From Saccostrea cucullata (lineage: Eukaryota), in assembly GCF_032062105.1 (NCBI RefSeq), contig NW_026929714.1:310001-374000 (forward strand): a DNA stretch of 64,000 nucleotides, given 5' to 3'. Both the position numbers and the translations under genes were made by a program. This document shows positions 1-64,000 of the stretch, piece after piece; positions within the stretch are counted from its first letter, which is position 1; the number at the start of each line of letters is the position of its first letter. The notes beneath the pieces were generated by a model. That model ran no database searches, had not been told where the DNA came from, and worked only from the letters and a program-made list of their open reading frames with translations.

Positions 1-187
1 AATGGCATAATTTCAGTTTTTGCAGGATCTTATGAATATTAATGAGAGCTGAATCACGTGGGAGCAACCTCATGAATAAACTGCACGTCATTTCTCCATA
101 TGTTGCATTGAATCAGCAATGAAAAATAAACAATTCACAGTGATATATAAACCTTTGGAAATGAAAAATACTCGATAGAGAAATAAA

Positions 188-3100
188 ATGAGTTCTAGTG
201 TAAAATTCAATTCTTTTGACGATAGATATGTCCACACAACTGATGAGCAACCCACGATTATTGCTGTCTCATCTGGAATAGCAACCAAAAAGATTGCATT
301 AATCTTTGGTGCTATTGTCGTTGTTGGAATCATTGCTACAGTTGGGGTTATTCTTGGTGTCGTTATTCTGAAGAAAGGTAATAATATGAAATATGTAACA
401 CATACTTTTCATCACATAAAACGTAAATATTATCAACGCTAATTTCAATTAGGATAATTTGATGGAAATGTTACATCTAAAATAAATCAAAGATTTCAGG
501 TGTATACAGAAAATATTTAACATTTTAAATAAATAAATAGGGAAAAAAAAATCATTCACAATTTGTCCATAGTTGATAATACTCGTAAATCATTTGCAAA
601 TTATATGTTCATATTAATATAAAAATATGTATATTTAAGCATTGAATTAATATGTTTGGATGTCTTCGGTCCTATAACACACCTGGCCGTGTCGACAAAT
701 TGAATACCGCGCGTTAGCGCGGGATGATAATTTGTCGGCACGGCCAGGTGTGTTATAGGACCGAAGACATCCAAAAATATTAATTCAATGCTTATATTTA
801 CATTCTCTAATTTTCCTTCTTCACAATTGCTTATTTTGTTAATCTTTAATGTGAATTTTGCGCCCTTCAAAACTGCCGTGGTTAATAGATGTAAGAGCTG
901 TTTGTGACGTCAAATGACGTTAAATGACGTTGCAAAGTTAAATTACGAAAACAAACATTGCGAGGAAAAAAAGTAACAAATTAATTCTGAACGTCCATTT
1001 CGTTAATTTTACGTTAATTTTTCAGGGTTATAGTTTTTATTAAATTGAAATAAAACATTTTACATCTTGGTGTTCCTAGAGTATTGAAAATGCATATAGT
1101 TCCTACTGTGTATTCTAACGCGCGGTGACAAGGTTTCGCGTGTGTTATAGAAATTTGAACGTCGTGGATTTCTAATGGATTTCATAAGGAGAATTACACC
1201 GAATGTAAATATTTAAGCATTGAATTCATATTTTTGACTGTCTTCGGTCCTATAACACACCTGGCCGTGCCGACAAATTAAATACCGCGTGTTAGCGCTG
1301 TATGTTAAGTCTGTCGACACGGACAGGTGTGTTATAGGACCAAAGACAGCCAAAAATATTAATTCATTGCTTATATTTACTTTCTCTAATTTTCCTTCTT
1401 CATAATTGCTCATTTCGTTAATCTTTAATGTGAATTTAGCGCCCTTCAAAACTGACGTGGTTAATAGACGTAAGAGCCGTTTGTGACGTCAGATGACGTT
1501 GCAAAGTTAAATAACGCAAACAAACATTGCGAGGAAAAAAAGGGACAAATTAATTTTAAACGCACATTTGTAGTATTTTTACGTTAATTTAACAGGTTTA
1601 TAGTTTTTAATTAAATCGAGTCAAAACATTGTACATTTTATTGTTCCTAGATTATAGAAAATTCATGTAGTTCCTACTGTGTATTCTAACGCGCGGTGAC
1701 AAGGTTTCGCGTGTGTTATAGAAATTTGAATGTCGTGGATTTCTAATGAATTTCATAAGGAAAAATATACGGAATGTAAATATTATGATATATTTACATT
1801 CGGTGTAATTCTCCTTATGAAATCCATTAGAAATCCACGACGTTCAAATTTCTATAACACACGCGAAACCTTGTCACCGAGCGTTAGAATACACAGTAGG
1901 AACTATATGCATTTTCTATAATCTAGGAAGAATAAAATGAACACTGTTTTGACTAAATTTAATTAAAAACTATAACCCTGTTAAATTAACGTAAAAATAC
2001 TACAAATGTGCGTTTAAAATTAATTTGTCCTTTTTTTTCCTCGCAATGTTTGTTTGCGTTATTTAACTTTGCAACGTCATCTGACGTCACAAACGGCTCT
2101 TACGTCTATTAACCACGTCAGTTTTGAAGGGCGCTAAATTCACATTAAAGATTAACGAAATGAGCAATTATGAAGAAGGGAAATTAGAGAAAGTAAATAT
2201 AAGCAATGAATTAATATTTTTGGCTGTCTTTGGTCCTATAACACACCTGTCCGTGTCGACAGACTTAACATACAGCGCTAACACGCGGTATTTAATTTGT
2301 CGGCACGGCCAGGTGTGTTATAGGACCGAAGACAGTCAAAAATATGAATTCAATGCTTAAATATCAACTTAATTGTGCAGAGGACCGCTTAGCTGTGGTT
2401 TTATACTAGGGGTAATATGTTCCCAGATTTTCCTGGATTAACTATATATTTATCAAGGTCTCCTGGCGGATTTGATCAATTGACAGGGGATGCTTACTCC
2501 TCCTAAGGAACTCATTCCTCCTGTCATGCTTCCAATGGTCCGTGTGCTTGTCCTGTCCAAGATCCATATGATTTACAGGGTTTCTGTGATTGGTTTTTCA
2601 CATTTTTGTCCCCCATTGAAAATGAGGGATATTTATTTCGATCTGTCCGTTTGTTTGTCCATCCGTCTGTATCTGTATTTCTGTCCGTTTGTAATACTTT
2701 CGTTTCCACGCGATTTCCCGAAAAGCCTTTGAGCTATTGCAATGAAAAAAAAAACTAACGCCCTATGATCTGTGGAAGACCACTTTTGATTTTAAGGTCA
2801 AAAGTCAAGGTCTTAAATTAAAAAAAAATATACTGTCCGTTTTTACATTTTCCGAGTGGTATTTCCAGAAACCTTTGCTTATCTCAAAATCGTAAAGTTA
2901 TACATTCGATGTGTGTATAAAACTTTTATTTTCGTGCGATATTTCAAAAAGCCTTTGAGTTTTGAAAATTCAGCTTTATACCATAGCTTTCGATGACCCC
3001 TTCCGTGTTTCTTTAGGTGCCTCCCCTCGAGCCCTCCCTAGATTCGCGCATGCTCTTCTTTTCTCCTTAAGCGGGGCCACAGATTCTCTGAATGAGTTTG

Positions 3101-6100
3101 GTGACAATCCTTTTTGAATACGTTCAAAAAAGAAGATATGAACACTTTATTAAGATTTAAAAAAAAAATTTGCTATACCTATAATTAATTATTCATAGAT
3201 ATTCATTTTTTAAAGCTGTATACAAGTTGCGTTTTCCTTCATGTACACATCTGTAATTTGTTAATGCATAAGTGATTACATCGAGTTACATTTTTCAAGA
3301 ATATTTTACTCACGTTGCAATTGAGTGCTTCAGAAATTTCTTGTGTTCATATTAATATGAATAATATATTATAATTATATTTAATTGTATATTATTTTCG
3401 TTCTGAAGACCATAAAGGAAACGACCAGCCACCTGCAGTTATAAATGGTAAGTATACATTTACTACTTACACACTCTTCACCTTGAAGTCTTGTTTGAAT
3501 TCACACAGAATAATGGTTATTATTTTTTTTTTGCATAATTATAAAAAGTTGGAATACATGTATTAGATAAATTGCATATTCCGATTAAGAATAAAGAATT
3601 CATTAAAATACATTTAAACATAAGACATACAATTTTCTTTTAAGGACCAATAGATGGGAAATGGACTTACTGGGATTCATGGTCAGACTGTACTGTTACC
3701 TGTAGCGGGGGAAAACAAAGGCGCACCCGTAGCTGTACTTCTCCTCCACCTATGTTCGGGGGAAATTCCTGTGTAGGAAATTCAGAAGAAATAAGACAAT
3801 GCTCAACTTGGAATTGCCCAGGTAAGTAAGTAGGACCAAAACTTTTCTATACCTTAGGCTAATAAAAAAAAGGCTGCGTCACTGTTTTGATTTTTAGCCG
3901 GGCTTTGCTAAAAGTAAAGTCCTGGCTATAGGCATCATGATCGACTGTCTTACTATAAATAGCACAGTAAACAAAAAAAAAAACAAACAAACAAACAAAC
4001 AAACAACTTAAAAGCAGACGCTTCCGATAAACGAAATAGTGCCATTGCGAGACGATGTTCAAACAAATATTTTTAATATCCCAATCGTTGGAAAAGTTAA
4101 TAATCAACATTTCTGCTTGAGAATTAAACTGAGAGAGAAATTACATATTTGCTCTATTGAGAAAATCGTAATATAACAATTTGTGCACATACGCAGCTGA
4201 ATGCATATTGTAAGGGAACTATTTTCAATTGGGTGGGCTTTTCGAAAGGTTGAAATTGTTGAAGAGTTTCATGTCGCTTGACAAAGTACATGTATCAGTT
4301 TTTGTACATGTAGTTGGCGATAAAACTACTGTTTGTTTGAAACTAAAATAAAGAATGTCTCTTAAATATGTGCATTATTTTAACTATTCCAAGACTAAAT
4401 TTTTAAATTATGAGAAAAATATCTATTGAATAGAAAATATGCAAGAATTTTTTTTTTGGAAATATTATTTGTTAGATTTTAAAATCATGACATATCTTGG
4501 GGTCTGGACTGTTAATCTTAATTACTGGTATATGGGATGTTGTTAATTATAATCATACAAACTCTACCTGCTAAATGGCCGAAAGGAAGAAAAAATTAAA
4601 CATAAACTAATTTCGGTTCAGACAATATGCTTGAGCAATTAAAGCCCGGCTTTCAATTCTTTCAATACTTTGATTTATACTGTGTTTAAAAGTCACATTC
4701 ATTAAAGCCTTGGATTCTGCTCAGAGCAGATTAAACATTTTTTATATTTTCAGGATGATGGTTTGAAAAATAAAACCAACATCCTGAAAATAAAAAAAAA
4801 TTCTCTTCTATTTTAAGAAAGAAAAAAATATGGCTTTTAAGACATTCAATAGATGTTTAATTTTGCTTATTTTTCATAAATATGAAATCCTTAATTGCTT
4901 TGTTTGGCGATGATCCTATTTTGAAAAAAAAAGTTAAAATAATGGAACCAAAGATTTTGGTACCTCATCTTTACCTCATCTTTTCTTAAAACAGGCCAGG
5001 ATTCTGACTATTCATAGGAATAACTAGTTATTTTGAATTATTCAACCAAAATTGCATCCATTTAATGGTAATTAAACAGAGGATCGAAAAAAGAGTTATA
5101 TTGTATACCCTAAGCATTTTTCAACAGTTTCCTGTTGCATGAAAGACACAGAGCTTAATTAAGAAATACAAATTACCATTGTTTGCTGGTTCTAGACTAG
5201 TCATTTAAGTGATTCTTTTATCTCTATTTATGAAGAAATTTTAAGATTTTAGCTTCATCAAAAATTCACTTTTTCAAACATATCCTGGAATTTTCTCTAC
5301 TTTTTCTAACGTATTTCTTTCTCTGAACTGGCTTCAGCGTGCTACCGTAACAAACAACAAACAATTGGTAAAATGCAAACGAGACCTGATTGATAAAAAA
5401 AGCAAATAAAGCATAATTCCTTTCACTCGAAATAATTCAAATTTAAAAATTCTATTCAATTTGTGAATATATTTTTCAGATTGTTTGAAGATTCCTAATC
5501 TATGGCTGTCCATTTACCCCGAGACGCGTCGAAAATAGAATTTATAAAGAATATGGATGCCTTCATATGTCCATTTGAAAAAGTTTTACATAAAGTTATT
5601 TTCGAACTTTCTTCCTACACATAAGGAAAAAAACCCCACTTTTTTGCTGCAGATCTATATTTTCACATAGAGTTATAATAAGGAGATTTATACACATATA
5701 ATTATATAATTACAAGCTTAATACTCATCGATTGATTGTTTTATTACCATATTTAAATAGAGAGTTTAACGTCACAGAATAATACAAGGCATGCGCCTGA
5801 AAAAGTACATAGACAATTTTTCTTAAAGCTCTCTGTTAAGCTTATAGATGAGAAGAAAAGGTATATTTAAATGAAAAATAAAAATACAAATAAATTCACA
5901 AAATAATTTCAGATTGTGCCAGGACATGTCCTAATGGTGGAAGTCTTAGTCATAACTGTGAAATATGTGAATGCCCTTCATCAACGATCATTGGCAGGGT
6001 GATGGACCGCACCAACTTTACACTTGAAGGGGTTGAAATATTCTTGTCTTACCGTCCATGGAGTCCTATTGCTACAACAAATGTTCGTGGTGTATACACT

Positions 6101-9100
6101 GTATCAAATATATGCTTCAACTCTACTACCATTTTTGCAAAGAAAAGTGGTTTTTCAATTGCATATGTTACTCCAAGGAGACTGAATGCGACTCACTGGG
6201 AAGCATATTTTGAAATAAGAAAATTTGGTTCGTATTGAGATCAGTATACTTGTACATGTAAATGATATAACCTGATCTAATGAGATACAAGTTTGAAAAG
6301 TCAAGAAAAAATTAAAAGGATGTCAACTTTAAATTCTCAAAAAAAAAAAAAAAAAAAAGCTCGAAAATTTCGTGTTCTCTAATTTTTAAATGTTGGAATT
6401 AACGAGAAAAAATGTTACAAGTTTGAAAAAAGACCATTTACGGAATACATTTTTAAAGCTCCCTTTTCATGTTCCTCTAATCATTGTTTTAAAAAAATCT
6501 TTCCCGTAGTTTATATTTAGGTCAAAGCATCTTCATCAAAGTGGGATTATCCTTTGAGATGTAAATTTATTGATTTAAACTTCTTCACATATATGTTTAA
6601 AAATTGGATTTTAAGTATTTATGTGTATTGCACATTAAAAGAGTCGAACACATGTTATTAAATTAACTTGGATCTATGTAAAGATTTAATTGTGTACCGG
6701 AATGCCATTATGAAGGCATTGCAGTGAATATTTTGTTGCTCACTTTTGTAAGCATAAACATTTCATCTTCAGAAAAACCTTGGATTTCCCGAAAGCCTGT
6801 TCCAAAAATCCGATTTGTTGGACAATCAGCCACGTTTTGCTGTGAGGCAAACGGTTTCCCCTTACCCATAGACTTTATATGGTACACTCTTTTGATGAGA
6901 TTTTCTCTGTAAAGAAATTTTTTTTAATCAATATTAAAAATTATTTAAACTGCCGAAATTTTGTAAAAAATCTCTATCTAAATTTAGGTTCAAAGATGAT
7001 AACTTATTGCCAGGAATGGGAACAAATGGAAATTTGGTTGTTAGTTCCATTCAGAAATCAGACGCTGGGGCATACTATTGTAAGGCTACCACGGAAGCAG
7101 GATCAGTAACATCTGAACGCGTAACTTTAGATGTAAGAGGTATGTAGGATTTACACGAATATTTAATAATTTATTTTCTCTACAAAGTATTGCAGAAAAA
7201 GAGGTGTTTAATCAATTGCAATCAACATTTCTCTTCACTCAACACGTGAATTGGAATTTGCATTAGATTTTCATAATGATTATTTGAAAAGAAAAAAAAA
7301 CACAATGTAAAACACTTACTAGACTACTGGTTACTAGAAGTAAAAAAAATATTGGTGACGGAATAGAACAGAGAGAGGTTGTATTTTAAACAAGGAAAAA
7401 TAAATTAGTGCTTTCAATAGAAATTGGCCCTGTATTTTTCTACAATTATGAAGTGATGTAAGAAATTAAAATTGATCATCTCTGAATTAATGAAATTTCA
7501 TGCAGTAAAACATGTAAATCGTTTCTCCAATATGACCTCCTAAATGATTATTATTACGTCATGAAAATGTACATCTCCCGTACTTGTTTTAAAGTCACAG
7601 AAGACATGTACATCTATTTTAGTGAAATTTTCTTTCAAAAAACATACAACGAATGCATCGCCCACAAAGATTTGAGATATGTGATTTTTCAGAGCATTTT
7701 ACACAACATATCTAAAACTTTGAGTATGTGAGGGCTGCGGACACTATTTTCTAAAGGCAAATAAGCACAAAATAAGTCATTTTCTGTGTAAAACTTAAAA
7801 ATAATCAAGTTATGGTCGTCATATTTCCAGAATAATCATCCTTCATGCCAAATGTTTTAATGAATTATCATATTCATCTACTTAACTCATGTTTTAGACA
7901 ATTTCAAAACTTTTTAAGAACATTATTTTTAGGGTAGACCAAGTCGTACCTTCGTTTTAAAATTATTTTGTCTTAAGTAAAATAATAGAAGTAAAACATC
8001 TTTTTAGATACCTCTTATGATACCTGCAATCCAGTACCTACAGTGAAGGAAGAAACTCTACCAACTGGCTGCTATTTTAATGATAAAGGCAACAGTAAGT
8101 CAGTAGTAAACGTCGGAAAATGTCCAAATAGTAAATGCATTACAAATACCCTAGCTGACAATGGTACATGCGAAGATTGGTGGCCTCCTCACTGCTGTGA
8201 CGTATCCCAAACAGAGACAATTGAAATAGAATGCTCTGGAGGGTTTACCTATCCGATCACGAAAGTTATTTCTTGCAAATGTCGCGAAAACGTGATAAAC
8301 ACTCTTCTAAATGGAATAGCGTATGGTGTACAAAACGGAACTAGAATTCCTTTTGTCCGAGGAGAAGTCATGATAGACGGCGAAGTGAAATCTGTAACTT
8401 CGGCGACAGGATACTTTTCTGTCAATGTATTAGGAGAGGTTTCTCGTGTTGTCATGAACTTGCGTAATGATAGGTCTGGCCAACTCTTAGATACAAAAAG
8501 AGTGATAGATATTTCATATGGTACAACGACCTCCATTGATATCCACGTTCCACTAAAACCGGCACCAAAAACTTTCAACACACATCTCGGATTTGATATA
8601 CCCCTCGGGATGAAAAATGGAAACTCAGCAACTGCGAGGTTATCAATCGCAGCAGGCAGTGTTGTTGATGGAAATGGTAATGCTTTTGACGGGACAGCAA
8701 ACGCACGAGTTCATTACGTTGATCAACGGAATTTGGAAGATCTCGATGAGATGTACGGAGAATTAAGATTTACAGACGAAGAGGGAGATTCTGTTGACTT
8801 AGAAACATTTGGTATGCTTCAGTTATCCGTAGAAGACAACTCTGGAACACCTTTATATGTAAACGGAAAAATCAAAATGTCGCTTGATCCAGCACCTTTA
8901 AATTTGTCAAACGAAGGTGAAAATCTGCATTTGTATAGCTTAGACGTTAACACAGGAAAGTGGGTTGATCAAGGACTAATGCCGTACACTTCTTCCAGTG
9001 GTTCAAGTCGTAAACGAAGGTCAACGGGAGGAAATCTTGAGGGTATTGTCACAGATGCTATTCCAGTTATAGATCTAACACAGATAGTTGATAATATTAT

Positions 9101-10474
9101 TAAAGTAAGCTATACCAGATTAGTATCTTTAATCAACATAAGCCTAAGTAGACCTCGTATATATCGTATTATAACTGAATATCGGACAGTTGTTTCTCAT
9201 GATGTTGTCACGCGACATGATGCATGCTTTGTAAGAGTGAAAGCGTACACTGACTTTACATTTCGCAACGCAGCTGATGGTGTTCGAATTATAGCAGCGA
9301 CAAGAACTAAAAATGGAGGGCCATTTAGAGGGAAAATGTCCATGATAACGAACAATAATGTTAATAGTGGGATTTTGTGCATGCCGATATTTTGTAATTC
9401 TGATGTGTACCTCGCTGCAGAGAAAAATGGAAAATATTACGCTTCAGACAATCATATTTTACCCTCCGTAGCTGAGTCAGTGAACGTTGCAAATGGTACA
9501 CAAGTCAAACTTAATTCAGATTATGTCAATCGGGAAGGACCAGTTTTCCTTTATCAAAGACGACCACAATGTGAAGATAACGCATTTTCTAGCTTTGTGT
9601 TTCAGTTTGCCCCTCTCTTAAAGGAAGGCGAACGTAATTCGTTGTCTGGAGATAACGTACATAATCAAATAAATTCTTGGTATACCGAACCTTCAACTAG
9701 TCCCTTCAGACGAACATGCTTCATGAAAGTGAAAGTAGTGGTATGTAATCATTTTATTGTTTATTGTATGCAATTGTACCTAAAAATGCTTCTTTTAAGA
9801 AAATTAAAATCATCCTCTGAAACTATTTCAAGTGAAAAAAATGTGTAATTATATTAATAATTTCAAAGTTTCATATTTCTTTTAGTCCAATGAACATACT
9901 CTGCGGGCAATAGGAGTCAGTAGGATGGAATATGTAAGCAATGTACCTTTCTTTGGAACTTTTCAAGCACCAATTATATGGGATGAAACTACAAATAATA
10001 GGAGAGAAAAAGCTGCTTGCATAGAATTTCGATGTCCTGGAAGACTCATTGATGGCACCAACGTAATCAATAACATAGCCACACTTCTGAGGGTACAAAT
10101 TCTGAGTCAAGAAGGTCATGTTTGCAATATTACGTAAGAATTTACTTTATTTTAATCATAATTTCAAAAATGTGATTAGAAATCCTTAATGTGTGAGAAA
10201 CATGAAAATTTTATAATAAATTCTAAAAACTTTTTTTTTCAGAAACGTGGCAAGTGGACTTAATATTACTCGTACTTCAAGCATACTTGGTGGAGGTTTT
10301 GAGTTTCGGGCAGATCCAAACGACAATTACGGCGTCGGAATGGGAGTATTCATCCGAACGTTTCCCTTTGAAACTGCTAGATCTACCTGTCGCACTGGCT
10401 TAGACTCAACAAATATTAGCCCAATTATGAAGCCCAATTCAAATCCAGCAGTCGAATTGGAATGCATAATCTAA
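188..10474 (+). CDS. CILP-like (cartilage intermediate layer protein family) protein, copy 1, 1064 aa; exons 188-377, 3409-3447, 3645-3821, 5913-6227, 6773-6881, 6988-7139, 8008-9740, 9886-10133, 10243-10474
   Basis: Nine exons with GT-AG boundaries and matching phases join into one 3195-nt ORF. Motifs: hydrophobic anchor [30 protein letters not shown]; TSP1 ([28 protein letters not shown]); Ig ([12 protein letters not shown]...WFKD...DAGAYYC); CILP-type [17 protein letters not shown]...SCKC, LETFGM, GKW; RKRR (9009-9020); CFVRVKAY; CIEFRC. Copy 2 has identical exon sizes. Confidence 0.88.
631..2364. mobile_element. Unclassified about 575-bp element in three copies (direct, direct, inverted) in intron 1 of copy 1
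   Basis: Units 631-1211, 1209-1783 and inverted 1790-2364. Each has a terminal hairpin of about 165 bp (ATATTTAAGCATTGAATT...AATTCAATGCTTATAT). Absent from the matching site in copy 2 (about 34500). Confidence 0.75.
2601..2990. mobile_element. Degenerate non-autonomous Helentron-type element (paralogous remnant at about 34740-35090)
   Basis: TTTTTGTCCCCC...GAGGGAT end hairpin, TCCG/TCTG microsatellite, AAGGTCAAAAGTCAAGGTC satellite-like unit; same layout as 28763-29140. Confidence 0.5.
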
Positions 10475-10798
10475 CAAAGATTTATAATCATTGCTTTTAT
10501 TATTTTCTTTGATAATGTATTTTAATCACCTTTTATGATGTCAGTTTTATTAATCATGTTAATGGTGTTTCTAATTTGACCATTTAATTCCGTCATTTGT
10601 TAAGCAATATTTGTGACCAAATCAAGGACAGACAAACTAATTTTTAAACATATATATACATGTCTTAAATATTGTTCAATATGCTGCTACCATTATGTTC
10701 ATGTTTTATGTTTGTAAGCTAGTAAAATGTCTATTAAATATAAGCCATTCAAAATAAGTCTTTCTAAAAAAAACTTATGAATGTTATTTATTCCTTCA

Positions 10799-12458
10799 TC
10801 AGGTACATTTTTATGTCATTGCAATTCCCACTTCCGGGTTCATTACATAATTGCTTTCCAATGCATTCTTCCCTGTGTAACAACTAAACTGAGCATTCAT
10901 TTTCTTATCCCGATACACTCCGACATTTGGGCCATAATTACTGTCAGGGATAAAAGTTCCAATGAAGGGAGAGTCTGTGGTATTTATGTTAGATTTGGTC
11001 TTTAGTTCATCCGAAAGCGATCTGGAAAAAAATCAAACATTGCCTATCTCGAGCGCACTAAATAACATTAAGAAGTAAGGTATATGAAATAGAAAAACGT
11101 CACGTATTGTCATAATAAAATACTTACATTAAGCTGCATGTTGAACCTGGCACTTTAGATATATATGCAGTTAAAATGTTAAAAATAAAAAAAATTATTG
11201 TTAGATGAGTCATACATGGGACATCTAAACTCAACGCAAACTGCTCGTTTGCCATGCCTGTTTCCTTTTAGCGGTGCGCTGAATGTTCCAAACCAAAAAC
11301 CTGTTTCTTCGCTATAACTTTTACCGACCGTTCCCGTGGACACAAGATTTGTCTGAAATAAAACATAATATTTTTTTGCAAACCACCTTTATCATGTTTA
11401 TCGAAAATTAAAAAAAAAATATCTCGTTTTGCGAAATTTCTTAAAAGAATTAATGGTCTATATCTCCATATCAATTACTGTATATTAATCGTATTTTTGC
11501 TTGATAGAAAGTATACAATTGTAAACTTAAATAAGAGGTACTGTATGCAATGAGTAATGATGCACTCCCATCTGGTTACAATGACAAAGTCGGTATTTCT
11601 CCCTGGCAGATCCGAAAATGTAAAGGTCCCATCAAATTTAATTCAGTATAGGATTAACGGATAAAAGATGGACACTCTTAAGCGCAACACACTGTCGGAC
11701 GGATCAACGAATGGACGACAGTATAGACGGAAGGACATCCCGATTACTTTATATACGTAACGCTTTTGCTTTTCAATCGGGGAGGATTGACTTGATACAG
11801 CACCTCAATCCAAATAAGAAAAAAAAAGTATGTGTAAATTTAATGACTTCACCTTCACGACAACTCGTTTGCATTATATTGACGTCTTATTCTAGTTTAC
11901 TTTGACTGAATGGCTACTTGTAGTTCAGAAAAGAGAAAGTGCAGAGTAATCCTTAACATAATTACCGACGAAGGATTTTATACACAAACCTTTCGCACAA
12001 GGAGGAAAGCTTCATCATATTGGTATTGTAAAAATAAAAATACAAATTGCGGCAATTATCGCTATTAAAAAAAAACATTTTTAATTTTTTGTCCTGGAAT
12101 TGAAGTAAAAACATGTACACTAAATATCATGACAATGCTGAAATTTTACCTTTATTTGAATTTTCACAAAGCAAGCTTCTTGAATGAACGCTGGATACTA
12201 AGAAGTACCAAAATCGTATTCTTTTGCATCAGGATTTCTTGTTAGTTTTCCCGAGAGACCTTGGAAATGAAAAGAAAAATATTGTCGTTTTGTGTTTTGT
12301 TCGGCACACTTTTCATCATTTGTGAAAATCGAACCATTTGTGTTGAGGATTGCAAATTTAATTTGTTCAAAATCTATGTTGATTTCCTCTCGGTATTCCC
12401 TAACAGTATATATAAATTTTGGTAAAATATTTTTTTTCTTGAAGCGGTAAGTGCTTTT
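10799..12458 (-). pseudogene. Pseudogene copy of the stand-alone CILP C-terminal gene (remnant exons about 12458-12150, 11352-11128, 11021-10799)
   Basis: Clear paralog of 51845-56127. Lesions: TGG>TAG at 12198-12200 (SWYP), a net +7-nt frameshift in the middle exon, and TAC>TAA just before the last Cys. The 5' half of exon 2 and exon 1 are not visible and are replaced by transposon sequence from about 12460. Confidence 0.85.
11531..11790. mobile_element. Degenerate Helentron-type non-autonomous element (paralogous copy at about 53543-53960)
   Basis: ATAAGAGGTACTGT start, GGAC/GACG microsatellite, 3' GC hairpin remnant; similar to 16036-16335. Confidence 0.5.
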
Positions 12459-12459
12459 A

Positions 12460-13090
12460 TACGACAGCGTATTCGTGCCACTGACAATGTAGAGAATTTT
12501 AAAATAAAATCGTTTGTACGATTTTTTAATCGTTTGTACAATTTTTTAAAATAGTATTTAGGATTTTTGAAATTGTTTGAACGATTTTTTAAATCGTTTG
12601 TACGATTATTAAAATCGTTTGAATGATTTAAAGAAAAATCGTTTGTCGATTTAGAAAATCGTTTACGATTTGAAAAATCGTTTGTACAATGTTTTGTCTT
12701 GTTATTGCACGTAGAAGAAGCGTAGTAGAAAACCTTGCACAAGTAGAACAACGTATCCAGACATAGTTTTAATGAATGGCAGAGAAACATTGATCAAGGG
12801 GTATTTCAAAATGGGTTTAACTTTTTAGGAAATTGCACAGATCCTTTCGCAAACTCAGCGAGTCTTTCTTAGTGAATGAAAGTTGAAAAGGACAAAGGCT
12901 TAGTTGGGACTGTTCATATGTAAGAACAAATCCGACATATGGGGATGTAGCTTTTTTTAATTGAGGAAACACTTGAGTCATGTGGTCAATTGCATGGATA
13001 CAGCTGATTGTACTGGAAAACTGTTATGCAGGATTTACATGTACCGTTTCTCAAGAAAATATTCGATGTCTTCTTTCTATACAAGATTAA
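12460..13090 (+). mobile_element. Truncated DNA transposon with degenerate transposase N-terminus, IS3EU-like
   Basis: Begins TACGACAGCGTATTCGTGCCACT, followed by about 21-bp subterminal tandem repeats (AAATCGTTTGTACGATTTTT, 12505-12690). A broken ORF from 12772 reads MNGRETLIKGYFKMGLTF*EIAQILSQ...LGLF..KNKSD...GQLHGY...VSQENIR. Family assignment is from memory of the motif. Confidence 0.55.
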
Positions 13091-13270
13091 GATTGTACAA
13101 GTCCAAATTAAGTATGGCATGTAGATGGATATGACAATATACATGCAGTTTAACTGACAAGATACGAATTATTATTAATTAGTGTTTCTGTACCTGTTAC
13201 AGTCGGCAGCGAAGGGACTTCCTTATACAATATTGCAATAAAAATAAGAACAAAAAATTTAGAAAATATA

Positions 13271-13501
13271 CTGTAAGATGTTTTAATTCCACGGTTGTAA
13301 AATTTCACGATTTCTGAAAAAGTACCAATGGCGATGGTTTTAATTTCACGCTGCAAGAACTTGATTTCAATTTCGTATACGCACTATAACATTTAAAAAA
13401 AAAACAATAACAGCGTTTACGATGGGTTTAATTTCGCGGAAAAATGACGAATCGCGAACATAGTGAAATTAAAACCATCGTGAAAATTTGCCAATCTACA
13501 G
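13271..13501. mobile_element. MITE with CTGTA...TACAG ends and TA target duplication
   Basis: TA|CTGTAAGATG...CAATCTACAG|TA, imperfect TIRs, internal TTTAATTTCRCG motifs. Confidence 0.7.
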
Positions 13502-13547
13502 TATTTATGAAAAAATAAACAAGAGACACAGAGAGACTTGAGCAAGT

Positions 13548-14185
13548 CTAGTCGATACGATATATCCTGGTGAGCTTGAGATAAAAGATACCACAGAGTC
13601 TGACACATCTGTTTCATACTTGGATATTTTATTTGAAAAAGACTTTAATGATAATCTAACAACCAAGCTATATGATAAACGTGATGACTTTAAATTTTCT
13701 ATCGTCAACTTCCTTTACTTATGCAGCAATATACCTTCATCACCTGCATACGGAGTCTATATATCTCAGTTGATTCGATACGCAAGAGCATGCTCTACGT
13801 ATGAATAATTTCTTAAACGAGGTAAATTATTGACAAGCAAGTTGATGAAACAAGGATATCAACAGTCTCGTTTAAAGTCATCATTTTGTTTTTATGGTCG
13901 CTACAATGACTTTGTCAGTAAATACAATTTATCATTGAGACAAACACTGACTGACGTTTTTCATACTTATTGTTAATCCATTATTTATACACTGAATTGA
14001 CGACGGATTTTCCCGTTATTTCCCAATCATAACAAGGAGCACACGGCGGTCAGCAGGGAATGCTCACTCCTTCATGGCATCTGATCATACCTCTGATGTT
14101 TCGGAGATCCGTGTTTGCTCTGCTCCAATTTTGTATTGTTTTATGGAGTTTGATATTGAATACTGTTATCTCCATATCCTTCTTA
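13548..14185 (+). mobile_element. 5'-truncated Penelope-like retroelement: RT C-terminus/thumb plus 3' non-coding element
   Basis: IYPGELEIKDTTES...SYLDI...TKLYDKRDDFKFSIVNFLYLCSNIPSSPAYGVYISQLIRYARACS..* then KLMKQGY...FYGRY, ending near 13976 with no downstream endonuclease. One internal TAA stop. Confidence 0.8.
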
Positions 14186-15769
14186 AGCTTAAAGTAAATG
14201 AAGCTCTTTGACACACTATCAAAAACCCAAGTTTGGAAAGTAGTAAACATTAGAATGAAACTAACTTTTACATGATTAACATTCATTTTCTGTATTTTTC
14301 ATATTCATCCTGTTGTATATTCATTTTTATATATGCATGACTTTTCCTGTTCTTCTGTCTTTCTTTACGTGATATATCATTAGAGAAAACGTTCCAAAAA
14401 TAATTTCTTAGGAATCCAATTAATTGTTAATTAAAAGAAGAGTACGAATTAATAGTCAATGTATTCAAATCAGAACTTACAAATAATGATATTTATTTTA
14501 AAAATATATTTGCTATTGCCAATAACTTTAATCTATTAATAACTTATAAAAATTTACTAAAAAATTATTCCCATTTCTTTTATACTGTTAAAAGTAAGAT
14601 ATTTCTATTAGTCTGGTCAGATTAATAGAAAAAATACTTCTAACGGCAAATAATTATTATTTGGTCCAGCATAGTCTTGTAACCTATTTCAAGTATGCTG
14701 AATCTGAAAAAAATATGCTGGCATTCATGAAAATGGCGTTAAGGAGGTTAAAATGGCGATTCAAAATGGCGGACATCAAATTTTTCTAATTTTATCTAAA
14801 TGCCGTTCAAAATGGAGAAGTAATGAGTGAATATCTCACTGAGTGTAATACAAGTATAAAAATCATAACAGAATGCTAACATTATTAGTTTAACTCAGAA
14901 AATTTAGTCATTTCTACACTTAATACGAATTCTCTCTGATTTATTTGTTTATTGTTTCATATTCTGCTTTGTTCAGGGTTTTACACTTGCAAATATCCAT
15001 ACACTGCAGATTTGTATTTTTTCCTCTGCATCTCAATATTCTATAATTGAATAATGGTGCAGCTGTACGTTAAAAGTCAAAATGGCGATTCAAAATGGCG
15101 GATATTCATCTTTCAAATTAATATCGTTTACATAGGAGAAGGATTTGTGAATATCTTACTGAGCGTAGGACAACTATGTAAAATGCCAAAAGAACACTAA
15201 TATTATCACTTAAATTCGGAAAATTTATTCGTTTAAATTTGAGAATGTGTTCATTAGCTCAAAATGTCGTTCAAAATGACGTCATATTCACTCGAATTTC
15301 GTTATATACTTTATTCCTTGATTCTTGGTCGTTTTGCATAAAATAAGTCATAGTTTGTTTTTTACATGTATGTATATAGTATATTGATAAATCCATGAAA
15401 TATGAACAAACAAAAACTACTACAAAAGATTAATTTTTTCTTGAAATAGTTTAAACAAACTTGATTTAAGAGTTTCCAAATTTCCCCCCCCCCCCTTATA
15501 TTTGAACATGTTCCAAAGCCTCTGAGCCCCCGTCCACCTAAAATCACTCCTGAATCGCTGTCATTGTCGCACTTCTACTTCAACATCCATCAGCACACAA
15601 TCAAATATAATTGAAGAAATTCCTGTCTGATTTTAACGAATGCTTTTGAAATAAGCACTTATAAGAACTTAGTATCATCCCCTAACATCTTTTATTCCAG
15701 CTTTATTTGCCATATGTTTCAGTCTGTCTTCGGAATTTTGGTATTTTCAACACTCAAGTAAAATGGTGT

Positions 15770-15963
15770 CAAGGATGACAACCCCCTTTGCACGTAAAAG
15801 ATCATTTTTCTGATGTACGAAAAAGAGTAAGCTTACTGAGGGCCGCCAGATAAACCAAAATCCTTCAAAAACCGATTATTTCGATTATTTAAACTGATAG
15901 TTAGCCGAAACATGGCTGAAAAATTGCCGACTCAGCGTTAAACAACATACAGTCAATCAATCC
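15770..15963 (+). mobile_element. SINE 3' remnant
   Basis: Ends GCGTTAAACAACATACAGTCAATCAATCC, the same tail type as the SINE at 22747-23047. Confidence 0.45.
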
Positions 15964-16035
15964 ACACTCAAAGAACAAACATTTATGTTCAAATGTTAAC
16001 AGTGTATTTTGTTTTCCAAAACCTTATGCAAAATG

Positions 16036-16335
16036 AACTAGAGGTATTGTGAGCAATTATCTCACTAAATGATACCCCCGTCTCCCATATGAATATATTG
16101 ACACTGTCCATGTTTAGCTATGAGAAACCCAAAATATGTGTCGGATCAGAGAGTAAAATAGGAGGTGCACAATTGCAATATGTAAAAAAAAAATCCATGA
16201 AAGTTTCAACAAATTTCATTCAGTGGTATGAGAGGAGTTGCGGATAAGAAACGGGTATCCCAAAGCGTAACAGACGGAAGGTCAGGCATAACGATTACTC
16301 TATACCCTCCTGCTTTTCAAGCGGGGGTATAAAAA
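16036..16335. mobile_element. Non-autonomous Helentron-type element nested in the long-TIR element
   Basis: AACTAGAGGTATTGTGAGC start, GACGGA motif, terminal hairpin TATACCCTCC...GCGGGGGTATAAAAA. Confidence 0.55.
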
Positions 16336-16764
16336 TCTCTGATATTCAAGACATGTAGCTCTTAATTCTGTGACTGCGTATAGATTTTTTGTCTTTTAGG
16401 GTGGAAAGGTCATTCTCTTAGCAAGAAAATCCTCAATGTTTATTATCTGGAATCACATTGTGTGCAAATTTTAGTTAGAAAAGTTGTATAATTATGCAAT
16501 TTAAAAGCGCCTGCAGATTCCTCGTGATTCCTATCACGTACAAGCTTTCGTACCAATAGGCCTAAGCCATTCTTGACTTTGATCTAGTCAGCATTTCTCT
16601 TGACAACAATTTTTTCTTGAACAATCCAGGAACTTTATATGTACATGTATAACGTAACTTGGTCCACACTTCTTTGTTAGGATAGTATAAGGTTGTATCA
16701 AGAATCGAGTGGGGATTGAACACAAACATTTTATTTTTCAGATTTTGTAAATTTTAAAATTTTA

Positions 16765-16975
16765 AATTTATATACACTGTTCAATACAAGATTATACCTT
16801 CATAACATGAAATTTTTGAGAATGCAGTTGAATTTTTGACTGAGAATAACAAAATGCAAATGTAGGGACAATTTATATACACTGTTCAATACAAGATTAT
16901 CCCTTCATAACATGAAATTTTTGAGAATGCAGTTGAATTTTTGACTGAGAATAACAAAATGCAAATGTAGGGACA
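16765..16975 (+). repeat. Near-perfect 105-bp tandem duplication
   Basis: AATTTATATACACTG...AATGTAGGGAC occurs twice, starting at 16765 and 16870, with one visible mismatch. Confidence 0.9.
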
Positions 16976-19900
16976 CAGAATCAGAGCTGGAAAATCTAGA
17001 AAATCTATGGTTTATGTATATTCTACTAATAATTATTAATATATGTTTATATTCGGATAGCATAATATAATAAGATTTTTATGATGTAACAATTACTAGC
17101 CCTCTAATCGGTCGTGGTCCATCTTTTTGAGAATCATACTAAGTTATGTTGCATTATACCTTCCACATGAAAATAAACATTTTTTTCCTCACTAGACCAA
17201 AAATAGATGAAGAATTTCCAACAACTGATATGATTTAGCAACTCTCGAACCTCAATGTTCACTCGCCCTAATGCTCATGGAATACTGCTCTTGGGGTACT
17301 TTATTTTCATATTGTCATAAAAAATATTATTGTATGAAATTATTAACTTTTTATATGAAGAAGCATGGTGAGACAGGCAGTAGATAAAAATGTCTACGGA
17401 ATTGTCGTCAAAAATCTATCTTTATAATAGAAGTAATTTAAAAAAAAATTCTGTTAAAAAAATATTAAGTGATTAACAAAAATATCCTCTAACTTTCATT
17501 GCATATTTGAAGATTATTTCATAAATGAATAAACATACTGTAATTTATTTTCTGCAAAACGAATCAGAATTAAGCACTTGGATATTTTACGAAATACGAT
17601 GGAATATGACGTCATTTGAATTGCCATTTTGAGCTAATTAACACACATTTCAAAATTAGACGACTAAATATGCCGATTTAAAGTGATCACATAAATGTTC
17701 TATTGTCATTTTACATAGTTGTACTACTCTCAGTAAGATATTCACAAATCCTTTCTCCTATGTAAACGACATTAAGAAATAATTTGAAAAAATCAATATC
17801 CGCCATATTGAATCGCCATTTTTACTTTTAACTTACAACTGCACCATCATTCAATTGTAAAATAGTGAGTTGTAGAGGACAAAGTACAAATCTGCAGTGT
17901 ATGGATATTTTCGAATGTAAAATCCTGAACAAAGAAGACTATAGAAACAATAGACAAATAAATCAGAGAAAATTCGAATTAAGTGAAGAAACGACTAAAT
18001 TTTCTGAGTTAAACTAATAATGTTAGCATTCTATTATATTTTTTATAGTCTTATTATACTCATTGAGGTATTCTCTCATTACTTCTCCATTTTGAACAAC
18101 ATTAAGAGAAAATTAGAAAACTTGGATATCCGCCATTTTGACCTCTTTAACGCCATTTTCATGAAGGCCAGCATATTGTTTCGGATTCAGCATACTCAAA
18201 ATACGTTAAAAAACTATGCTGGACCAAATAATAATTATTTGCCGTTAGAAGTTATTTCTAGCCTTCTTTTTAAAAATCAGGACCAGACTATATTTCTTAA
18301 TATATTTTTTCATAATTTAAGCAAAAATTTCAGATAAAAAACTTTTATAGTCCTTTTATTGATAAATATTTTCTTTGAAATATTTTGAACAGCAATAACT
18401 CTTGTAGATGAACGGATCTGTATTTACCTGCACAAAGAATATCATATTTTGATTTAATAAGCAACGTTTCGTTATATTTACAAATGTTAATTAGATATGT
18501 ATGATAATAATTATTATTTTCATAGATCCCTCGTATTGCAAATTTTATGGTGAGAAACATGTAGCCAAAAATAATTCATCTTTAAATTCAACTATTCTAT
18601 TTTTTTCAAATCCTGATTAGACGTAATATCATTTCTAAAAAAAGTACAAAAGGCTTTATATTTCAAATAATCTTCCATTTAAATTCAATGATATTGTTGT
18701 AGATAACAAGTTAATGTTTGAAATTTGAAGAAAAAAAAAATAGTGAAATTTTAAGCAGATGTATATTTCTCTTTTAAAGTTTGTTCCATAACATTATTTT
18801 TAGAATTAATAGATTCTATTTCTGTAAACCTTGAAAAAATATTTTATTATTCTTATTCCGTTCCAAACTTATTCATGAAAAAAAAAAAAATAGTAAGATA
18901 ATCACATTTCAAATCTTTTTTCTATATTGGTAAACCATGTTTTCCAGCGACCAAATATGCTAGCGCTTTCCCAGTATAAAAATAAAACATTACCGTTTGG
19001 ACCAAATTAAAAAAAAAACTAAAACGAGGACAAGCTAATGACACCAACACTAGACTCTTTCTAAATCTAATATTACAGAATGCATATATTCAGATAAAAA
19101 ATAAAGTCGTAATTTAGAGGTTTTTTTAACATATAAACGAAGAAATTCTAGATCTTATATACAAAGAATGAACAATTCATGTAATTGAATGAGGTAAAAT
19201 CAGCCAAAAAGTCGAAATATTAATCATTTTTCGATGTTTACGCCTGAACAATTTTTTAAATAAGAACAAATGAAAAGGAAATTAAAAGGAAATTACCCCC
19301 GCTCACCCCCTGCAAAAAAGAAATACAGATCGAACAGGTAAATTTCATTTATTTTTAGAGAACATATAAAATAAATATATAAATATTAATGAGGTTGGTC
19401 TTTTGGAAACAAACTGAATAGGATATGGAAATCATTTTCTGACCTAAATACGTAAAGTAACACAGAAATTCCATCACAATTTTACATATTGTTATCATAA
19501 CTTAATCCAAAAACAATCAGGACAAGGAGTGGTAGTTTAAAGAATAGAAAAAAAGTGGTCTTAATATTCAATCATTTTTTCTTTTTGCTTTCTTTTCAAC
19601 AAATGTAAGAATAACATAAACTTTTATACCCAGAAGTTCAATTATTTCTGGTCTCTGATATTATTTCGAAATGTTCATGAAAACAGCTTTTAATTTACAA
19701 TCACTTAACAGCCACTAAAGCATTTACAAGCACTTAACAAACAAGAAATTCAAACAATCTCGTTGATGTTCACTGTAGCGACATATGGAACAATGAGCAG
19801 TCGCCGTTGATTTTTAAACTTCCTTTTTTTCTTGTCAATAAGAATAAACAGAAAATGTAGGGTACTTTCACATGTTTCATTTTGTAATATTACACAGAGA

Positions 19901-21685
19901 AATGATTTACATTGTACCTCTGAAAATCCTACATGTAATATTGAATGTAAATTCTTGGATGAATTGTTACAATATATCAAGTACTATGACTATGGCGCTT
20001 GTGATTGATCTAAAAATTCTTCAAACAGAAACGATCAGTTATATGCATTACTTTTTCTTGCATTGATTTTTTTATTTGTAGTTTGAAAATCAAACTTTTG
20101 GAAATCCAACTGTATGATTTAAAACCATACTCAAATTTATTGATTTATTACTATATGTTGTGACGCTTAAAGTGGAAGTCAGGAAAGGCAGTTTTACAGA
20201 GAAGAGTCACTTGAAAAAAGTTCAATTGAATATCAACAGCATAAAAACAGCTTTTAATGACACGATATTGCACAATATTTATTACAATTACAAACATTGT
20301 ATTTAACTTCTCAATTTATGTAAATATTAAAATTTGGTTCACTGACCACCTGGTGTACCAAGATCTATATTTAGATCATTTTCGATGAAATAATTGAGCG
20401 TACATGTAGGCCTATTATTCATATTACATCATTTTATTCAGCAGCTTGCAAAAATGATGAATTCACATTTTGCAACTTGAATAAATTGTAAAATTCTATC
20501 GTAAGAATATTATAAATGAAATTGGAATGAAAAACAATCGTTATAAACAAATTTACAAAGAGTAACTTATCTTTTTTAATGTATCTTATTATAGCTATAT
20601 ATTAATTCAAATCTTTTGAAAATGTGTGTATGACAATTGATTTCATAAGAGAATTTTGAAGATCACGTTCAATTTGAACAGTTTGAAAGTATTCTTGGTG
20701 ATAATATTTTGAAGAGTTGTATTTTCTATGATTAAATAATCATTTTTATATTGAACTAAAAATAATAATAATTCCAAATTCCAAAACATTTAAATTAAAA
20801 ATAGATATATCTTTAATTTTGTAGACGCACTGTCTGGGTTTCTTTGACAGCTGAAATCCCGGGACAGCTCCGTAACATACAGTCAGCTGAAATTTTGTCC
20901 AGGAGAGGGGTGGGTTGGGTTTATTATTTCAACCATATATCGGCAGCTAATAAAAATAATTATATATTATAACCATGTTATGTTATATAAAAAATCTCAA
21001 ATTTGAAGCCTCGTTCAATTATTTAATTATTCACCATTTATCTCTTCAAATTGAATAATTTCGTATTGTTATCAATTGTCTTTCAAGCATCCTTGTCAAG
21101 ATGTATTTATGAAACATTTATATGTTTTAACCCAACTTACGTAAAACATCTTTTCAGGGCATGATGATTTACCTATTTCCAGACTCAGGAGAATGGTGTG
21201 ATGTTCCATCTATGAACTGAGTGGTTTTGTAGAATTAAAAGAGATTATCACAATTTGAGTAGAAAATATAATTTACACAAGAAGTTAATCCTTACTAGAT
21301 TCGCTGAAAAATCTGGATGATTTATTTCAACACCGTTATCAACAATTCCAATAATTATTCCTCTTCCGGTAAATACCTGCGACCATGATGTTAAGACACC
21401 TTGATCAGGAATTACATTAGCAGTGTTCATATTCTGTATTGTAGAAGAAATATAAAAGTGTTTCAGCCAAGGTTATCTAATGTACATGTATCATCAATGA
21501 TCCACGTATAATTTCATAAGATATCTACAATATACTGTACCACATGTCTTTCCGATTCGGATCATTAAAAGTAATGGTTGAGTTTCTTACAACTCGAATG
21601 TTGTACTGTTGTTGTGCAAAATGCATGATCTGGAGATATTAGAAATAAATAATAAAGTGATTAGGTAATTGTCTTCATAAATATA

Positions 21686-22261
21686 CTCAGAGACTTTAAA
21701 AGCGCCTATATGAAAATGTCTTGTGATACAAATTCACAATTTTGATATTGTAATATTTTGCCTATGTATTTTGTTTTAATCATTTTGGCATGTATCCATA
21801 TCATCGATAAATGACATTTTAAACGCTAATAGAGTTAACCAGCTTGATCTACCAATCTTAATCCCATCGAAAACATGTGGGATGAGCTTAGAATACGGTG
21901 AACAAGACGTCAATGCCAACCCATAAGCGTGCCAGATTAAGCACAGGCTCTACAGGACGAGTGGAATAACATTCCTATTAGAAGAAATCGAGATGTATGC
22001 CAATCCATGAGGTCTCGATTGAGAGTATGTAAAGTTGCAAATGGGGGTCATAAACGACACTAATTAAAACGGCAAAAAAGGTTGACAGTGTAATTTAAAC
22101 TGTTTGCCTTGAAGAAACTCGGTTAACAAATTCGTTGAATGTATTGAAAATGAAGACACTCAATGAGAAAAATATGATTTTTAATAAATTTCCTACAACA
22201 TGTAGCATAATGTACCAATGACAATAAAACAATTTCAAAAGGCGTTTTTAAAGTCCCTGAG
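21686..22261 (+). mobile_element. Internally deleted Tc1-like transposon in an intron of the convertase pseudogene
   Basis: TA|CTCAGAGACTTTAAAAGCGCC...GGCGTTTTTAAAGTCCCTGAG|TA. Transposase tail STNLNPIENMWDELR...ALQDEWNNIP...SMRSRL...ANGGH with stops. Confidence 0.85.
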
Positions 22262-22474
22262 TATAGATACATTGTGAGCATAATATAACTTATCAGTCGT
22301 CTTATTTACCCTGGATTCTCTCAGCATAAGAGAAATAGCGTGCGTACATGCGTACATGTACGTTGGTTGTTCCATTCTTTCGTGTAAATACATAAGTATT
22401 TGGAAAGACCAAATGAAAAAAACCCGATAAAAATGTAAAGATGACGAAGGATTTTTCTGTTAATTCCTGATCAT

Positions 22475-22645
22475 GACAAGGAGCACACGGTGGGCATGAC
22501 CGGTCGTCAGGGGATGCTCTCTCCTCCATTGCACCTGTTTCCACCTCTGATGTTTTGGAGGTCCGTGTTTGCTCTGCTCCTTTTTTGTTTTCTTTTATGG
22601 ACTATGGATATTGAATGATGTTACTTATCGCCATATCCTTCTATA
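22475..22645 (+). repeat. Solo copy of the Penelope-like 3' non-coding element
   Basis: ACAAGGAGCACACGG...GGGGATGCTCTCTCCTCC...CCTCTGATG...GTCCGTGTTTGCTCTGCTCC matches 14030-14185. Confidence 0.7.
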
Positions 22646-22746
22646 AAGTTTTTGCAGAAGGGCCTTTTTTAAAATTATTTTTATGGCCAATTCACACAGA
22701 GGTGCATGCATGTTATTAGCATAAGGTACATGTAAAATATGAAGAA

Positions 22747-23047
22747 GATTGATTGATTGTATATTGTTTAACGTCCCTCTTGAGTATATTTCATTCATGA
22801 GGAGCCGTCGAAGGGCTTAAAATTAAGACCTATACTCCCACTTAGGGCCATTGAACAGTGAGGGTTCTTTATCGTTCCAGCGCCTACCGTGACACGGTGA
22901 CTTTCACTCCTAATGCTAAGGGCTTGGCGAAGGATCAGTCGCAACCTATTTTACATCTTAAGTTTGACGCGGCGCCGCGAACGAGAATCGAACCCGGGCC
23001 TCCCGATCACGAAAGGAACGTTCTACCACTAGGCTACCGTGACCGGT
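22747..23047 (-). mobile_element. tRNA-derived SINE
   Basis: The - strand head has an A box (GGTAGCCTAGTGG) and B box (GGTTCGATTC); (AATC)n tail. Confidence 0.8.
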
Positions 23048-23285
23048 AAATTAATGAAGAATGCATTATTACATTTCATTCAATCACTCACAGAAAAAAA
23101 AAAATGACAGAAAAAAACAGTGTGTTTGCATTTTGTTTGTATATTAAAAAATAGAATTAATTGGAATTAAAAAATTAAAATATCAGAATTAGATGTATAT
23201 TAAATTAAACAAAAAAGATATAATATTCTACAAGTCTTTCATGTTTATGAGGAAAAAAATATGTTTATTATTTTAATGTGAAAGT

Positions 23286-23534
23286 NNNNNNNNNNNNNNN
23301 NNNNNNNNNNNNNNNNNNNNNNNNNNNNNNNNNNNNNNNNNNNNNNNNNNNNNNNNNNNNNNNNNNNNNNNNNNNNNNNNNNNNNNNNNNNNNNNNNNNN
23401 NNNNNNNNNNNNNNNNNNNNNNNNNNNNNNNNNNNNNNNNNNNNNNNNNNNNNNNNNNNNNNNNNNNNNNNNNNNNNNNNNNNNNNNNNNNNNNNNNNNN
23501 NNNNNNNNNNNNNNNNNNNNNNNNNNNNNNNNNN
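23286..23534. other. Assembly gap (N run)
   Basis: 249 N. Confidence 0.99.
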
Positions 23535-24486
23535 TGCATTTTGTTGACGATTTCTTAAAGTTAAAGACATGCTCTTTTCATTTCATAAAAGAAGTACAAA
23601 AGAATAAAAAACCCTCAACAGGTGTAAGCCATGTTTATTAGCCAGTCTAACTGCATCATACCGTTCTCCCTTTACAAAACCAATAAAGTGGTCTGTAGAT
23701 TTCTGTTGTGAGAAAGAAACCTTTTTTTTTAAATAATTAGCGTCATCAAAGAGAACCATACTGACACATTCATCATTTTTACATCTTTTTAATCAGGTAC
23801 CCTTCAATGGTTTTCGCTCATTGTGCAATACAAGAAAACATGGCTGACGGAAGATTTATTGTTGAATAATAAAACTGTCAGTTTTGTTTCAGAGAACGTC
23901 CCTATCGAACATATTGATTTGACACGTCTTATCAAATTGTCTGAACTTTAAGAAAAGAGTATTCTTTGAACTTGATTCGAAATATAAAATTTCATCCAAT
24001 TTTCAGAAAAATATTATACATTTATTGCATGATAGTGAGGGAAATATGAAGACTTATTCAGCCAAGAAAATCATAATGATATTTCTTGGCTGAATAAGTC
24101 TTCATGTTACCCGAACATTCATGCAATGAATTGTTTATTATACAGAAACAAGCAAAGCCTTTGAAATAAACATAAACTTTCAAATTCGGCACCGCTCTCA
24201 AATTCACTTTCGTAAAGTTACTATAAAACCCTTTGTTCAACACATTGTCATCAGTTTTGTGACGTCAACCAGGCTATTGTGACGTCTACTACTCTCGGGA
24301 GTTTTCAACGAACGAGAACTATATTGCGGGAAAATTCTCTAGGTGTTCCGAAGAGGTGGAATATGATGAAAAGTGTGCCGACGACGGGAAATATGAGGTT
24401 TTACGGCCCACTCACGTGATAACCTAGAACCAATCAGATAGCGCGTTGTTTAGAATATTTATAATAAGGTATAATAAATATTATCA

Positions 24487-24623
24487 GTTATCCAGGTTCA
24501 ATCAAGGGTGTACGGGGATTTACCCCGGGTTTTATTCCATACACCCTGAGGCCGAAGGCCGAAGGGTGTATGGAATAAAACCCGGGGTAAATCCCCGTAC
24601 ACCCTTGATTGGACCTGGATAAC
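24487..24623. repeat. GC-rich hairpin (about 60-bp arms, GAGGCCGAAGGCCGA loop), probably part of a non-autonomous element spanning about 24050-24870
   Basis: GTTATCCAGG...CATACACCCT and AGGGTGTATG...CCTGGATAAC are almost perfect reverse complements. Confidence 0.8.
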
Positions 24624-25348
24624 GAATTTATTTCCTTTGTACCCATCGAAATGCTTTTTTATCATCAGAATGTGTCCCAATCTATCGATTAGATAACTAC
24701 GTACTACAATGCATCGTGACGTCATGTTATTTGGTTTTTATCATAGAGAATGTATGCATTGTGACGTCACGTTTTATTTACACCCGGCTCAAGTCGGGTG
24801 CACGGATATTAACACCCGACTTTGTAATCAAAGCTCGTGTTACAAGCTAGATAGGAAATAAATTTATTTATTCTGAAAGTTGTTATGAAAACAGTTAATA
24901 TATGATTTGTTGCTTGTGAAAAATTGTTTTGAACTGTAATATTCTTATATAATATAATTCTGTTTGAATTCTAGTCTCTCATTGGTTGATTTCCAAAAAG
25001 GAACGCAATTTATTTCTTCATAACTTGGTTTGGTATGGGGACCAACCACTTGACAACCAGCTGAATCATCTGTATCCATGCAAGCCCCTCATTTCCAGTC
25101 CTTGGGATTCATAGAAAATTCCAGATTAAATATATGTACCTTTAGTACCTCGATCTAAACTCCTGTAAACAAACATCATGGCTGCTTGATGTGTGTATCA
25201 GTCATTACCTTCCCTTATTAACCATCACTTACGATAACCATTATTAACCATCAGTTACTAGGGATGTATTATTAAGCGGCAAATTTGAACTCATAAGAAG
25301 CAGCATTATTTTACTCCCACAGTTGTTTAATTATTTTAAAATTAAATT

Positions 25349-25490
25349 ATAAGGAATGGCTCTTACTCTTGGCCGAATAAACCGAGTAAACCTGGTTTGG
25401 ATCAGTTTACGCTTTTTATTAATAAAGCGTAAAATGTCCCAAACCAGGGTATATCGAATAATTTGGACAAGAATCAGAGTCATTCCTTAA
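25349..25490. repeat. Imperfect palindromic element
   Basis: TAAGGAATGGCTCT...CCTGGTTTGG...TTTACGCTTT / AAAGCGTAAA...CCAAACCAGG...AGAGTCATTCCTTA. Confidence 0.6.
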
Positions 25491-26299
25491 ATATATTTAT
25501 TAAAATCACTTAAAAAATTGGAGAAAAACAGAGTCTAGAAGAAAGTGGTTTTAATTACAACCTTTATTTGAATATTGGAATTGTTCGAGATATCATATTG
25601 TATGTGTTTAAGAAAACTAGACTTACAAATTTAAACCAGAGAGATTTCAATTTCAATTTTTTTTTCCCGAAATAGAAAAAAAAATTACAGCATATAAAAG
25701 TAATATTAGATAACTAATCATCTAACTTTGGTTTTTAATAAATTACTTAATTTATCTCTCTAAAGAACAATATATGAGCAATAAAAGTTGATACATTTAA
25801 AGGAACCAAAAAAGTCTTCCCGTTTGAAGAGAGGTAACTCGATGATTAATGATATTCGACTTAAGCTATGACTGTTTCATCCGTTTACTGACGCAGTTAG
25901 ATATTCTTATTTAAACCCGCTAATTAAGGTCCTAATGCACAAGTTCCGAATACAGGTCCTAATTTTTCAGCTTTTCACCATGTTCACCAGCACGTAGTGG
26001 CTCAAAATGCAACAGAAAAAATTTTGAAGGGCAATACACAAGCAAACAAGCAAAACAAATGTTGATTTTATACGACCTTGTTTACATTTCTGTAGCATCT
26101 ACTTATCATTCAGTTGCTACTTGCTAACTGATAATACCCTGAACACACGCTCCAGTATCCAAAAATATGTTGAAATGTATTCACACTTTATGAAGGTGTA
26201 AGTCGGTTCGTTTGTCATTCAATTAAATTGAGAGTTGGCTTTGATTTGTTTATAGTAAGAAAAACATTCTAATATAAAAAGATGAAATATACGGAGAAA

Positions 26300-27016
26300 A
26301 TTACGTTATTCTAAAGAAATTCCTTTGCCGTAGCATATAATAATTTGTACACAGATTATTAAGACAAATGACTTTCTATAAATTTAATCAATGATTGAAT
26401 GATGAAGGAAGGCAGATGGTTAAAATGACACTTGTCATGTTGCCCAATGAGAGCAAGTTTGAAAAGATACGTGTTATAAAATTAGCAATTAGCTATCAGA
26501 GACATCAAATTTTCACTTTGAAAAATAGTTGAATATTTGAACAAATAATATGATTATTAAATACCTAAGACATCGATTACTTTAGATTCTAAACATATTA
26601 GATATGATAAAAAGGAGACACCAATTCTCAATCCACCTTGAATAAACGTCTCTCCCGAGACAGAAGTTTTGTGTTTTAATGGTCGCCATGCTTATTTTTT
26701 GAAAGGATGTTCTTATCCACCCATTATGTTGCCGAGATTTGACCATTTCTGACAAATGAACTGTTCTTGTTATAAAATTTAACTTACAGGGAAATAAATA
26801 TAAAACTCAGAAAAATCTTAAATCTTTTGTGACAAAACGCTACCGAGGGGGTCACGTGACCGCCAATATCACGTGATTCGTGCATGCGCAGAACGGTGGC
26901 TGATATGCATTAAAATCGGAGAGGACTAATTTAAAATATAATCAACACTGAAACCAAATATTGTTTCTTTTATGGAATTTATTCAATTAGTTTGCGAACT
27001 TTTTGATCACCCCTCG
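26300..27016 (+). mobile_element. Truncated degenerate mariner-like element (same family as 52556-53526, opposite orientation)
   Basis: Ends GCGAACTTTTTGATCACCCCTCG|TA. Body is a diverged reverse complement of about 52556-53290. Left end not found. Confidence 0.65.
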
Positions 27017-27727
27017 TATTTGTAGGCAGATAAAAATGAATTTAATCAATCACTGCACTTTGCATTATACACTGCAACTAACTGCTTAATTTAAGTTTAT
27101 ATTGAAAAATCTTTTGCATTTTATGAATTTAATTTTTTAATTATACGGTGTATATTATTAATTGAATAATTGGTAATACTGTTTGTATCAAATTTCTGAA
27201 TTGCTGCATTTTGAATGATTGTCATAAATTTGAATTTCAGTTGTCAAGATACAAGACATATTAAGAACTCTTTTTTTTAATGTAATCAAGACCCATGTCA
27301 TGTTTAATTTACATTGGTTAAATATCTTAATATATGTTCGTCAATAACTCTTAGATGAAATAAGATTTTTAATATATTTTTTCGTGAAATGTTATTACAA
27401 TATATACGTTGTGATATTATACCCAAACAAATTTACTTCAAATCTGTGTTTGCGCACCTTTAAAAGTTAAAAAAAATGTTACCACAAAAAAGTGATGACC
27501 TTTATTTGACAAGTATTTCATTAGTACTAAGATGCTTGAACATTATAAAACCTTTTCATAAGTTAAATGAATGCAAAATCAAAAAATATCCCCCTTCAAG
27601 GTAACAAAATATTTATTGAAATTACATAAATTAGATTTAAGGATTTAAATGTATAACAGGGCACTTCCGGTAAAAATGACGGCATTTGCCGATGAATGCC
27701 GATGTCGTAGCACTGTTAATGCCTTAA

Positions 27728-28505
27728 CGAGGCCGAGTCTAATTATTTCTGCCCTAGGGATTTTGATAATTTTTTGATAATTAATTTTTACTGTTATATT
27801 TATTGTTTTCAGATTAAAAAATCGAACGTTTACCACCCCGATTTCTTAAGGGGCCATCTCAAATGTTGTCAAACTTTACTATTGGACCCTATGGGAATTT
27901 GTTGGAAAATCGCAAAATAATGAAATTTTTTCCATATTTTTTGTACTTCTGCCCTAGGGATTTCTTTTTTATTCAAGTAAATGAAAGTTAATGTAAAAAG
28001 TTACTGAATTGTGAAATTTCAAAAAGTTCACCATCTCGATTGGTCTAGTTAGTATTTACTAAGTTTATTTTTTCGAAGCTAAATACCACTAAAACTGACA
28101 TATTACGGTGCAAATTCATATCTTTGCAGATGAATTATTGGCACAAACAATTTATTCGGTAAAAATAACAATTTTTAGGTAGCTAGTATGTTTCTTGGTA
28201 GTTATGTCATCAGTTTTTAGTATAATATTCATGAACGTCTTGAACATACAAGCGAGTCATGCGTCATTCTTTAGCGTCATGCATTGCTTACAAAATCCGA
28301 TAATGGCGACGTTGCTAGAGCCATTTCAACGTTCTTTTTCCAATTATTGTCGAAAAATCACATTTCCAGATCAGCAGGAGTTACAAATAATGTTAATTTT
28401 GTATTAAAATTAAAATAATTTTCAAAGGTGTACTGTCACACAAATGACTGCATGGAATTAATAAGCTGCGCAATATGATGCGCACTCGAATTAGACTCGG
28501 CCTCG
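27728..28505. mobile_element. TTAA-flanked non-autonomous TIR element
   Basis: TTAA|CGAGGCCGAGTCTAATT...AATTAGACTCGGCCTCG|TTAA, perfect 17-bp TIR. Confidence 0.75.
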
Positions 28506-28762
28506 TTAAGAGTTATCGACCAATGTAAACAAGCATGGCTTTTTTTCAACACGGCTTGAAAGACGCTGGCATTATACATGTGATCAGAGCAGAGAAAATA
28601 ACTTAACAGAGGAAAGAACAAATGTTAAATTGATAGAAAACTATGATATAGTAGTTTTATTAGACAAATTGCTGCAAAAACATTCTTTTCAAAGTAAAAT
28701 ACATATTTAGGGTTTTCCAAGTTCTAAAAATAGCACACAGCTTTCGATGTGTGAAGAATAAG

Positions 28763-29140
28763 TTTTTGTCCCCAGCTTGAAAAGTGGGGGATATTAATTT
28801 GGGTCTCTCCGTCCGTCCGTCATTCTGTCTGTCTGTAACGCTTTCGTTTCCACTCGAGAACCCTTTGAGCTTTCGCAATTAAATTTTGCATATCAACTTC
28901 CTATGGACTAGAGAACAACCCTATTGATTTTGAGATCAAAAAGTCAAAGGTCAAGGTCATAAATTCGCAAATTCTGTCTGATATAACACTGTCGTTTCCG
29001 CGCGATATCGCGAGAACCTTTTGAGCTTTTGCAATGAAATTTTACATAACAACTCCATGTGCCCTAAGGAAGACCCCAATTATTTTTTAGGTAAAATGGT
29101 CAAAGTTCAAGGTCGCAAATTTAGCTTCTCGGCGGACTTT
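28763..29140. mobile_element. Non-autonomous Helentron-type element with two satellite-like units of about 150 bp
   Basis: TTTTTGTCCCCAGC...GTGGGGGAT hairpin, (TCCG)n/(TCTG)n, then two units each ending CAAAGGTCAAGGTC-like. Confidence 0.6.
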
Positions 29141-29285
29141 ATATTCTTACTACATTAGAACTGTTTAATAAAGGTTAAATTAGACACCATGCATTGTGTA
29201 AAATTTTGACAATATCGAACGTGAATATATAAATACATGTGTGTGACTTTATGTTTGCATATAAATTTCGCAAGTGTAAAGCAGT

Positions 29286-29340
29286 TCCGTGGTCTAGTGG
29301 TATGTCTCTCGCTTTTCATGTGAGAGGTTCGAATCCCAAA
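29286..29340 (+). pseudogene. tRNA-like fragment (Pol III A/B boxes), not a complete tRNA
   Basis: TGGTCTAGTGG and GGTTCGAATCC, with a stem-loop CTCGC-TTTTCAT-GTGAG between them. Variable loop, 5' T-stem and acceptor pairing are missing. Confidence 0.55.
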
Positions 29341-30223
29341 CGATCCATTTTCTTCTTTTCGAATTCCTTTTTTTTACTAAATGATATTATTCAGCATGTG
29401 AAATGAAAAAAATTATGAGGTCTGGCTTGTACGAACTCATAAAATCACCATTACAGCGTGATAAATATTCCATTCTTCAACAATGCTTGTTATACATGTA
29501 ATACCTTAAAACCTGATAAGTATTTTTGTGATTACATACCTCTTTATATCCTAAATAGGATGAGGATAATATTTCAATGAATGTAAATAATTAAGGAATT
29601 ATTGAAAGTTTTGTGAATAGCTGTGGTATGAAAATTAAACGGACCTGCCAAATAATGCGGTTTCATGGAAGGTGCTGGCGCTTTATGAAAACAGTTCTTC
29701 ATATACTTGCAAAGAATAAGTGTGAATTATGTATTGAACACTCATAAAACTAGGCCTTAATACCATAATATAACAAAATAAACTCAGGTTTGCATATATC
29801 GTTCGCCTTTATCTTCATATTTTATTACAATTTTCAAAGCCTCATTTAGTCGTTTAGAGTTTCCCTGATTATATTCTTCTCTGTATGCATATACCTAAGG
29901 AATACCTGTCTATTGTTTGGTTTCATTATATGATCAATCAAGTGGCTTGCGTGATAATTTGTATAAATTTCGAGGGCGTTTATGAATAAAATTATTACTC
30001 AAGCCAATTAATTTATCCATGTCACGAAACCAAAATATCTGACAGTTATTTCTTATATTTTCATGCTCTTGATTCGGCAAATTCACGTGCTACAGCCCTG
30101 CTTCTGTATCAATTTGTTTGTATTTTCTACCGCGCCTGTCGATGAACAAGTACCGGTAGATTTATTTTAATGGCGTGTTCGTTTCTTTAAAGTTCTAATG
30201 AAAGGACTAAAAATTGTGGCACC

Positions 30224-30783
30224 TAGCTGCAGACATGTAGCTCTCGGCCTGAGAAAATTCGGACAGATAAAGCATGCAGAGAGCTACAGTATGCAGATCC
30301 AATCATTGTAAAAACCTTCGATTTACGCAAACGATTGTTTGTCGCTCACTTCGGGTACTTTTTCTTTTCTTAAAATTTCACCAGCTCTAAAAATGGTATT
30401 TAATAATTAATCGTACATTTAACTTCAACTCCTGATGATTTACTTACCTTTCAACACTAAAATATTGCTTTTTGTGGTTACGGACGTCGAAATGGAACTC
30501 TTTTAAACCGACATTACAAAACTATATACAGGGCTGTTTCCGACCGTTAAAAGGTACCGTAAATAAACTTTAATAAAGTATCACAAATAAGAGTTAAATA
30601 TAAGATTGATTATAGGATGCAATTCTAAAAGCCAGAGAAAGTTTCAACTACACGAAATAAATACCTAAAGCAGCGACAAAAAATCGTCGGCGTCAATTGA
30701 AGGTTTTTACAATGCTTGGATCTATAGCTCTCTGCTTTATCTGTTTGAATTTTCTCAAGACGAGAGCTACAGTTCTGCAGCTA
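30224..30783. mobile_element. Non-autonomous TIR element with TAGCTGCAG termini; an extra solo arm lies at about 31390-31521
   Basis: Inverted arms of about 130 bp. Flanks TGTGGCACC and TGTGCCATT resemble a decayed 9-bp TSD. Confidence 0.6.
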
Positions 30784-30829
30784 TGTGCCATTTTGTTAGC
30801 CACTAGCCAATTCTTGAAGCTCACTCATG

Positions 30830-31135
30830 TTTTTTTTGTTTTGTTGTTTAATATCCCTCTAGATAATAATTCACTCGAATGGAGAAGCCACCATTTCCTG
30901 TGGAGGGCTGCAAAAGTAAAAACCTATACTCAACACTCAGGGACATTGAGCAGTGAGGATTCTTTTTCGTGCCATTATCTACTGCGACATAGGACCTCCG
31001 ACTCAGTTTAAAATGTGTCATCCAAAGGATCCGTCTCCGTGTCCCGCAGTGGATTCTAATCGGCGAAGTAAGGATCAGCCCCTTACTCCGCGACTATAGA
31101 GCAGAGGCTCTAAAACCACTGCGCCTCGCGGGCAC
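30830..31135 (-). mobile_element. Degenerate SINE related to 22747-23047
   Basis: Shared body (TTGTTTAA..TCCCTCT, GGGCTGCAAAA...CCTATACTC, TTGAGCAGTGAGGATTCTTT) and a decayed tRNA-like head. Confidence 0.65.
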
Positions 31136-33430
31136 TCTTATCTTCAACCTCAGACTTCTCTCAGATCTCCATCAACCATCTTGAATGTTGTAAAAGGATT
31201 TTTGTGTGTATATTGAGGCTCTGCTTCATAACCGCTTTCCAATCAGAGGCACTAGGGTCTCTTGAACCCTCGATGAGAACAGCCGATGGAACACATTGAA
31301 ATGTAATTTATAATTAAGTATCAATCTTGGAATAAAATTTATCAATAATTATCGGATACCATTCTAAGAGCGTAAAAAGCATTAACTACAAGAAATAATA
31401 TCTGAAGTGAGCGACAAAAAATCGACGGGGTAAATCGAAGCTTTTTACAATGCTTGGTTATGTAGCTCTCTGCTTTATTTGTCCGAATGTTCTCAATCAG
31501 AGAGCTACAGTTCTGCAGCTATGCTCGTGTGTGTATGGTATTTCATAGGTAAATAATTTCAGTCTTTGTGAGATTTTTGTAAATTGTAGAGACTTTACGT
31601 TAAATATAATTTAATGTTAAAAGAAATATCAAAGAAAATTTTGACATAATTGAAAATCAATTTTTTTCTCTGCTCCCCTTTCCTTTCAAAACGATACTAC
31701 GTCACTTAGGTAACTTACTCAGCATATTAAATTAACTCCGTCAGTTTTGTATATGAAAATATCATTAATCAGAGTTATTGCTCCTCGAATACCTACTGAA
31801 GTTTTTTAATCCTGAATTCCTTTGAACAGTCCCGCCTTGAAGCATGCTCACATTTCCTTTGGCTCTTATATTTTAGCATTATTAAGTATCCATTTGCATT
31901 AAAAAAATTCTTTTAAAACCCGAATGATTATTTCTTGCTCAAAAGATACTTGTAAATTAATTAAACGCATAATTTCAAACTAAGGAAGATTTTAATGCAG
32001 TAAAGAAATTATATGCAACACATAACGTACATTTATTAGCAGAAATAACGAGTTGCAATTCTGGCATTTTTAAAAAAAAATCTAGGGTACATGTATTCAT
32101 AGGAGTCCGCATTTATAGCTCTCTCCTACCAGAATGGAAGAGAATCGTACATTTTGGCTGTGGTTTATGACGATGCATCAGAGGTTACTGGACTTCTTTC
32201 TCTCTCACATTCTTTTTAAATTAAGTACTGAATCTTTTATGAATAGTTGCTAAATTTGCCTCTTCCTAAAATGTCATTAATTTAATTCATTAAAACACTT
32301 GGCTATTAACAAACCATCTTATATTTTACAATTTCACAAAAAAATATTAGAAGTATTTATAAGATGAAAGTTTTCCCATTTCTCAACAAGTATCTAAGAT
32401 GTAGTAAGACCAAAAAAAATCTGATATTTCTATTTCTCTAACTTATTTTTTAGTTCTCTGCTGGCAGTATGTAAAATAATTCTGAGTTGGATAGGTAAAT
32501 GGAGAAAGGAAAGGTTTCTGTCATTTAAAAGATGAAGAAAGAAAAAAAGTAGCATTTCCTGAATTTAACGACAACCTTTTATTACATGCTATTAATTTTT
32601 ATGACTTACCCCCAAATAGATTGTCATATTGTGATTGCTTCTAATAAAATATTGAATGCTCATTACACAAGGCGTTATGTGAGAGTTACTCCTGCAAGTT
32701 AATAATTATTTAACATGAAATAACGATTTTACGAGGACAACACCTTGTAATGATCTTCTGAATAAAGAATTAAATTTTATGACATGTTTCATAAAAATTC
32801 CAATTTCCAATTTTTTAAAAAAATTTTCTAAAAAATAAAAAGATTACCTTCTCATGAACTACCATGGGATGAGCAAGAAAATTTGCATTTTTATAAGATT
32901 GAGGTAAAAATAAAATATTGAATCTTTTTTTTATAAAAAAAGATCGCATAATGAAAAAAAAATATGTGCCAAGTCATGATCTGCAGCAGAAAAATAATGT
33001 TCAAATAAGATACGAACTAAAACGCCATGTTACAAGGCACTTTGAAAAATTATGCAATTTGAATTTTCTCAAAATGCCTTAAATGGACAACGTTAATAAC
33101 ACTTTGATAAAAAATATATTTCTTTTCAAAGCGCAAAATGTACTGCATTTAATCGCAAAATTATTGCATTTAAACATAACAGATTGCGTTTAAATGCAAG
33201 GTCAACATTGATTATTATTGTGATTAAGAGCAGTGGATTGTGTTTAAACGCAATATATTGTAATTATTGCGATTAAACACAATAAGAATATTTCTTTCTC
33301 TAAACTGGCCTTAATTCCGTATTTAACGCCCTTGAAAATTTTCAAAGTGTGTTAATTTTGTCCCAATTTTAACGCACGTTGTATTTTTTTCCAAAGCGCA
33401 TAATATTTAATGTACAACACTTCACACCTG

Positions 33431-33546
33431 TATATATATATATATATATACGGATGGAAATTTATATAAAGCACTAAAAATGACCAACGACACGAACAAT
33501 AAAAATTGACAATTTTTATTGTTCGTGTCGTTGGTCATTTTTAGTG

Positions 33547-33611
<65 letters not shown>

Positions 33612-33625
33612 ATATATATATAAAT
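33431..33625. repeat. Perfect 93-bp palindrome (33463-33555) embedded in (TA)n microsatellites
   Basis: 46-bp arms around a single central A (33509). (TA)10 lies to the left and a longer (AT)n tract to the right. Confidence 0.9.
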
Positions 33626-34063
33626 TTTTCATGGAGCCCTTACGCGCTTCATATAAAATATATCTGCGTAAAGCGTGTCATTTCATGTCGTCAAGAATTC
33701 TCAGAAATCATATTCATCTCTTAAAAATCCAGGATTTGTTTTGATCACGAGAGAATGTACATCGTTCCAGGAAATATAACTAATATGATTTATTTATCCT
33801 CTTTAAAAGAGCACTGGGTGTATGAGAACATAGGACAACATATTCATTTATCTCTTATATAAAGCAAATGCTTTACTGAAGCCTTGTATAAGTATATATA
33901 TATACATAATTTACAACAGGATTATAGATCTAAAGCTGTCAATGCCACATCTAGCTATAAATTCAAACACCGTAAATTACAATGAATCAGCAATGAAATA
34001 TTTAAACAATTCACAGTGATATATAAACCTTTGGAAATGAAAAATACTGGATAGAGAAATAAA

Positions 34064-37000
34064 ATGAGTTCTAGCGTAAAATTCAATTCTTTTGACGATA
34101 GATATGTCCACACAACTGATGAGCAACCAACGATTATTGCTGTCTCATCTGGAATAGCAACCAAAAAGATTGCATTAATCTTTGGTGCTATTGTCGTTGT
34201 TGGAATCATTGCTACAGTTGGGGTTGTTCTTGGTGTCGTTATTCTGAAGAAAGGTAATAATATGAAATATGTAATACATACTTTTCATCATATACAACGT
34301 AAATATTTATCAACGCTCATTTCAATTTGGATGTTTTTATGGAAATTTTACATCTAAAATAAATCAAAGTTTTCATGTATATACAAAAAATATTTAATAT
34401 TTTAAATAAATAAATAGAAAAACAAATCATTCATAGTTGATAATACTCGAAAAATCATTTGCAAATTATGTGTTTATATTAATATAAAAATATGTATATA
34501 TAATAATATCAACTTGTGCAGAGGACCGCTTAGCTAGGGTTTTATACTAAGGGTAATATGTTCCCAGATTTTCCTGGATTAACTATATATTTATCAAGGT
34601 CTCCTGGCGGATTTGATCGATTGACAGGGATCGATGCTTACTCCTCCTAAGGAACTCATTCCTCCTGTCATGTTTCCACTGGTCTGGGTGCTTGTCTTGT
34701 CTAAGATCCATATGATCTACAGGATTTCTGTGATTGGTTTCTGTCCATCTATTCTGTCCGTCTATTCGTTCTTCCGTCTTTATCTGTGTTTCTGTATGTC
34801 TGTAATACTTTAGTTTCCTGGCAATTTCCCGAAAAGCCTTTGAGCTTTTGCAATGACATAAAAAAATAAACTAACGCGCTATGACCTGTGGAAGACCTCT
34901 TTTGATTTTAAGGTCAAAAGTCAAAGTCTTAAATAAAAAAAAATATTTTACATTTTCGTTTCCAAGCGTTTTTTCGAGAAGCCTTTATCAGTGTCGTAAA
35001 TTTATATATTCGTGTGTGTAGAAACTTTTTATATTCGGGCGATATCTCAAGAAGGCTTTGAGTTTTGGCAATTTAGATTTATACCATAACTTTTGATGAC
35101 CCCACCCGCCTTTCTTTAAGTGCCTTCCCTCGAACCCTCCCTAGATCCGGGCATGCTCTTCTTTTCTCCTTAATCGGGGCCACAAATTCTCTGAATAAGT
35201 ATCGTCAAAATCTTGTTTGAATACGTTCAACAAAGAAGATATGGACACTTTACTAAGATTTTCTTAAAATTTGCTATACCTACAATTAATCATTCATAAA
35301 TTTTTAAGGCACTCATTCTTTAAAGCTGTATATATACAAGTTGTGTTTTCGTTTATGTGCACATCTATACTTTGTTGATGCATAAGTGAAACTCGAGTTA
35401 CATTTTTCAAGAAAATATTTTACTCATGAGTACTTAAAGAAATTTCTTGTGTTCATATTACGAATAATATGTAATAATTACCGGTACGTGTGTATATCTA
35501 ATTGTATATTATTTTCGTTCTGAAGACAATAAAGGAAATGACCAGCCACCCGCAGTTATAAACGGTAAATATACATTTACTACTAACTCTTCAATTGAAT
35601 TCCTGTGTGAATTCACACAAAACAGTGTTTATTTTTTCCGTGTATAAAAAGTTGAGATACATGTATTAGATAATTTGCATATTCTGATTAAGAATAAAAA
35701 ATACATGTAGATATTTGAAATATATTTAAACATAAGACATACAATTTTCTTTTAAGGACCAGTAGATGGGAAATGGACTTACTGGGATTCGTGGTCAGAT
35801 TGCACTGTTACATGCAGCGGGGGAACACAAAGGCGCACCCGTAGCTGTACTTCTCCCCCACCTATGTTTGGAGGGAAGTCCTGTGTAGGAAATTCAGAAG
35901 AAATCAGACAATGCTCAACTTGGAATTGTCCAGGTAAGTATGGAGGGCCAAAACTTTTCAAAACTTTTCTAAACAAACTACTAAAAATAAGAATCACTGT
36001 TTTGATTTTTTTATACTAAAAGTCACATTCTTTAAAAGGCCTTGCGTCCTGCTCAGAGCAGGTGAAACATTCTTTTTTATTTTCAGGATGTTGGTTTTAT
36101 TTTTCAAAATAGGATAGAAATCATGACTTTTGAGGTATTCAATAGATGTTTAATTTTGCTTATTTTTCATAATTATGAAATCCTTAATTTCTTTGTTTTG
36201 CGGAGATTCTATTTGAAAAAAAGATCTTATTTTGAAAAAAAGTTAAAAAAAAGAATAGAATCACAGATTTCAGTACCTCATCTTTTCCTATAACAGGAAT
36301 AGGACTATTCATAGGAGTAACTAGTTATTATGAATTATTCATCCAAAATTACATCTATTTAATGGTTATTAATTAGAGGATCGATAAAAGAGTTATATTG
36401 TTACCCTGAACATTTTTTTGTCCTGTTGCACGAAAGATACAGAGCTTAAAAAAAAATATAAATTGCCATTACTTGCATGTTCTAGACTAGTCATTCAAAT
36501 AATTATTTTACTTCTTTTTCTGAAGAAATTTACAGATTTTAAATTTACCAAAAACTCATCTTTAGCTGGTATTTTCCCTACTTTTTCTAAAGTATTTCTT
36601 TCTCTGAACTGGCTTAAATTGCAACGTGCTACCGTTACAGGCAACACAATTCACAGGAGTTCTGGTTGGTAAAAGGGCAAATAAAGCAGAATTCCCTTTC
36701 ACTCAAAATAATTCAATTTTAAAACTCTATTCAATTTGTGAATATATAATTTTCAGATTATTTTAAGGTTCATAATCTATACAGGCAACTAAGCCACATA
36801 TGATTCTCATATGAGAATCATATGATTCTCATATGATTGTTTCATATGAGAATCATAGAAAAAGGGCATCATATGTGAATCATATGAAGCAAATCATATG
36901 ATTTACATATGATCCACATATGTGAATCATATGAAAATAACTACATATGATTTTCATATGAATGATTTAAGTGTGTTTCAAGCCATTTACATATGAGAAT

Positions 37001-40000
37001 CATATGAAAATGGCATCATATGTAAATCATATGAAACACGTATGTGTGATTCAAGCCATTTACATATGAGAATCATATCAAAAGGGCATCATATGTATTC
37101 ATATGAAACACTTATGTGTGTTCTCTTTCAATATTTTTCACATTCTTGTACACATTTAAAATTCTGATATTTATGCTTTAGATGAAAATTCATGACATTA
37201 CAATAATCTATCTTCATTGGTTAAATATTTTTAAATATCTTATTATGCTTACACAACTTTATTGATAAAATTATTTTCATGAAGAGAAATAACTTATTTT
37301 TCACAGTGTACATTCTAAACAAGAAAAGATACAAACAAGTCAGTAGAATTTGTCGATACATGTATTTAACATACTTTAAAATGAGTACAAATTATATGAT
37401 TCAGCAAAAGGATTAAGTAGTTAAACATGTATACATTTACAAATGAATATGATAATAAGGTCATGTACTTGTATAAAAATACCATATGACATGAAAGTGT
37501 CCACAGCAAAATTGAAATATCAGCAATAACATTTGTCATGTATTCTCTATTCTAAATTTATGAAAAATCAAGTTATTTGATATTCCAGCATACAAATAAG
37601 AATGGGAAATCTTTACAGGTCAAATTCAGACAAGATTGCGTACATCCTCCTCATTTCATAATTATTCCATATATTTTCTTTTTTTTCCTTCTGTATCTTT
37701 CAATTTTTTCAGTTGTCCTCCCTCTGATCTACCATGACCATTTTGAACTCTCTTTGAACTGTACCAAAAATGCAAATCCACCAGTTCTCCCCTTCCTGAA
37801 CAATTTCTTTGTGGCACAGAATGGTCTCTACAAAAGTTTCAAAAATAAAAATAAAATAATTCTTAAATTACAAAATCAATTCTACAAGTTATATTACAGT
37901 AACTTATCATTAGCAAACAAATGTATTCCCAATTCACTGACACAGATATGATACGAGATCAAACTAATGTTAAATATTTTATACTAGGTGTTTTGTGAAA
38001 TCCAATGATGTAATTTGCAAGACACTGTTGGAAGATATGCTTCATAATAAAATTATAAAAAGAATTTTTTTTTATTTTGACAATTGAATCGAATTTTGCA
38101 AGACAACTACACTATTGGAAGATATGCTTCATATTAAAATCATCAAAAGCAAATAGTATTATTCATGTATTAATTCAAATTGCCAAAAATTAAGAAGATT
38201 CTGACACAAATATATTACTTTTGGACAAAACAAGTACAGACAAGTAGATATAGGCAAAAAACAGACTTTGTGATTCCCGGGTATCCCAAACTTTGTTGGG
38301 AAGAGTATGTATAACACAGTCTATTAAACACTAAACAGTGTGTATTTACCTCAACTTTGAAGCAAGCCTTGGATCTTTGGATTTTTTCCCTATGAAAGGC
38401 TGACTGTATATTGAACCTGTAAAACAAATATTCGCACAGTAGATATTTTCTAAGCATTTATAACTAAAACTTAAACAACAAAAAAAGAGAGAGTACAAGT
38501 TTGTAGGTTAAATATCTTACATTTTACCTGAAACTAGGTTCTCTGTAGTGTTGGAATTTTTTTTTATAAATGTCAGTCATTGAATACATAAATGTAAATA
38601 TTCAATGGATTAGCTATATGATGTACTTTCAACACATACACATGTATTTGTACCTTGAAAGTTGCCACTGTTATATTATTAATTTTTTGATAAAAAAATT
38701 AAATTTACCCCCTGAGATTATTGCATAGTTTTATAGCTTTTAAAGCCAGCACATTCTTATCATACTTACCATATTTTATAAGTGCATTGGATTAAAATTT
38801 CATATTATGTAGAATAAAACTTCTCTATCATTGAGTTGAAATTATTTAATTTTGATGAAGCCGTGCAAACAATGTAGAATTATAAAGGAACAAAAAGAAA
38901 TTATCAAGAAATATTTTGTCATAAAGGAGTCATTACAGATACACACTTTGATTTTTTATTGCAAGTCTTTTTTTTTACCTTTAATATTGTGATGATGCAA
39001 TCGTCTGTCAAAATCGGCTTTGGATCAATCGCCAGTCTTATCAGCTTTGGGCTTCTTGGACTTAAAGCTATCGTGCAAAGTCTTAAACCTATTATACGCA
39101 ACGAGCAAGCGGTGTCCGCCATATTTCTCTACTCTGCGATAGTTACAATTCCAAATATATGTGATCAATCGCGGTCACGGGCTATTGCACACGCTCACAG
39201 AAGGCCTAGTGTGTACACTAAACCCCCCAAAATATAAGTCAAACTTGTACTGTCTGCCGCTAAATTTTAGAAAATAAATACTCTATAATAAGAGGAAATA
39301 ATTACAAAAAAATATTTTTCACAAAATAAGTACGTTAATAAAAAATTAGAAAAAAGTAAAATGTTAGTCATGAAAATAAAAGATTTCCGCTAAAATCTAT
39401 GCAAAAGCTTTTTACATTGCTTACCAGACGCCGACAGTACAAGTTTGATCAGTTGAACGATAAGTCAAACAAAAATTATAAAAGTTTAGCAATATTTATA
39501 CAAAGATTTGCCTTTCGCATACTCCATTAGTGCACACACCCTGTCCTGGTAAACAAAACTGATCTTTCAAACCGGACCGTCCTGTTTTCTATAAATAGAA
39601 TCTACTCACACTTCGGTGTTTACTAGGGACCTGTTATTATTTTATCCTGCGTATTTGAATGTCATACAATCTACAATAAATATCTGTAAACTGGTGGTCT
39701 TTTTCGACACAAACCAAATAATTGTACACACTTTAGACGCAAATCCACGTTAGGGAAACATTTTTTTTTAAAACTAAAATACTATAAATAGAATAAAAAG
39801 AACACATACCAAATGCTCAAGAAAAAAAGAAATCTGCATGCTTATGAAATTTTATATTCATTCTATGATTTGAAAAGCAAATCAATTATTTGCCTTCACT
39901 GGTTATACAGTAAATCAAATTCTTTATCAGGAAGAGGAGGTGGAAATTTACTGAGGAAACATGTAATACATACAAATAAATATTATGATATATACTATCA

Positions 40001-43000
40001 GTGATTTATTTCTGTAATTACCGGGTATATTTTTCCTGCGAATACCTTCCATTCTACTTCGGTTTAGAAGATAACATTTTAAGACTACATCACTGGAAAC
40101 AAAAATGCTTTGGTTTCTCAAATTCTTGCATTCATAAATAAAACAAATATCAAAATGCTAAAAGAACCCCCCTCTCTCTCTCTTGTTCTCTCTCTCTCAG
40201 TTTCACCCCTATTTATAAGAAGTTCGCTGGTCTAAAACAGTAATAGGGGAATACCAGGCCAAAGACCAACAGTGCTAAACATTGAAGAAAAAAATAAATG
40301 GCCACTTATTGTGCACAAAAAAGTGGTTTGCTCTTTTTTTTCACCATATATATATCAAAATATTAACTAACATTGAGTTTCTTACATATTCTAAATTTTA
40401 CACCATTCACAACAGAACTGCATGTGCAAGTCATGCATCAACCTAATATGACAGTACACAGGGATGGATCCAGCCATTTTAGAAAGGGGGGGGGGGTACC
40501 AGGGTTGTGCCCCTCAACCCCCCCCCTCCAAGGAAAGATTCACACACACGTTTGGAAAGATTTAATGTTGTAGTAATAATAACTTTATTTTACGTCCCTT
40601 TTTTCTTTGAAAAGGTACTGTACCCCCAGTCCAAATAAAAAAAAAACAAACACATTTTTAAAACTACCGATGCCTTAAAATTGAATGGATTTGCAGCATT
40701 TCCGAAGAGTACAAAGAATTTTCTCTTTAGAATTTGAAAAATTTTTTTGGAGTGGGGTAGAGGTGGGTTTAGCAAGGAGTTACAAGTTAGTTCCTTCAAA
40801 AGATATATGATAAAAAAAAACGGTACATACATGTATATAGCCAAAACAGCCACAGATCCTGGGAATCTAATATCAAATTAAACCTCGCATCATACATATC
40901 CAATATTATATATATATATAGATATATAAAAATAAGTAGAATATTTTCTACCATTCTCTCATAAAAAAGTAATCGTACAGGTGAATGGAGGAAACTAAAT
41001 TGGGAGAATCTATCTATTCAATACATACATGTAAAGTTAGACTACAAATATTTATTCTCGGAAAACGCTTTACCCCCTCTATCTTTCTTTCTCTCTCTCT
41101 CCACTTGGCAAAAAAATAATGGGGGAGAGGGTTCCAACCCCCAGAATCCCTCCCTCTCTGGATCCGCCAATGAGTATAATTACCTGTATATGTTACCCAA
41201 TTTTCGATGGACTCAATATATCAGGCCCGGAAGGGCTATAAACAACAGTTTGGGGAATTCTTTGTTGTGGGCGTAGTAAATGTGCCAGGAGAACACGGTT
41301 AGGAAATTGTTTAGGTGGTAGCATAATTTATATAACGGAGAAATACTGATAAATGGGAAAAGTGCGATTTTTGTGCACAATAAGCTTCCTGGACGGAAAT
41401 CCTTATTTTTTCCAGCTGCATTCCAGCGAGCTACGGATCTGTAGCTATTTTTTTTTTTTACTTTTGCAAGAGAACCATTTGCGTTAAATAGCAAAGATCG
41501 GTTATTCTAAATACATGCATAAATCTAGATAGGAAATAAAAAGGTTTTTTATGTAAGGGGGGGGGGGGGGGGTGAGCAAACAGTGAATTGAAAAGTTTCC
41601 GTGAAAATGTACACAATGACTTATATAATTTAATTCAAAATTCTACACCTATTTTTCTCTCTGACCGGCAAAATTCAACGTGGATCAGTTCATTTGTACG
41701 CAAAATTGTACATAAGTACTTCTCATTTCCATTAATATTGTAATTTCATTTTCCTGGGTTCAGAATTACATTGTATATTATTTCACGCTACATTTGTTTT
41801 TAAAACTGATGACTTACTATATATTTGATACACCCTCTATCAACCGCTTTGGATTTTGATGCAGTTTATGCATTAGAAAAGTCCATGGACAATTTAAATC
41901 GTTTACTGATACTTTTTACCAAATAACAAATAAGCCCGAGTTGCCACGAGCAGAAAACCCCTTCTCATTTAAGACTTGGAAGAAAATATCTTATTTTATA
42001 TAAAAATTCTTGAATAGGTACGTTTGATATACACAAGAACATGCACATTTTAAAATTATATTTATTATATACACATGTCATCTTTGCTAGCCTAGGGTTT
42101 CCGATCCGAAAGCTACTCTACTTGCTTTCGGATTGGAAGCCCTTGGCTTGCGAAGATGACATATATGTAGACTCAACCCAGGTTCAAACTTTTACGGAAA
42201 ATGATTGTCTACCAACTGTATTGTTCTTTATATTAGCATTTACCCCCCACCCCCCGCTTTTCATGAAAATATTGTTGCCGAGGAATTCATTGCAAAAAAA
42301 TATTACAACTGCAGATAACTTGGGACATTCTAAACCTGAATTCTACGTGATCGAAAAAAAAATGTAATTCTGCATCATTGCCCAAAGTTAAAATTTCGTT
42401 TATTTCTGATTTCCATATCCGATGTTTTATCATTGTATTCTAATCTCTGTTGAGATTCTGCTAGGCTAGATATTTGGACTGACGCCTACAGAATCTCTGG
42501 ACACTTCTTCATAATTCATGTCTGGAAATTTAGCTCCAACTTTGGCCGACTATAGCAAGAATTATTTACATAGGCAACACTACCGCTTGCTTCAATTTAG
42601 TCATTTGGTTGTTTATTTGACTCTCTGTCACTATTATTTCTACATAACTTACTGTTTAAGCATGTAAATCCCAACATAAAAAAATATTCACTGAAATCCC
42701 ATGAGCCATGTTTTGAATGGGGATTTCAGTGAATATTTTTTATGTTAGTATTTACATGCTTAAACAGTAAGTTATGTAGAAATAATAGTAACAGAGAGTC
42801 AAATAAACAACCAAATGACTAAATTGAAACGAGGGGTAGTGTTGCCTATGTAAATAATTCTTGCTATAGTCGGCCAAAGTTGGAGCTAAATTTCCAGACA
42901 TGAATTATGAAGAAGTGTCCAGAGATTCTGTAGGCGTCAGTCAAAATATCTAGCCTAGCAGAATCTCAACAGAGATTACATTGTATTTCCTTTTCTGTCA

Positions 43001-46000
43001 AAGGAAAGTTTATTCCATTCCTGCATAAGTTTTGGAATGGAAAGGGGGACAAGGGGTTTTAGCCCTCCAGCCCCCCCCCCCCCCCAAAAAAAATTTTTTT
43101 TTGCAAATACAGACATGATATAGGGATGGGAAATTATTGAAGTTTACCTTTTTTTGTTTGTTTACCCCCACCCCCCCATTTCAATTTGCTTACGACCCCT
43201 GTGTCCTGTATTCATGCATGAATATTGTGTACGTTTGAGAGAGAGAGAGAGAAAGAAGAAGAAAATATTTGGTTATAAAATATATTAACTTTTATAAAGA
43301 ATATATAATTCAAAATGTTTCATTCAATATATTCAGAGTATTTTCATCTGGGTAATATTTTCCCCAAAAATAACTGATCCCCGAACGGTCAACGAGGTAT
43401 GAAGAGATCGTTACTATTTTTAGAAAACTGGACAGGCCGGTTTCACTGATAACCGTTGTTTTCATGTCGCAGGGCGTATACGTGATGTGTTGATGTAGGC
43501 GCTGAAAGAAAACTTGGGAAAGAATGTCAATACTTTTACTTTTTATAACTCTTGTTTTTACTTATCGTATGATCCATGATCAAGCTTGTACTGTCTGGTG
43601 TCTGGTAAGCATTGTAATACGTTGTTTTAGAAATGTATTTTTCATAAGCAAAAATTCACGTGCTTGTAAAATTGTAACATTGATTTTTTATGAATTTATT
43701 ATTTTTCATAACAATTATTTTTAATGCATTCAAAAAAATTGTATTGTATTAGTTTCTGAAACTTAGCGGAAGACAGTACAAGTTTGACATATTTTGGGGG
43801 GTTTAGTGTACACACTAGGCCTTCTGTGAGCGTGTGCAATAGCCCGTGACCGCGATTGATCACATATATTTGGAATTGTAACTATCGCAGAGTAGAGAAA
43901 TATGGCGGACACCGCTTTGCTCGTTGCGTATAATAGGTTTAAGACTTTGCACGATAGCTTTAATAAAAAAGCAGCACTTTGACACTGAACTCAAGTTGTT
44001 GAACATGTTGAATGCATATATATGAAAGTAAGAAAGAATCGACTTGATACCGATCTCAACATGCAAGAACGACAAACTGCTATATAAGGTTTTCTACTTT
44101 CACTTTCAAATCAGTACGTAACAAAAAGTCAAAACAAAAAAGAAAACAAAGTAATGCCTTTAGGCTAACATGTAGGCCTACATTGTAATGTTTACATCCA
44201 TTCAGAAACAAATTTATCCAAATTTACTTACAGATTACTAACGTTATGTAGGTTTACGAAATGCATTAATTTAACAATTACAAGTAATGAGAGTGCTATA
44301 GTAATAAGTTTATACAACCTGTACCGTAATGAAAGGATATTTAAATTTTTTCCAACACCCAGCACTTCTGCTGCAGCAGTGACGTCAAACACGACGTACA
44401 ATTTCATCCGATAGAAGTCAAAACCGGTCTGGGAAAAATACGGTTTACTGAAGTAATAAACCAAACCCAAAAGATTTGAAATAAAAAGAAATTAATTTTT
44501 TATTGATCAATTTTGTCCCGGATATGCATTTTTACAGAAAAAGAAAATTGTGAAAGTTTTTTTTTATAAGGGAAAAAGGGGAGGGGGTGTTAAACAGAGT
44601 AGAACTTTAAGTGATATTGCTGACAAATTCTTTTGAATTGATCTACATTTAAATTACTATTGAGATATATTATTAAAATTGTAATTTTACTTAAGTATAC
44701 CAAGGGCAAATTAGTGAACACTGTTTCATATGATTCTCATATGACCACTGTTTCATGTGATTCTCATATGATCTCTGTCAAAATAATCGTATGATTTTTA
44801 CCTGAGTATAACAAGGACAAAGTAGTGAATATGGTTTCATATGATTCTCATATGATCAGTTTCATATGATTCTCATATGATCACTGCCAAAATGATTCTC
44901 TTATGTAGAACCTTTCATATGAGAATCATATGTATATTACTTCATATGATTAACATATGTATGATCATATGATTCTCATATGATTAGCCACATATTATTC
45001 TTATATGATTGTATATACGAGGGTTGATCCAAAACTAATGTTACAATGTCCATATCTTTTATATTTGGCGCATATTATCAAATACAATATACCAGAAGAT
45101 GCACAAATTTAAATCTAATGAACATTGAAATTTTGATTTAATAATGTTTATTTGAATTTATTTTTATAGTTGTTTAAAACATAGAACATAGGGGGTGCCA
45201 CCGCGTCACAACCGAAGGTCACAAATTAAAGTGTACTTTTTTAGAATAAAAAAGACAAACACATTAAAAAGCATATTTTAATTAGTTTAAGTTTAGTTTA
45301 GTTTAAGAAGTATTTTATTCATAATATACAAAGAGTACAATGTGAATATGGATTGAAGCATATTTTAAAAGCGACGAATCAAAAAATATTTTTAAAGACA
45401 AAACTTTACATCATTTTCTGGTTTTAAGTTGAATATTATGACTTAATTGCTATTTTTAAAAAAAAAAAAAAAAAAACATCATTGTTTTACTCCGGTGCAT
45501 TGAAAAAGGGAAATGTCGAAATGGACAAAAAAGCCAAAACAAATAGTAATGCATTTTGCTTCAAAATGGAGAAATCCCCAGTAGAGACGGTTACGTTGAT
45601 TCACAAGACTCATATCACAGAGGAAAGAATATAAATACTTGTTTAGATGGTTTCAGCGATTTCGGGTAGGCAATGAGTCATTGAATGCTCAACAGATGAC
45701 AAAAAAAACCGAAAGATGGGAGGACGGACGGAAACGTTCTTTGGTGTGTGACGTTGTCAAAAAAGACAGGCGGTTAGAGCAATATGTGAAATTTTAAGTT
45801 TGTCTTATACTACTGTTCAAATAATTTTGACAGAAGAATTAATTATGGAAAGAGTGAGTTTACGATGGGTACCAATTAAGGTTACTTTAAGAAAGTGAAA
45901 TTTGTGAACGTGTTCGTGGATCGCAAATATGCTTTTAATGAAACGAAGGGAAGTGTCTAAATGTGCATGACGGCACGTATCCGTCATATAACGTTATTTA

Positions 46001-49000
46001 GGTGCGGCGACTACCATAATCGCACGTTGTATAAAATCCGATATTTTGAAAAGTATGAATCATGTTGAATTGAAATTTTTAGGTCTGATTTGAAATAAAT
46101 GAAGATTTCATCATTAATAATTTTACTGTTTTACGTAGACGGGTAGGGATTTTATCGATGTTGTGACATTGCTTTTGGATTAACCCTCGTACATATGATT
46201 CTCATATGATCCACATATGATCTTCATATGAAAGGCATTGCATATGTGGATCATATGTGACTAAATTGCCTATGTATGGCTGTCCATTATTCCCGAGACA
46301 CGTCAAAAATAAAATTTATGAAGTACTAGTATATGAACGCCACCATAAATTCATTTAAAAAAAATCTCACATAAAGTTATTTCGAACTCCTTTCTACACA
46401 TGAGAAAAAAGAGCTCATTTTTGTCTGCAGGTTACTATTACCTTTTCACATAAAGGTATGATAATAAGAATTAATTTACATATCATTACAGACTTAATAA
46501 TCATCATTTTATTACCATAGTTAAAAAAAGACTTTAAAGTAAGTCACTGCACCATGCTAAAATAATGGAAGGCATGTGCCGGAAAAAGTTCACAGAACAT
46601 TTTCTTCAAGAACTCTGTGAAGCTTATTGAGGAGAAAAAAAGAAATATTTTATTGAATTTTGATAAGAAAGAAAAATAAGTATAATTTTACAGAATAATT
46701 TCAGATTGTGCCAGGACGTGTCCTAATGGCGGAAGCCTCAGTCATAACTGTGAAATATGTGAATGTCCTTCATCAACGATCATTGGCAGAGTGACGGACC
46801 GCACTAACTTCACACTTGATGGGGTTGAAATATTCTTGTCCTATCGTCCATGGAGTCCTATTGCTACAACAAATGTTCGTGGTGTATACACTGTATCAAA
46901 TATATGTTTCAACTCTACTTCCATCTTTGCAAAGAAAGATGGTTATTCAGTAGTATATGTTACTCCGAGAAGACTGAATACGACTCACTGGGAAGCAAAC
47001 GTTGAAATAAGAAAATTAGGTTCGTATTGAGATGATTATACTTGAATATGATAATGAAATAACCTTATCAAATGAGATTCAAGTTGGAAAAGTCAAGAAA
47101 AATTCAAAGGATGTCATTTTAAAATTCTCAAAAAATGCTCGAAAATTCAGAAAAGAGGAACAAATTTTCTCCGTGTTCTCTTATTTTTAAATGTTGGAAA
47201 TAATGAGAAAAAGACGTGACAAGTTTGAAAATATTCATTTCCGGAATACAACTGTGAAATCTCCATTTTCAAGTTCCTCTAATGATACTTAAAACATTTT
47301 CCCTTATTTATCTGTAGGTCAAGGCATTTTCATCAAAGTAAGATTATCCTGTGATATGCAAATTTATTGATTTTAACTTTTTACGTATGAATGTGAAAAT
47401 TGGTCACATTTTAAGTAATTATATGTATTGTATTTTAAAAGAGTCGAACTTTATTTTTAAATAAACTTGGATCTCTGTAAAGATTTAATTGTGTACCGGA
47501 ATGCCGTTATGAAGGCATTGCATTGAATATTTTGTTGCTCACTTTTGTAAGCATAAACATTTCATCTTCAGAAAAACCTTGGATTTCCCGAAAGCCAGTT
47601 TCCAAAATCCGATTTGTTGGCCAATCAGCCACGTTTTGCTGTCAGGCAAACGGTTTTCCCATACCCCGAGACTTTCTATGGTAAATCATTTTGATAAGAT
47701 TTTGTCTTTAAAGAAACTTTTTCTTTAAATATATATATTACTTTAACTGCAGAAATTTAGAAAAAAATCTCTATCTAAAAATAGGTTCAAAGATAATAAC
47801 ATATTACCAGGAAGGGGAACAAATGGAAATTTGGTTGTTAGTTCAATTCAGAAATCAGACGCTGGGACATACTATTGTAAAGCTACCACGGAAGCAGGAT
47901 CAGTAACATCTGAACGCATAACCTTAGATGTAAGAGGTATGAACTTGTATGATTTACACGTTTTCAACAAATTTTGATTTAATAAAAATAATTTGATAAT
48001 TGATTTTCTCAGCGCAGTATTTGCAGAAAAGAAGTTTTTACCAATTGCGAACTAAAATTTCTCTTCGCCTAACACGTGAATTGGAATTTGGATTAAGTAT
48101 TCATAATAATTATTAAAAAGAAAAAACAATATGCTTTTATTGGTTTCTAGAAGTGAAAACAATATTGGTGACGGAAAAGACAAGAGAGAAATTGCATTTT
48201 AAACAAGGAAAAAAATGTAATTTTCCTTAAACAAATAACAAAGAACTCTTTCAATAGAATTTGTCCCTGTATTTTTTTTTTGTCTAAAATTTAGAAGTGA
48301 TGTAAAAAATTAAAATTCATCCTCTCTCAATTCTTGAAATTACATGTGGTTAAACATGCAAACGTTTCTCCAATATGACTTCCTAAACTTTAATTGTGAC
48401 GTCATGAACGTGTGCATATTCCAGTACATGTACTTTCTTTTAAAGTTACAGAAGACATCAATTTCAGTTGAATTTTCTTTCAAGAAACATACTGCGAATG
48501 CATCCCTACAAAGACTTTGAGATATGTGATTTTTCAGAGCATTTTAGACAATATATCCAAAAGTTTAAGTAGGCGAGGGCTGCGGACACTGTTTTCTTAA
48601 AGAAAATGACAACATGAGTCAATTTCTGCTAAAAACTTAGAAATGATCAAATTATGGATGTCATTTTTCCAGAATGACCATCTTTCATGCTAAATGTTTT
48701 AACGATTTATCATATTCATCTACTTAACTCATGTTTTAGCCAATTTCATAACTTTTTAAGAACATTGATTTTAGGGCACAAGAAAGACCAAATCACACCT
48801 TCGTCAATAAAATTTATTTTGTCCTAAGTGTAAGAACAGCATTAAAACATCTTTTTAGATACCTTTGATGATACATGCAACTCAGTGCCAACAGTAAACG
48901 AAGAAACTCTGCCAACTGGTTGCTATTTTAATGATAACGGCAACAGAAAGTCAGTAGTTGACGTCGGAAAGTGTCCAAATAGTATATGCATTACAAGAGC

Positions 49001-51328
49001 CCTTGTTGACAACGGTACATGCGAAGACTGGTGGCCTTCTCACTGCTGTGACGTATCCCAAACAGAGACAATTGAAATAGAATGCTCTGGAGGGTTTACC
49101 TATCCGATCACCAAAGTTATTTCTTGCAAATGTCGCGAAAACGTGATAAACACTCTTCTGAATGGAATGGCGTATGGTGTTCAGAACGGTTCTAGAATTC
49201 CTTTTGTTAGAGGAGAGGTCATGATAGACGGTGAAGTGAAAGCTTTTACCTCAGCGACAGGATATTTTTCTGTCAATATAGTAGGAGAGGTTACTCGTGT
49301 TGTATTAAACTTGCGTAACGATAGATCTGGCCAACTTTTAGATACAACAAGGGTAATTGATATTTCATATGGCACAACGACCTCCATCGATATTCACGTT
49401 CCACTAAAACCGGCACCAAAACCTTTCAACACACGTATCGGTTTTGATATACCCCTCGGAACGAAGAATGGAAACTCAGCAACTACGACGTTATCCATTG
49501 CAGAAGATAGTGTTGTTGATGGAAATGGCAATGCTTTTGAAGGGACAGCTAATGCACGAGTTCATTACGTTGATCCACGGAATTTGGAAGATCTTGATGA
49601 GATGTACGGAGAGCTAAGATTTACAGACGAAGAGGGAGAGTCTATTGACTTAGAAACATTTGGTATGCTTCAGTTATCCGTAGAAGACAATTCTGGAACA
49701 CCTTTATATGTCAATGGAAAAATCAAAATTTCGCTTGATCCAGCACCTTTTAATTTGTCAAACGAAGGTGCAAATCTGCATTTGTATAGCTTAGACGTAA
49801 ACACAGGAAAGTGGGTTGATCAAGGTCTAATGGCGTACAATTCTTCCAGTGGTTCAAATCGTAAACGAAGGTCAACTGGAGGAAATCTAGAGGGTATTGT
49901 CATAGATGCTATTCCAGTTATAAAACAAACAGAGGAAGTTGATAAAATTATTCAAGTAAGCAATACCAGATTAGTATCTTCTATCAATATAAACAAAGAT
50001 AGACCTCGAATATATCGTATTATAACTGAATATGGGACTGTTGTTACTCGTGAGGATGTCACATTACAAGATGCTTGCTTTGTAAGAGTGAAGGCGTACA
50101 CTGACTTTACATTTCGCAATGTAGCTAGTGGTGTTCGAATTACAGCAGCGACAAGAACTAAAAATGGTGGGCCGTTTAGGGGACAAATGTCAATGTTTAC
50201 GAACATTAACGTTAATAATGGAATTTTATGTATGCCGATATTTTGTAATTCTGATGTGTACCTCTTTGCAGAGAAAAACGGAAAATATTACGCTTCAGAC
50301 AATCATATTTTACCCTCCGTAGCTGAGTTTGTGAACGTTGCAAATGGAACACAGGTCAAACTCAATTCAGATTATGTTAATCGGGAAGGACCAGTTTTCC
50401 TTTATCAAAGACGACCACAATGTGAAGATAACGCATTCTCTAGCTTTGTGTTTCAGTTTGCCCCTCTCTTGAAGGAAGGTGAACGTAAGTCATTGTCTAA
50501 AGATAACGTACATAATCAAATAAATTCCTGGTATACCGAACCTCCAACTAGTGCCTTCAGACGAACATGTTTCATGAAAGTGAAGGTAGTGGTAAGTATT
50601 TTTTCTTATTGTTTATTGTATGCAATAACAATTTACTCAGGAAAATAAAAATAATCCTCTTAAACCGTTTCAACTAAAAAAATAATGTGTATTTATAGTA
50701 ATAATTTAAAGATTTTCTATTTCTATAAAATATTTAAACAGAATCATATCTCTTTTAGTCCAATGAACATACTCTCCAGGCAATAGGAGTCAGTAAGATG
50801 GAATATGTTAGCAATATACCCTTTTTTGGAACTTTTCAAGCACCAATTATATGGGATGAAACTACAAATAATAGGAGAGAAAAAGCTGCTTGCATAGAAT
50901 TTCGATGTCCTGGAAGACTCATTGATGGCACCAACGTAATCAATAACATAGCCACACTTCTGAGGGTACAGATTCTGAGTCAAGAAGGTCACGTTTGCAA
51001 TATTACGTAAGATTTTACTTTATTTCAATTATACATGTTATATCAACATTGTGATTAGAAATCTTATAATAAATCCTATAAACTTATTTTTTTCAGAAAC
51101 GTGGCAAGTGGACTTAATATTACTCGTATTCCAAGCGTACTTGGTGAAGGTTTTGAGTTTCGGGCAGACCCAAACGACAATTACGGCGCAGGAATGGGTG
51201 TATTCATCCGAACGTTTCCATTTGAAACTGCAAGAGCTACATGTCGCACTGGCTTAGACTCGCCTAATATTAGCCCAATTATGAAGCCCAATTCAAATCC
51301 AGCAGTCGAATTTGAATGCTTTATCTAA
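34064..51328 (+). CDS. CILP-like protein, copy 2, 1064 aa; exons 34064-34253, 35526-35564, 35757-35933, 46705-47019, 47572-47680, 47785-47936, 48859-50591, 50759-51006, 51097-51328
   Basis: Same nine exon lengths (190, 39, 177, 315, 109, 152, 1733, 248, 232) and splice sites as copy 1, with an open frame. RKRR at 49860-49871. Intron 3 is enlarged by a 9.5-kb insertion. Confidence 0.88.
40459..41172. mobile_element. Possible short TIR element (CAGGGATGGATCCAG...CTGGATCCGCCAATG)
   Basis: Imperfect 15-bp inverted ends with adjacent G and C runs. TSD not clear. Confidence 0.4.
42076..42161. repeat. Small hairpin MITE-like repeat
   Basis: TGTCATCTTTGCTAGCCTAGGGTTTCCGATCCGAAAGC / GCTTTCGGATTGGAAGCCCTTGGCTTGCGAAGATGACA. 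Confidence 0.6.
42441..42978. mobile_element. Foldback MITE (about 260-bp arms, short spacer), TAATCTC termini, 9-10-bp TSD
   Basis: Almost entirely palindromic; flanked by CATTGTATTC and CATTGTATTT. Confidence 0.85.
45018..46189 (+). mobile_element. Internally deleted mariner element nested in the right subterminal array of the 9.5-kb element
   Basis: TA|CGAGGGTTGATCCAAAA...TTTTGGATTAACCCTCG|TA. Transposase N-terminal remnant (KSPVET; RWFQRF; [31 protein letters not shown]). No catalytic domain seen. Confidence 0.85.
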
Positions 51329-51462
51329 CAAAGATTTACAATCATTGCTTTTATGATTTTCTTTCATAATGTATTTTTAATCACTTTTCATGAATAGGGT
51401 TTCTAATTTGATCTTTTGATTTGTAATTATTTTAGCAATTTTTGTGACCAAATCAAAAGACT

Positions 51463-51593
51463 NNNNNNNNNNNNNNNNNNNNNNNNNNNNNNNNNNNNNN
51501 NNNNNNNNNNNNNNNNNNNNNNNNNNNNNNNNNNNNNNNNNNNNNNNNNNNNNNNNNNNNNNNNNNNNNNNNNNNNNNNNNNNNNNNNNNNNN
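51463..51593. other. Assembly gap (N run)
   Basis: 131 N. Confidence 0.99.
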
Positions 51594-51788
51594 ATGCTGC
51601 TACTTTTATGTACATGTTTTTTATGTTTGTAAACTAGTAAAATGTGTATTGAAAATAATCAAGTAAAATTTCCACCAACAATACCTTATTAATTTAATGA
51701 TACTCTGAAAATAATTTAATTTAAGAAATTTTAATTGAGAAATAAATCAAAAGAAGATGTTATGCCTTCTCTTTCCCATTAAGTTTTT

Positions 51789-51822
<34 letters not shown>

Positions 51823-51844
51823 TATGAGTGTTTTAATTCCCTCC

Positions 51845-54800
51845 TCAGGTACATTTGTATGTTATTGCAATTCCAACTTCCGGGTTCATTACATAATTGC
51901 TTTCCAGTGCATTCTTCCCTGTGTAGCAACTGTACTGAGCATTCATTTTCTTATCCCGATACACTCCGACATTTGGTCCATAATTACTGTCAGGGATAAA
52001 AGTTCCATTGAATGAAGAGTCTGTGGCATTTATGTTAGATTTTGTCTTTAATTCACCTGAAAGCGATCTAGAAAAAAACCCACACATTGTCTATCTCAAA
52101 CACACTGAATAACATAAAAAAGTAAGGTACATGTATATGACATAGAAAATTGGAAGGTATTGTCATAATAAAATACTTGCATTAAGCTGCATGTTGAACC
52201 TGGCACTTTAGATATATCTGCAGTTAAAATGGTGGATATTTTATTGTTAGATGAGTCATACACGGGACATCTAAACTCAACGCAAGCTGCTCGTCTGCCT
52301 TGCCTGTTTCCTTTTAGTGGTGCGATGAATGTTCCAAACCAAAAACCCGTTTCCTCGCTATAACTTTTACCGATAATTCCCGTGGACACAAGATTTGTCT
52401 AAAACAAAGATAAATGTTTTCAGTAAACAACTTTGATTGAAAACACAAAACATTAATAATTTCCCGTTTTGCTAGATTTATTAGAAGAATTAAAGAAAAA
52501 CATCTTCATATCAATAACTGGTATATAATTAGTATTTTTGTCCATAAAAAGTATACGAGGGGTGATCAAAAAGTTTGCGAACAAACTGATTTACTTCAAT
52601 AAAACAAGTAAAAATCAGGTTTCAGTGTTCATAATTTTTTAAAGTAGCCCTCTTCGACTTTAATGCATATGTGCCGCCGTTCTGCCCATGCGAATCACGT
52701 GGTCAAGGCAGTCACATGACGTGCTCTGAAGCACTCTGTCCATAGACGCTGAAATATTTTCCCTAGTCTTATATTTCTTACCATGGAAGTATTTCTTTTT
52801 TACAACAAGAACAGTCCATTTGTCAGAAGTGACCAAATCTTTGAAATAGGATGGTTGGATAAGAATATTATTTCCCAAAGAGATTCGAGTATAATGACAA
52901 TCACAACCTGATTCCTCTGTCTTAGGAACGCCGTTTATCCGATATGGATAATATTTTGTAGTATAAAGGCCTTCTTTTCATCATATTTAATGTTTCAAGT
53001 CTAAAATAAACGATGTTTATGGATTTAAAATTAATGTCATTATAAAGGTATTCAACTATTTTTCTAGCTGTAACGGTGCAATCTTTCATTGTCCAATTGT
53101 CCAACAAAGGTTACATTTCTTCTCCAGCTTGCCTTCTCTGGCTTCAAAACAAACGTCATTTTTATCCATCTCCCTCCCTTCACTTTAACAGTAAATCCAA
53201 GTTATAATTAAACGTGTGGAAAGTCTATTGTCTTCATAAACACTGTACAAATTATTACAAGATACTTCAAAGGAATTCCCAAGTTATATTTTAAACTTTA
53301 GAGTCGTATGTTGTTCGAGTAAGACTGTGACAACCATTTTTCGTCACGAGTCTCCTACATATTGACGTCATTTTCACACTGTGACGTCACATTGATGGAG
53401 AAAATCATTACTTTCATATGCTATATATAGAACGTGCATGTGTATAGGTGTTCCAAACTTCATTCCGATCTGAATTATAATTTTGTAAATATAGAGATAG
53501 TTGACGAACTTTTTTATTACCCATCGTACCCTTGTGAATCGGAATAAGAGGTACTGTGAGCAATGATACATTCTTCAATATGGTTACAGTGGCAAAGTCT
53601 TTGTTTTGCTCTGGAAGACCCGAAATCAGTGTATAATCAAAAAGTAAAATTGGAGGTACACGTACCCTTTAAGTATATTGAAAGAATGGCAGTGTCCATG
53701 TTTCTTTTGGAAACTCAAACATATTTGTCCGATCAAAAAGTAAAATAGAGGTGTGCAATGTCACTTTGTGAAGAAAAGGTCTCATAAGGTCTCATAAAAT
53801 TTCATTCAGTGGTATACGATTTACGGATAAAAGATTGGTACCCCAAAGCGAAACAATCGGGTGTATGGACATACAGATAAACGGATGGACGCACGTACAG
53901 AGGGACGGACATCCCGATTTCTATACCCCCTCTTGCTTTTCAATCGGGGGGAGGGGACAAAAAGAAGCTAGACCCCACTCTTAGAGCAAACCTTTAGTAA
54001 AGCTTTGCTAAGACTCCCCAAACCGTTAAAAGATTTTAAAATATAATGATTTAATATGTACGTAATTTATCTAAATCATATACAGGGGCGTCCAGACTAA
54101 ATATATGAAACATTTTTTGTGATATAACATTATTTCGTTAATAACATGTCGGCCAATCATATTTTTAGATGTTGCACATAACACTTTTTGTACATTAAAT
54201 GAAGAATATATACAATCATGGAATTTGTGTATATTTCAATTTGTGTTTATAAGGACCAGTGACAAGTGATACTGGTCAAAGTCGTTATCATTGCTCTCAT
54301 GATTTGGCCAATATCACCTGACACTAATTCTTTTAAAAAACTATAAATAAATGTCTTAAACGTTCATAGAAGTCCGTAGTAGTATTTTACGTATATAACA
54401 ATTACATTGAATACTCAGACACATGCAATCCTAAATGAACTCGACTGTCATTACATAACAATTGTAAAACATGGGTATGATATATACTAAATCTAGTACA
54501 GCCTAACGGTGATTCGTGAAACATCATTTGGCGATTCTTTCGCGTCAATATCACAAAAGGATGAATATATCGTGACTTGCTTTCAACTTATGATAACTAG
54601 GTAAACAATCTTTTTATATGATTTATAAAGTCATTGTTTCCTTTTTTATGCATGCCAACTGATCGTCAAGTTGTGAACACAAATGTTCTATGAAAAAATC
54701 AAAGCATTACGTGTATTTGAAACATTTTATTTAAAATCTTCATTTACTGTTATAACTCTATTCAGTATCGTAATCTAAACAAGTCTATAATACATTTAAA

Positions 54801-56127
54801 TGTTTTGGATTTTTACGATTAATTTGAAGCAACGTAATAAATCAAGTGGTTTACACACCTATAATCTAGCACTAATTAATCCCAAGACATTTAACAAAAT
54901 ACATTTATATATATTTCTCGTAAACACTGTAATTACGTTATTATTTCAATCGAAAATAATTAAGAGAATAATTTAAGCTCAGCTGAACAGAAGGTTCTTC
55001 AGGACTTGGGGAAGGATAAAACCACTTATATTTTTTTATTTATTTATTTATTGGTTTCTCGGTTTCTCTGACGAAAGTGCTCAGATGCTTGATCTGGCCA
55101 ATGGACCTCTTGCAATTATAAATTCGGACTCGTTACAGCACTCAAATAAGAAGAAAACAATTATGAAATAATGAATTTCGAAATATTTAACAATGTGTAA
55201 ATTATAGGACACTCCCCTTCAGGACAGGTCGTTTGCATTAACTCGGCGTCTTATTCCAAATGACGTCATGAATTGCTACTTGTTGTTCCGAGAAGAGGAA
55301 GCACAAAGTCATTCTTAACTAACCTACGAAGGATTTAATACATAAACCGTTCGCAAATCACATATTCGCGTTGTGAAAATAAAAAAAAACCAAATTGTGA
55401 CAATTATCTGAATTAAAAGAATATCTGTTTCAATCTTAAGTTTTACCTGTATTTGAATTTTCACAAAGCAAGCTTCTTGAATGAACGTTGGATACCAAGA
55501 AGTAAGAAAATCGTATTCTTCTGCACTAGGATTTGTTGTTAGTTTTCCCGAAAGTCCTTGAAAATTAAAAGAAAAATATTGTCGTTTTACATTCTGTTCG
55601 TCACAATTTTCATCATTTCTAAACATTGGACCATTTGTGTTGAGGAGTGCGATTTTAATTTGTTCAGAATCTAGGATGATTTCCTCTCGGTATTCTGTTA
55701 CAGTATATATAAATTGTGGTGAAATATTCTGTTTTTCTTTTGGGGCAGCAAGTGCTTTTTCATCTTCAGTTTCTGCTATGATCTTTATTTTTCCATCACA
55801 TGGAGCTCGGATGCAAACACTGCCTTTTTCGTCGGATTTATACATACTGTATACCACGTTTTCCCCATTTTCCGACGAAATTATGTAGACAGGTACAGAA
55901 GGAGTTGTTGCTGTAAAATGGGGATCGTTGTATACCTTGACTCCAGCAAAGCAAGGTGCTGAAGTATTGGAAAAATATTTTATAAGGAAATAAAATCATA
56001 AGATATAGATATAATCAAATCGTTAATGTGCATTCAAAGGAATAAAACAATCAAACCTTAAATTAAATGTACCTTGTAATCCAAAATCACAACTGAAAAT
56101 AATTGTTATTATAAAAAGCATCAGCAT
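51845..56127 (-). CDS. Secreted stand-alone CILP C-terminal-region protein, about 335 aa; exons 56127-56073, 55958-55447, 52398-52181, 52067-51845
   Basis: Exon 1 encodes a signal-peptide-like MLMLFIITIIFSCDFGLQ. The rest (APCFAGVKVY...GSVCIRAPC...NGPMF...SWYP...ACFVKIQIQ / FGTFIAP...AACVEFRCP / NYGPNVGVY...SCYTG...YKCT*) aligns colinearly with the post-RKRR part of the long genes. Its two 3' intron positions and phases match the long genes. The intron 3 donor is GC in this model. Confidence 0.8.
52556..53526 (-). mobile_element. Degenerate mariner-like element in intron 2 of the stand-alone gene
   Basis: TA-flanked imperfect TIRs (CGAGGGGTGATCAAAAAGTT). ILIQPSYFKDLVTSDKW resembles the mariner HPPYSPDLAPSD motif. 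Empty site in unit 1 near 11513. Confidence 0.75.
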
Positions 56128-57226
56128 TTTTAATATCTCTGTAGGTTTCCGGCACATCAAATATATGTGCAAAGCATACTAGTAATCTATTATAAATGTA
56201 CAAAAATACTTTATTCAAGCTGTTGAATAAAAGGTAAACAGAAAACCCAACTCTCAAATCAGAAAAATCTAATATACGATGGAAACAATGTATTTGTACA
56301 ACAAACTGATCATTCTCTAAATTTATTTTAGAGATAAGATTTAAACCGGTTTAATTTGAAAATAAGATGAAAAAGTTTGTACAAGTGTATTCATATGTTT
56401 GTCCAAAACTGTCATACAATTCGCTCTTAATAGCGAATGCTTATGTCTAGTGTCCGCCCAGGCCTTGGTGTCGACCCCAAGCAGAAGAATGCAGTCACAA
56501 AATATAAAAAAAATACCATCGCAGTAAAATTTTCCTATTTTTAAGTTAAAAAAATTCAATAATTTTTAGCATTTTTTTTTACATATGTTCAAGTATGTTT
56601 AAGTTAAGATCTTTGTAAAAGAGAAATAGAATAATGCAGTAACCATCCATTGATTGTCGCTTTTTCATGCACTAACATTATAGTCTATGTTTTTTCTTCA
56701 TTTTTGCCTTGTGCTTTTCATGGAATAAGAGGGTAGATTTTTTTAATAAAATGTGAACACTAAACAGCCGTGGAAAAAATTGACCGAAATTACCAGGGGT
56801 AGTATAAAATACATCCAAATATTATAAAAATTCATGAAGCTTTAAAAACTATCAAAATAGTAAAATTGTTAAAAGTTGGGTTAGGTGCCAAAAATAAGCC
56901 TTCAACTTTAACCGATTACAAACTACATATAAATATATTTTGTGCGAAGCAACGCCATGACTGAATAGGCAAGGAAAATATATCAAAAATATAGCAAATG
57001 TATTTTTGAAAAAATAGATAAAGGACCCCATTTACAAAAGATAAATGAACCAATTTACAATAGTATTAAATTTGATTATAATTATTCAAACTTAAAGTAA
57101 GTAAAGCCCTTTGACAAACTGTCACAGACGCAACATTTGAATGAAATTAAGTTTTACATAATAAACATTCTTTTAATGTATTATTAAAATATCTATCATG
57201 TTATTTTATTCATTTTTGTAGATATA

Positions 57227-58301
57227 CGAGGGTTATCCCAAAAAGTCGTAGACAGGTAAAACATTTTTGTTTCCCTTTGCTTTATTAAATTTCTTTCCTT
57301 GTCATAGCAAAGAGTAACATTTTATGATCATGCACGTCAAGTTTCATGATGATATCACTTCTTATCAGAAAATTATGAAAAAGTAAATAAAGAATGTAAG
57401 TGTACACCGGCGCACGAAAGCAAGCGTAAATCACGTCTCATATAACGTCATGATCTCTTTGTCAGCTTCACTCGCGTCTATTAACATTCAATATTTTTTT
57501 AAAGTGATAGACTCCTCTTGACTAAGGGACTTATTTAAATTCACTACTGTCCGTTTGTTTTTTACTAGTTTTTTTTTTAAAGCAGATTCAAATTTAAGTC
57601 GAAATTTAGTCGAAAGACCGCCTTACAATTTAGGCAGCAGAGAATACAAATTGTTAGACGTCGTTCGCGGTCCAGATTTTTCCAATTTGTCTGTGTTTAT
57701 CAAACAGTACTCTACTTCTTACATGCCGTAATAAACTATTTTCGGTACAGAAGAAAAGCTCTCATTGAATATCGTGCAATTTAAAAATAACTTCTTTATT
57801 ATAATCTGGTGTGTCATGTCATTTCTGTACTCTTTTTCCCGTCTCCGATGTATATTAACCATATCCAACACAATTTATTCTATCTCCGTGTGCCGACTAC
57901 GCGTTTGACGACGTCATTTTCATCAAACTCAGTTTCAGCGATACTATGAAAATCATCATTCCAATCGTCTGTGTCTAGTGATATTTATATGAAATTTTGA
58001 TTTAATATTAAGATTTGTATTCTGGTTTCAGTGATTTAAATTTGAATTTAATGCACTAAAGAAATAAAAGCAAATGTAATGATTATATGCGTTAATTATT
58101 CTGAATTTTGTCCGTGCGCCGATAGGCCTTATCGGCCTTCATATAAATCGTCCTAATATTATTAACATGAAAGCTATATATTTAAAAATTCCCAATTTTA
58201 AAGCACATTGACTACATTTTGTCTTTGCAAAATTTGGTAAGTATTGGTTGCATGTTTAAAAAATTATAAACATTGTCTATGACTTTTTGGGACAACCCTC
58301 G
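57227..58301. mobile_element. Non-autonomous Tc1/mariner-type element
   Basis: TA|CGAGGGTTATCCCAAAAAGTCGTAGACA...TGTCTATGACTTTTTGGGACAACCCTCG|TA. Empty site in unit 1 near 14331. Confidence 0.85.
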
Positions 58302-61300
58302 TACATGACTTTTATTGTTCTATTTGTTACTTTCTTCAGATGATATATCCCTTTTTATGAGAGATAACGTTCCAAAAAAATCTATCCAAGGAATCCAATG
58401 ACTTATCTATCAAAGTATATTGATGATACGAAAAAAATTATTCAACTTATTCAAATCTGAACTTACATATATTGATGTCTATTTTCTGCATTTTCTATTG
58501 CCAATCGTTTTGTTACTTAGAAAGAATTAATTGAAAATTATTTCCCCTTTTGTGAAATGTTTCTATTTCTTAACGTATTTTTTTTTTAAATGTATGATGC
58601 AAAAGTTTCAGATAAAAAAAAATCACAATCCTTTGATTGACAAATATTTTCTTTAAAATAATTTGAAGAGCTTTAACTTCTGTAGATGGACACATATGTA
58701 TATAACGAGCACAAAAAGTGTCAAGTCTTATATCTTTTTAATGTTGATTAGATATGTATGATAAAAAGTACTATTTTCATATATACCTCATATTTAAAAT
58801 GTTTTGTTGAGATTCATGTAGCCAAGTATGAAACATTTTTCTATCCAACATAATAATTTTCTTTTTCAATTCCTTATAAGACATACATTCATTTCTGACA
58901 AAGTACACTACGCTTTATATCTAATATTATGAAGCGTAATTTAATGATATTGTTGTTAATAAACCAAAGTTGGGAATTTAAAGAAAATAATACTTAATTT
59001 TGAGCAGATATATATTTTTCCTTAAAATTTTGTTACATAATATTAATCTCTAAAATAAATAGATTTTATTTCTGTATACCTTGCATATTATTTTATAATT
59101 CTTAATCCCGTTTCAAATTAAGTCATGTGACGAAAATAGTAAGATAATCACATTTTTAATCTTTTTTGTACATTGGTTAGCCCTGCTTTTCAGCGGCCAA
59201 ATCGACTAGCGTTTTCCTAGAAAAATTTCTATCATTTTAACAATCGATATAAAATAAACATATGGATATTAAAAAGGTTGGTGTTTTGAAATAAGCTGAG
59301 AATTACACAGAAATTCATTTTATGACTTAAAGACCTTCGATCGTGTTCTTTTGAGACAGTCAATTTTGTTCTGGACCTTTATTTCTAAATTTCAGCATCA
59401 TTTTTAAGTTTTACAATTCAAATTAAATATATCCATTGCAAAAAGAGCAATTTAATTCCATTCAAGTATAATTAAGCCTGGAAATTTTATTTGTGGCGGA
59501 AGGTTTTTTAAAAGAAAATTATCAATTTTTTCCCTTTTTAACTATATACAGTACTGTTAAATTTAGATTCCTATTTTTCAATGCTGCTTGCAAACAAAGC
59601 TGTTATAAAAGTATAATATGTTATGCTTGTTCTGAAATATCTAATCAATCATTTCCCATGAATTCTTTCGACGAATTATGACAAATATAGTTAATTTTTC
59701 TGAAAGGCCAAGAAAAAATTGAGCAAATTTAACAATAAATTGACACATTCTTACAAATATCTTCAAATGTACAGTATATACCCCCACTTTTGATGTTCCT
59801 TTCTAAATAATTAAGATTACTTTAACCTATCCGCTTTATATCTGCAAAAAAATTTGGATTATAAAATAAATTTCTTGTTCATGAAATTTTCAATGCCAGA
59901 AAAATCACATTTTGTAAGTGCAGTGAAATAATTCATAATGTGAAGCAATTTGAAACTCTTTGTAATTCAAAATGTTAAGGACCCTTTTTGAAATAGACTT
60001 ATAGTTTATTTTGTTTCATAATTTATTTAAATAAAAATATTGGAGGGAAAACGTTGTAATTCCTTTTTTTATTGAGACACAGATTTCAATGCAAAACGGT
60101 CATATTTGAGTTAATGTAGCGCCAAAAGAAGCATATCGACCTTCATATATTAATTTGATTTTTAATTAAGCTAAGTTTGTCGGAAGTAAAAAAAAATATA
60201 CATGACACAAAATACCATAAATATCAGGAGATAATCTTTGTAATAACATAAAGTAACCCAGACATTTCCATCATAAGTTTATACACTGTTATCATAATTT
60301 AATCCTCAAAACATCAGAACAAGGAGTGATAGTTTAAAGAATAGAACGAAATGGTCTCGATATTCCTTTATTTTACTTGTTTTTTCTTTCAACACATGTA
60401 TTCAGATAAAATTTAATTTACAACCTAGTACCAGGAAGTTCAACAGTTTCTGGTATCTGGCGTTCTTTCAAAATATTCATTATTTACAGCTTTTAATTTA
60501 CAATCACTTAACAGGCACTTAAACATTTACAAGCACTTAACAAACACGAAATCTAAATAATCATTTGACGTGCAATGTAGGAACATCTTAAATAGTGAGC
60601 AGTCGCTGTTGATATTTAAACTTCCTTTTTCTAATCAATAGAAATAAATAGAAAATGTATGGTACTTTCACATTGTAACATTTTATAAAGAAAAGGGTTT
60701 TATTCTAGGTCTGAAAATCCCACATATAATCACCATTAACTTTCCAAGGAAGATATTCTTCTTTACTTTTTATACTCAGTCGATCTTTCCTACCCTTCCT
60801 GACTCTTAAACAACAAAGCTGGATCCTGGAAATGCTCTACTAATTCCTTAAATTTATTTATTAGGAAAAAAACTTACTACTGGAAAGGAAATATTTCCGA
60901 AGTTCTTTAAATTTACTACTGTTCATTCTGGAAAGCACTTTTTTAAAAACATAAAATTTATATTTTTTTTCCAAAGTCTATTATGCTAAAACTTATGACT
61001 TTTGTACTCTTTATACGACAATTTCTGAAGGTAAAGTATATACTTTTGAGATGGTGTATCATAGAAAACTGCCGAATTAGAATTTTTTTACATCTTGTAA
61101 TTGGCCACTGAAAATAAAGGAAGGCTGCAGTTACTTTCATACAACATTATTATCTTTGGATTTATAGTTGTTATATAAAGACATAGTTTACTAGTATAAC
61201 CTATTCGAAGTTCATATTTTGGCTGACTATTCTACCAATTGTTAGACCTTTCTTTATACTGAAATGATCATGGATAGGCTCGTCAATAAAGATCGAAAGA

Positions 61301-63633
61301 GCTCACGATGCGCGTGACTTGTCAACTGAGGTTGCTAGCACCTACTACTACTACTATAGGGACATGACTAAAATATGCAAATTATGATTGAAAACTCTAG
61401 TAGACAATTTGATTTTGTAAGATGGATTATTAATTAAATTTGGGACATAAAACAATAATTTCGGAAAGACTAGATGTGGGATTAACCACCTTGATCATGT
61501 TTTAAAGGAATAAGCATCCCATGTCAGCAGTTAACATCTGCCCATAGCCCTACGTGTACCGATTGTTAAGCATAATAAAAAAGGAAATGACTGGTGTATT
61601 AACCATTGACTGTTCTTGTAGTATTATTTACTTTTATAGTTCGGAAATCCAACTGTTCGATTTAAAACTATACTTATTATAAATTTATTGATTTTTAACT
61701 ATTTGTAGTAACGTTTAAAGTGGAAGCCAGAAGTGGCAGCTTTACTGCAGAGAAGAGTCACTTGAAAAAACTTTAAGTGGATATCAACAACATGAAAAAC
61801 AGCTTTTTGCGACATGAAATTGGACAATATTTATTACAGTTGCAAGTGTTGTATTTAACTTCACATTCGCATGTAAACAGTAAAAGATGTTTCAATAACT
61901 CTGTGGTGTACCAAAACCCATATTCAGATCACATCGGATGAAATTATTGGGCTTATAATCTCTACAAAGTGCATTGTATTTATCACAAAATATGTCTATC
62001 TGCATAGTATGAGTAAGTTGTATGCAGTATAGCAAGCATGCAGTAAGAAAAATGATGAATCTGCTCTGTGCGTTTTTTATTTATTGCAAAAATGCTGTTA
62101 AACCTTTGAAAAAAATTAATGAAATTGTGATGTCAAACAGTAGTTGTTGATTATATTATAATTACAATGACCAAAATCTACTTTTATTCGTGTTTGATAT
62201 TATACAATTATTGCAGTTTTCGAGTTGAAAACGATGATATTTTAGCATTTGTTAAAGTCCACACTAACTGTAAAGCGTCGCAAAACGTCGGCGCAAGGGC
62301 ATATCATATCTAATTTAAAATAAACAATGTATAATATTTAGGAAAATAGTCCTAAAAATATCAAAATTGCTGCGCAAATTCTATGTACTTGCTCAATCGA
62401 TAAAATTTTTGAAAAACCTACACTGGACTGTGATATTTTTACCCTGTTAAAACTTAAAACTGCACGAACAGTAACTAAGCAATTGCATTGCCGACATTTG
62501 TGCAGCAATATCTTAAATCCTTGGAATATCCTGCGTCTTTTTATACCTTCTTTCTGCAAAACAAAATAAGGTATGCTCTTGCGCCGAAGCGATTTGATTG
62601 ATGTTTATTATAAACTTGTGTAGTAGAGGTCGATGACGTCATAATTTGACGTCATAATCTGTACTGGCTATTGCATGTCGTGGGTACCAAGAATGTATTA
62701 GAAAACAAGTCTTAACCTTTTTCTGTGTGGTAGGTAGATCAATTATGGAAATTAATTAATATTTTGCATAGAAACCTCCATATGTAGCCTTAACCCACTT
62801 GCGAATTAGATAATTTAATACAAGAGAAAAAAAATCCTTAAATGCAACAAAGGTACTACAAATCAACACAAGTGTCAGTTTATATAGTGAAAACATTCTG
62901 CCATGAAACAGGACGGGGTATTTTGGAATTATACTCAACATACATGTGTACATATTGTTCAGTAAATATGTTCAATGATTGATTAGGGTTCAATGATTAA
63001 AAATATTACACACCATATATAACTTGGCCTAACTCTCGGGCAGCAATACCAAAATATTTATCCCTTGGTGACAGGAAAGCCATGGAGTGTTATGTCACCT
63101 TGTCATTTACACACAGAATTGTGGCCGGTCGGCAGGGATACTCACCCTTCTATGGCACCTGATCCCAACTTTGATATTATATTTTCATTTCATGCGGAAA
63201 CAATTCTTATCTATATGAAAAATATACTTGAAGGAATAAAAAATATATCTAAATATCTAAATATATCTAAAATTCATAAACAAATACTTTGATTACTAAA
63301 GTGAAAACTAAACGTAAGATTTTGTGTACATTCTTCTTCATATGAATGTAAAAGATTTTGTACAGATGCTGATCTATTCAAAGAGTACTTACTGTCTTTA
63401 TTACTTATTTAGTTCGAAGTACTTAAAAAGTTTGAATATTTGTATCATCACCAATAATAAGTGCTCTAAAAACTACCCCATCTTTCTTCTGGTGACCGAA
63501 CCTATCATAATTTCCCATGTGTTCAACTAAAATTATCCGCATGCTTTTTTCTAAACAACATTCTGATGACTATTAAATCAACGCAAATGAAAGCATCCAA
63601 TTCATATTTATTGTAAAAACATGCTTCACTTAA

Positions 63634-63865
63634 TTATTGACAGGTAAAACCCAAAGCTACTCCAACTTCTGGCTCCATTTCATACACGCTTTCAAAGGCG
63701 TTTCGTCCGGTATAACAACTGAAACGCGCAATATCTTGAGGCTCTTTGACGTTTTTATATATTCCAACATTGGGACCATAGTTGCTGTTGGACGTCAGAT
63801 TTCCCCAAAAGGAAGTGCCCGTCGTATCCAAGATCCCTTTCTGAGCAAGATCGTTTGATGTGAAT
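63634..63865 (-). CDS. Last exon of a third CILP C-terminal-type paralog (gene continues beyond the window)
   Basis: AG acceptor, phase-2 start, 232 nt. Encodes FTSNDLAQKGILDTTGTSFWGNLTSNSNYGPNVGIYK...FSCYTGRNAFESVYEMEPEVGVALGFTCQ*, homologous to the last exon at 51845-52067. Confidence 0.8.
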
Positions 63866-64000
63866 CTTTAACCAAAATAATTATAATAATTGGTTAATTA
63901 ATATATAGAATAAAACAATAAAAGGAAACAAGTGTGGAAATTAAGTCTTGTTTCATTGACAGTTTGTCATTTTTTTTCATTAAATACAAAAAGATGTTTC

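Follow-up and report, generated by a model that had tools for sequence, protein, structure and literature searches.

Organization of the locus

The window, that is the whole stretch of 64,000 nucleotides analysed here, from a Saccostrea-type oyster, contains two gene pairs, a convertase remnant and one further exon (Table 1). In each pair an intact long CILP-like gene lies tail-to-tail with a short, tail-only one. All six elements are found in the order and orientation given by an earlier sequence-only reading, and its description as a birth-and-death cluster stands, as one short gene is intact and the other dead while both long genes are constrained. That reading did not mention that both long/short pairs derive from a single colinear block, present here in duplicate, as revealed by self-BLAST, with 20097-20402 against 61640-61955 as the last colinear segment. 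Between the copies, non-coding blocks are mostly 70-86% identical and long-gene exons 90-98%. The locus is a CILP variant inside an ordinary duplication.

Table 1. Genes and other features of the window, with their coordinates
Feature	Position	Strand	Remarks
Copy 1, colinear duplicated block	103..20402		Partner (copy 2) 33977-61955; self-BLAST
Long-1 CILP-like gene	188..10474	+	9 exons, 1064 aa; open frame, GT-AG introns, Pfam
Long-1 exons 1-5	188-377, 3409-3447, 3645-3821, 5913-6227, 6773-6881	+	
Long-1 exons 6-9	6988-7139, 8008-9740, 9886-10133, 10243-10474	+	
Short-1, pseudogene of tail-only CILP gene	10802..12450 (approximate)	-	73-90% aa identity to short-2 exons
Inferred duplication junction	20402..21172		Copy-1 colinearity ends ~0.8 kb from last convertase exon
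Kexin/furin-type convertase pseudogene, 5' fragment	21172..23696 (approximate)	-	73-85% aa to P0007
Remnant pro-domain exons	~23696-23616, ~22418-22311, ~21629-21530	-	Similarity to P0007
Remnant catalytic-Asp exon	21433-21296	-	Pfam Peptidase_S8 E 1.6e-4
Remnant damaged exon after Asp exon	~21216-21172	-	Similarity to P0007
Long-2 CILP-like gene	34064..51328	+	9 exons, 1064 aa, RKRR 662-665; open frame
Long-2 exons 1-5	34064-34253, 35526-35564, 35757-35933, 46705-47019, 47572-47680	+	
Long-2 exons 6-9	47785-47936, 48859-50591, 50759-51006, 51097-51328	+	
Short-2	51845..56127	-	4 exons, 335 aa, open frame
Short-2 exons	56127-56073, 55958-55447, 52398-52181, 52067-51845	-	
Last exon, third short-type paralog	63637..63864	-	48% to short-2; Pfam CILP_C

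Long CILP-like genes

Every intron of long-1 and long-2 is GT-AG, and the two proteins are 89.8% identical with a dS of 0.22 and a dN/dS of 0.23; judged from these coding sequences, both genes are kept under purifying selection. Without exon 4, the long-1 protein is identical to P0001, and P0002 from Ostrea edulis (1063 aa) matches eight of the nine long-1 exons, the unmatched one being the 39-nt exon 2. From the N-terminus, long-1 consists of a short tail, a hydrophobic anchor (~36-61), TSP1, a carboxypeptidase-regulatory-like domain, Ig, CILP_5th, CILP, a ZU5/GAIN-like domain bearing RKRR, CILP_8th and CILP_C, so that TSP1, Ig and the CILP-specific Pfam domains come in the order that defines the CILP family. 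On the long-gene exons of the window TSP_1, CILP_5th and CILP are above the Pfam cut-off, while CILP_8th (E 0.0015 on long-2) and CILP_C give weaker matches; Ig and CILP_C are above cut-off on the ortholog P0002. The same order of TSP1, Ig, CILP_5th, CILP, CILP_8th and CILP_C is found in vertebrate CILP1/CILP2, which in the accessible text of PMC12839030 and PMC7251193 also have an internal furin consensus site.

Vertebrate CILP2 is a secreted protein with a signal peptide of 21 aa (PMC12839030). The oyster long form differs in that a ~35-aa tail precedes a ~25-aa hydrophobic segment, a layout kept in P0002. This segment starts at residue 36 after a hydrophilic tail and has KK on either side, which is not the form of a cleavable N-terminal signal peptide; hydropathy suggests that the long protein is likely of the signal-anchor type and membrane-anchored. 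The membrane-tethered precursor proposed earlier is accordingly kept as a prediction.

Ahead of the C-terminal chain both long proteins carry the furin consensus R-x-K/R-R, as RKRR at 662-665, and from this consensus site cleavage is predicted. R-x-K/R-R is found at the corresponding position of P0001-P0005 and P0022; P0015 reads KNRK at this point, with RTRR ~25 residues further on. The 68-residue segment after the cut has a dN/dS of 0.88 versus about 0.2 elsewhere.

Two such similar copies could also represent haplotypes of a single locus that the assembler placed in tandem, a reading to which the high heterozygosity of oyster genomes and two N gaps in the window (23286-23534 and 51463-51593) lend something. 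However, the dS above and the non-coding divergence are far beyond allelic levels. Moreover, P0005, which corresponds to long-2 residues 449-1064, is 97.2% identical to long-2 and 87.5% to long-1 over 616 aa, therefore alleles and paralogs can be told apart; an assembly artefact is scarcely credible on these grounds and was rejected.

The domain bearing the RKRR site

The structural model of P0005 has a mean pLDDT of 65.8 and a pTM of 0.40, with residues 210-219 and 229-282 under 50. In this model RKRR occupies 214-217 and is followed by a strand at 223-227. GAIN or ZU5 domains make up eight of the 50 VIA matches listed for it (GPR126, GPR110, CELSR1, BAI3, GPR56, GPR97, CD97 and ZU5-ANK), aligned from about residue 62 to 229-230 with Z 5.6-7.6 and rmsd 3.7-4.7 over 115-142 residues, and a Z below 8, as all of these have, may mean only a common arrangement. 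The model thus predicts that RKRR lies within a ZU5/GAIN-like sandwich, the next strand of which is on the C-terminal chain. Foldseek against the PDB gave no clear match for the long or the short model, and all ESM Atlas matches were under 0.9.

No HFS/HLT motif of autoproteolysis was found behind the matched strand of the oyster long proteins; the bacterial homolog P0006 has HFS. Compared with GAIN, the cut proposed here would need a convertase, acting on a loop that precedes the last strands. CILP and FAM171 are both said to carry ZU5-like domains, reportedly a result of Liao and colleagues from 2014 in J Mol Biol. In FAM171 a ZU5-like domain comes after a carboxypeptidase-regulatory-like one, as given in the accessible part of 10.1101/2025.09.18.675241, and the oyster long form has the same pair. 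Our literature search, mostly of papers outside subscription, found none that joins ZU5 and CILP.

Short genes and their family

Short-2 was described as apparently intact and proves to be open over its whole length, its third intron having a GC donor (GC-AG). It encodes a predicted signal peptide, a transthyretin/CnaB-like domain equivalent to CILP_8th, and CILP_C, so the notion of free homologs of the C-terminal module gains support. The homology itself is seen from ~25% identity to the long C-terminal domains with 10 of 10 Cys positions matching, from two intron positions in common between short and long genes, and from a BLASTP E of about 1e-19 over ~330 aa of the long tail, obtained with a small subject set. 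For residues 23-158 of the short model, VIA returned only transthyretin/CnaB-like sandwiches (best Z 8.8, rmsd 2.2, 82 aligned), a search in which the CILP_C domain was barely covered. Short-1 had been called a pseudogene, and rightly: it lacks exon 1 together with the 5' half of exon 2, and the remainder has a TGG>TAG stop in exon 2, a +7 frameshift in exon 3 and a TAC>TAA stop in exon 4.

Reads of three runs were compared with window positions 45900-56400. The transcript contigs are ~92% identical to the window, which means that they come from a relative and are not assignable to copy 1 or copy 2. One such contig skips the last two introns of long-2, and two of the three short-2 introns are spliced out, a single contig of run X3 containing both joints (52067/52181 and 52398/55447); no contig of the three runs reached exon 1 of short-2. 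Spliced contigs of both long and short genes are present in X3, which is one run and does not amount to co-expression in a cell, and run X1 has a short-gene piece with no depth on the main long-gene exons.

Short-2 is 58% identical over its full length to P0010 (CILP_C E 8e-8). P0010, P0017 and P0021 are complete proteins with a hydrophobic leader and CILP_C, 337-414 aa long and each in a 50% cluster of its own; the N-terminal chain (TSP1, Ig, ZU5-like) and the furin site are absent from them and from short-2, in which no R-x-K/R-R site occurs. A HMMER search with short-2 exon 2 gave 13 matches, and a word-indexed search 0 of 100 candidates. The third paralog in the window is closer to the short type (E 1e-19 to short-2) than to the long proteins (29-32%, E 0.001-0.006), with a CILP_C E of 2.4e-4. 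Short-type proteins are an old and diverse family. A 19-row tree built on the first tail domain places short rows apart from long rows, with the long-branch P0022 among the short ones, and the rows P0011, P0012, P0016 and P0019, although labelled short, are fragments with unproven short status. The short forms need two changes on this tree and one change in 12% of bootstrap trees, which is compatible both with a single origin and with more than one. P0018, which is among the 13 HMMER matches but is a repetitive coiled-coil protein matching by composition, was rejected as a member and left out of the alignments and the tree.

The short chain had been thought a possible substitute for the cleaved chain. 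In one form of this idea, short proteins would dock on the cleaved long N-terminal chain as partners or substitutes and so exchange the displayed module. The tail-to-tail linkage that survived duplication, the same two-domain module with all its cysteines, and the spliced contigs of both genes in X3 are in its favour. However, the short proteins start only with the first Cys of the transthyretin-like domain, ~68 residues past the furin site, and lack the strand that the P0005 model places in the ZU5/GAIN-like domain; moreover, identity to the long tail is low, and short-1 died while long-1 stayed intact. Docking is hence quite unlikely. A complex prediction for P0005 55-285 with P0010 20-337 scored 0.00, which, having been run without alignments or folded controls, is evidence neither way. 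Since the modelled domain-completing strand is missing from them, the short proteins are likely free soluble modules rather than substitutes.

The convertase remnant

The furin-like convertase remnant reported on the minus strand is present as a frameshifted 5' fragment. Its pro-domain and catalytic-Asp exons are like those of kexin/furin-type convertases (S8B), from which it differs by DNG in place of DDG and in that no His, oxyanion-Asn, Ser or P-domain exons were found in the remnant region. The frame switches inside the second pro-domain exon, and the Asp exon, the only catalytic one left, has frameshifts upstream and downstream. When intact P0008 was cut into 30 tiles, the 22 from residue 161 on matched nothing here (two weak matches elsewhere, E 0.044), and its P-domain tiles had no match in the remnant region. 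A regular-expression scan of the window for intact subtilisin motifs found none besides one chance match at 43211. The fragment cannot encode an enzyme.

A protein search for its parent returned only P0007 (partial, 186 aa, from a 15-kb contig) and P0008 (58%), and neither of these two candidates is an intact close parent. P0008 comprises a pro-domain, S8, a P domain and a hydrophobic C-terminal segment; its catalytic His, Asn and Ser motifs are retained, and its best solved relative is furin (E 1e-124). Aligned to furin it shows D154>N and D264>G (furin numbering); these acidic pocket residues of furin favour basic P2 and P4, as in RKRR. The likely pro-peptide end of the remnant is RVVR, not R-x-K/R-R.

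A dedicated linked protease had been suggested, which would mean a lineage-specific convertase kept beside the CILP cluster for processing the long precursor, with the remnant as its dead duplicate. The remnant stands head-to-head with long-2, ~10 kb from its start codon, and a tandem duplication would put the parent to the left of long-1; the DNG subfamily (remnant, P0007 and P0008) diverges from furin, with catalytic motifs kept in P0008. Nevertheless the only convertase copy in the window is dead, having been lost while both long genes were under purifying selection, RKRR is of the canonical type that ordinary furin cuts, and P0008 is without the acidic residues that favour basic P2 and P4. 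Moreover, according to the accessible part of 10.1101/802215, spiralians keep six convertase groups and the furin-like ones are broadly expressed in leech. A dedicated protease is very improbable.

The remnant is truncated ~770 bp from the edge of the duplicated block, and therefore it is likely a passenger of the duplication breakpoint rather than a dedicated partner. It could be a passenger in another way, if a mobile element brought it in or if such an element or a later deletion truncated it; repeats and palindromic elements are abundant in the window, and the spacer at 20.4-33.9 kb has no gene-like counterpart elsewhere within it. Against this, the truncation lies that close to the block edge, and the fragment keeps five exons in order, introns included, over more than 2.5 kb; we regard this origin as unlikely.

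A model for the two forms

What is observed is the duplication, two long genes that are intact and constrained, two short genes of which one is intact and the other dead, and a convertase remnant incapable of making an enzyme. To explain them we favour, as fairly probable, the following scenario. A segmental duplication in oyster would have copied an older tail-to-tail pair of a long CILP-like gene and a short gene for a predicted secreted tail-only CILP, and its breakpoint likely cut a neighbouring convertase gene, leaving the dead 5' fragment. The long protein would be a type II protein of the cell surface with a matrix or adhesion role, and an ordinary furin not linked to the cluster would cleave it at RKRR, in a loop of the ZU5/GAIN-like beta-sandwich. 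With its next strand contributed by the C-terminal chain, this sandwich would hold the two chains together like a clip and keep the distal two-domain module exposed at the cell surface. The same module without the clip would make up the short protein, a freely secreted matrix or mucus protein for which no convertase is needed, and at most it might compete for the ligand of the tethered module. Against a lasting clip, the furin products of vertebrate CILP are described as free N- and C-terminal domains in the available text of PMC12839030 and PMC7251193.

Separate tail-only secreted CILP genes are not mentioned in the accessible parts of these two vertebrate papers, and among the titles and abstracts listed by a literature search on oysters, bivalves, shell and mantle, molluscs and invertebrates none dealt with bivalve CILP, though oyster genome supplements may name these genes. 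The vertebrate C-terminal chain, linked first to a nucleotide pyrophosphatase and later found to be without this activity (PMC12839030), has no agreed function. The likely secreted tail-only family indicates that this module folds and works alone, and it offers a small construct of about 320 aa for structural and ligand studies. The predicted membrane anchor of the oyster form points to a role of invertebrate CILPs at the cell surface, while the protease linkage, most likely a by-product of duplication, adds little.

Soluble ectodomain-only paralogs of membrane receptors can be of decoy type. By analogy, the oyster short gene is a candidate for such a role, as its predicted secreted product corresponds to the distal module alone of the likely membrane-anchored paralog linked to it. 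A wider and rather doubtful extension is that oyster CILP exists in two forms: a furin-nicked tethered heterodimer, clipped by the GAIN/ZU5 strand, which would release or display the distal module much as adhesion GPCRs do with their ectodomain, and the module ready-made, secreted from an old and expanded gene family to serve the same target as a soluble ligand or decoy. In the tethered form, the 68 residues behind the cut would then be the exposed and diversifying part.

Duplication of the CILP-like gene pair

Our self-comparison of the window revealed one colinear duplication, in which 103-20402 corresponds to 33977-61955 with repeat insertions breaking it up, and the two pairs of a long and a short CILP-like gene are the two copies of this single block. 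The sequence-only reading gave the gene set, order and strands correctly; its interpretation, namely a linked system of a long precursor, short homologs of its C-terminal chain and possibly a dedicated convertase, holds in part; the linkage of the protease to the CILP cluster is most likely incidental. Tandem duplication with pseudogenes is ordinary in oysters. The copies lie on either side of a 13.5-kb spacer that contains the convertase remnant, and no gene-like counterpart of the spacer was found by self-comparison in the rest of the window. That the copies are haplotypes is ruled out by the database protein P0005, which over 616 aa is 97.2% identical to long-2 (right-hand copy) and 87.5% to long-1.

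The best protein matches are oyster CILP-like proteins, namely P0001 of Saccostrea cucullata (99% to the long-1 exon-7 frame) and P0002 of Ostrea edulis (73%), and public annotation already calls the long genes CILP-like. Their domain content and furin site place them in the CILP family, from which they differ by a predicted membrane anchor; the short genes represent a variant that has lost domains. Our search of the accessible literature listed no paper on the long or the short form in bivalves. The point of interest is a putatively anchored long form beside an old tail-only family predicted to be secreted.

Features in and around the duplicated block, with positions counted within the window
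Feature	Position	Strand	Remark
Short-2 intron 3 GC donor	52180	-	GT in short-1
Third short-type gene, exon	63637-63864		48% to short-2, ~30% to long genes
68-residue post-RKRR segment	49866-50070 (long-2), 9015-9220 (long-1)		dN/dS comparison
Candidate gene-conversion tract	50200-50450 (long-2 residues 779-853), 9350-9600		Site comparison with allele-like P0005
Convertase remnant	~23696-21172	-	Head-to-head with long-2
Nested palindromic element	629-2364		Long-1 intron 1; self-comparison
Long terminal inverted repeat element	14626-18260		Repeats ~750 nt
Long terminal inverted repeat element	39062-43963		Repeats ~440 nt
Long terminal inverted repeat element	42441-42978		Repeats ~243 nt
Long terminal inverted repeat element	24487-24623		Repeats ~67 nt
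~700-nt repeat, two inverted copies	26318-27019, 52553-53277		69% identical
88-aa frame	13542-13805	+	Inside region replacing short-1 5' end

Long genes

Each long gene has nine exons, identical in length between copies and separated by GT-AG introns throughout, and the open 1064-aa frames are 89.8% identical; with dS 0.22, dN 0.051 and thus dN/dS 0.23, both genes are constrained. The furin site RKRR occupies residues 662-665. The 68 residues that follow it reach 0.88 (68 codons) against 0.16-0.20 in all other parts, have low confidence in the structure model, and can be read as relaxed or diversifying. At 11 sites in residues 779-853 the two copies agree with each other and not with P0005, whereas the rest of the alignment has 1 site of this kind, a pattern suggestive of a gene-conversion tract. 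Exon 1 is 98% identical between copies against ~90% for most exons.

In the Pfam search TSP_1, CILP_5th and CILP passed the threshold on exons of the window, and Ig and CILP_C did so on the ortholog P0002. At the N-terminus a hydrophilic tail precedes a hydrophobic segment that begins at residue 36, both nearly identical in O. edulis; judged from hydropathy and the extracellular character of the remainder, we read this segment as a probable type II anchor. Among the transcript contigs, one from run X3 (2276 nt, ~92% identical) lacks the last two long-2 introns exactly as modelled, and X2 contigs back the splicing of one of them. The public model P0001 equals long-1 minus exon 4 (105 aa), by either alternative splicing or an annotation gap; X2 contigs span this exon in long-2, joined to exon 5.

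Short genes

Short-2 encodes 335 aa in four exons. Its counterpart in the long protein runs from Cys734 to the C-terminus (~25% identity), and the two have every one of the 10 cysteines and two of their intron positions in common. P0010 (337 aa) matches short-2 at 58% along its whole length, leader included. Short-2 is therefore an old, partial duplicate of the 3' end of a long gene, joined to a leader exon, and no recent truncation. A single X3 contig joins 52398/55447 and 52067/52181 in agreement with the model, and as a relative's transcript it backs the junction position and says nothing of GC donor use; exon 1 had no contig cover in X1-X3. In short-1, exon 1 and half of exon 2 are gone, and what is left contains two stops and one frameshift.

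A HMMER search for short-type homologs returned 13 proteins: three are complete with leader and tail (P0010, P0017, P0021), three others start with a hydrophobic leader but are truncated (P0013, P0014, P0020), there are four fragments, P0015 and P0022 are of the long type, and P0018 was rejected as spurious. Each protein forms its own 50%-identity cluster, and the short form is therefore a diverse family.

Predicted structure and mode of action

In the AlphaFold2 model of P0005 (mean pLDDT 65.8, pTM 0.40), RKRR (214-217) lies in a loop of low confidence, and the strand after it spans 223-227. GAIN or ZU5 domains make up 8 of the 50 chains listed in the structure search, their alignments running from about residue 62 (41-64) to 229-230 across the furin site, with Z 5.6-7.6 and rmsd 3.7-4.7, under the tool's clear-match threshold. 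In keeping with these matches, Liao et al. in 2014 reportedly described ZU5-like domains in CILP and FAM171. The FAM171 architecture also accords with them (10.1101/2025.09.18.675241). If a GAIN/ZU5-like fold is right, at least one strand would keep the C-terminal chain clipped to the membrane-anchored N-terminal chain after cleavage at RKRR. Two papers speak against such a clip, as they describe the cleavage products of vertebrate CILP as free domains (PMC12839030, PMC7251193). As a separate observation, the bacterial, lipoprotein-like protein P0006 is homologous to the two domains preceding RKRR and has an HFS motif a little past the matched stretch.

The short proteins begin downstream of the proposed clip strand and have no furin site, and would go directly into secretion; we therefore read them as free distal modules, which would be matrix or mucus proteins in their own right or else decoys, rather than replacement subunits. 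Two domains rich in beta structure are seen in their model (pLDDT 76.9), and the first of them is transthyretin/CnaB-like (best Z 8.8).

Convertase remnant

Four of the five remnant exons are 73-85% identical to P0007, a partial furin-like protein of the same species label, and the third was identified by visual inspection and through a weak match to P0008, an intact convertase relative. The second pro-domain exon changes frame, and the exon following the catalytic-Asp exon is damaged at its 5' end. Of the 30 P0008 tiles, 4 match the remnant, and the 22 that cover residue 161 onwards, with His, Asn, Ser and the P domain, have no match there. The last remnant exon stops ~770 bp from the start of colinearity with copy 2. 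This is most simply explained by a tandem duplication whose left breakpoint fell within a convertase gene; the right-hand copy would then begin with a 5' fragment. The parent convertase is therefore expected left of the window, and the protein search (2 candidates) gave no intact close parent.

Even this parent would be ill suited as a dedicated RKRR enzyme, since P0008 aligned to furin has D154 replaced by Asn and D264 by Gly, which we take to be substrate-pocket residues. In addition, spiralians keep six convertase groups, and furin-like genes are broadly expressed in leech (10.1101/802215). P0007 and P0008 form a divergent subfamily with DNG in place of DDG, and their pro-peptide ends are not R-x-K/R-R. 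Within a convertase intron ARAGORN called a tRNA-Glu(TTC) at 22971-23043 (-), likely a tRNA-derived SINE.

Repeats and mobile elements

The palindromic element of long-1 intron 1, absent from long-2, has 575-nt arms (97% complementary, 6 nt apart) and a third 88% copy. The four inverted-repeat elements are likely foldback or non-autonomous DNA transposons. The ends of the ~700-nt repeat presumably resemble Tc1/mariner termini, and its right-hand copy has deep contig cover in X1, X2 and X3. The 88-aa frame had no Pfam match; we take it to resemble the C-terminal portion of Penelope-type reverse transcriptases.

What the first reader, a model, noticed from the sequence alone, without database searches (positions are those of the whole stretch)
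51845..56127. A gene encoding only the post-furin C-terminal region of a CILP-like protein, with its own signal peptide
Seen: a 4-exon - strand gene whose mature sequence starts at APCFAGVKVY, the counterpart of [10 protein letters not shown] downstream of RKRR in the neighbouring long genes. It then follows them motif by motif (G.LC.P.FC, GP.F...C, SWY, CF.K, FGTF.AP, AAC.EFRCP, NYG...GV, C.TG, terminal Cys). Its last two introns sit at the same positions and phases as introns 7 and 8 of the long genes. Known: vertebrate CILP1 is a precursor cut at a furin site into an N-terminal chain and a C-terminal chain homologous to porcine NTPPHase. Inference: an old partial duplication gained a new signal-peptide exon, giving a processing-independent, genetically pre-cut C-terminal chain. 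That would imply the C-terminal region is an autonomous functional unit. I do not know of a described family like this, but cannot exclude one.
Basis: partly seen in the sequence, partly recalled or inferred. Interest (0 to 1): 0.85.

Follow-up and report, generated by a model that had tools for sequence, protein, structure and literature searches.

The report
Stand-alone CILP C-terminal-domain gene, bivalve
This intact four-exon gene encodes only the last two domains of a CILP-like matrix protein behind its own signal peptide; oysters, a scallop and clams have the same short gene under purifying selection, so the poorly understood CILP C-terminal half probably works on its own.

Summary
On the minus strand, exons 56127-56073, 55958-55447, 52398-52181 and 52067-51845 give an open 335-codon frame: a hydrophobic leader, then the CILP_8th and CILP_C regions. 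Each coding exon matches the corresponding exon of the neighbouring long CILP-like gene (E 1e-4, 1e-12, 2e-6). A profile of short genes against long C-terminal regions gives hhalign probability 99.8%, E 1.8e-28.

The last two introns share position and phase with those of the long gene. Intron 3 needs a GC donor. The Ostrea edulis orthologue has the same GC donor and exon sizes of 55/518/218/223 nt.

The family is old and constrained:
- Short orthologues exist in O. edulis, Crassostrea virginica, Mizuhopecten and Mactra, all named "uncharacterized".
- dN/dS against O. edulis is 0.20, and all 10 mature cysteines are kept.
- The tail-to-tail position beside a long CILP-like gene is conserved.
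- A second short subtype (B) lies just upstream, and a decayed copy of the gene lies at 10766-12458.

Caveats:
- No RNA run was listed, so expression is untested.
- The mature chain starts 66 residues after the furin site of the long gene, at the domain boundary.
- The predicted fold is two beta-sandwiches, not an enzyme fold.

It is a new architectural variant of a known family, of moderate interest.

The parts
56073..56127 (-). Gene A exon 1: ATG at 56127, an 18-codon hydrophobic leader plus 1 nt, GT donor, phase 1
   Evidence: The best 9-residue Kyte-Doolittle mean is 3.29. O. edulis has the same 55-nt phase-1 first exon. In O. edulis stop codons lie just upstream of the equivalent ATG.
56159..56166 (-). 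TATA-like ATATATTT at -39..-32 of the ATG (candidate core promoter; inferred)
   Evidence: O. edulis has TATAAAA at -42..-36 of its ATG. An upstream in-frame ATG at 56157 would then lie before the likely transcription start.
55447..55958 (-). Gene A exon 2: CILP_8th-like domain, from 2 residues before the first Cys to C-F-V-K plus 4 residues; phase-0 donor
   Evidence: Pfam CILP_8th covers profile positions 2-164 of 168 but below threshold (E 0.087). BLASTP to the long-gene counterpart gives E 1e-4. Identity to O. edulis P0001 is 59%.
52399..55446 (-). Intron 2, 3048 nt, carrying dispersed repeats
   Evidence: Parts of it match 16099-16272 and 26318-27019 of the window. The same intron is 159 nt in O. 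edulis and 91 nt in gene B.
52181..52398 (-). Gene A exon 3: first half of CILP_C (F-G-T-F...A-A-C-V-E-F-R-C-P); ends in phase 2 at a GC donor (52180-52179)
   Evidence: BLASTP to long-gene exon 50759-51006 gives E 1e-12. O. edulis has the same 218-nt exon and GCAAGT donor.
51845..52067 (-). Gene A exon 4: second half of CILP_C (N-Y-G...G-V-Y, C-Y-T-G, terminal Cys), TGA at 51847-51845
   Evidence: Pfam CILP_C profile positions 135-200 of 200, E 0.0019. BLASTP to the last exon of the long gene gives E 2e-6. O. edulis has the same 223-nt exon.
48885..51328 (+). 3' part of long CILP-like gene 2, convergent with gene A: large exon open from 48885 and ending at 50591, with RKRR at 49860-49871 and D-A-C-F at 50070; then exons 50759-51006 and 51097-51328
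   Evidence: Pfam CILP_5th, CILP, CILP_8th and CILP_C. Splice model in frame. Coordinates.
10766..12458 (-). Decayed copy of gene A behind long gene 1. It lacks exon 1 and the 5' part of exon 2. TAG replaces the W of S-W-Y, TAA sits near the end, and exon 3 has an indel.
   Evidence: 73-84% DNA identity to gene A, 2 in-frame stops.
63634..63865 (-). Last exon of gene B, the second short CILP-C-only subtype (33% identical to A). Its other exons lie beyond the window end.
   Evidence: Its leader exon is at L010:3130-3082 and is kept in paralogue L011.

Best explanation
Gene A is a functional, independently transcribed paralogue of the CILP-like genes. It encodes only their last two domains (CILP_8th and CILP_C) behind its own short signal peptide.

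Shown: an intact frame; collinear homology to the C-terminal part of the long gene; shared intron positions and phases; orthologues with the same exon structure and the same neighbour in other bivalves; purifying selection.

Inferred: the leader sends the protein into the secretory pathway and is removed. The mature protein of about 317 residues folds into two disulfide-stabilised, N-glycosylated beta-sandwich domains, the first transthyretin/CarboxypepD_reg-like. It then acts outside the cell as a non-enzymatic matrix-binding or ligand-binding module. This is the same module that the long genes can release only by furin cleavage.

The family most likely arose from an old partial duplication of the 3' part of a long gene that acquired a phase-1 leader exon. 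It later split into subtypes A and B and has kept duplicating and decaying inside this cluster.
For: Gene model and frame.

Homology to long gene 2: exon-wise E 1e-4, 1e-12 and 2e-6. hhalign of short-family against long-family profiles gives probability 99.8%, E 1.8e-28 over 312 columns, from the first Cys to the terminal Cys.

Orthologues found with exon 2 alone and by name: O. edulis XP_056002602.1 and XP_048750714.2 (337 aa), C. virginica XP_022301716.1 (336 aa), M. yessoensis XP_021340055.1 (414 aa), Mactra antiquata KAL4225097.1 (386 aa), and a partial Ruditapes model. In all of them the domain starts 25-80 residues from the N-terminus, behind a hydrophobic leader. The three full-length orthologues scanned (P0001, P0008, P0012) pass the Pfam gathering score for CILP_C at 32-56 bits against 27, and carry no TSP1, Ig or CILP_5th.

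O. edulis locus: exons of 55/518/218/223 nt, phases 1/0/2, the same GC donor, lying tail-to-tail 1.2 kb from a 1063-aa TSP1-Ig-CILP gene.

Selection: dN 0.27, dS 1.35, ratio 0.20 against O. edulis, with 10 of 10 mature cysteines conserved and 3 N-x-S/T sequons. B-subtype copies give ratios of 0.14-0.28. The duplicate at 10766-12458 collected two stops, an indel and a 5' truncation at dS of only about 0.2. That shows what happens to an unconstrained copy here.

No CILP N-terminal exon lies on the minus strand upstream of A or B, out to the contig end.

Fold, modelled on the O. edulis orthologue: pLDDT 81 for the whole protein and 86 for domain 2. Domain 1 matches transthyretin-like sandwiches such as teneurin, carboxypeptidase D and transthyretin at Z 6-8. 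Domain 2 gives only sandwich matches at Z up to 6.2. No alpha/beta hydrolase or phosphodiesterase fold appears.
Against: There is no transcript evidence: no RNA run was listed for this genome, so the 5' end, the GC-AG splice and expression are unconfirmed here.

The window's own exons score below Pfam thresholds when searched one at a time. The joined product was not sent to any database tool.

The leader is short, has no basic n-region, and has no textbook -3/-1 cleavage site. No SignalP run was possible.

The fold matches are in the range that common sandwich arrangements give by chance (notes), so they exclude little beyond an obvious enzyme fold.

The tree does not resolve whether all short genes form one clade apart from long genes (41% of bootstrap trees).

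The A-like copy on contig C21630 has only exons 1-2, and its dN/dS against gene A is 0.44. Some members of the family are therefore being lost.
Confidence: 0.82

Rival explanations
1. The gene is a non-functional relic: a 3' fragment of a duplicated long CILP-like gene that happens still to be open, with a fortuitous ATG exon in front.
For: The cluster does make such relics. The copy at 10766-12458 is truncated and carries stops. The C21630 copy lacks exons 3-4. No RNA evidence is available.
Against: 335 codons are open. dN/dS is 0.20 against O. edulis at dS 1.35, and all 10 cysteines are kept. Five other bivalve species have the same short architecture. O. edulis has the same 55-nt leader exon, phases, GC donor and neighbour.
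Confidence: 0.05
2. Exons 2-4 are the 3' end of a long CILP-like gene on the minus strand whose N-terminal exons lie far upstream, and the 55-nt 'exon 1' is not used.
For: In the long genes the same region is the end of a precursor of about 1000 residues. Introns here can exceed 10 kb.
Against: tblastn with a full-length annelid CILP-like protein finds N-terminal exons only on the plus strand. Between gene A and the contig end the minus strand holds only gene B, itself short. In the long genes the domain start lies inside one large exon, whereas here an acceptor sits 2 codons before the first Cys. The annotated O. edulis model starts at the same leader exon, with stops upstream.
Confidence: 0.04
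3. The product is an enzyme, a secreted nucleotide pyrophosphohydrolase, as the old 'NTPPHase homologue' label of the CILP C-terminal chain suggests.
For: The CILP1 C-terminal chain is described as homologous to porcine NTPPHase (PMC5700204).
Against: A 2026 review states that the C-terminal domain was later found to have no NPP activity (PMC12839030). The predicted fold is two beta-sandwiches with no match to phosphodiesterase or other catalytic folds. No Pfam enzyme family is hit.
Confidence: 0.04

Closest known systems
C-terminal chain of vertebrate CILP1/CILP2 (the 'NTPPHase-homologous' fragment released at a furin site)
   Same: It has the same two Pfam regions in the same order (CILP_8th then CILP_C), is extracellular, is cysteine-rich, and ends at a terminal Cys. 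In vertebrates this part becomes a free polypeptide (PMC5700204, PMC12839030).
   Different: Here the free chain is encoded by its own gene with its own leader, so no precursor, furin site, TSP1, Ig or CILP_5th is involved. It starts 66 residues after the position of the furin site.
Neighbouring long CILP-like genes of the same window (ending at 10474 and 51328, plus strand)
   Same: Collinear homology over the last ~330 residues, the same last two intron positions and phases, and a conserved cysteine pattern.
   Different: Only about 25% identity. The long genes add a first exon with a membrane-anchor-like segment, TSP1, Ig, CILP_5th, CILP and an RKRR site.
Unnamed bivalve proteins XP_056002602.1 / XP_048750714.2 (O. 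edulis), XP_022301716.1 (C. virginica), XP_021340055.1 (M. yessoensis), KAL4225097.1 (Mactra antiquata)
   Same: The same short architecture. The oyster proteins are orthologues (53-59% identity, clade support 99/100). O. edulis has the same exon structure, GC donor and neighbour.
   Different: They are database gene models labelled 'uncharacterized' or 'hypothetical'. No paper in the searched library mentions them or any mollusc CILP-like gene. The scallop, clam and subtype-B proteins keep 25-60 extra residues between the leader and the first Cys, which gene A lacks.
Transthyretin-like / CarboxypepD_reg-like beta-sandwich modules (teneurin TTR domain, carboxypeptidase D domain, CnaB pilin domains)
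   Same: The predicted fold of domain 1 superposes on them at Z 6-8, rmsd 2.2-3.5 A, over 80-107 residues. ESM Atlas feature and shape searches point the same way.
   Different: There is no sequence relation, and the scores lie in the range of common arrangements. This shows what the domain looks like, not family membership or function.

Membership tests
CILP family, C-terminal region (Pfam PF23730 CILP_8th + PF23599 CILP_C) | Significant profile match to CILP_C | tested here: inconclusive
   The window exons searched singly give: exon 4 at 18 bits, E 0.0019, profile 135-200 of 200; exon 3 no hit. Both are below the 27-bit cut-off, as expected for half-domains. The full-length orthologues P0001, P0008 and P0012 pass at 32.3, 55.7 and 35.2 bits. 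The joined window product was not scanned.
CILP family, C-terminal region (Pfam PF23730 CILP_8th + PF23599 CILP_C) | Significant profile match to CILP_8th | tested here: inconclusive
   Exon 2 gives 13.3 bits, E 0.087, but spans profile positions 2-164 of 168. The related short protein P0007 passes at 32.9 bits, and the long annelid P0006 at 38.3 bits.
CILP family, C-terminal region (Pfam PF23730 CILP_8th + PF23599 CILP_C) | Homology to the C-terminal region of bona fide full-length CILP-like proteins | tested here: met
   hhalign of the short-family profile (including the window exons) against the long-family profile gives probability 99.8%, E 1.8e-28, over 312 columns. Exon-wise BLASTP gives E 1e-4, 1e-12 and 2e-6.
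CILP family, C-terminal region (Pfam PF23730 CILP_8th + PF23599 CILP_C) | Shared gene structure with long family members | tested here: met
   There is a phase-0 intron after C-F-x-K plus 4 residues, and a phase-2 intron after C-x-x plus 2 nt, in gene A, gene B, long gene 2 and the O. edulis orthologue.
Full-length CILP precursor (vertebrate CILP1/CILP2 type) | TSP1 repeat, Ig domain, CILP_5th/CILP domains and a furin site upstream of the C-terminal region | tested here: not met
   None is encoded in gene A or on its strand upstream, and the orthologues lack them. It is therefore not a CILP precursor, only its C-terminal module.
Secreted protein with a cleavable signal peptide | N-terminal hydrophobic h-region followed by a cleavage site | tested here: inconclusive
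   The hydrophobic core is at residues 2-11, with a 9-residue Kyte-Doolittle mean of 3.29. All orthologues also have hydrophobic N-termini. In the model of the orthologue pLDDT is below 50 for residues 5-15. No signal-peptide predictor was available, and the cleavage site is not typical.
Nucleotide pyrophosphohydrolase (NTPPHase/NPP) | Catalytic fold and activity | tested here: not met
   The predicted fold is two beta-sandwiches with no NPP-like match. The literature reports no NPP activity for the CILP C-terminal domain (PMC12839030). Activity itself cannot be tested here.

The most novel reading that the evidence does not exclude
The locus encodes two routes to the same extracellular module. 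The first exon of the long genes looks like a type II signal anchor (34 cytoplasmic residues, then a 26-residue hydrophobic span). If so, their C-terminal chain would stay tethered to the cell until furin cuts at RKRR. The short genes A and B would deliver the same module constitutively and without a protease. The short paralogues would then be a natural 'uncoupling' of a shedding-controlled signal or matrix module. They would give a direct handle on the unknown function of the CILP C-terminal half.
Probability: 0.2. Interest if true: 0.6.

Novelty: new variant of a known kind. Interest (0 to 1): 0.42.

Why it matters
The function of the C-terminal half of CILP1/CILP2 is still open. It was named an NTPPHase homologue, was later reported to lack that activity, and is rarely studied apart from the N-terminal TGF-beta/IGF-binding half (PMC5700204, PMC12839030).

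A gene family that encodes only this half has kept its exon structure, its cysteines and its neighbour across the bivalve lineages sampled here (oysters, a scallop, clams), under purifying selection. That is evolutionary evidence that the half is an autonomous functional unit. It also offers a small, naturally 'pre-cut' protein of about 320 residues to express, localise and knock down.

This is an architectural variant rather than a new kind of system. Domain-subset paralogues are common, and the orthologues are already in public databases without a name, so the interest is moderate.

Tried and rejected
1. My first splice models were wrong. GT donors only gave either a frameshift or a 325-aa model that skipped a conserved Cys. 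I replaced them with the GC-donor model after comparison with the oyster orthologue.

2. The word-indexed protein search was blank with exon 2 and with the C-terminal region of the annelid long protein. These blanks say little, because the exhaustive search found 13 relatives.

3. RNA evidence: none was listed for this stretch.

4. The PDB search by sequence found no match. The ESM Atlas search by features gave only sub-threshold CarboxypepD_reg leads. The Atlas search by shape gave TM below 0.4. Foldseek on the whole model and on domain 2 gave nothing convincing.

5. The Logan members of the oyster clusters (P0015, P0016, P0020) read into introns, so they are genomic and give no transcript evidence.

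6. The tree cannot decide whether short genes have one origin.

7. A second candidate leader exon for gene B (L010:2590-2506) was rejected because its ATG is lost in paralogue L011.

8. Literature searches for mollusc or invertebrate CILP, and for the orthologues' locus names, found nothing relevant.

I redid the step from references.

Those searches were run exon by exon, and the fold was modelled on the O. edulis orthologue. Joined sequences were used only inside local scripts, built from the stored window and loci.

Full report
**What is there**

Reading the minus strand of 51600-56400 gives a four-exon model.
- Exon 1, 56127-56073: ATG, 18 hydrophobic codons plus one base, GT donor.
- Exon 2, 55958-55447.
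- Exon 3, 52398-52181.
- Exon 4, 52067-51845: ends in TGA.

Together these make 1008 nt, or 335 codons.

My first attempts with GT donors only failed. One lost the frame, and the other skipped a conserved cysteine. The homologous solution needs a GC donor, AT|GCAAGT, at 52180. Three observations support it:
- The decayed paralogue in the same window has GTAAGT at exactly that place.
- Gene B and the long gene have phase-2 donors at the same codon position.
- The annotated Ostrea edulis orthologue is reproduced exactly only by exons of 55/518/218/223 nt with the same GCAAGT donor.

The window gene has exons of 55/512/218/223 nt.

**Is the resemblance to the long genes real?**

The convergent plus-strand neighbour is a CILP-like gene. 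Its exons carry Pfam CILP_5th, CILP, CILP_8th and CILP_C, plus Ig. An annelid full-length CILP-like protein (P0006) maps onto both long copies in the window, from the TSP1 exon onward.

The large exon carries RKRR at 49860-49871. D-A-C-F follows 66 residues later, at 50070.

Searched by reference, each coding exon of gene A matches the corresponding exon of the long gene collinearly, at E 1e-4, 1e-12 and 2e-6. A profile of short genes against a profile of long C-terminal regions gives hhalign probability 99.8%, E 1.8e-28, over 312 columns from the first to the last cysteine.

The second intron of gene A follows C-F-x-K plus four residues in phase 0. The third follows C-x-x plus two bases in phase 2. 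The last two introns of the long gene sit at the same positions and phases. I could not confirm that these are introns 7 and 8, because I found eight exons by homology.

**It is a conserved family, not a local accident**

An exhaustive search with exon 2 alone found 13 relatives. Those with names are bivalve gene models in which the domain starts 25-80 residues from the N-terminus:
- O. edulis XP_056002602.1 and XP_048750714.2 (337 aa)
- C. virginica XP_022301716.1 (336 aa)
- Mizuhopecten yessoensis XP_021340055.1 (414 aa)
- Mactra antiquata KAL4225097.1 (386 aa)
- a partial Ruditapes model

The three full-length orthologues scanned (P0001, P0008, P0012) pass the Pfam cut-off for CILP_C, and none of them has TSP1, Ig or CILP_5th. 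The annelid 1071-aa protein has the whole set. The window's own exons are sub-threshold when scanned singly, as expected for pieces of domains.

In O. edulis the short gene lies tail-to-tail, 1.2 kb from a 1063-aa TSP1-Ig-CILP gene. Here the arrangement is the same: the long gene ends at 51328 and gene A ends at 51845.

**Selection**

Against the O. edulis coding sequence, dN is 0.27 and dS is 1.35, a ratio of 0.20. All ten cysteines of the mature chain are conserved, and there are three N-x-S/T sequons.

The genome holds a second short subtype, B, about 33% identical to A. Its last exon is at 63634-63865 and the rest lies just beyond the window. It has its own 49-nt phase-1 leader exon, which is kept in a paralogue. 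Three B copies give dN/dS of 0.14-0.28.

The copy of A that follows long gene 1 (10766-12458) behaves differently. It has lost exon 1 and the 5' part of exon 2, and it carries a TAG, a TAA and an indel, at dS of only about 0.2 from gene A. An A-like copy on contig C21630 retains only exons 1-2. The cluster therefore makes and loses copies, and gene A is one that is kept.

**Is it a separate gene?**

Several points say yes:
- No CILP N-terminal exon lies on the minus strand between gene A and the end of the contig. Only gene B is there.
- In the long genes the domain start is inside one large exon. In A and B an acceptor sits just before it, and both leader exons are phase 1.
- A TATA-like ATATATTT lies at -39 to -32 of the ATG. 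O. edulis has TATAAAA at -42 to -36 and has stop codons just upstream of its ATG.
- The window has a further in-frame ATG at 56157, which would probably lie upstream of the transcription start.

No RNA run was listed for this stretch, so none of this is confirmed by transcripts.

**How it probably works**

All short proteins begin with a hydrophobic segment.

An AlphaFold2 model of the O. edulis orthologue, built on a 21-row alignment that includes the window exons, has mean pLDDT 81. It shows a disordered leader followed by two beta-rich domains. A separate model of domain 2 reaches pLDDT 86.

Domain 1 superposes on transthyretin-like sandwiches (teneurin, carboxypeptidase D, transthyretin, CnaB pilin domains) at Z 6-8. 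ESM Atlas leads agree. Domain 2 matches only generic sandwiches, at Z up to 6.2. These scores are in the range of common arrangements and show no function. They do speak against a phosphodiesterase-type enzyme fold. That fits the statement that the CILP C-terminal domain has no NPP activity (PMC12839030).

My best reading is a secreted, disulfide-bonded, glycosylated two-sandwich module that binds matrix or ligand. It is the same module that vertebrate CILP1/2 and the long bivalve genes release by furin cleavage (PMC5700204), but produced here without a precursor. The binding role is inference.

- The mature chain of gene A begins two residues before the first cysteine. That is 66 residues after the furin site of the long gene, so it lacks the linker.
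- Subtype B and the scallop and clam proteins keep 25-60 residues before that cysteine. Gene A is thus the most trimmed form.
- The tree groups the window gene with the oyster orthologues (99/100) and groups A with B (87/94). It leaves the relation between short and long genes unresolved. One old origin is compatible with the data but not shown.
- The leader exon has no detectable similarity to the first exon of the long gene.

**Novelty**

No paper in the searchable library mentions CILP-like genes in molluscs or these loci. The orthologues are in public databases as unnamed models, and at least two already carry a Pfam CILP_C hit.

I rate this a new architectural variant of a known family. 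It is real and conserved, useful for the open question of what the CILP C-terminal half does, and not a new kind of system.

Noticed in passing
window 34064-34253 (unit 2) and 188-377 (unit 1), plus strand: The likely first exon of both long CILP-like genes encodes 34 polar residues, then a 26-residue hydrophobic span, then K-K-G. It ends in a phase-1 GT donor that joins in frame to the TSP1 exon at 35757. This looks like a type II signal anchor rather than a cleavable signal peptide, so furin cleavage at RKRR might shed the C-terminal chain from the cell surface. The block is 92% identical between the two units, against 74-83% in the flanks.
   Followed up: partly
window 103-20402 versus 33977-61955: There is a large segmental duplication. 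Each unit holds a long CILP-like gene followed by a convergent short gene. DNA identity is 73-92%. Unit 1 keeps an apparently open long gene but only the decayed short copy.
   Followed up: partly
window 63634-63865 and beyond (L010 = contig C11851:373001-381000): Gene B is a second short CILP-C-only subtype, 33% identical to A, with much shorter introns (about 91 nt and 597 nt after exons 2 and 3) and a 33-residue stretch between the leader and the first Cys. Three distinct copies exist in the genome (contigs C11851, C21630, C12735).
   Followed up: yes
contig C15268 (L002, L013, L016): This contig repeats the B, A and long-gene arrangement. Exon 2 of A is 100% identical, and B differs by dS 0.005. 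It is probably the other haplotype or a redundant contig rather than a paralogue.
   Followed up: partly
contig C21630 (L009, L011, L014): This is a paralogous segment with a B copy and an A-like copy. Its dS to the window genes is 0.12-0.20. The A-like copy keeps exons 1-2 open (88% amino-acid identity), but similarity stops before exon 3, and exons 3-4 were not found in the next 3 kb.
   Followed up: partly
window 52399-55446: Intron 2 of gene A is 3 kb, against 159 nt in O. edulis. It contains dispersed repeats that recur at 16099-16272 and 26318-27019.
   Followed up: no
window 51790-51826 and 51463-51593: A run of about 33 T (on the minus strand) starts 19 nt after the stop codon of gene A. 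A run of N (gap or mask, left untouched) lies between the 3' ends of the two convergent genes. The 3' UTRs and polyadenylation sites of both genes therefore cannot be read with confidence. ATTAAA sits at 51837-51832.
   Followed up: no
window 52180 versus 11128: The GC donor of intron 3 is shared with O. edulis, while the decayed paralogue has GT at the same site. The GC state is therefore old, and the pseudogene changed.
   Followed up: yes
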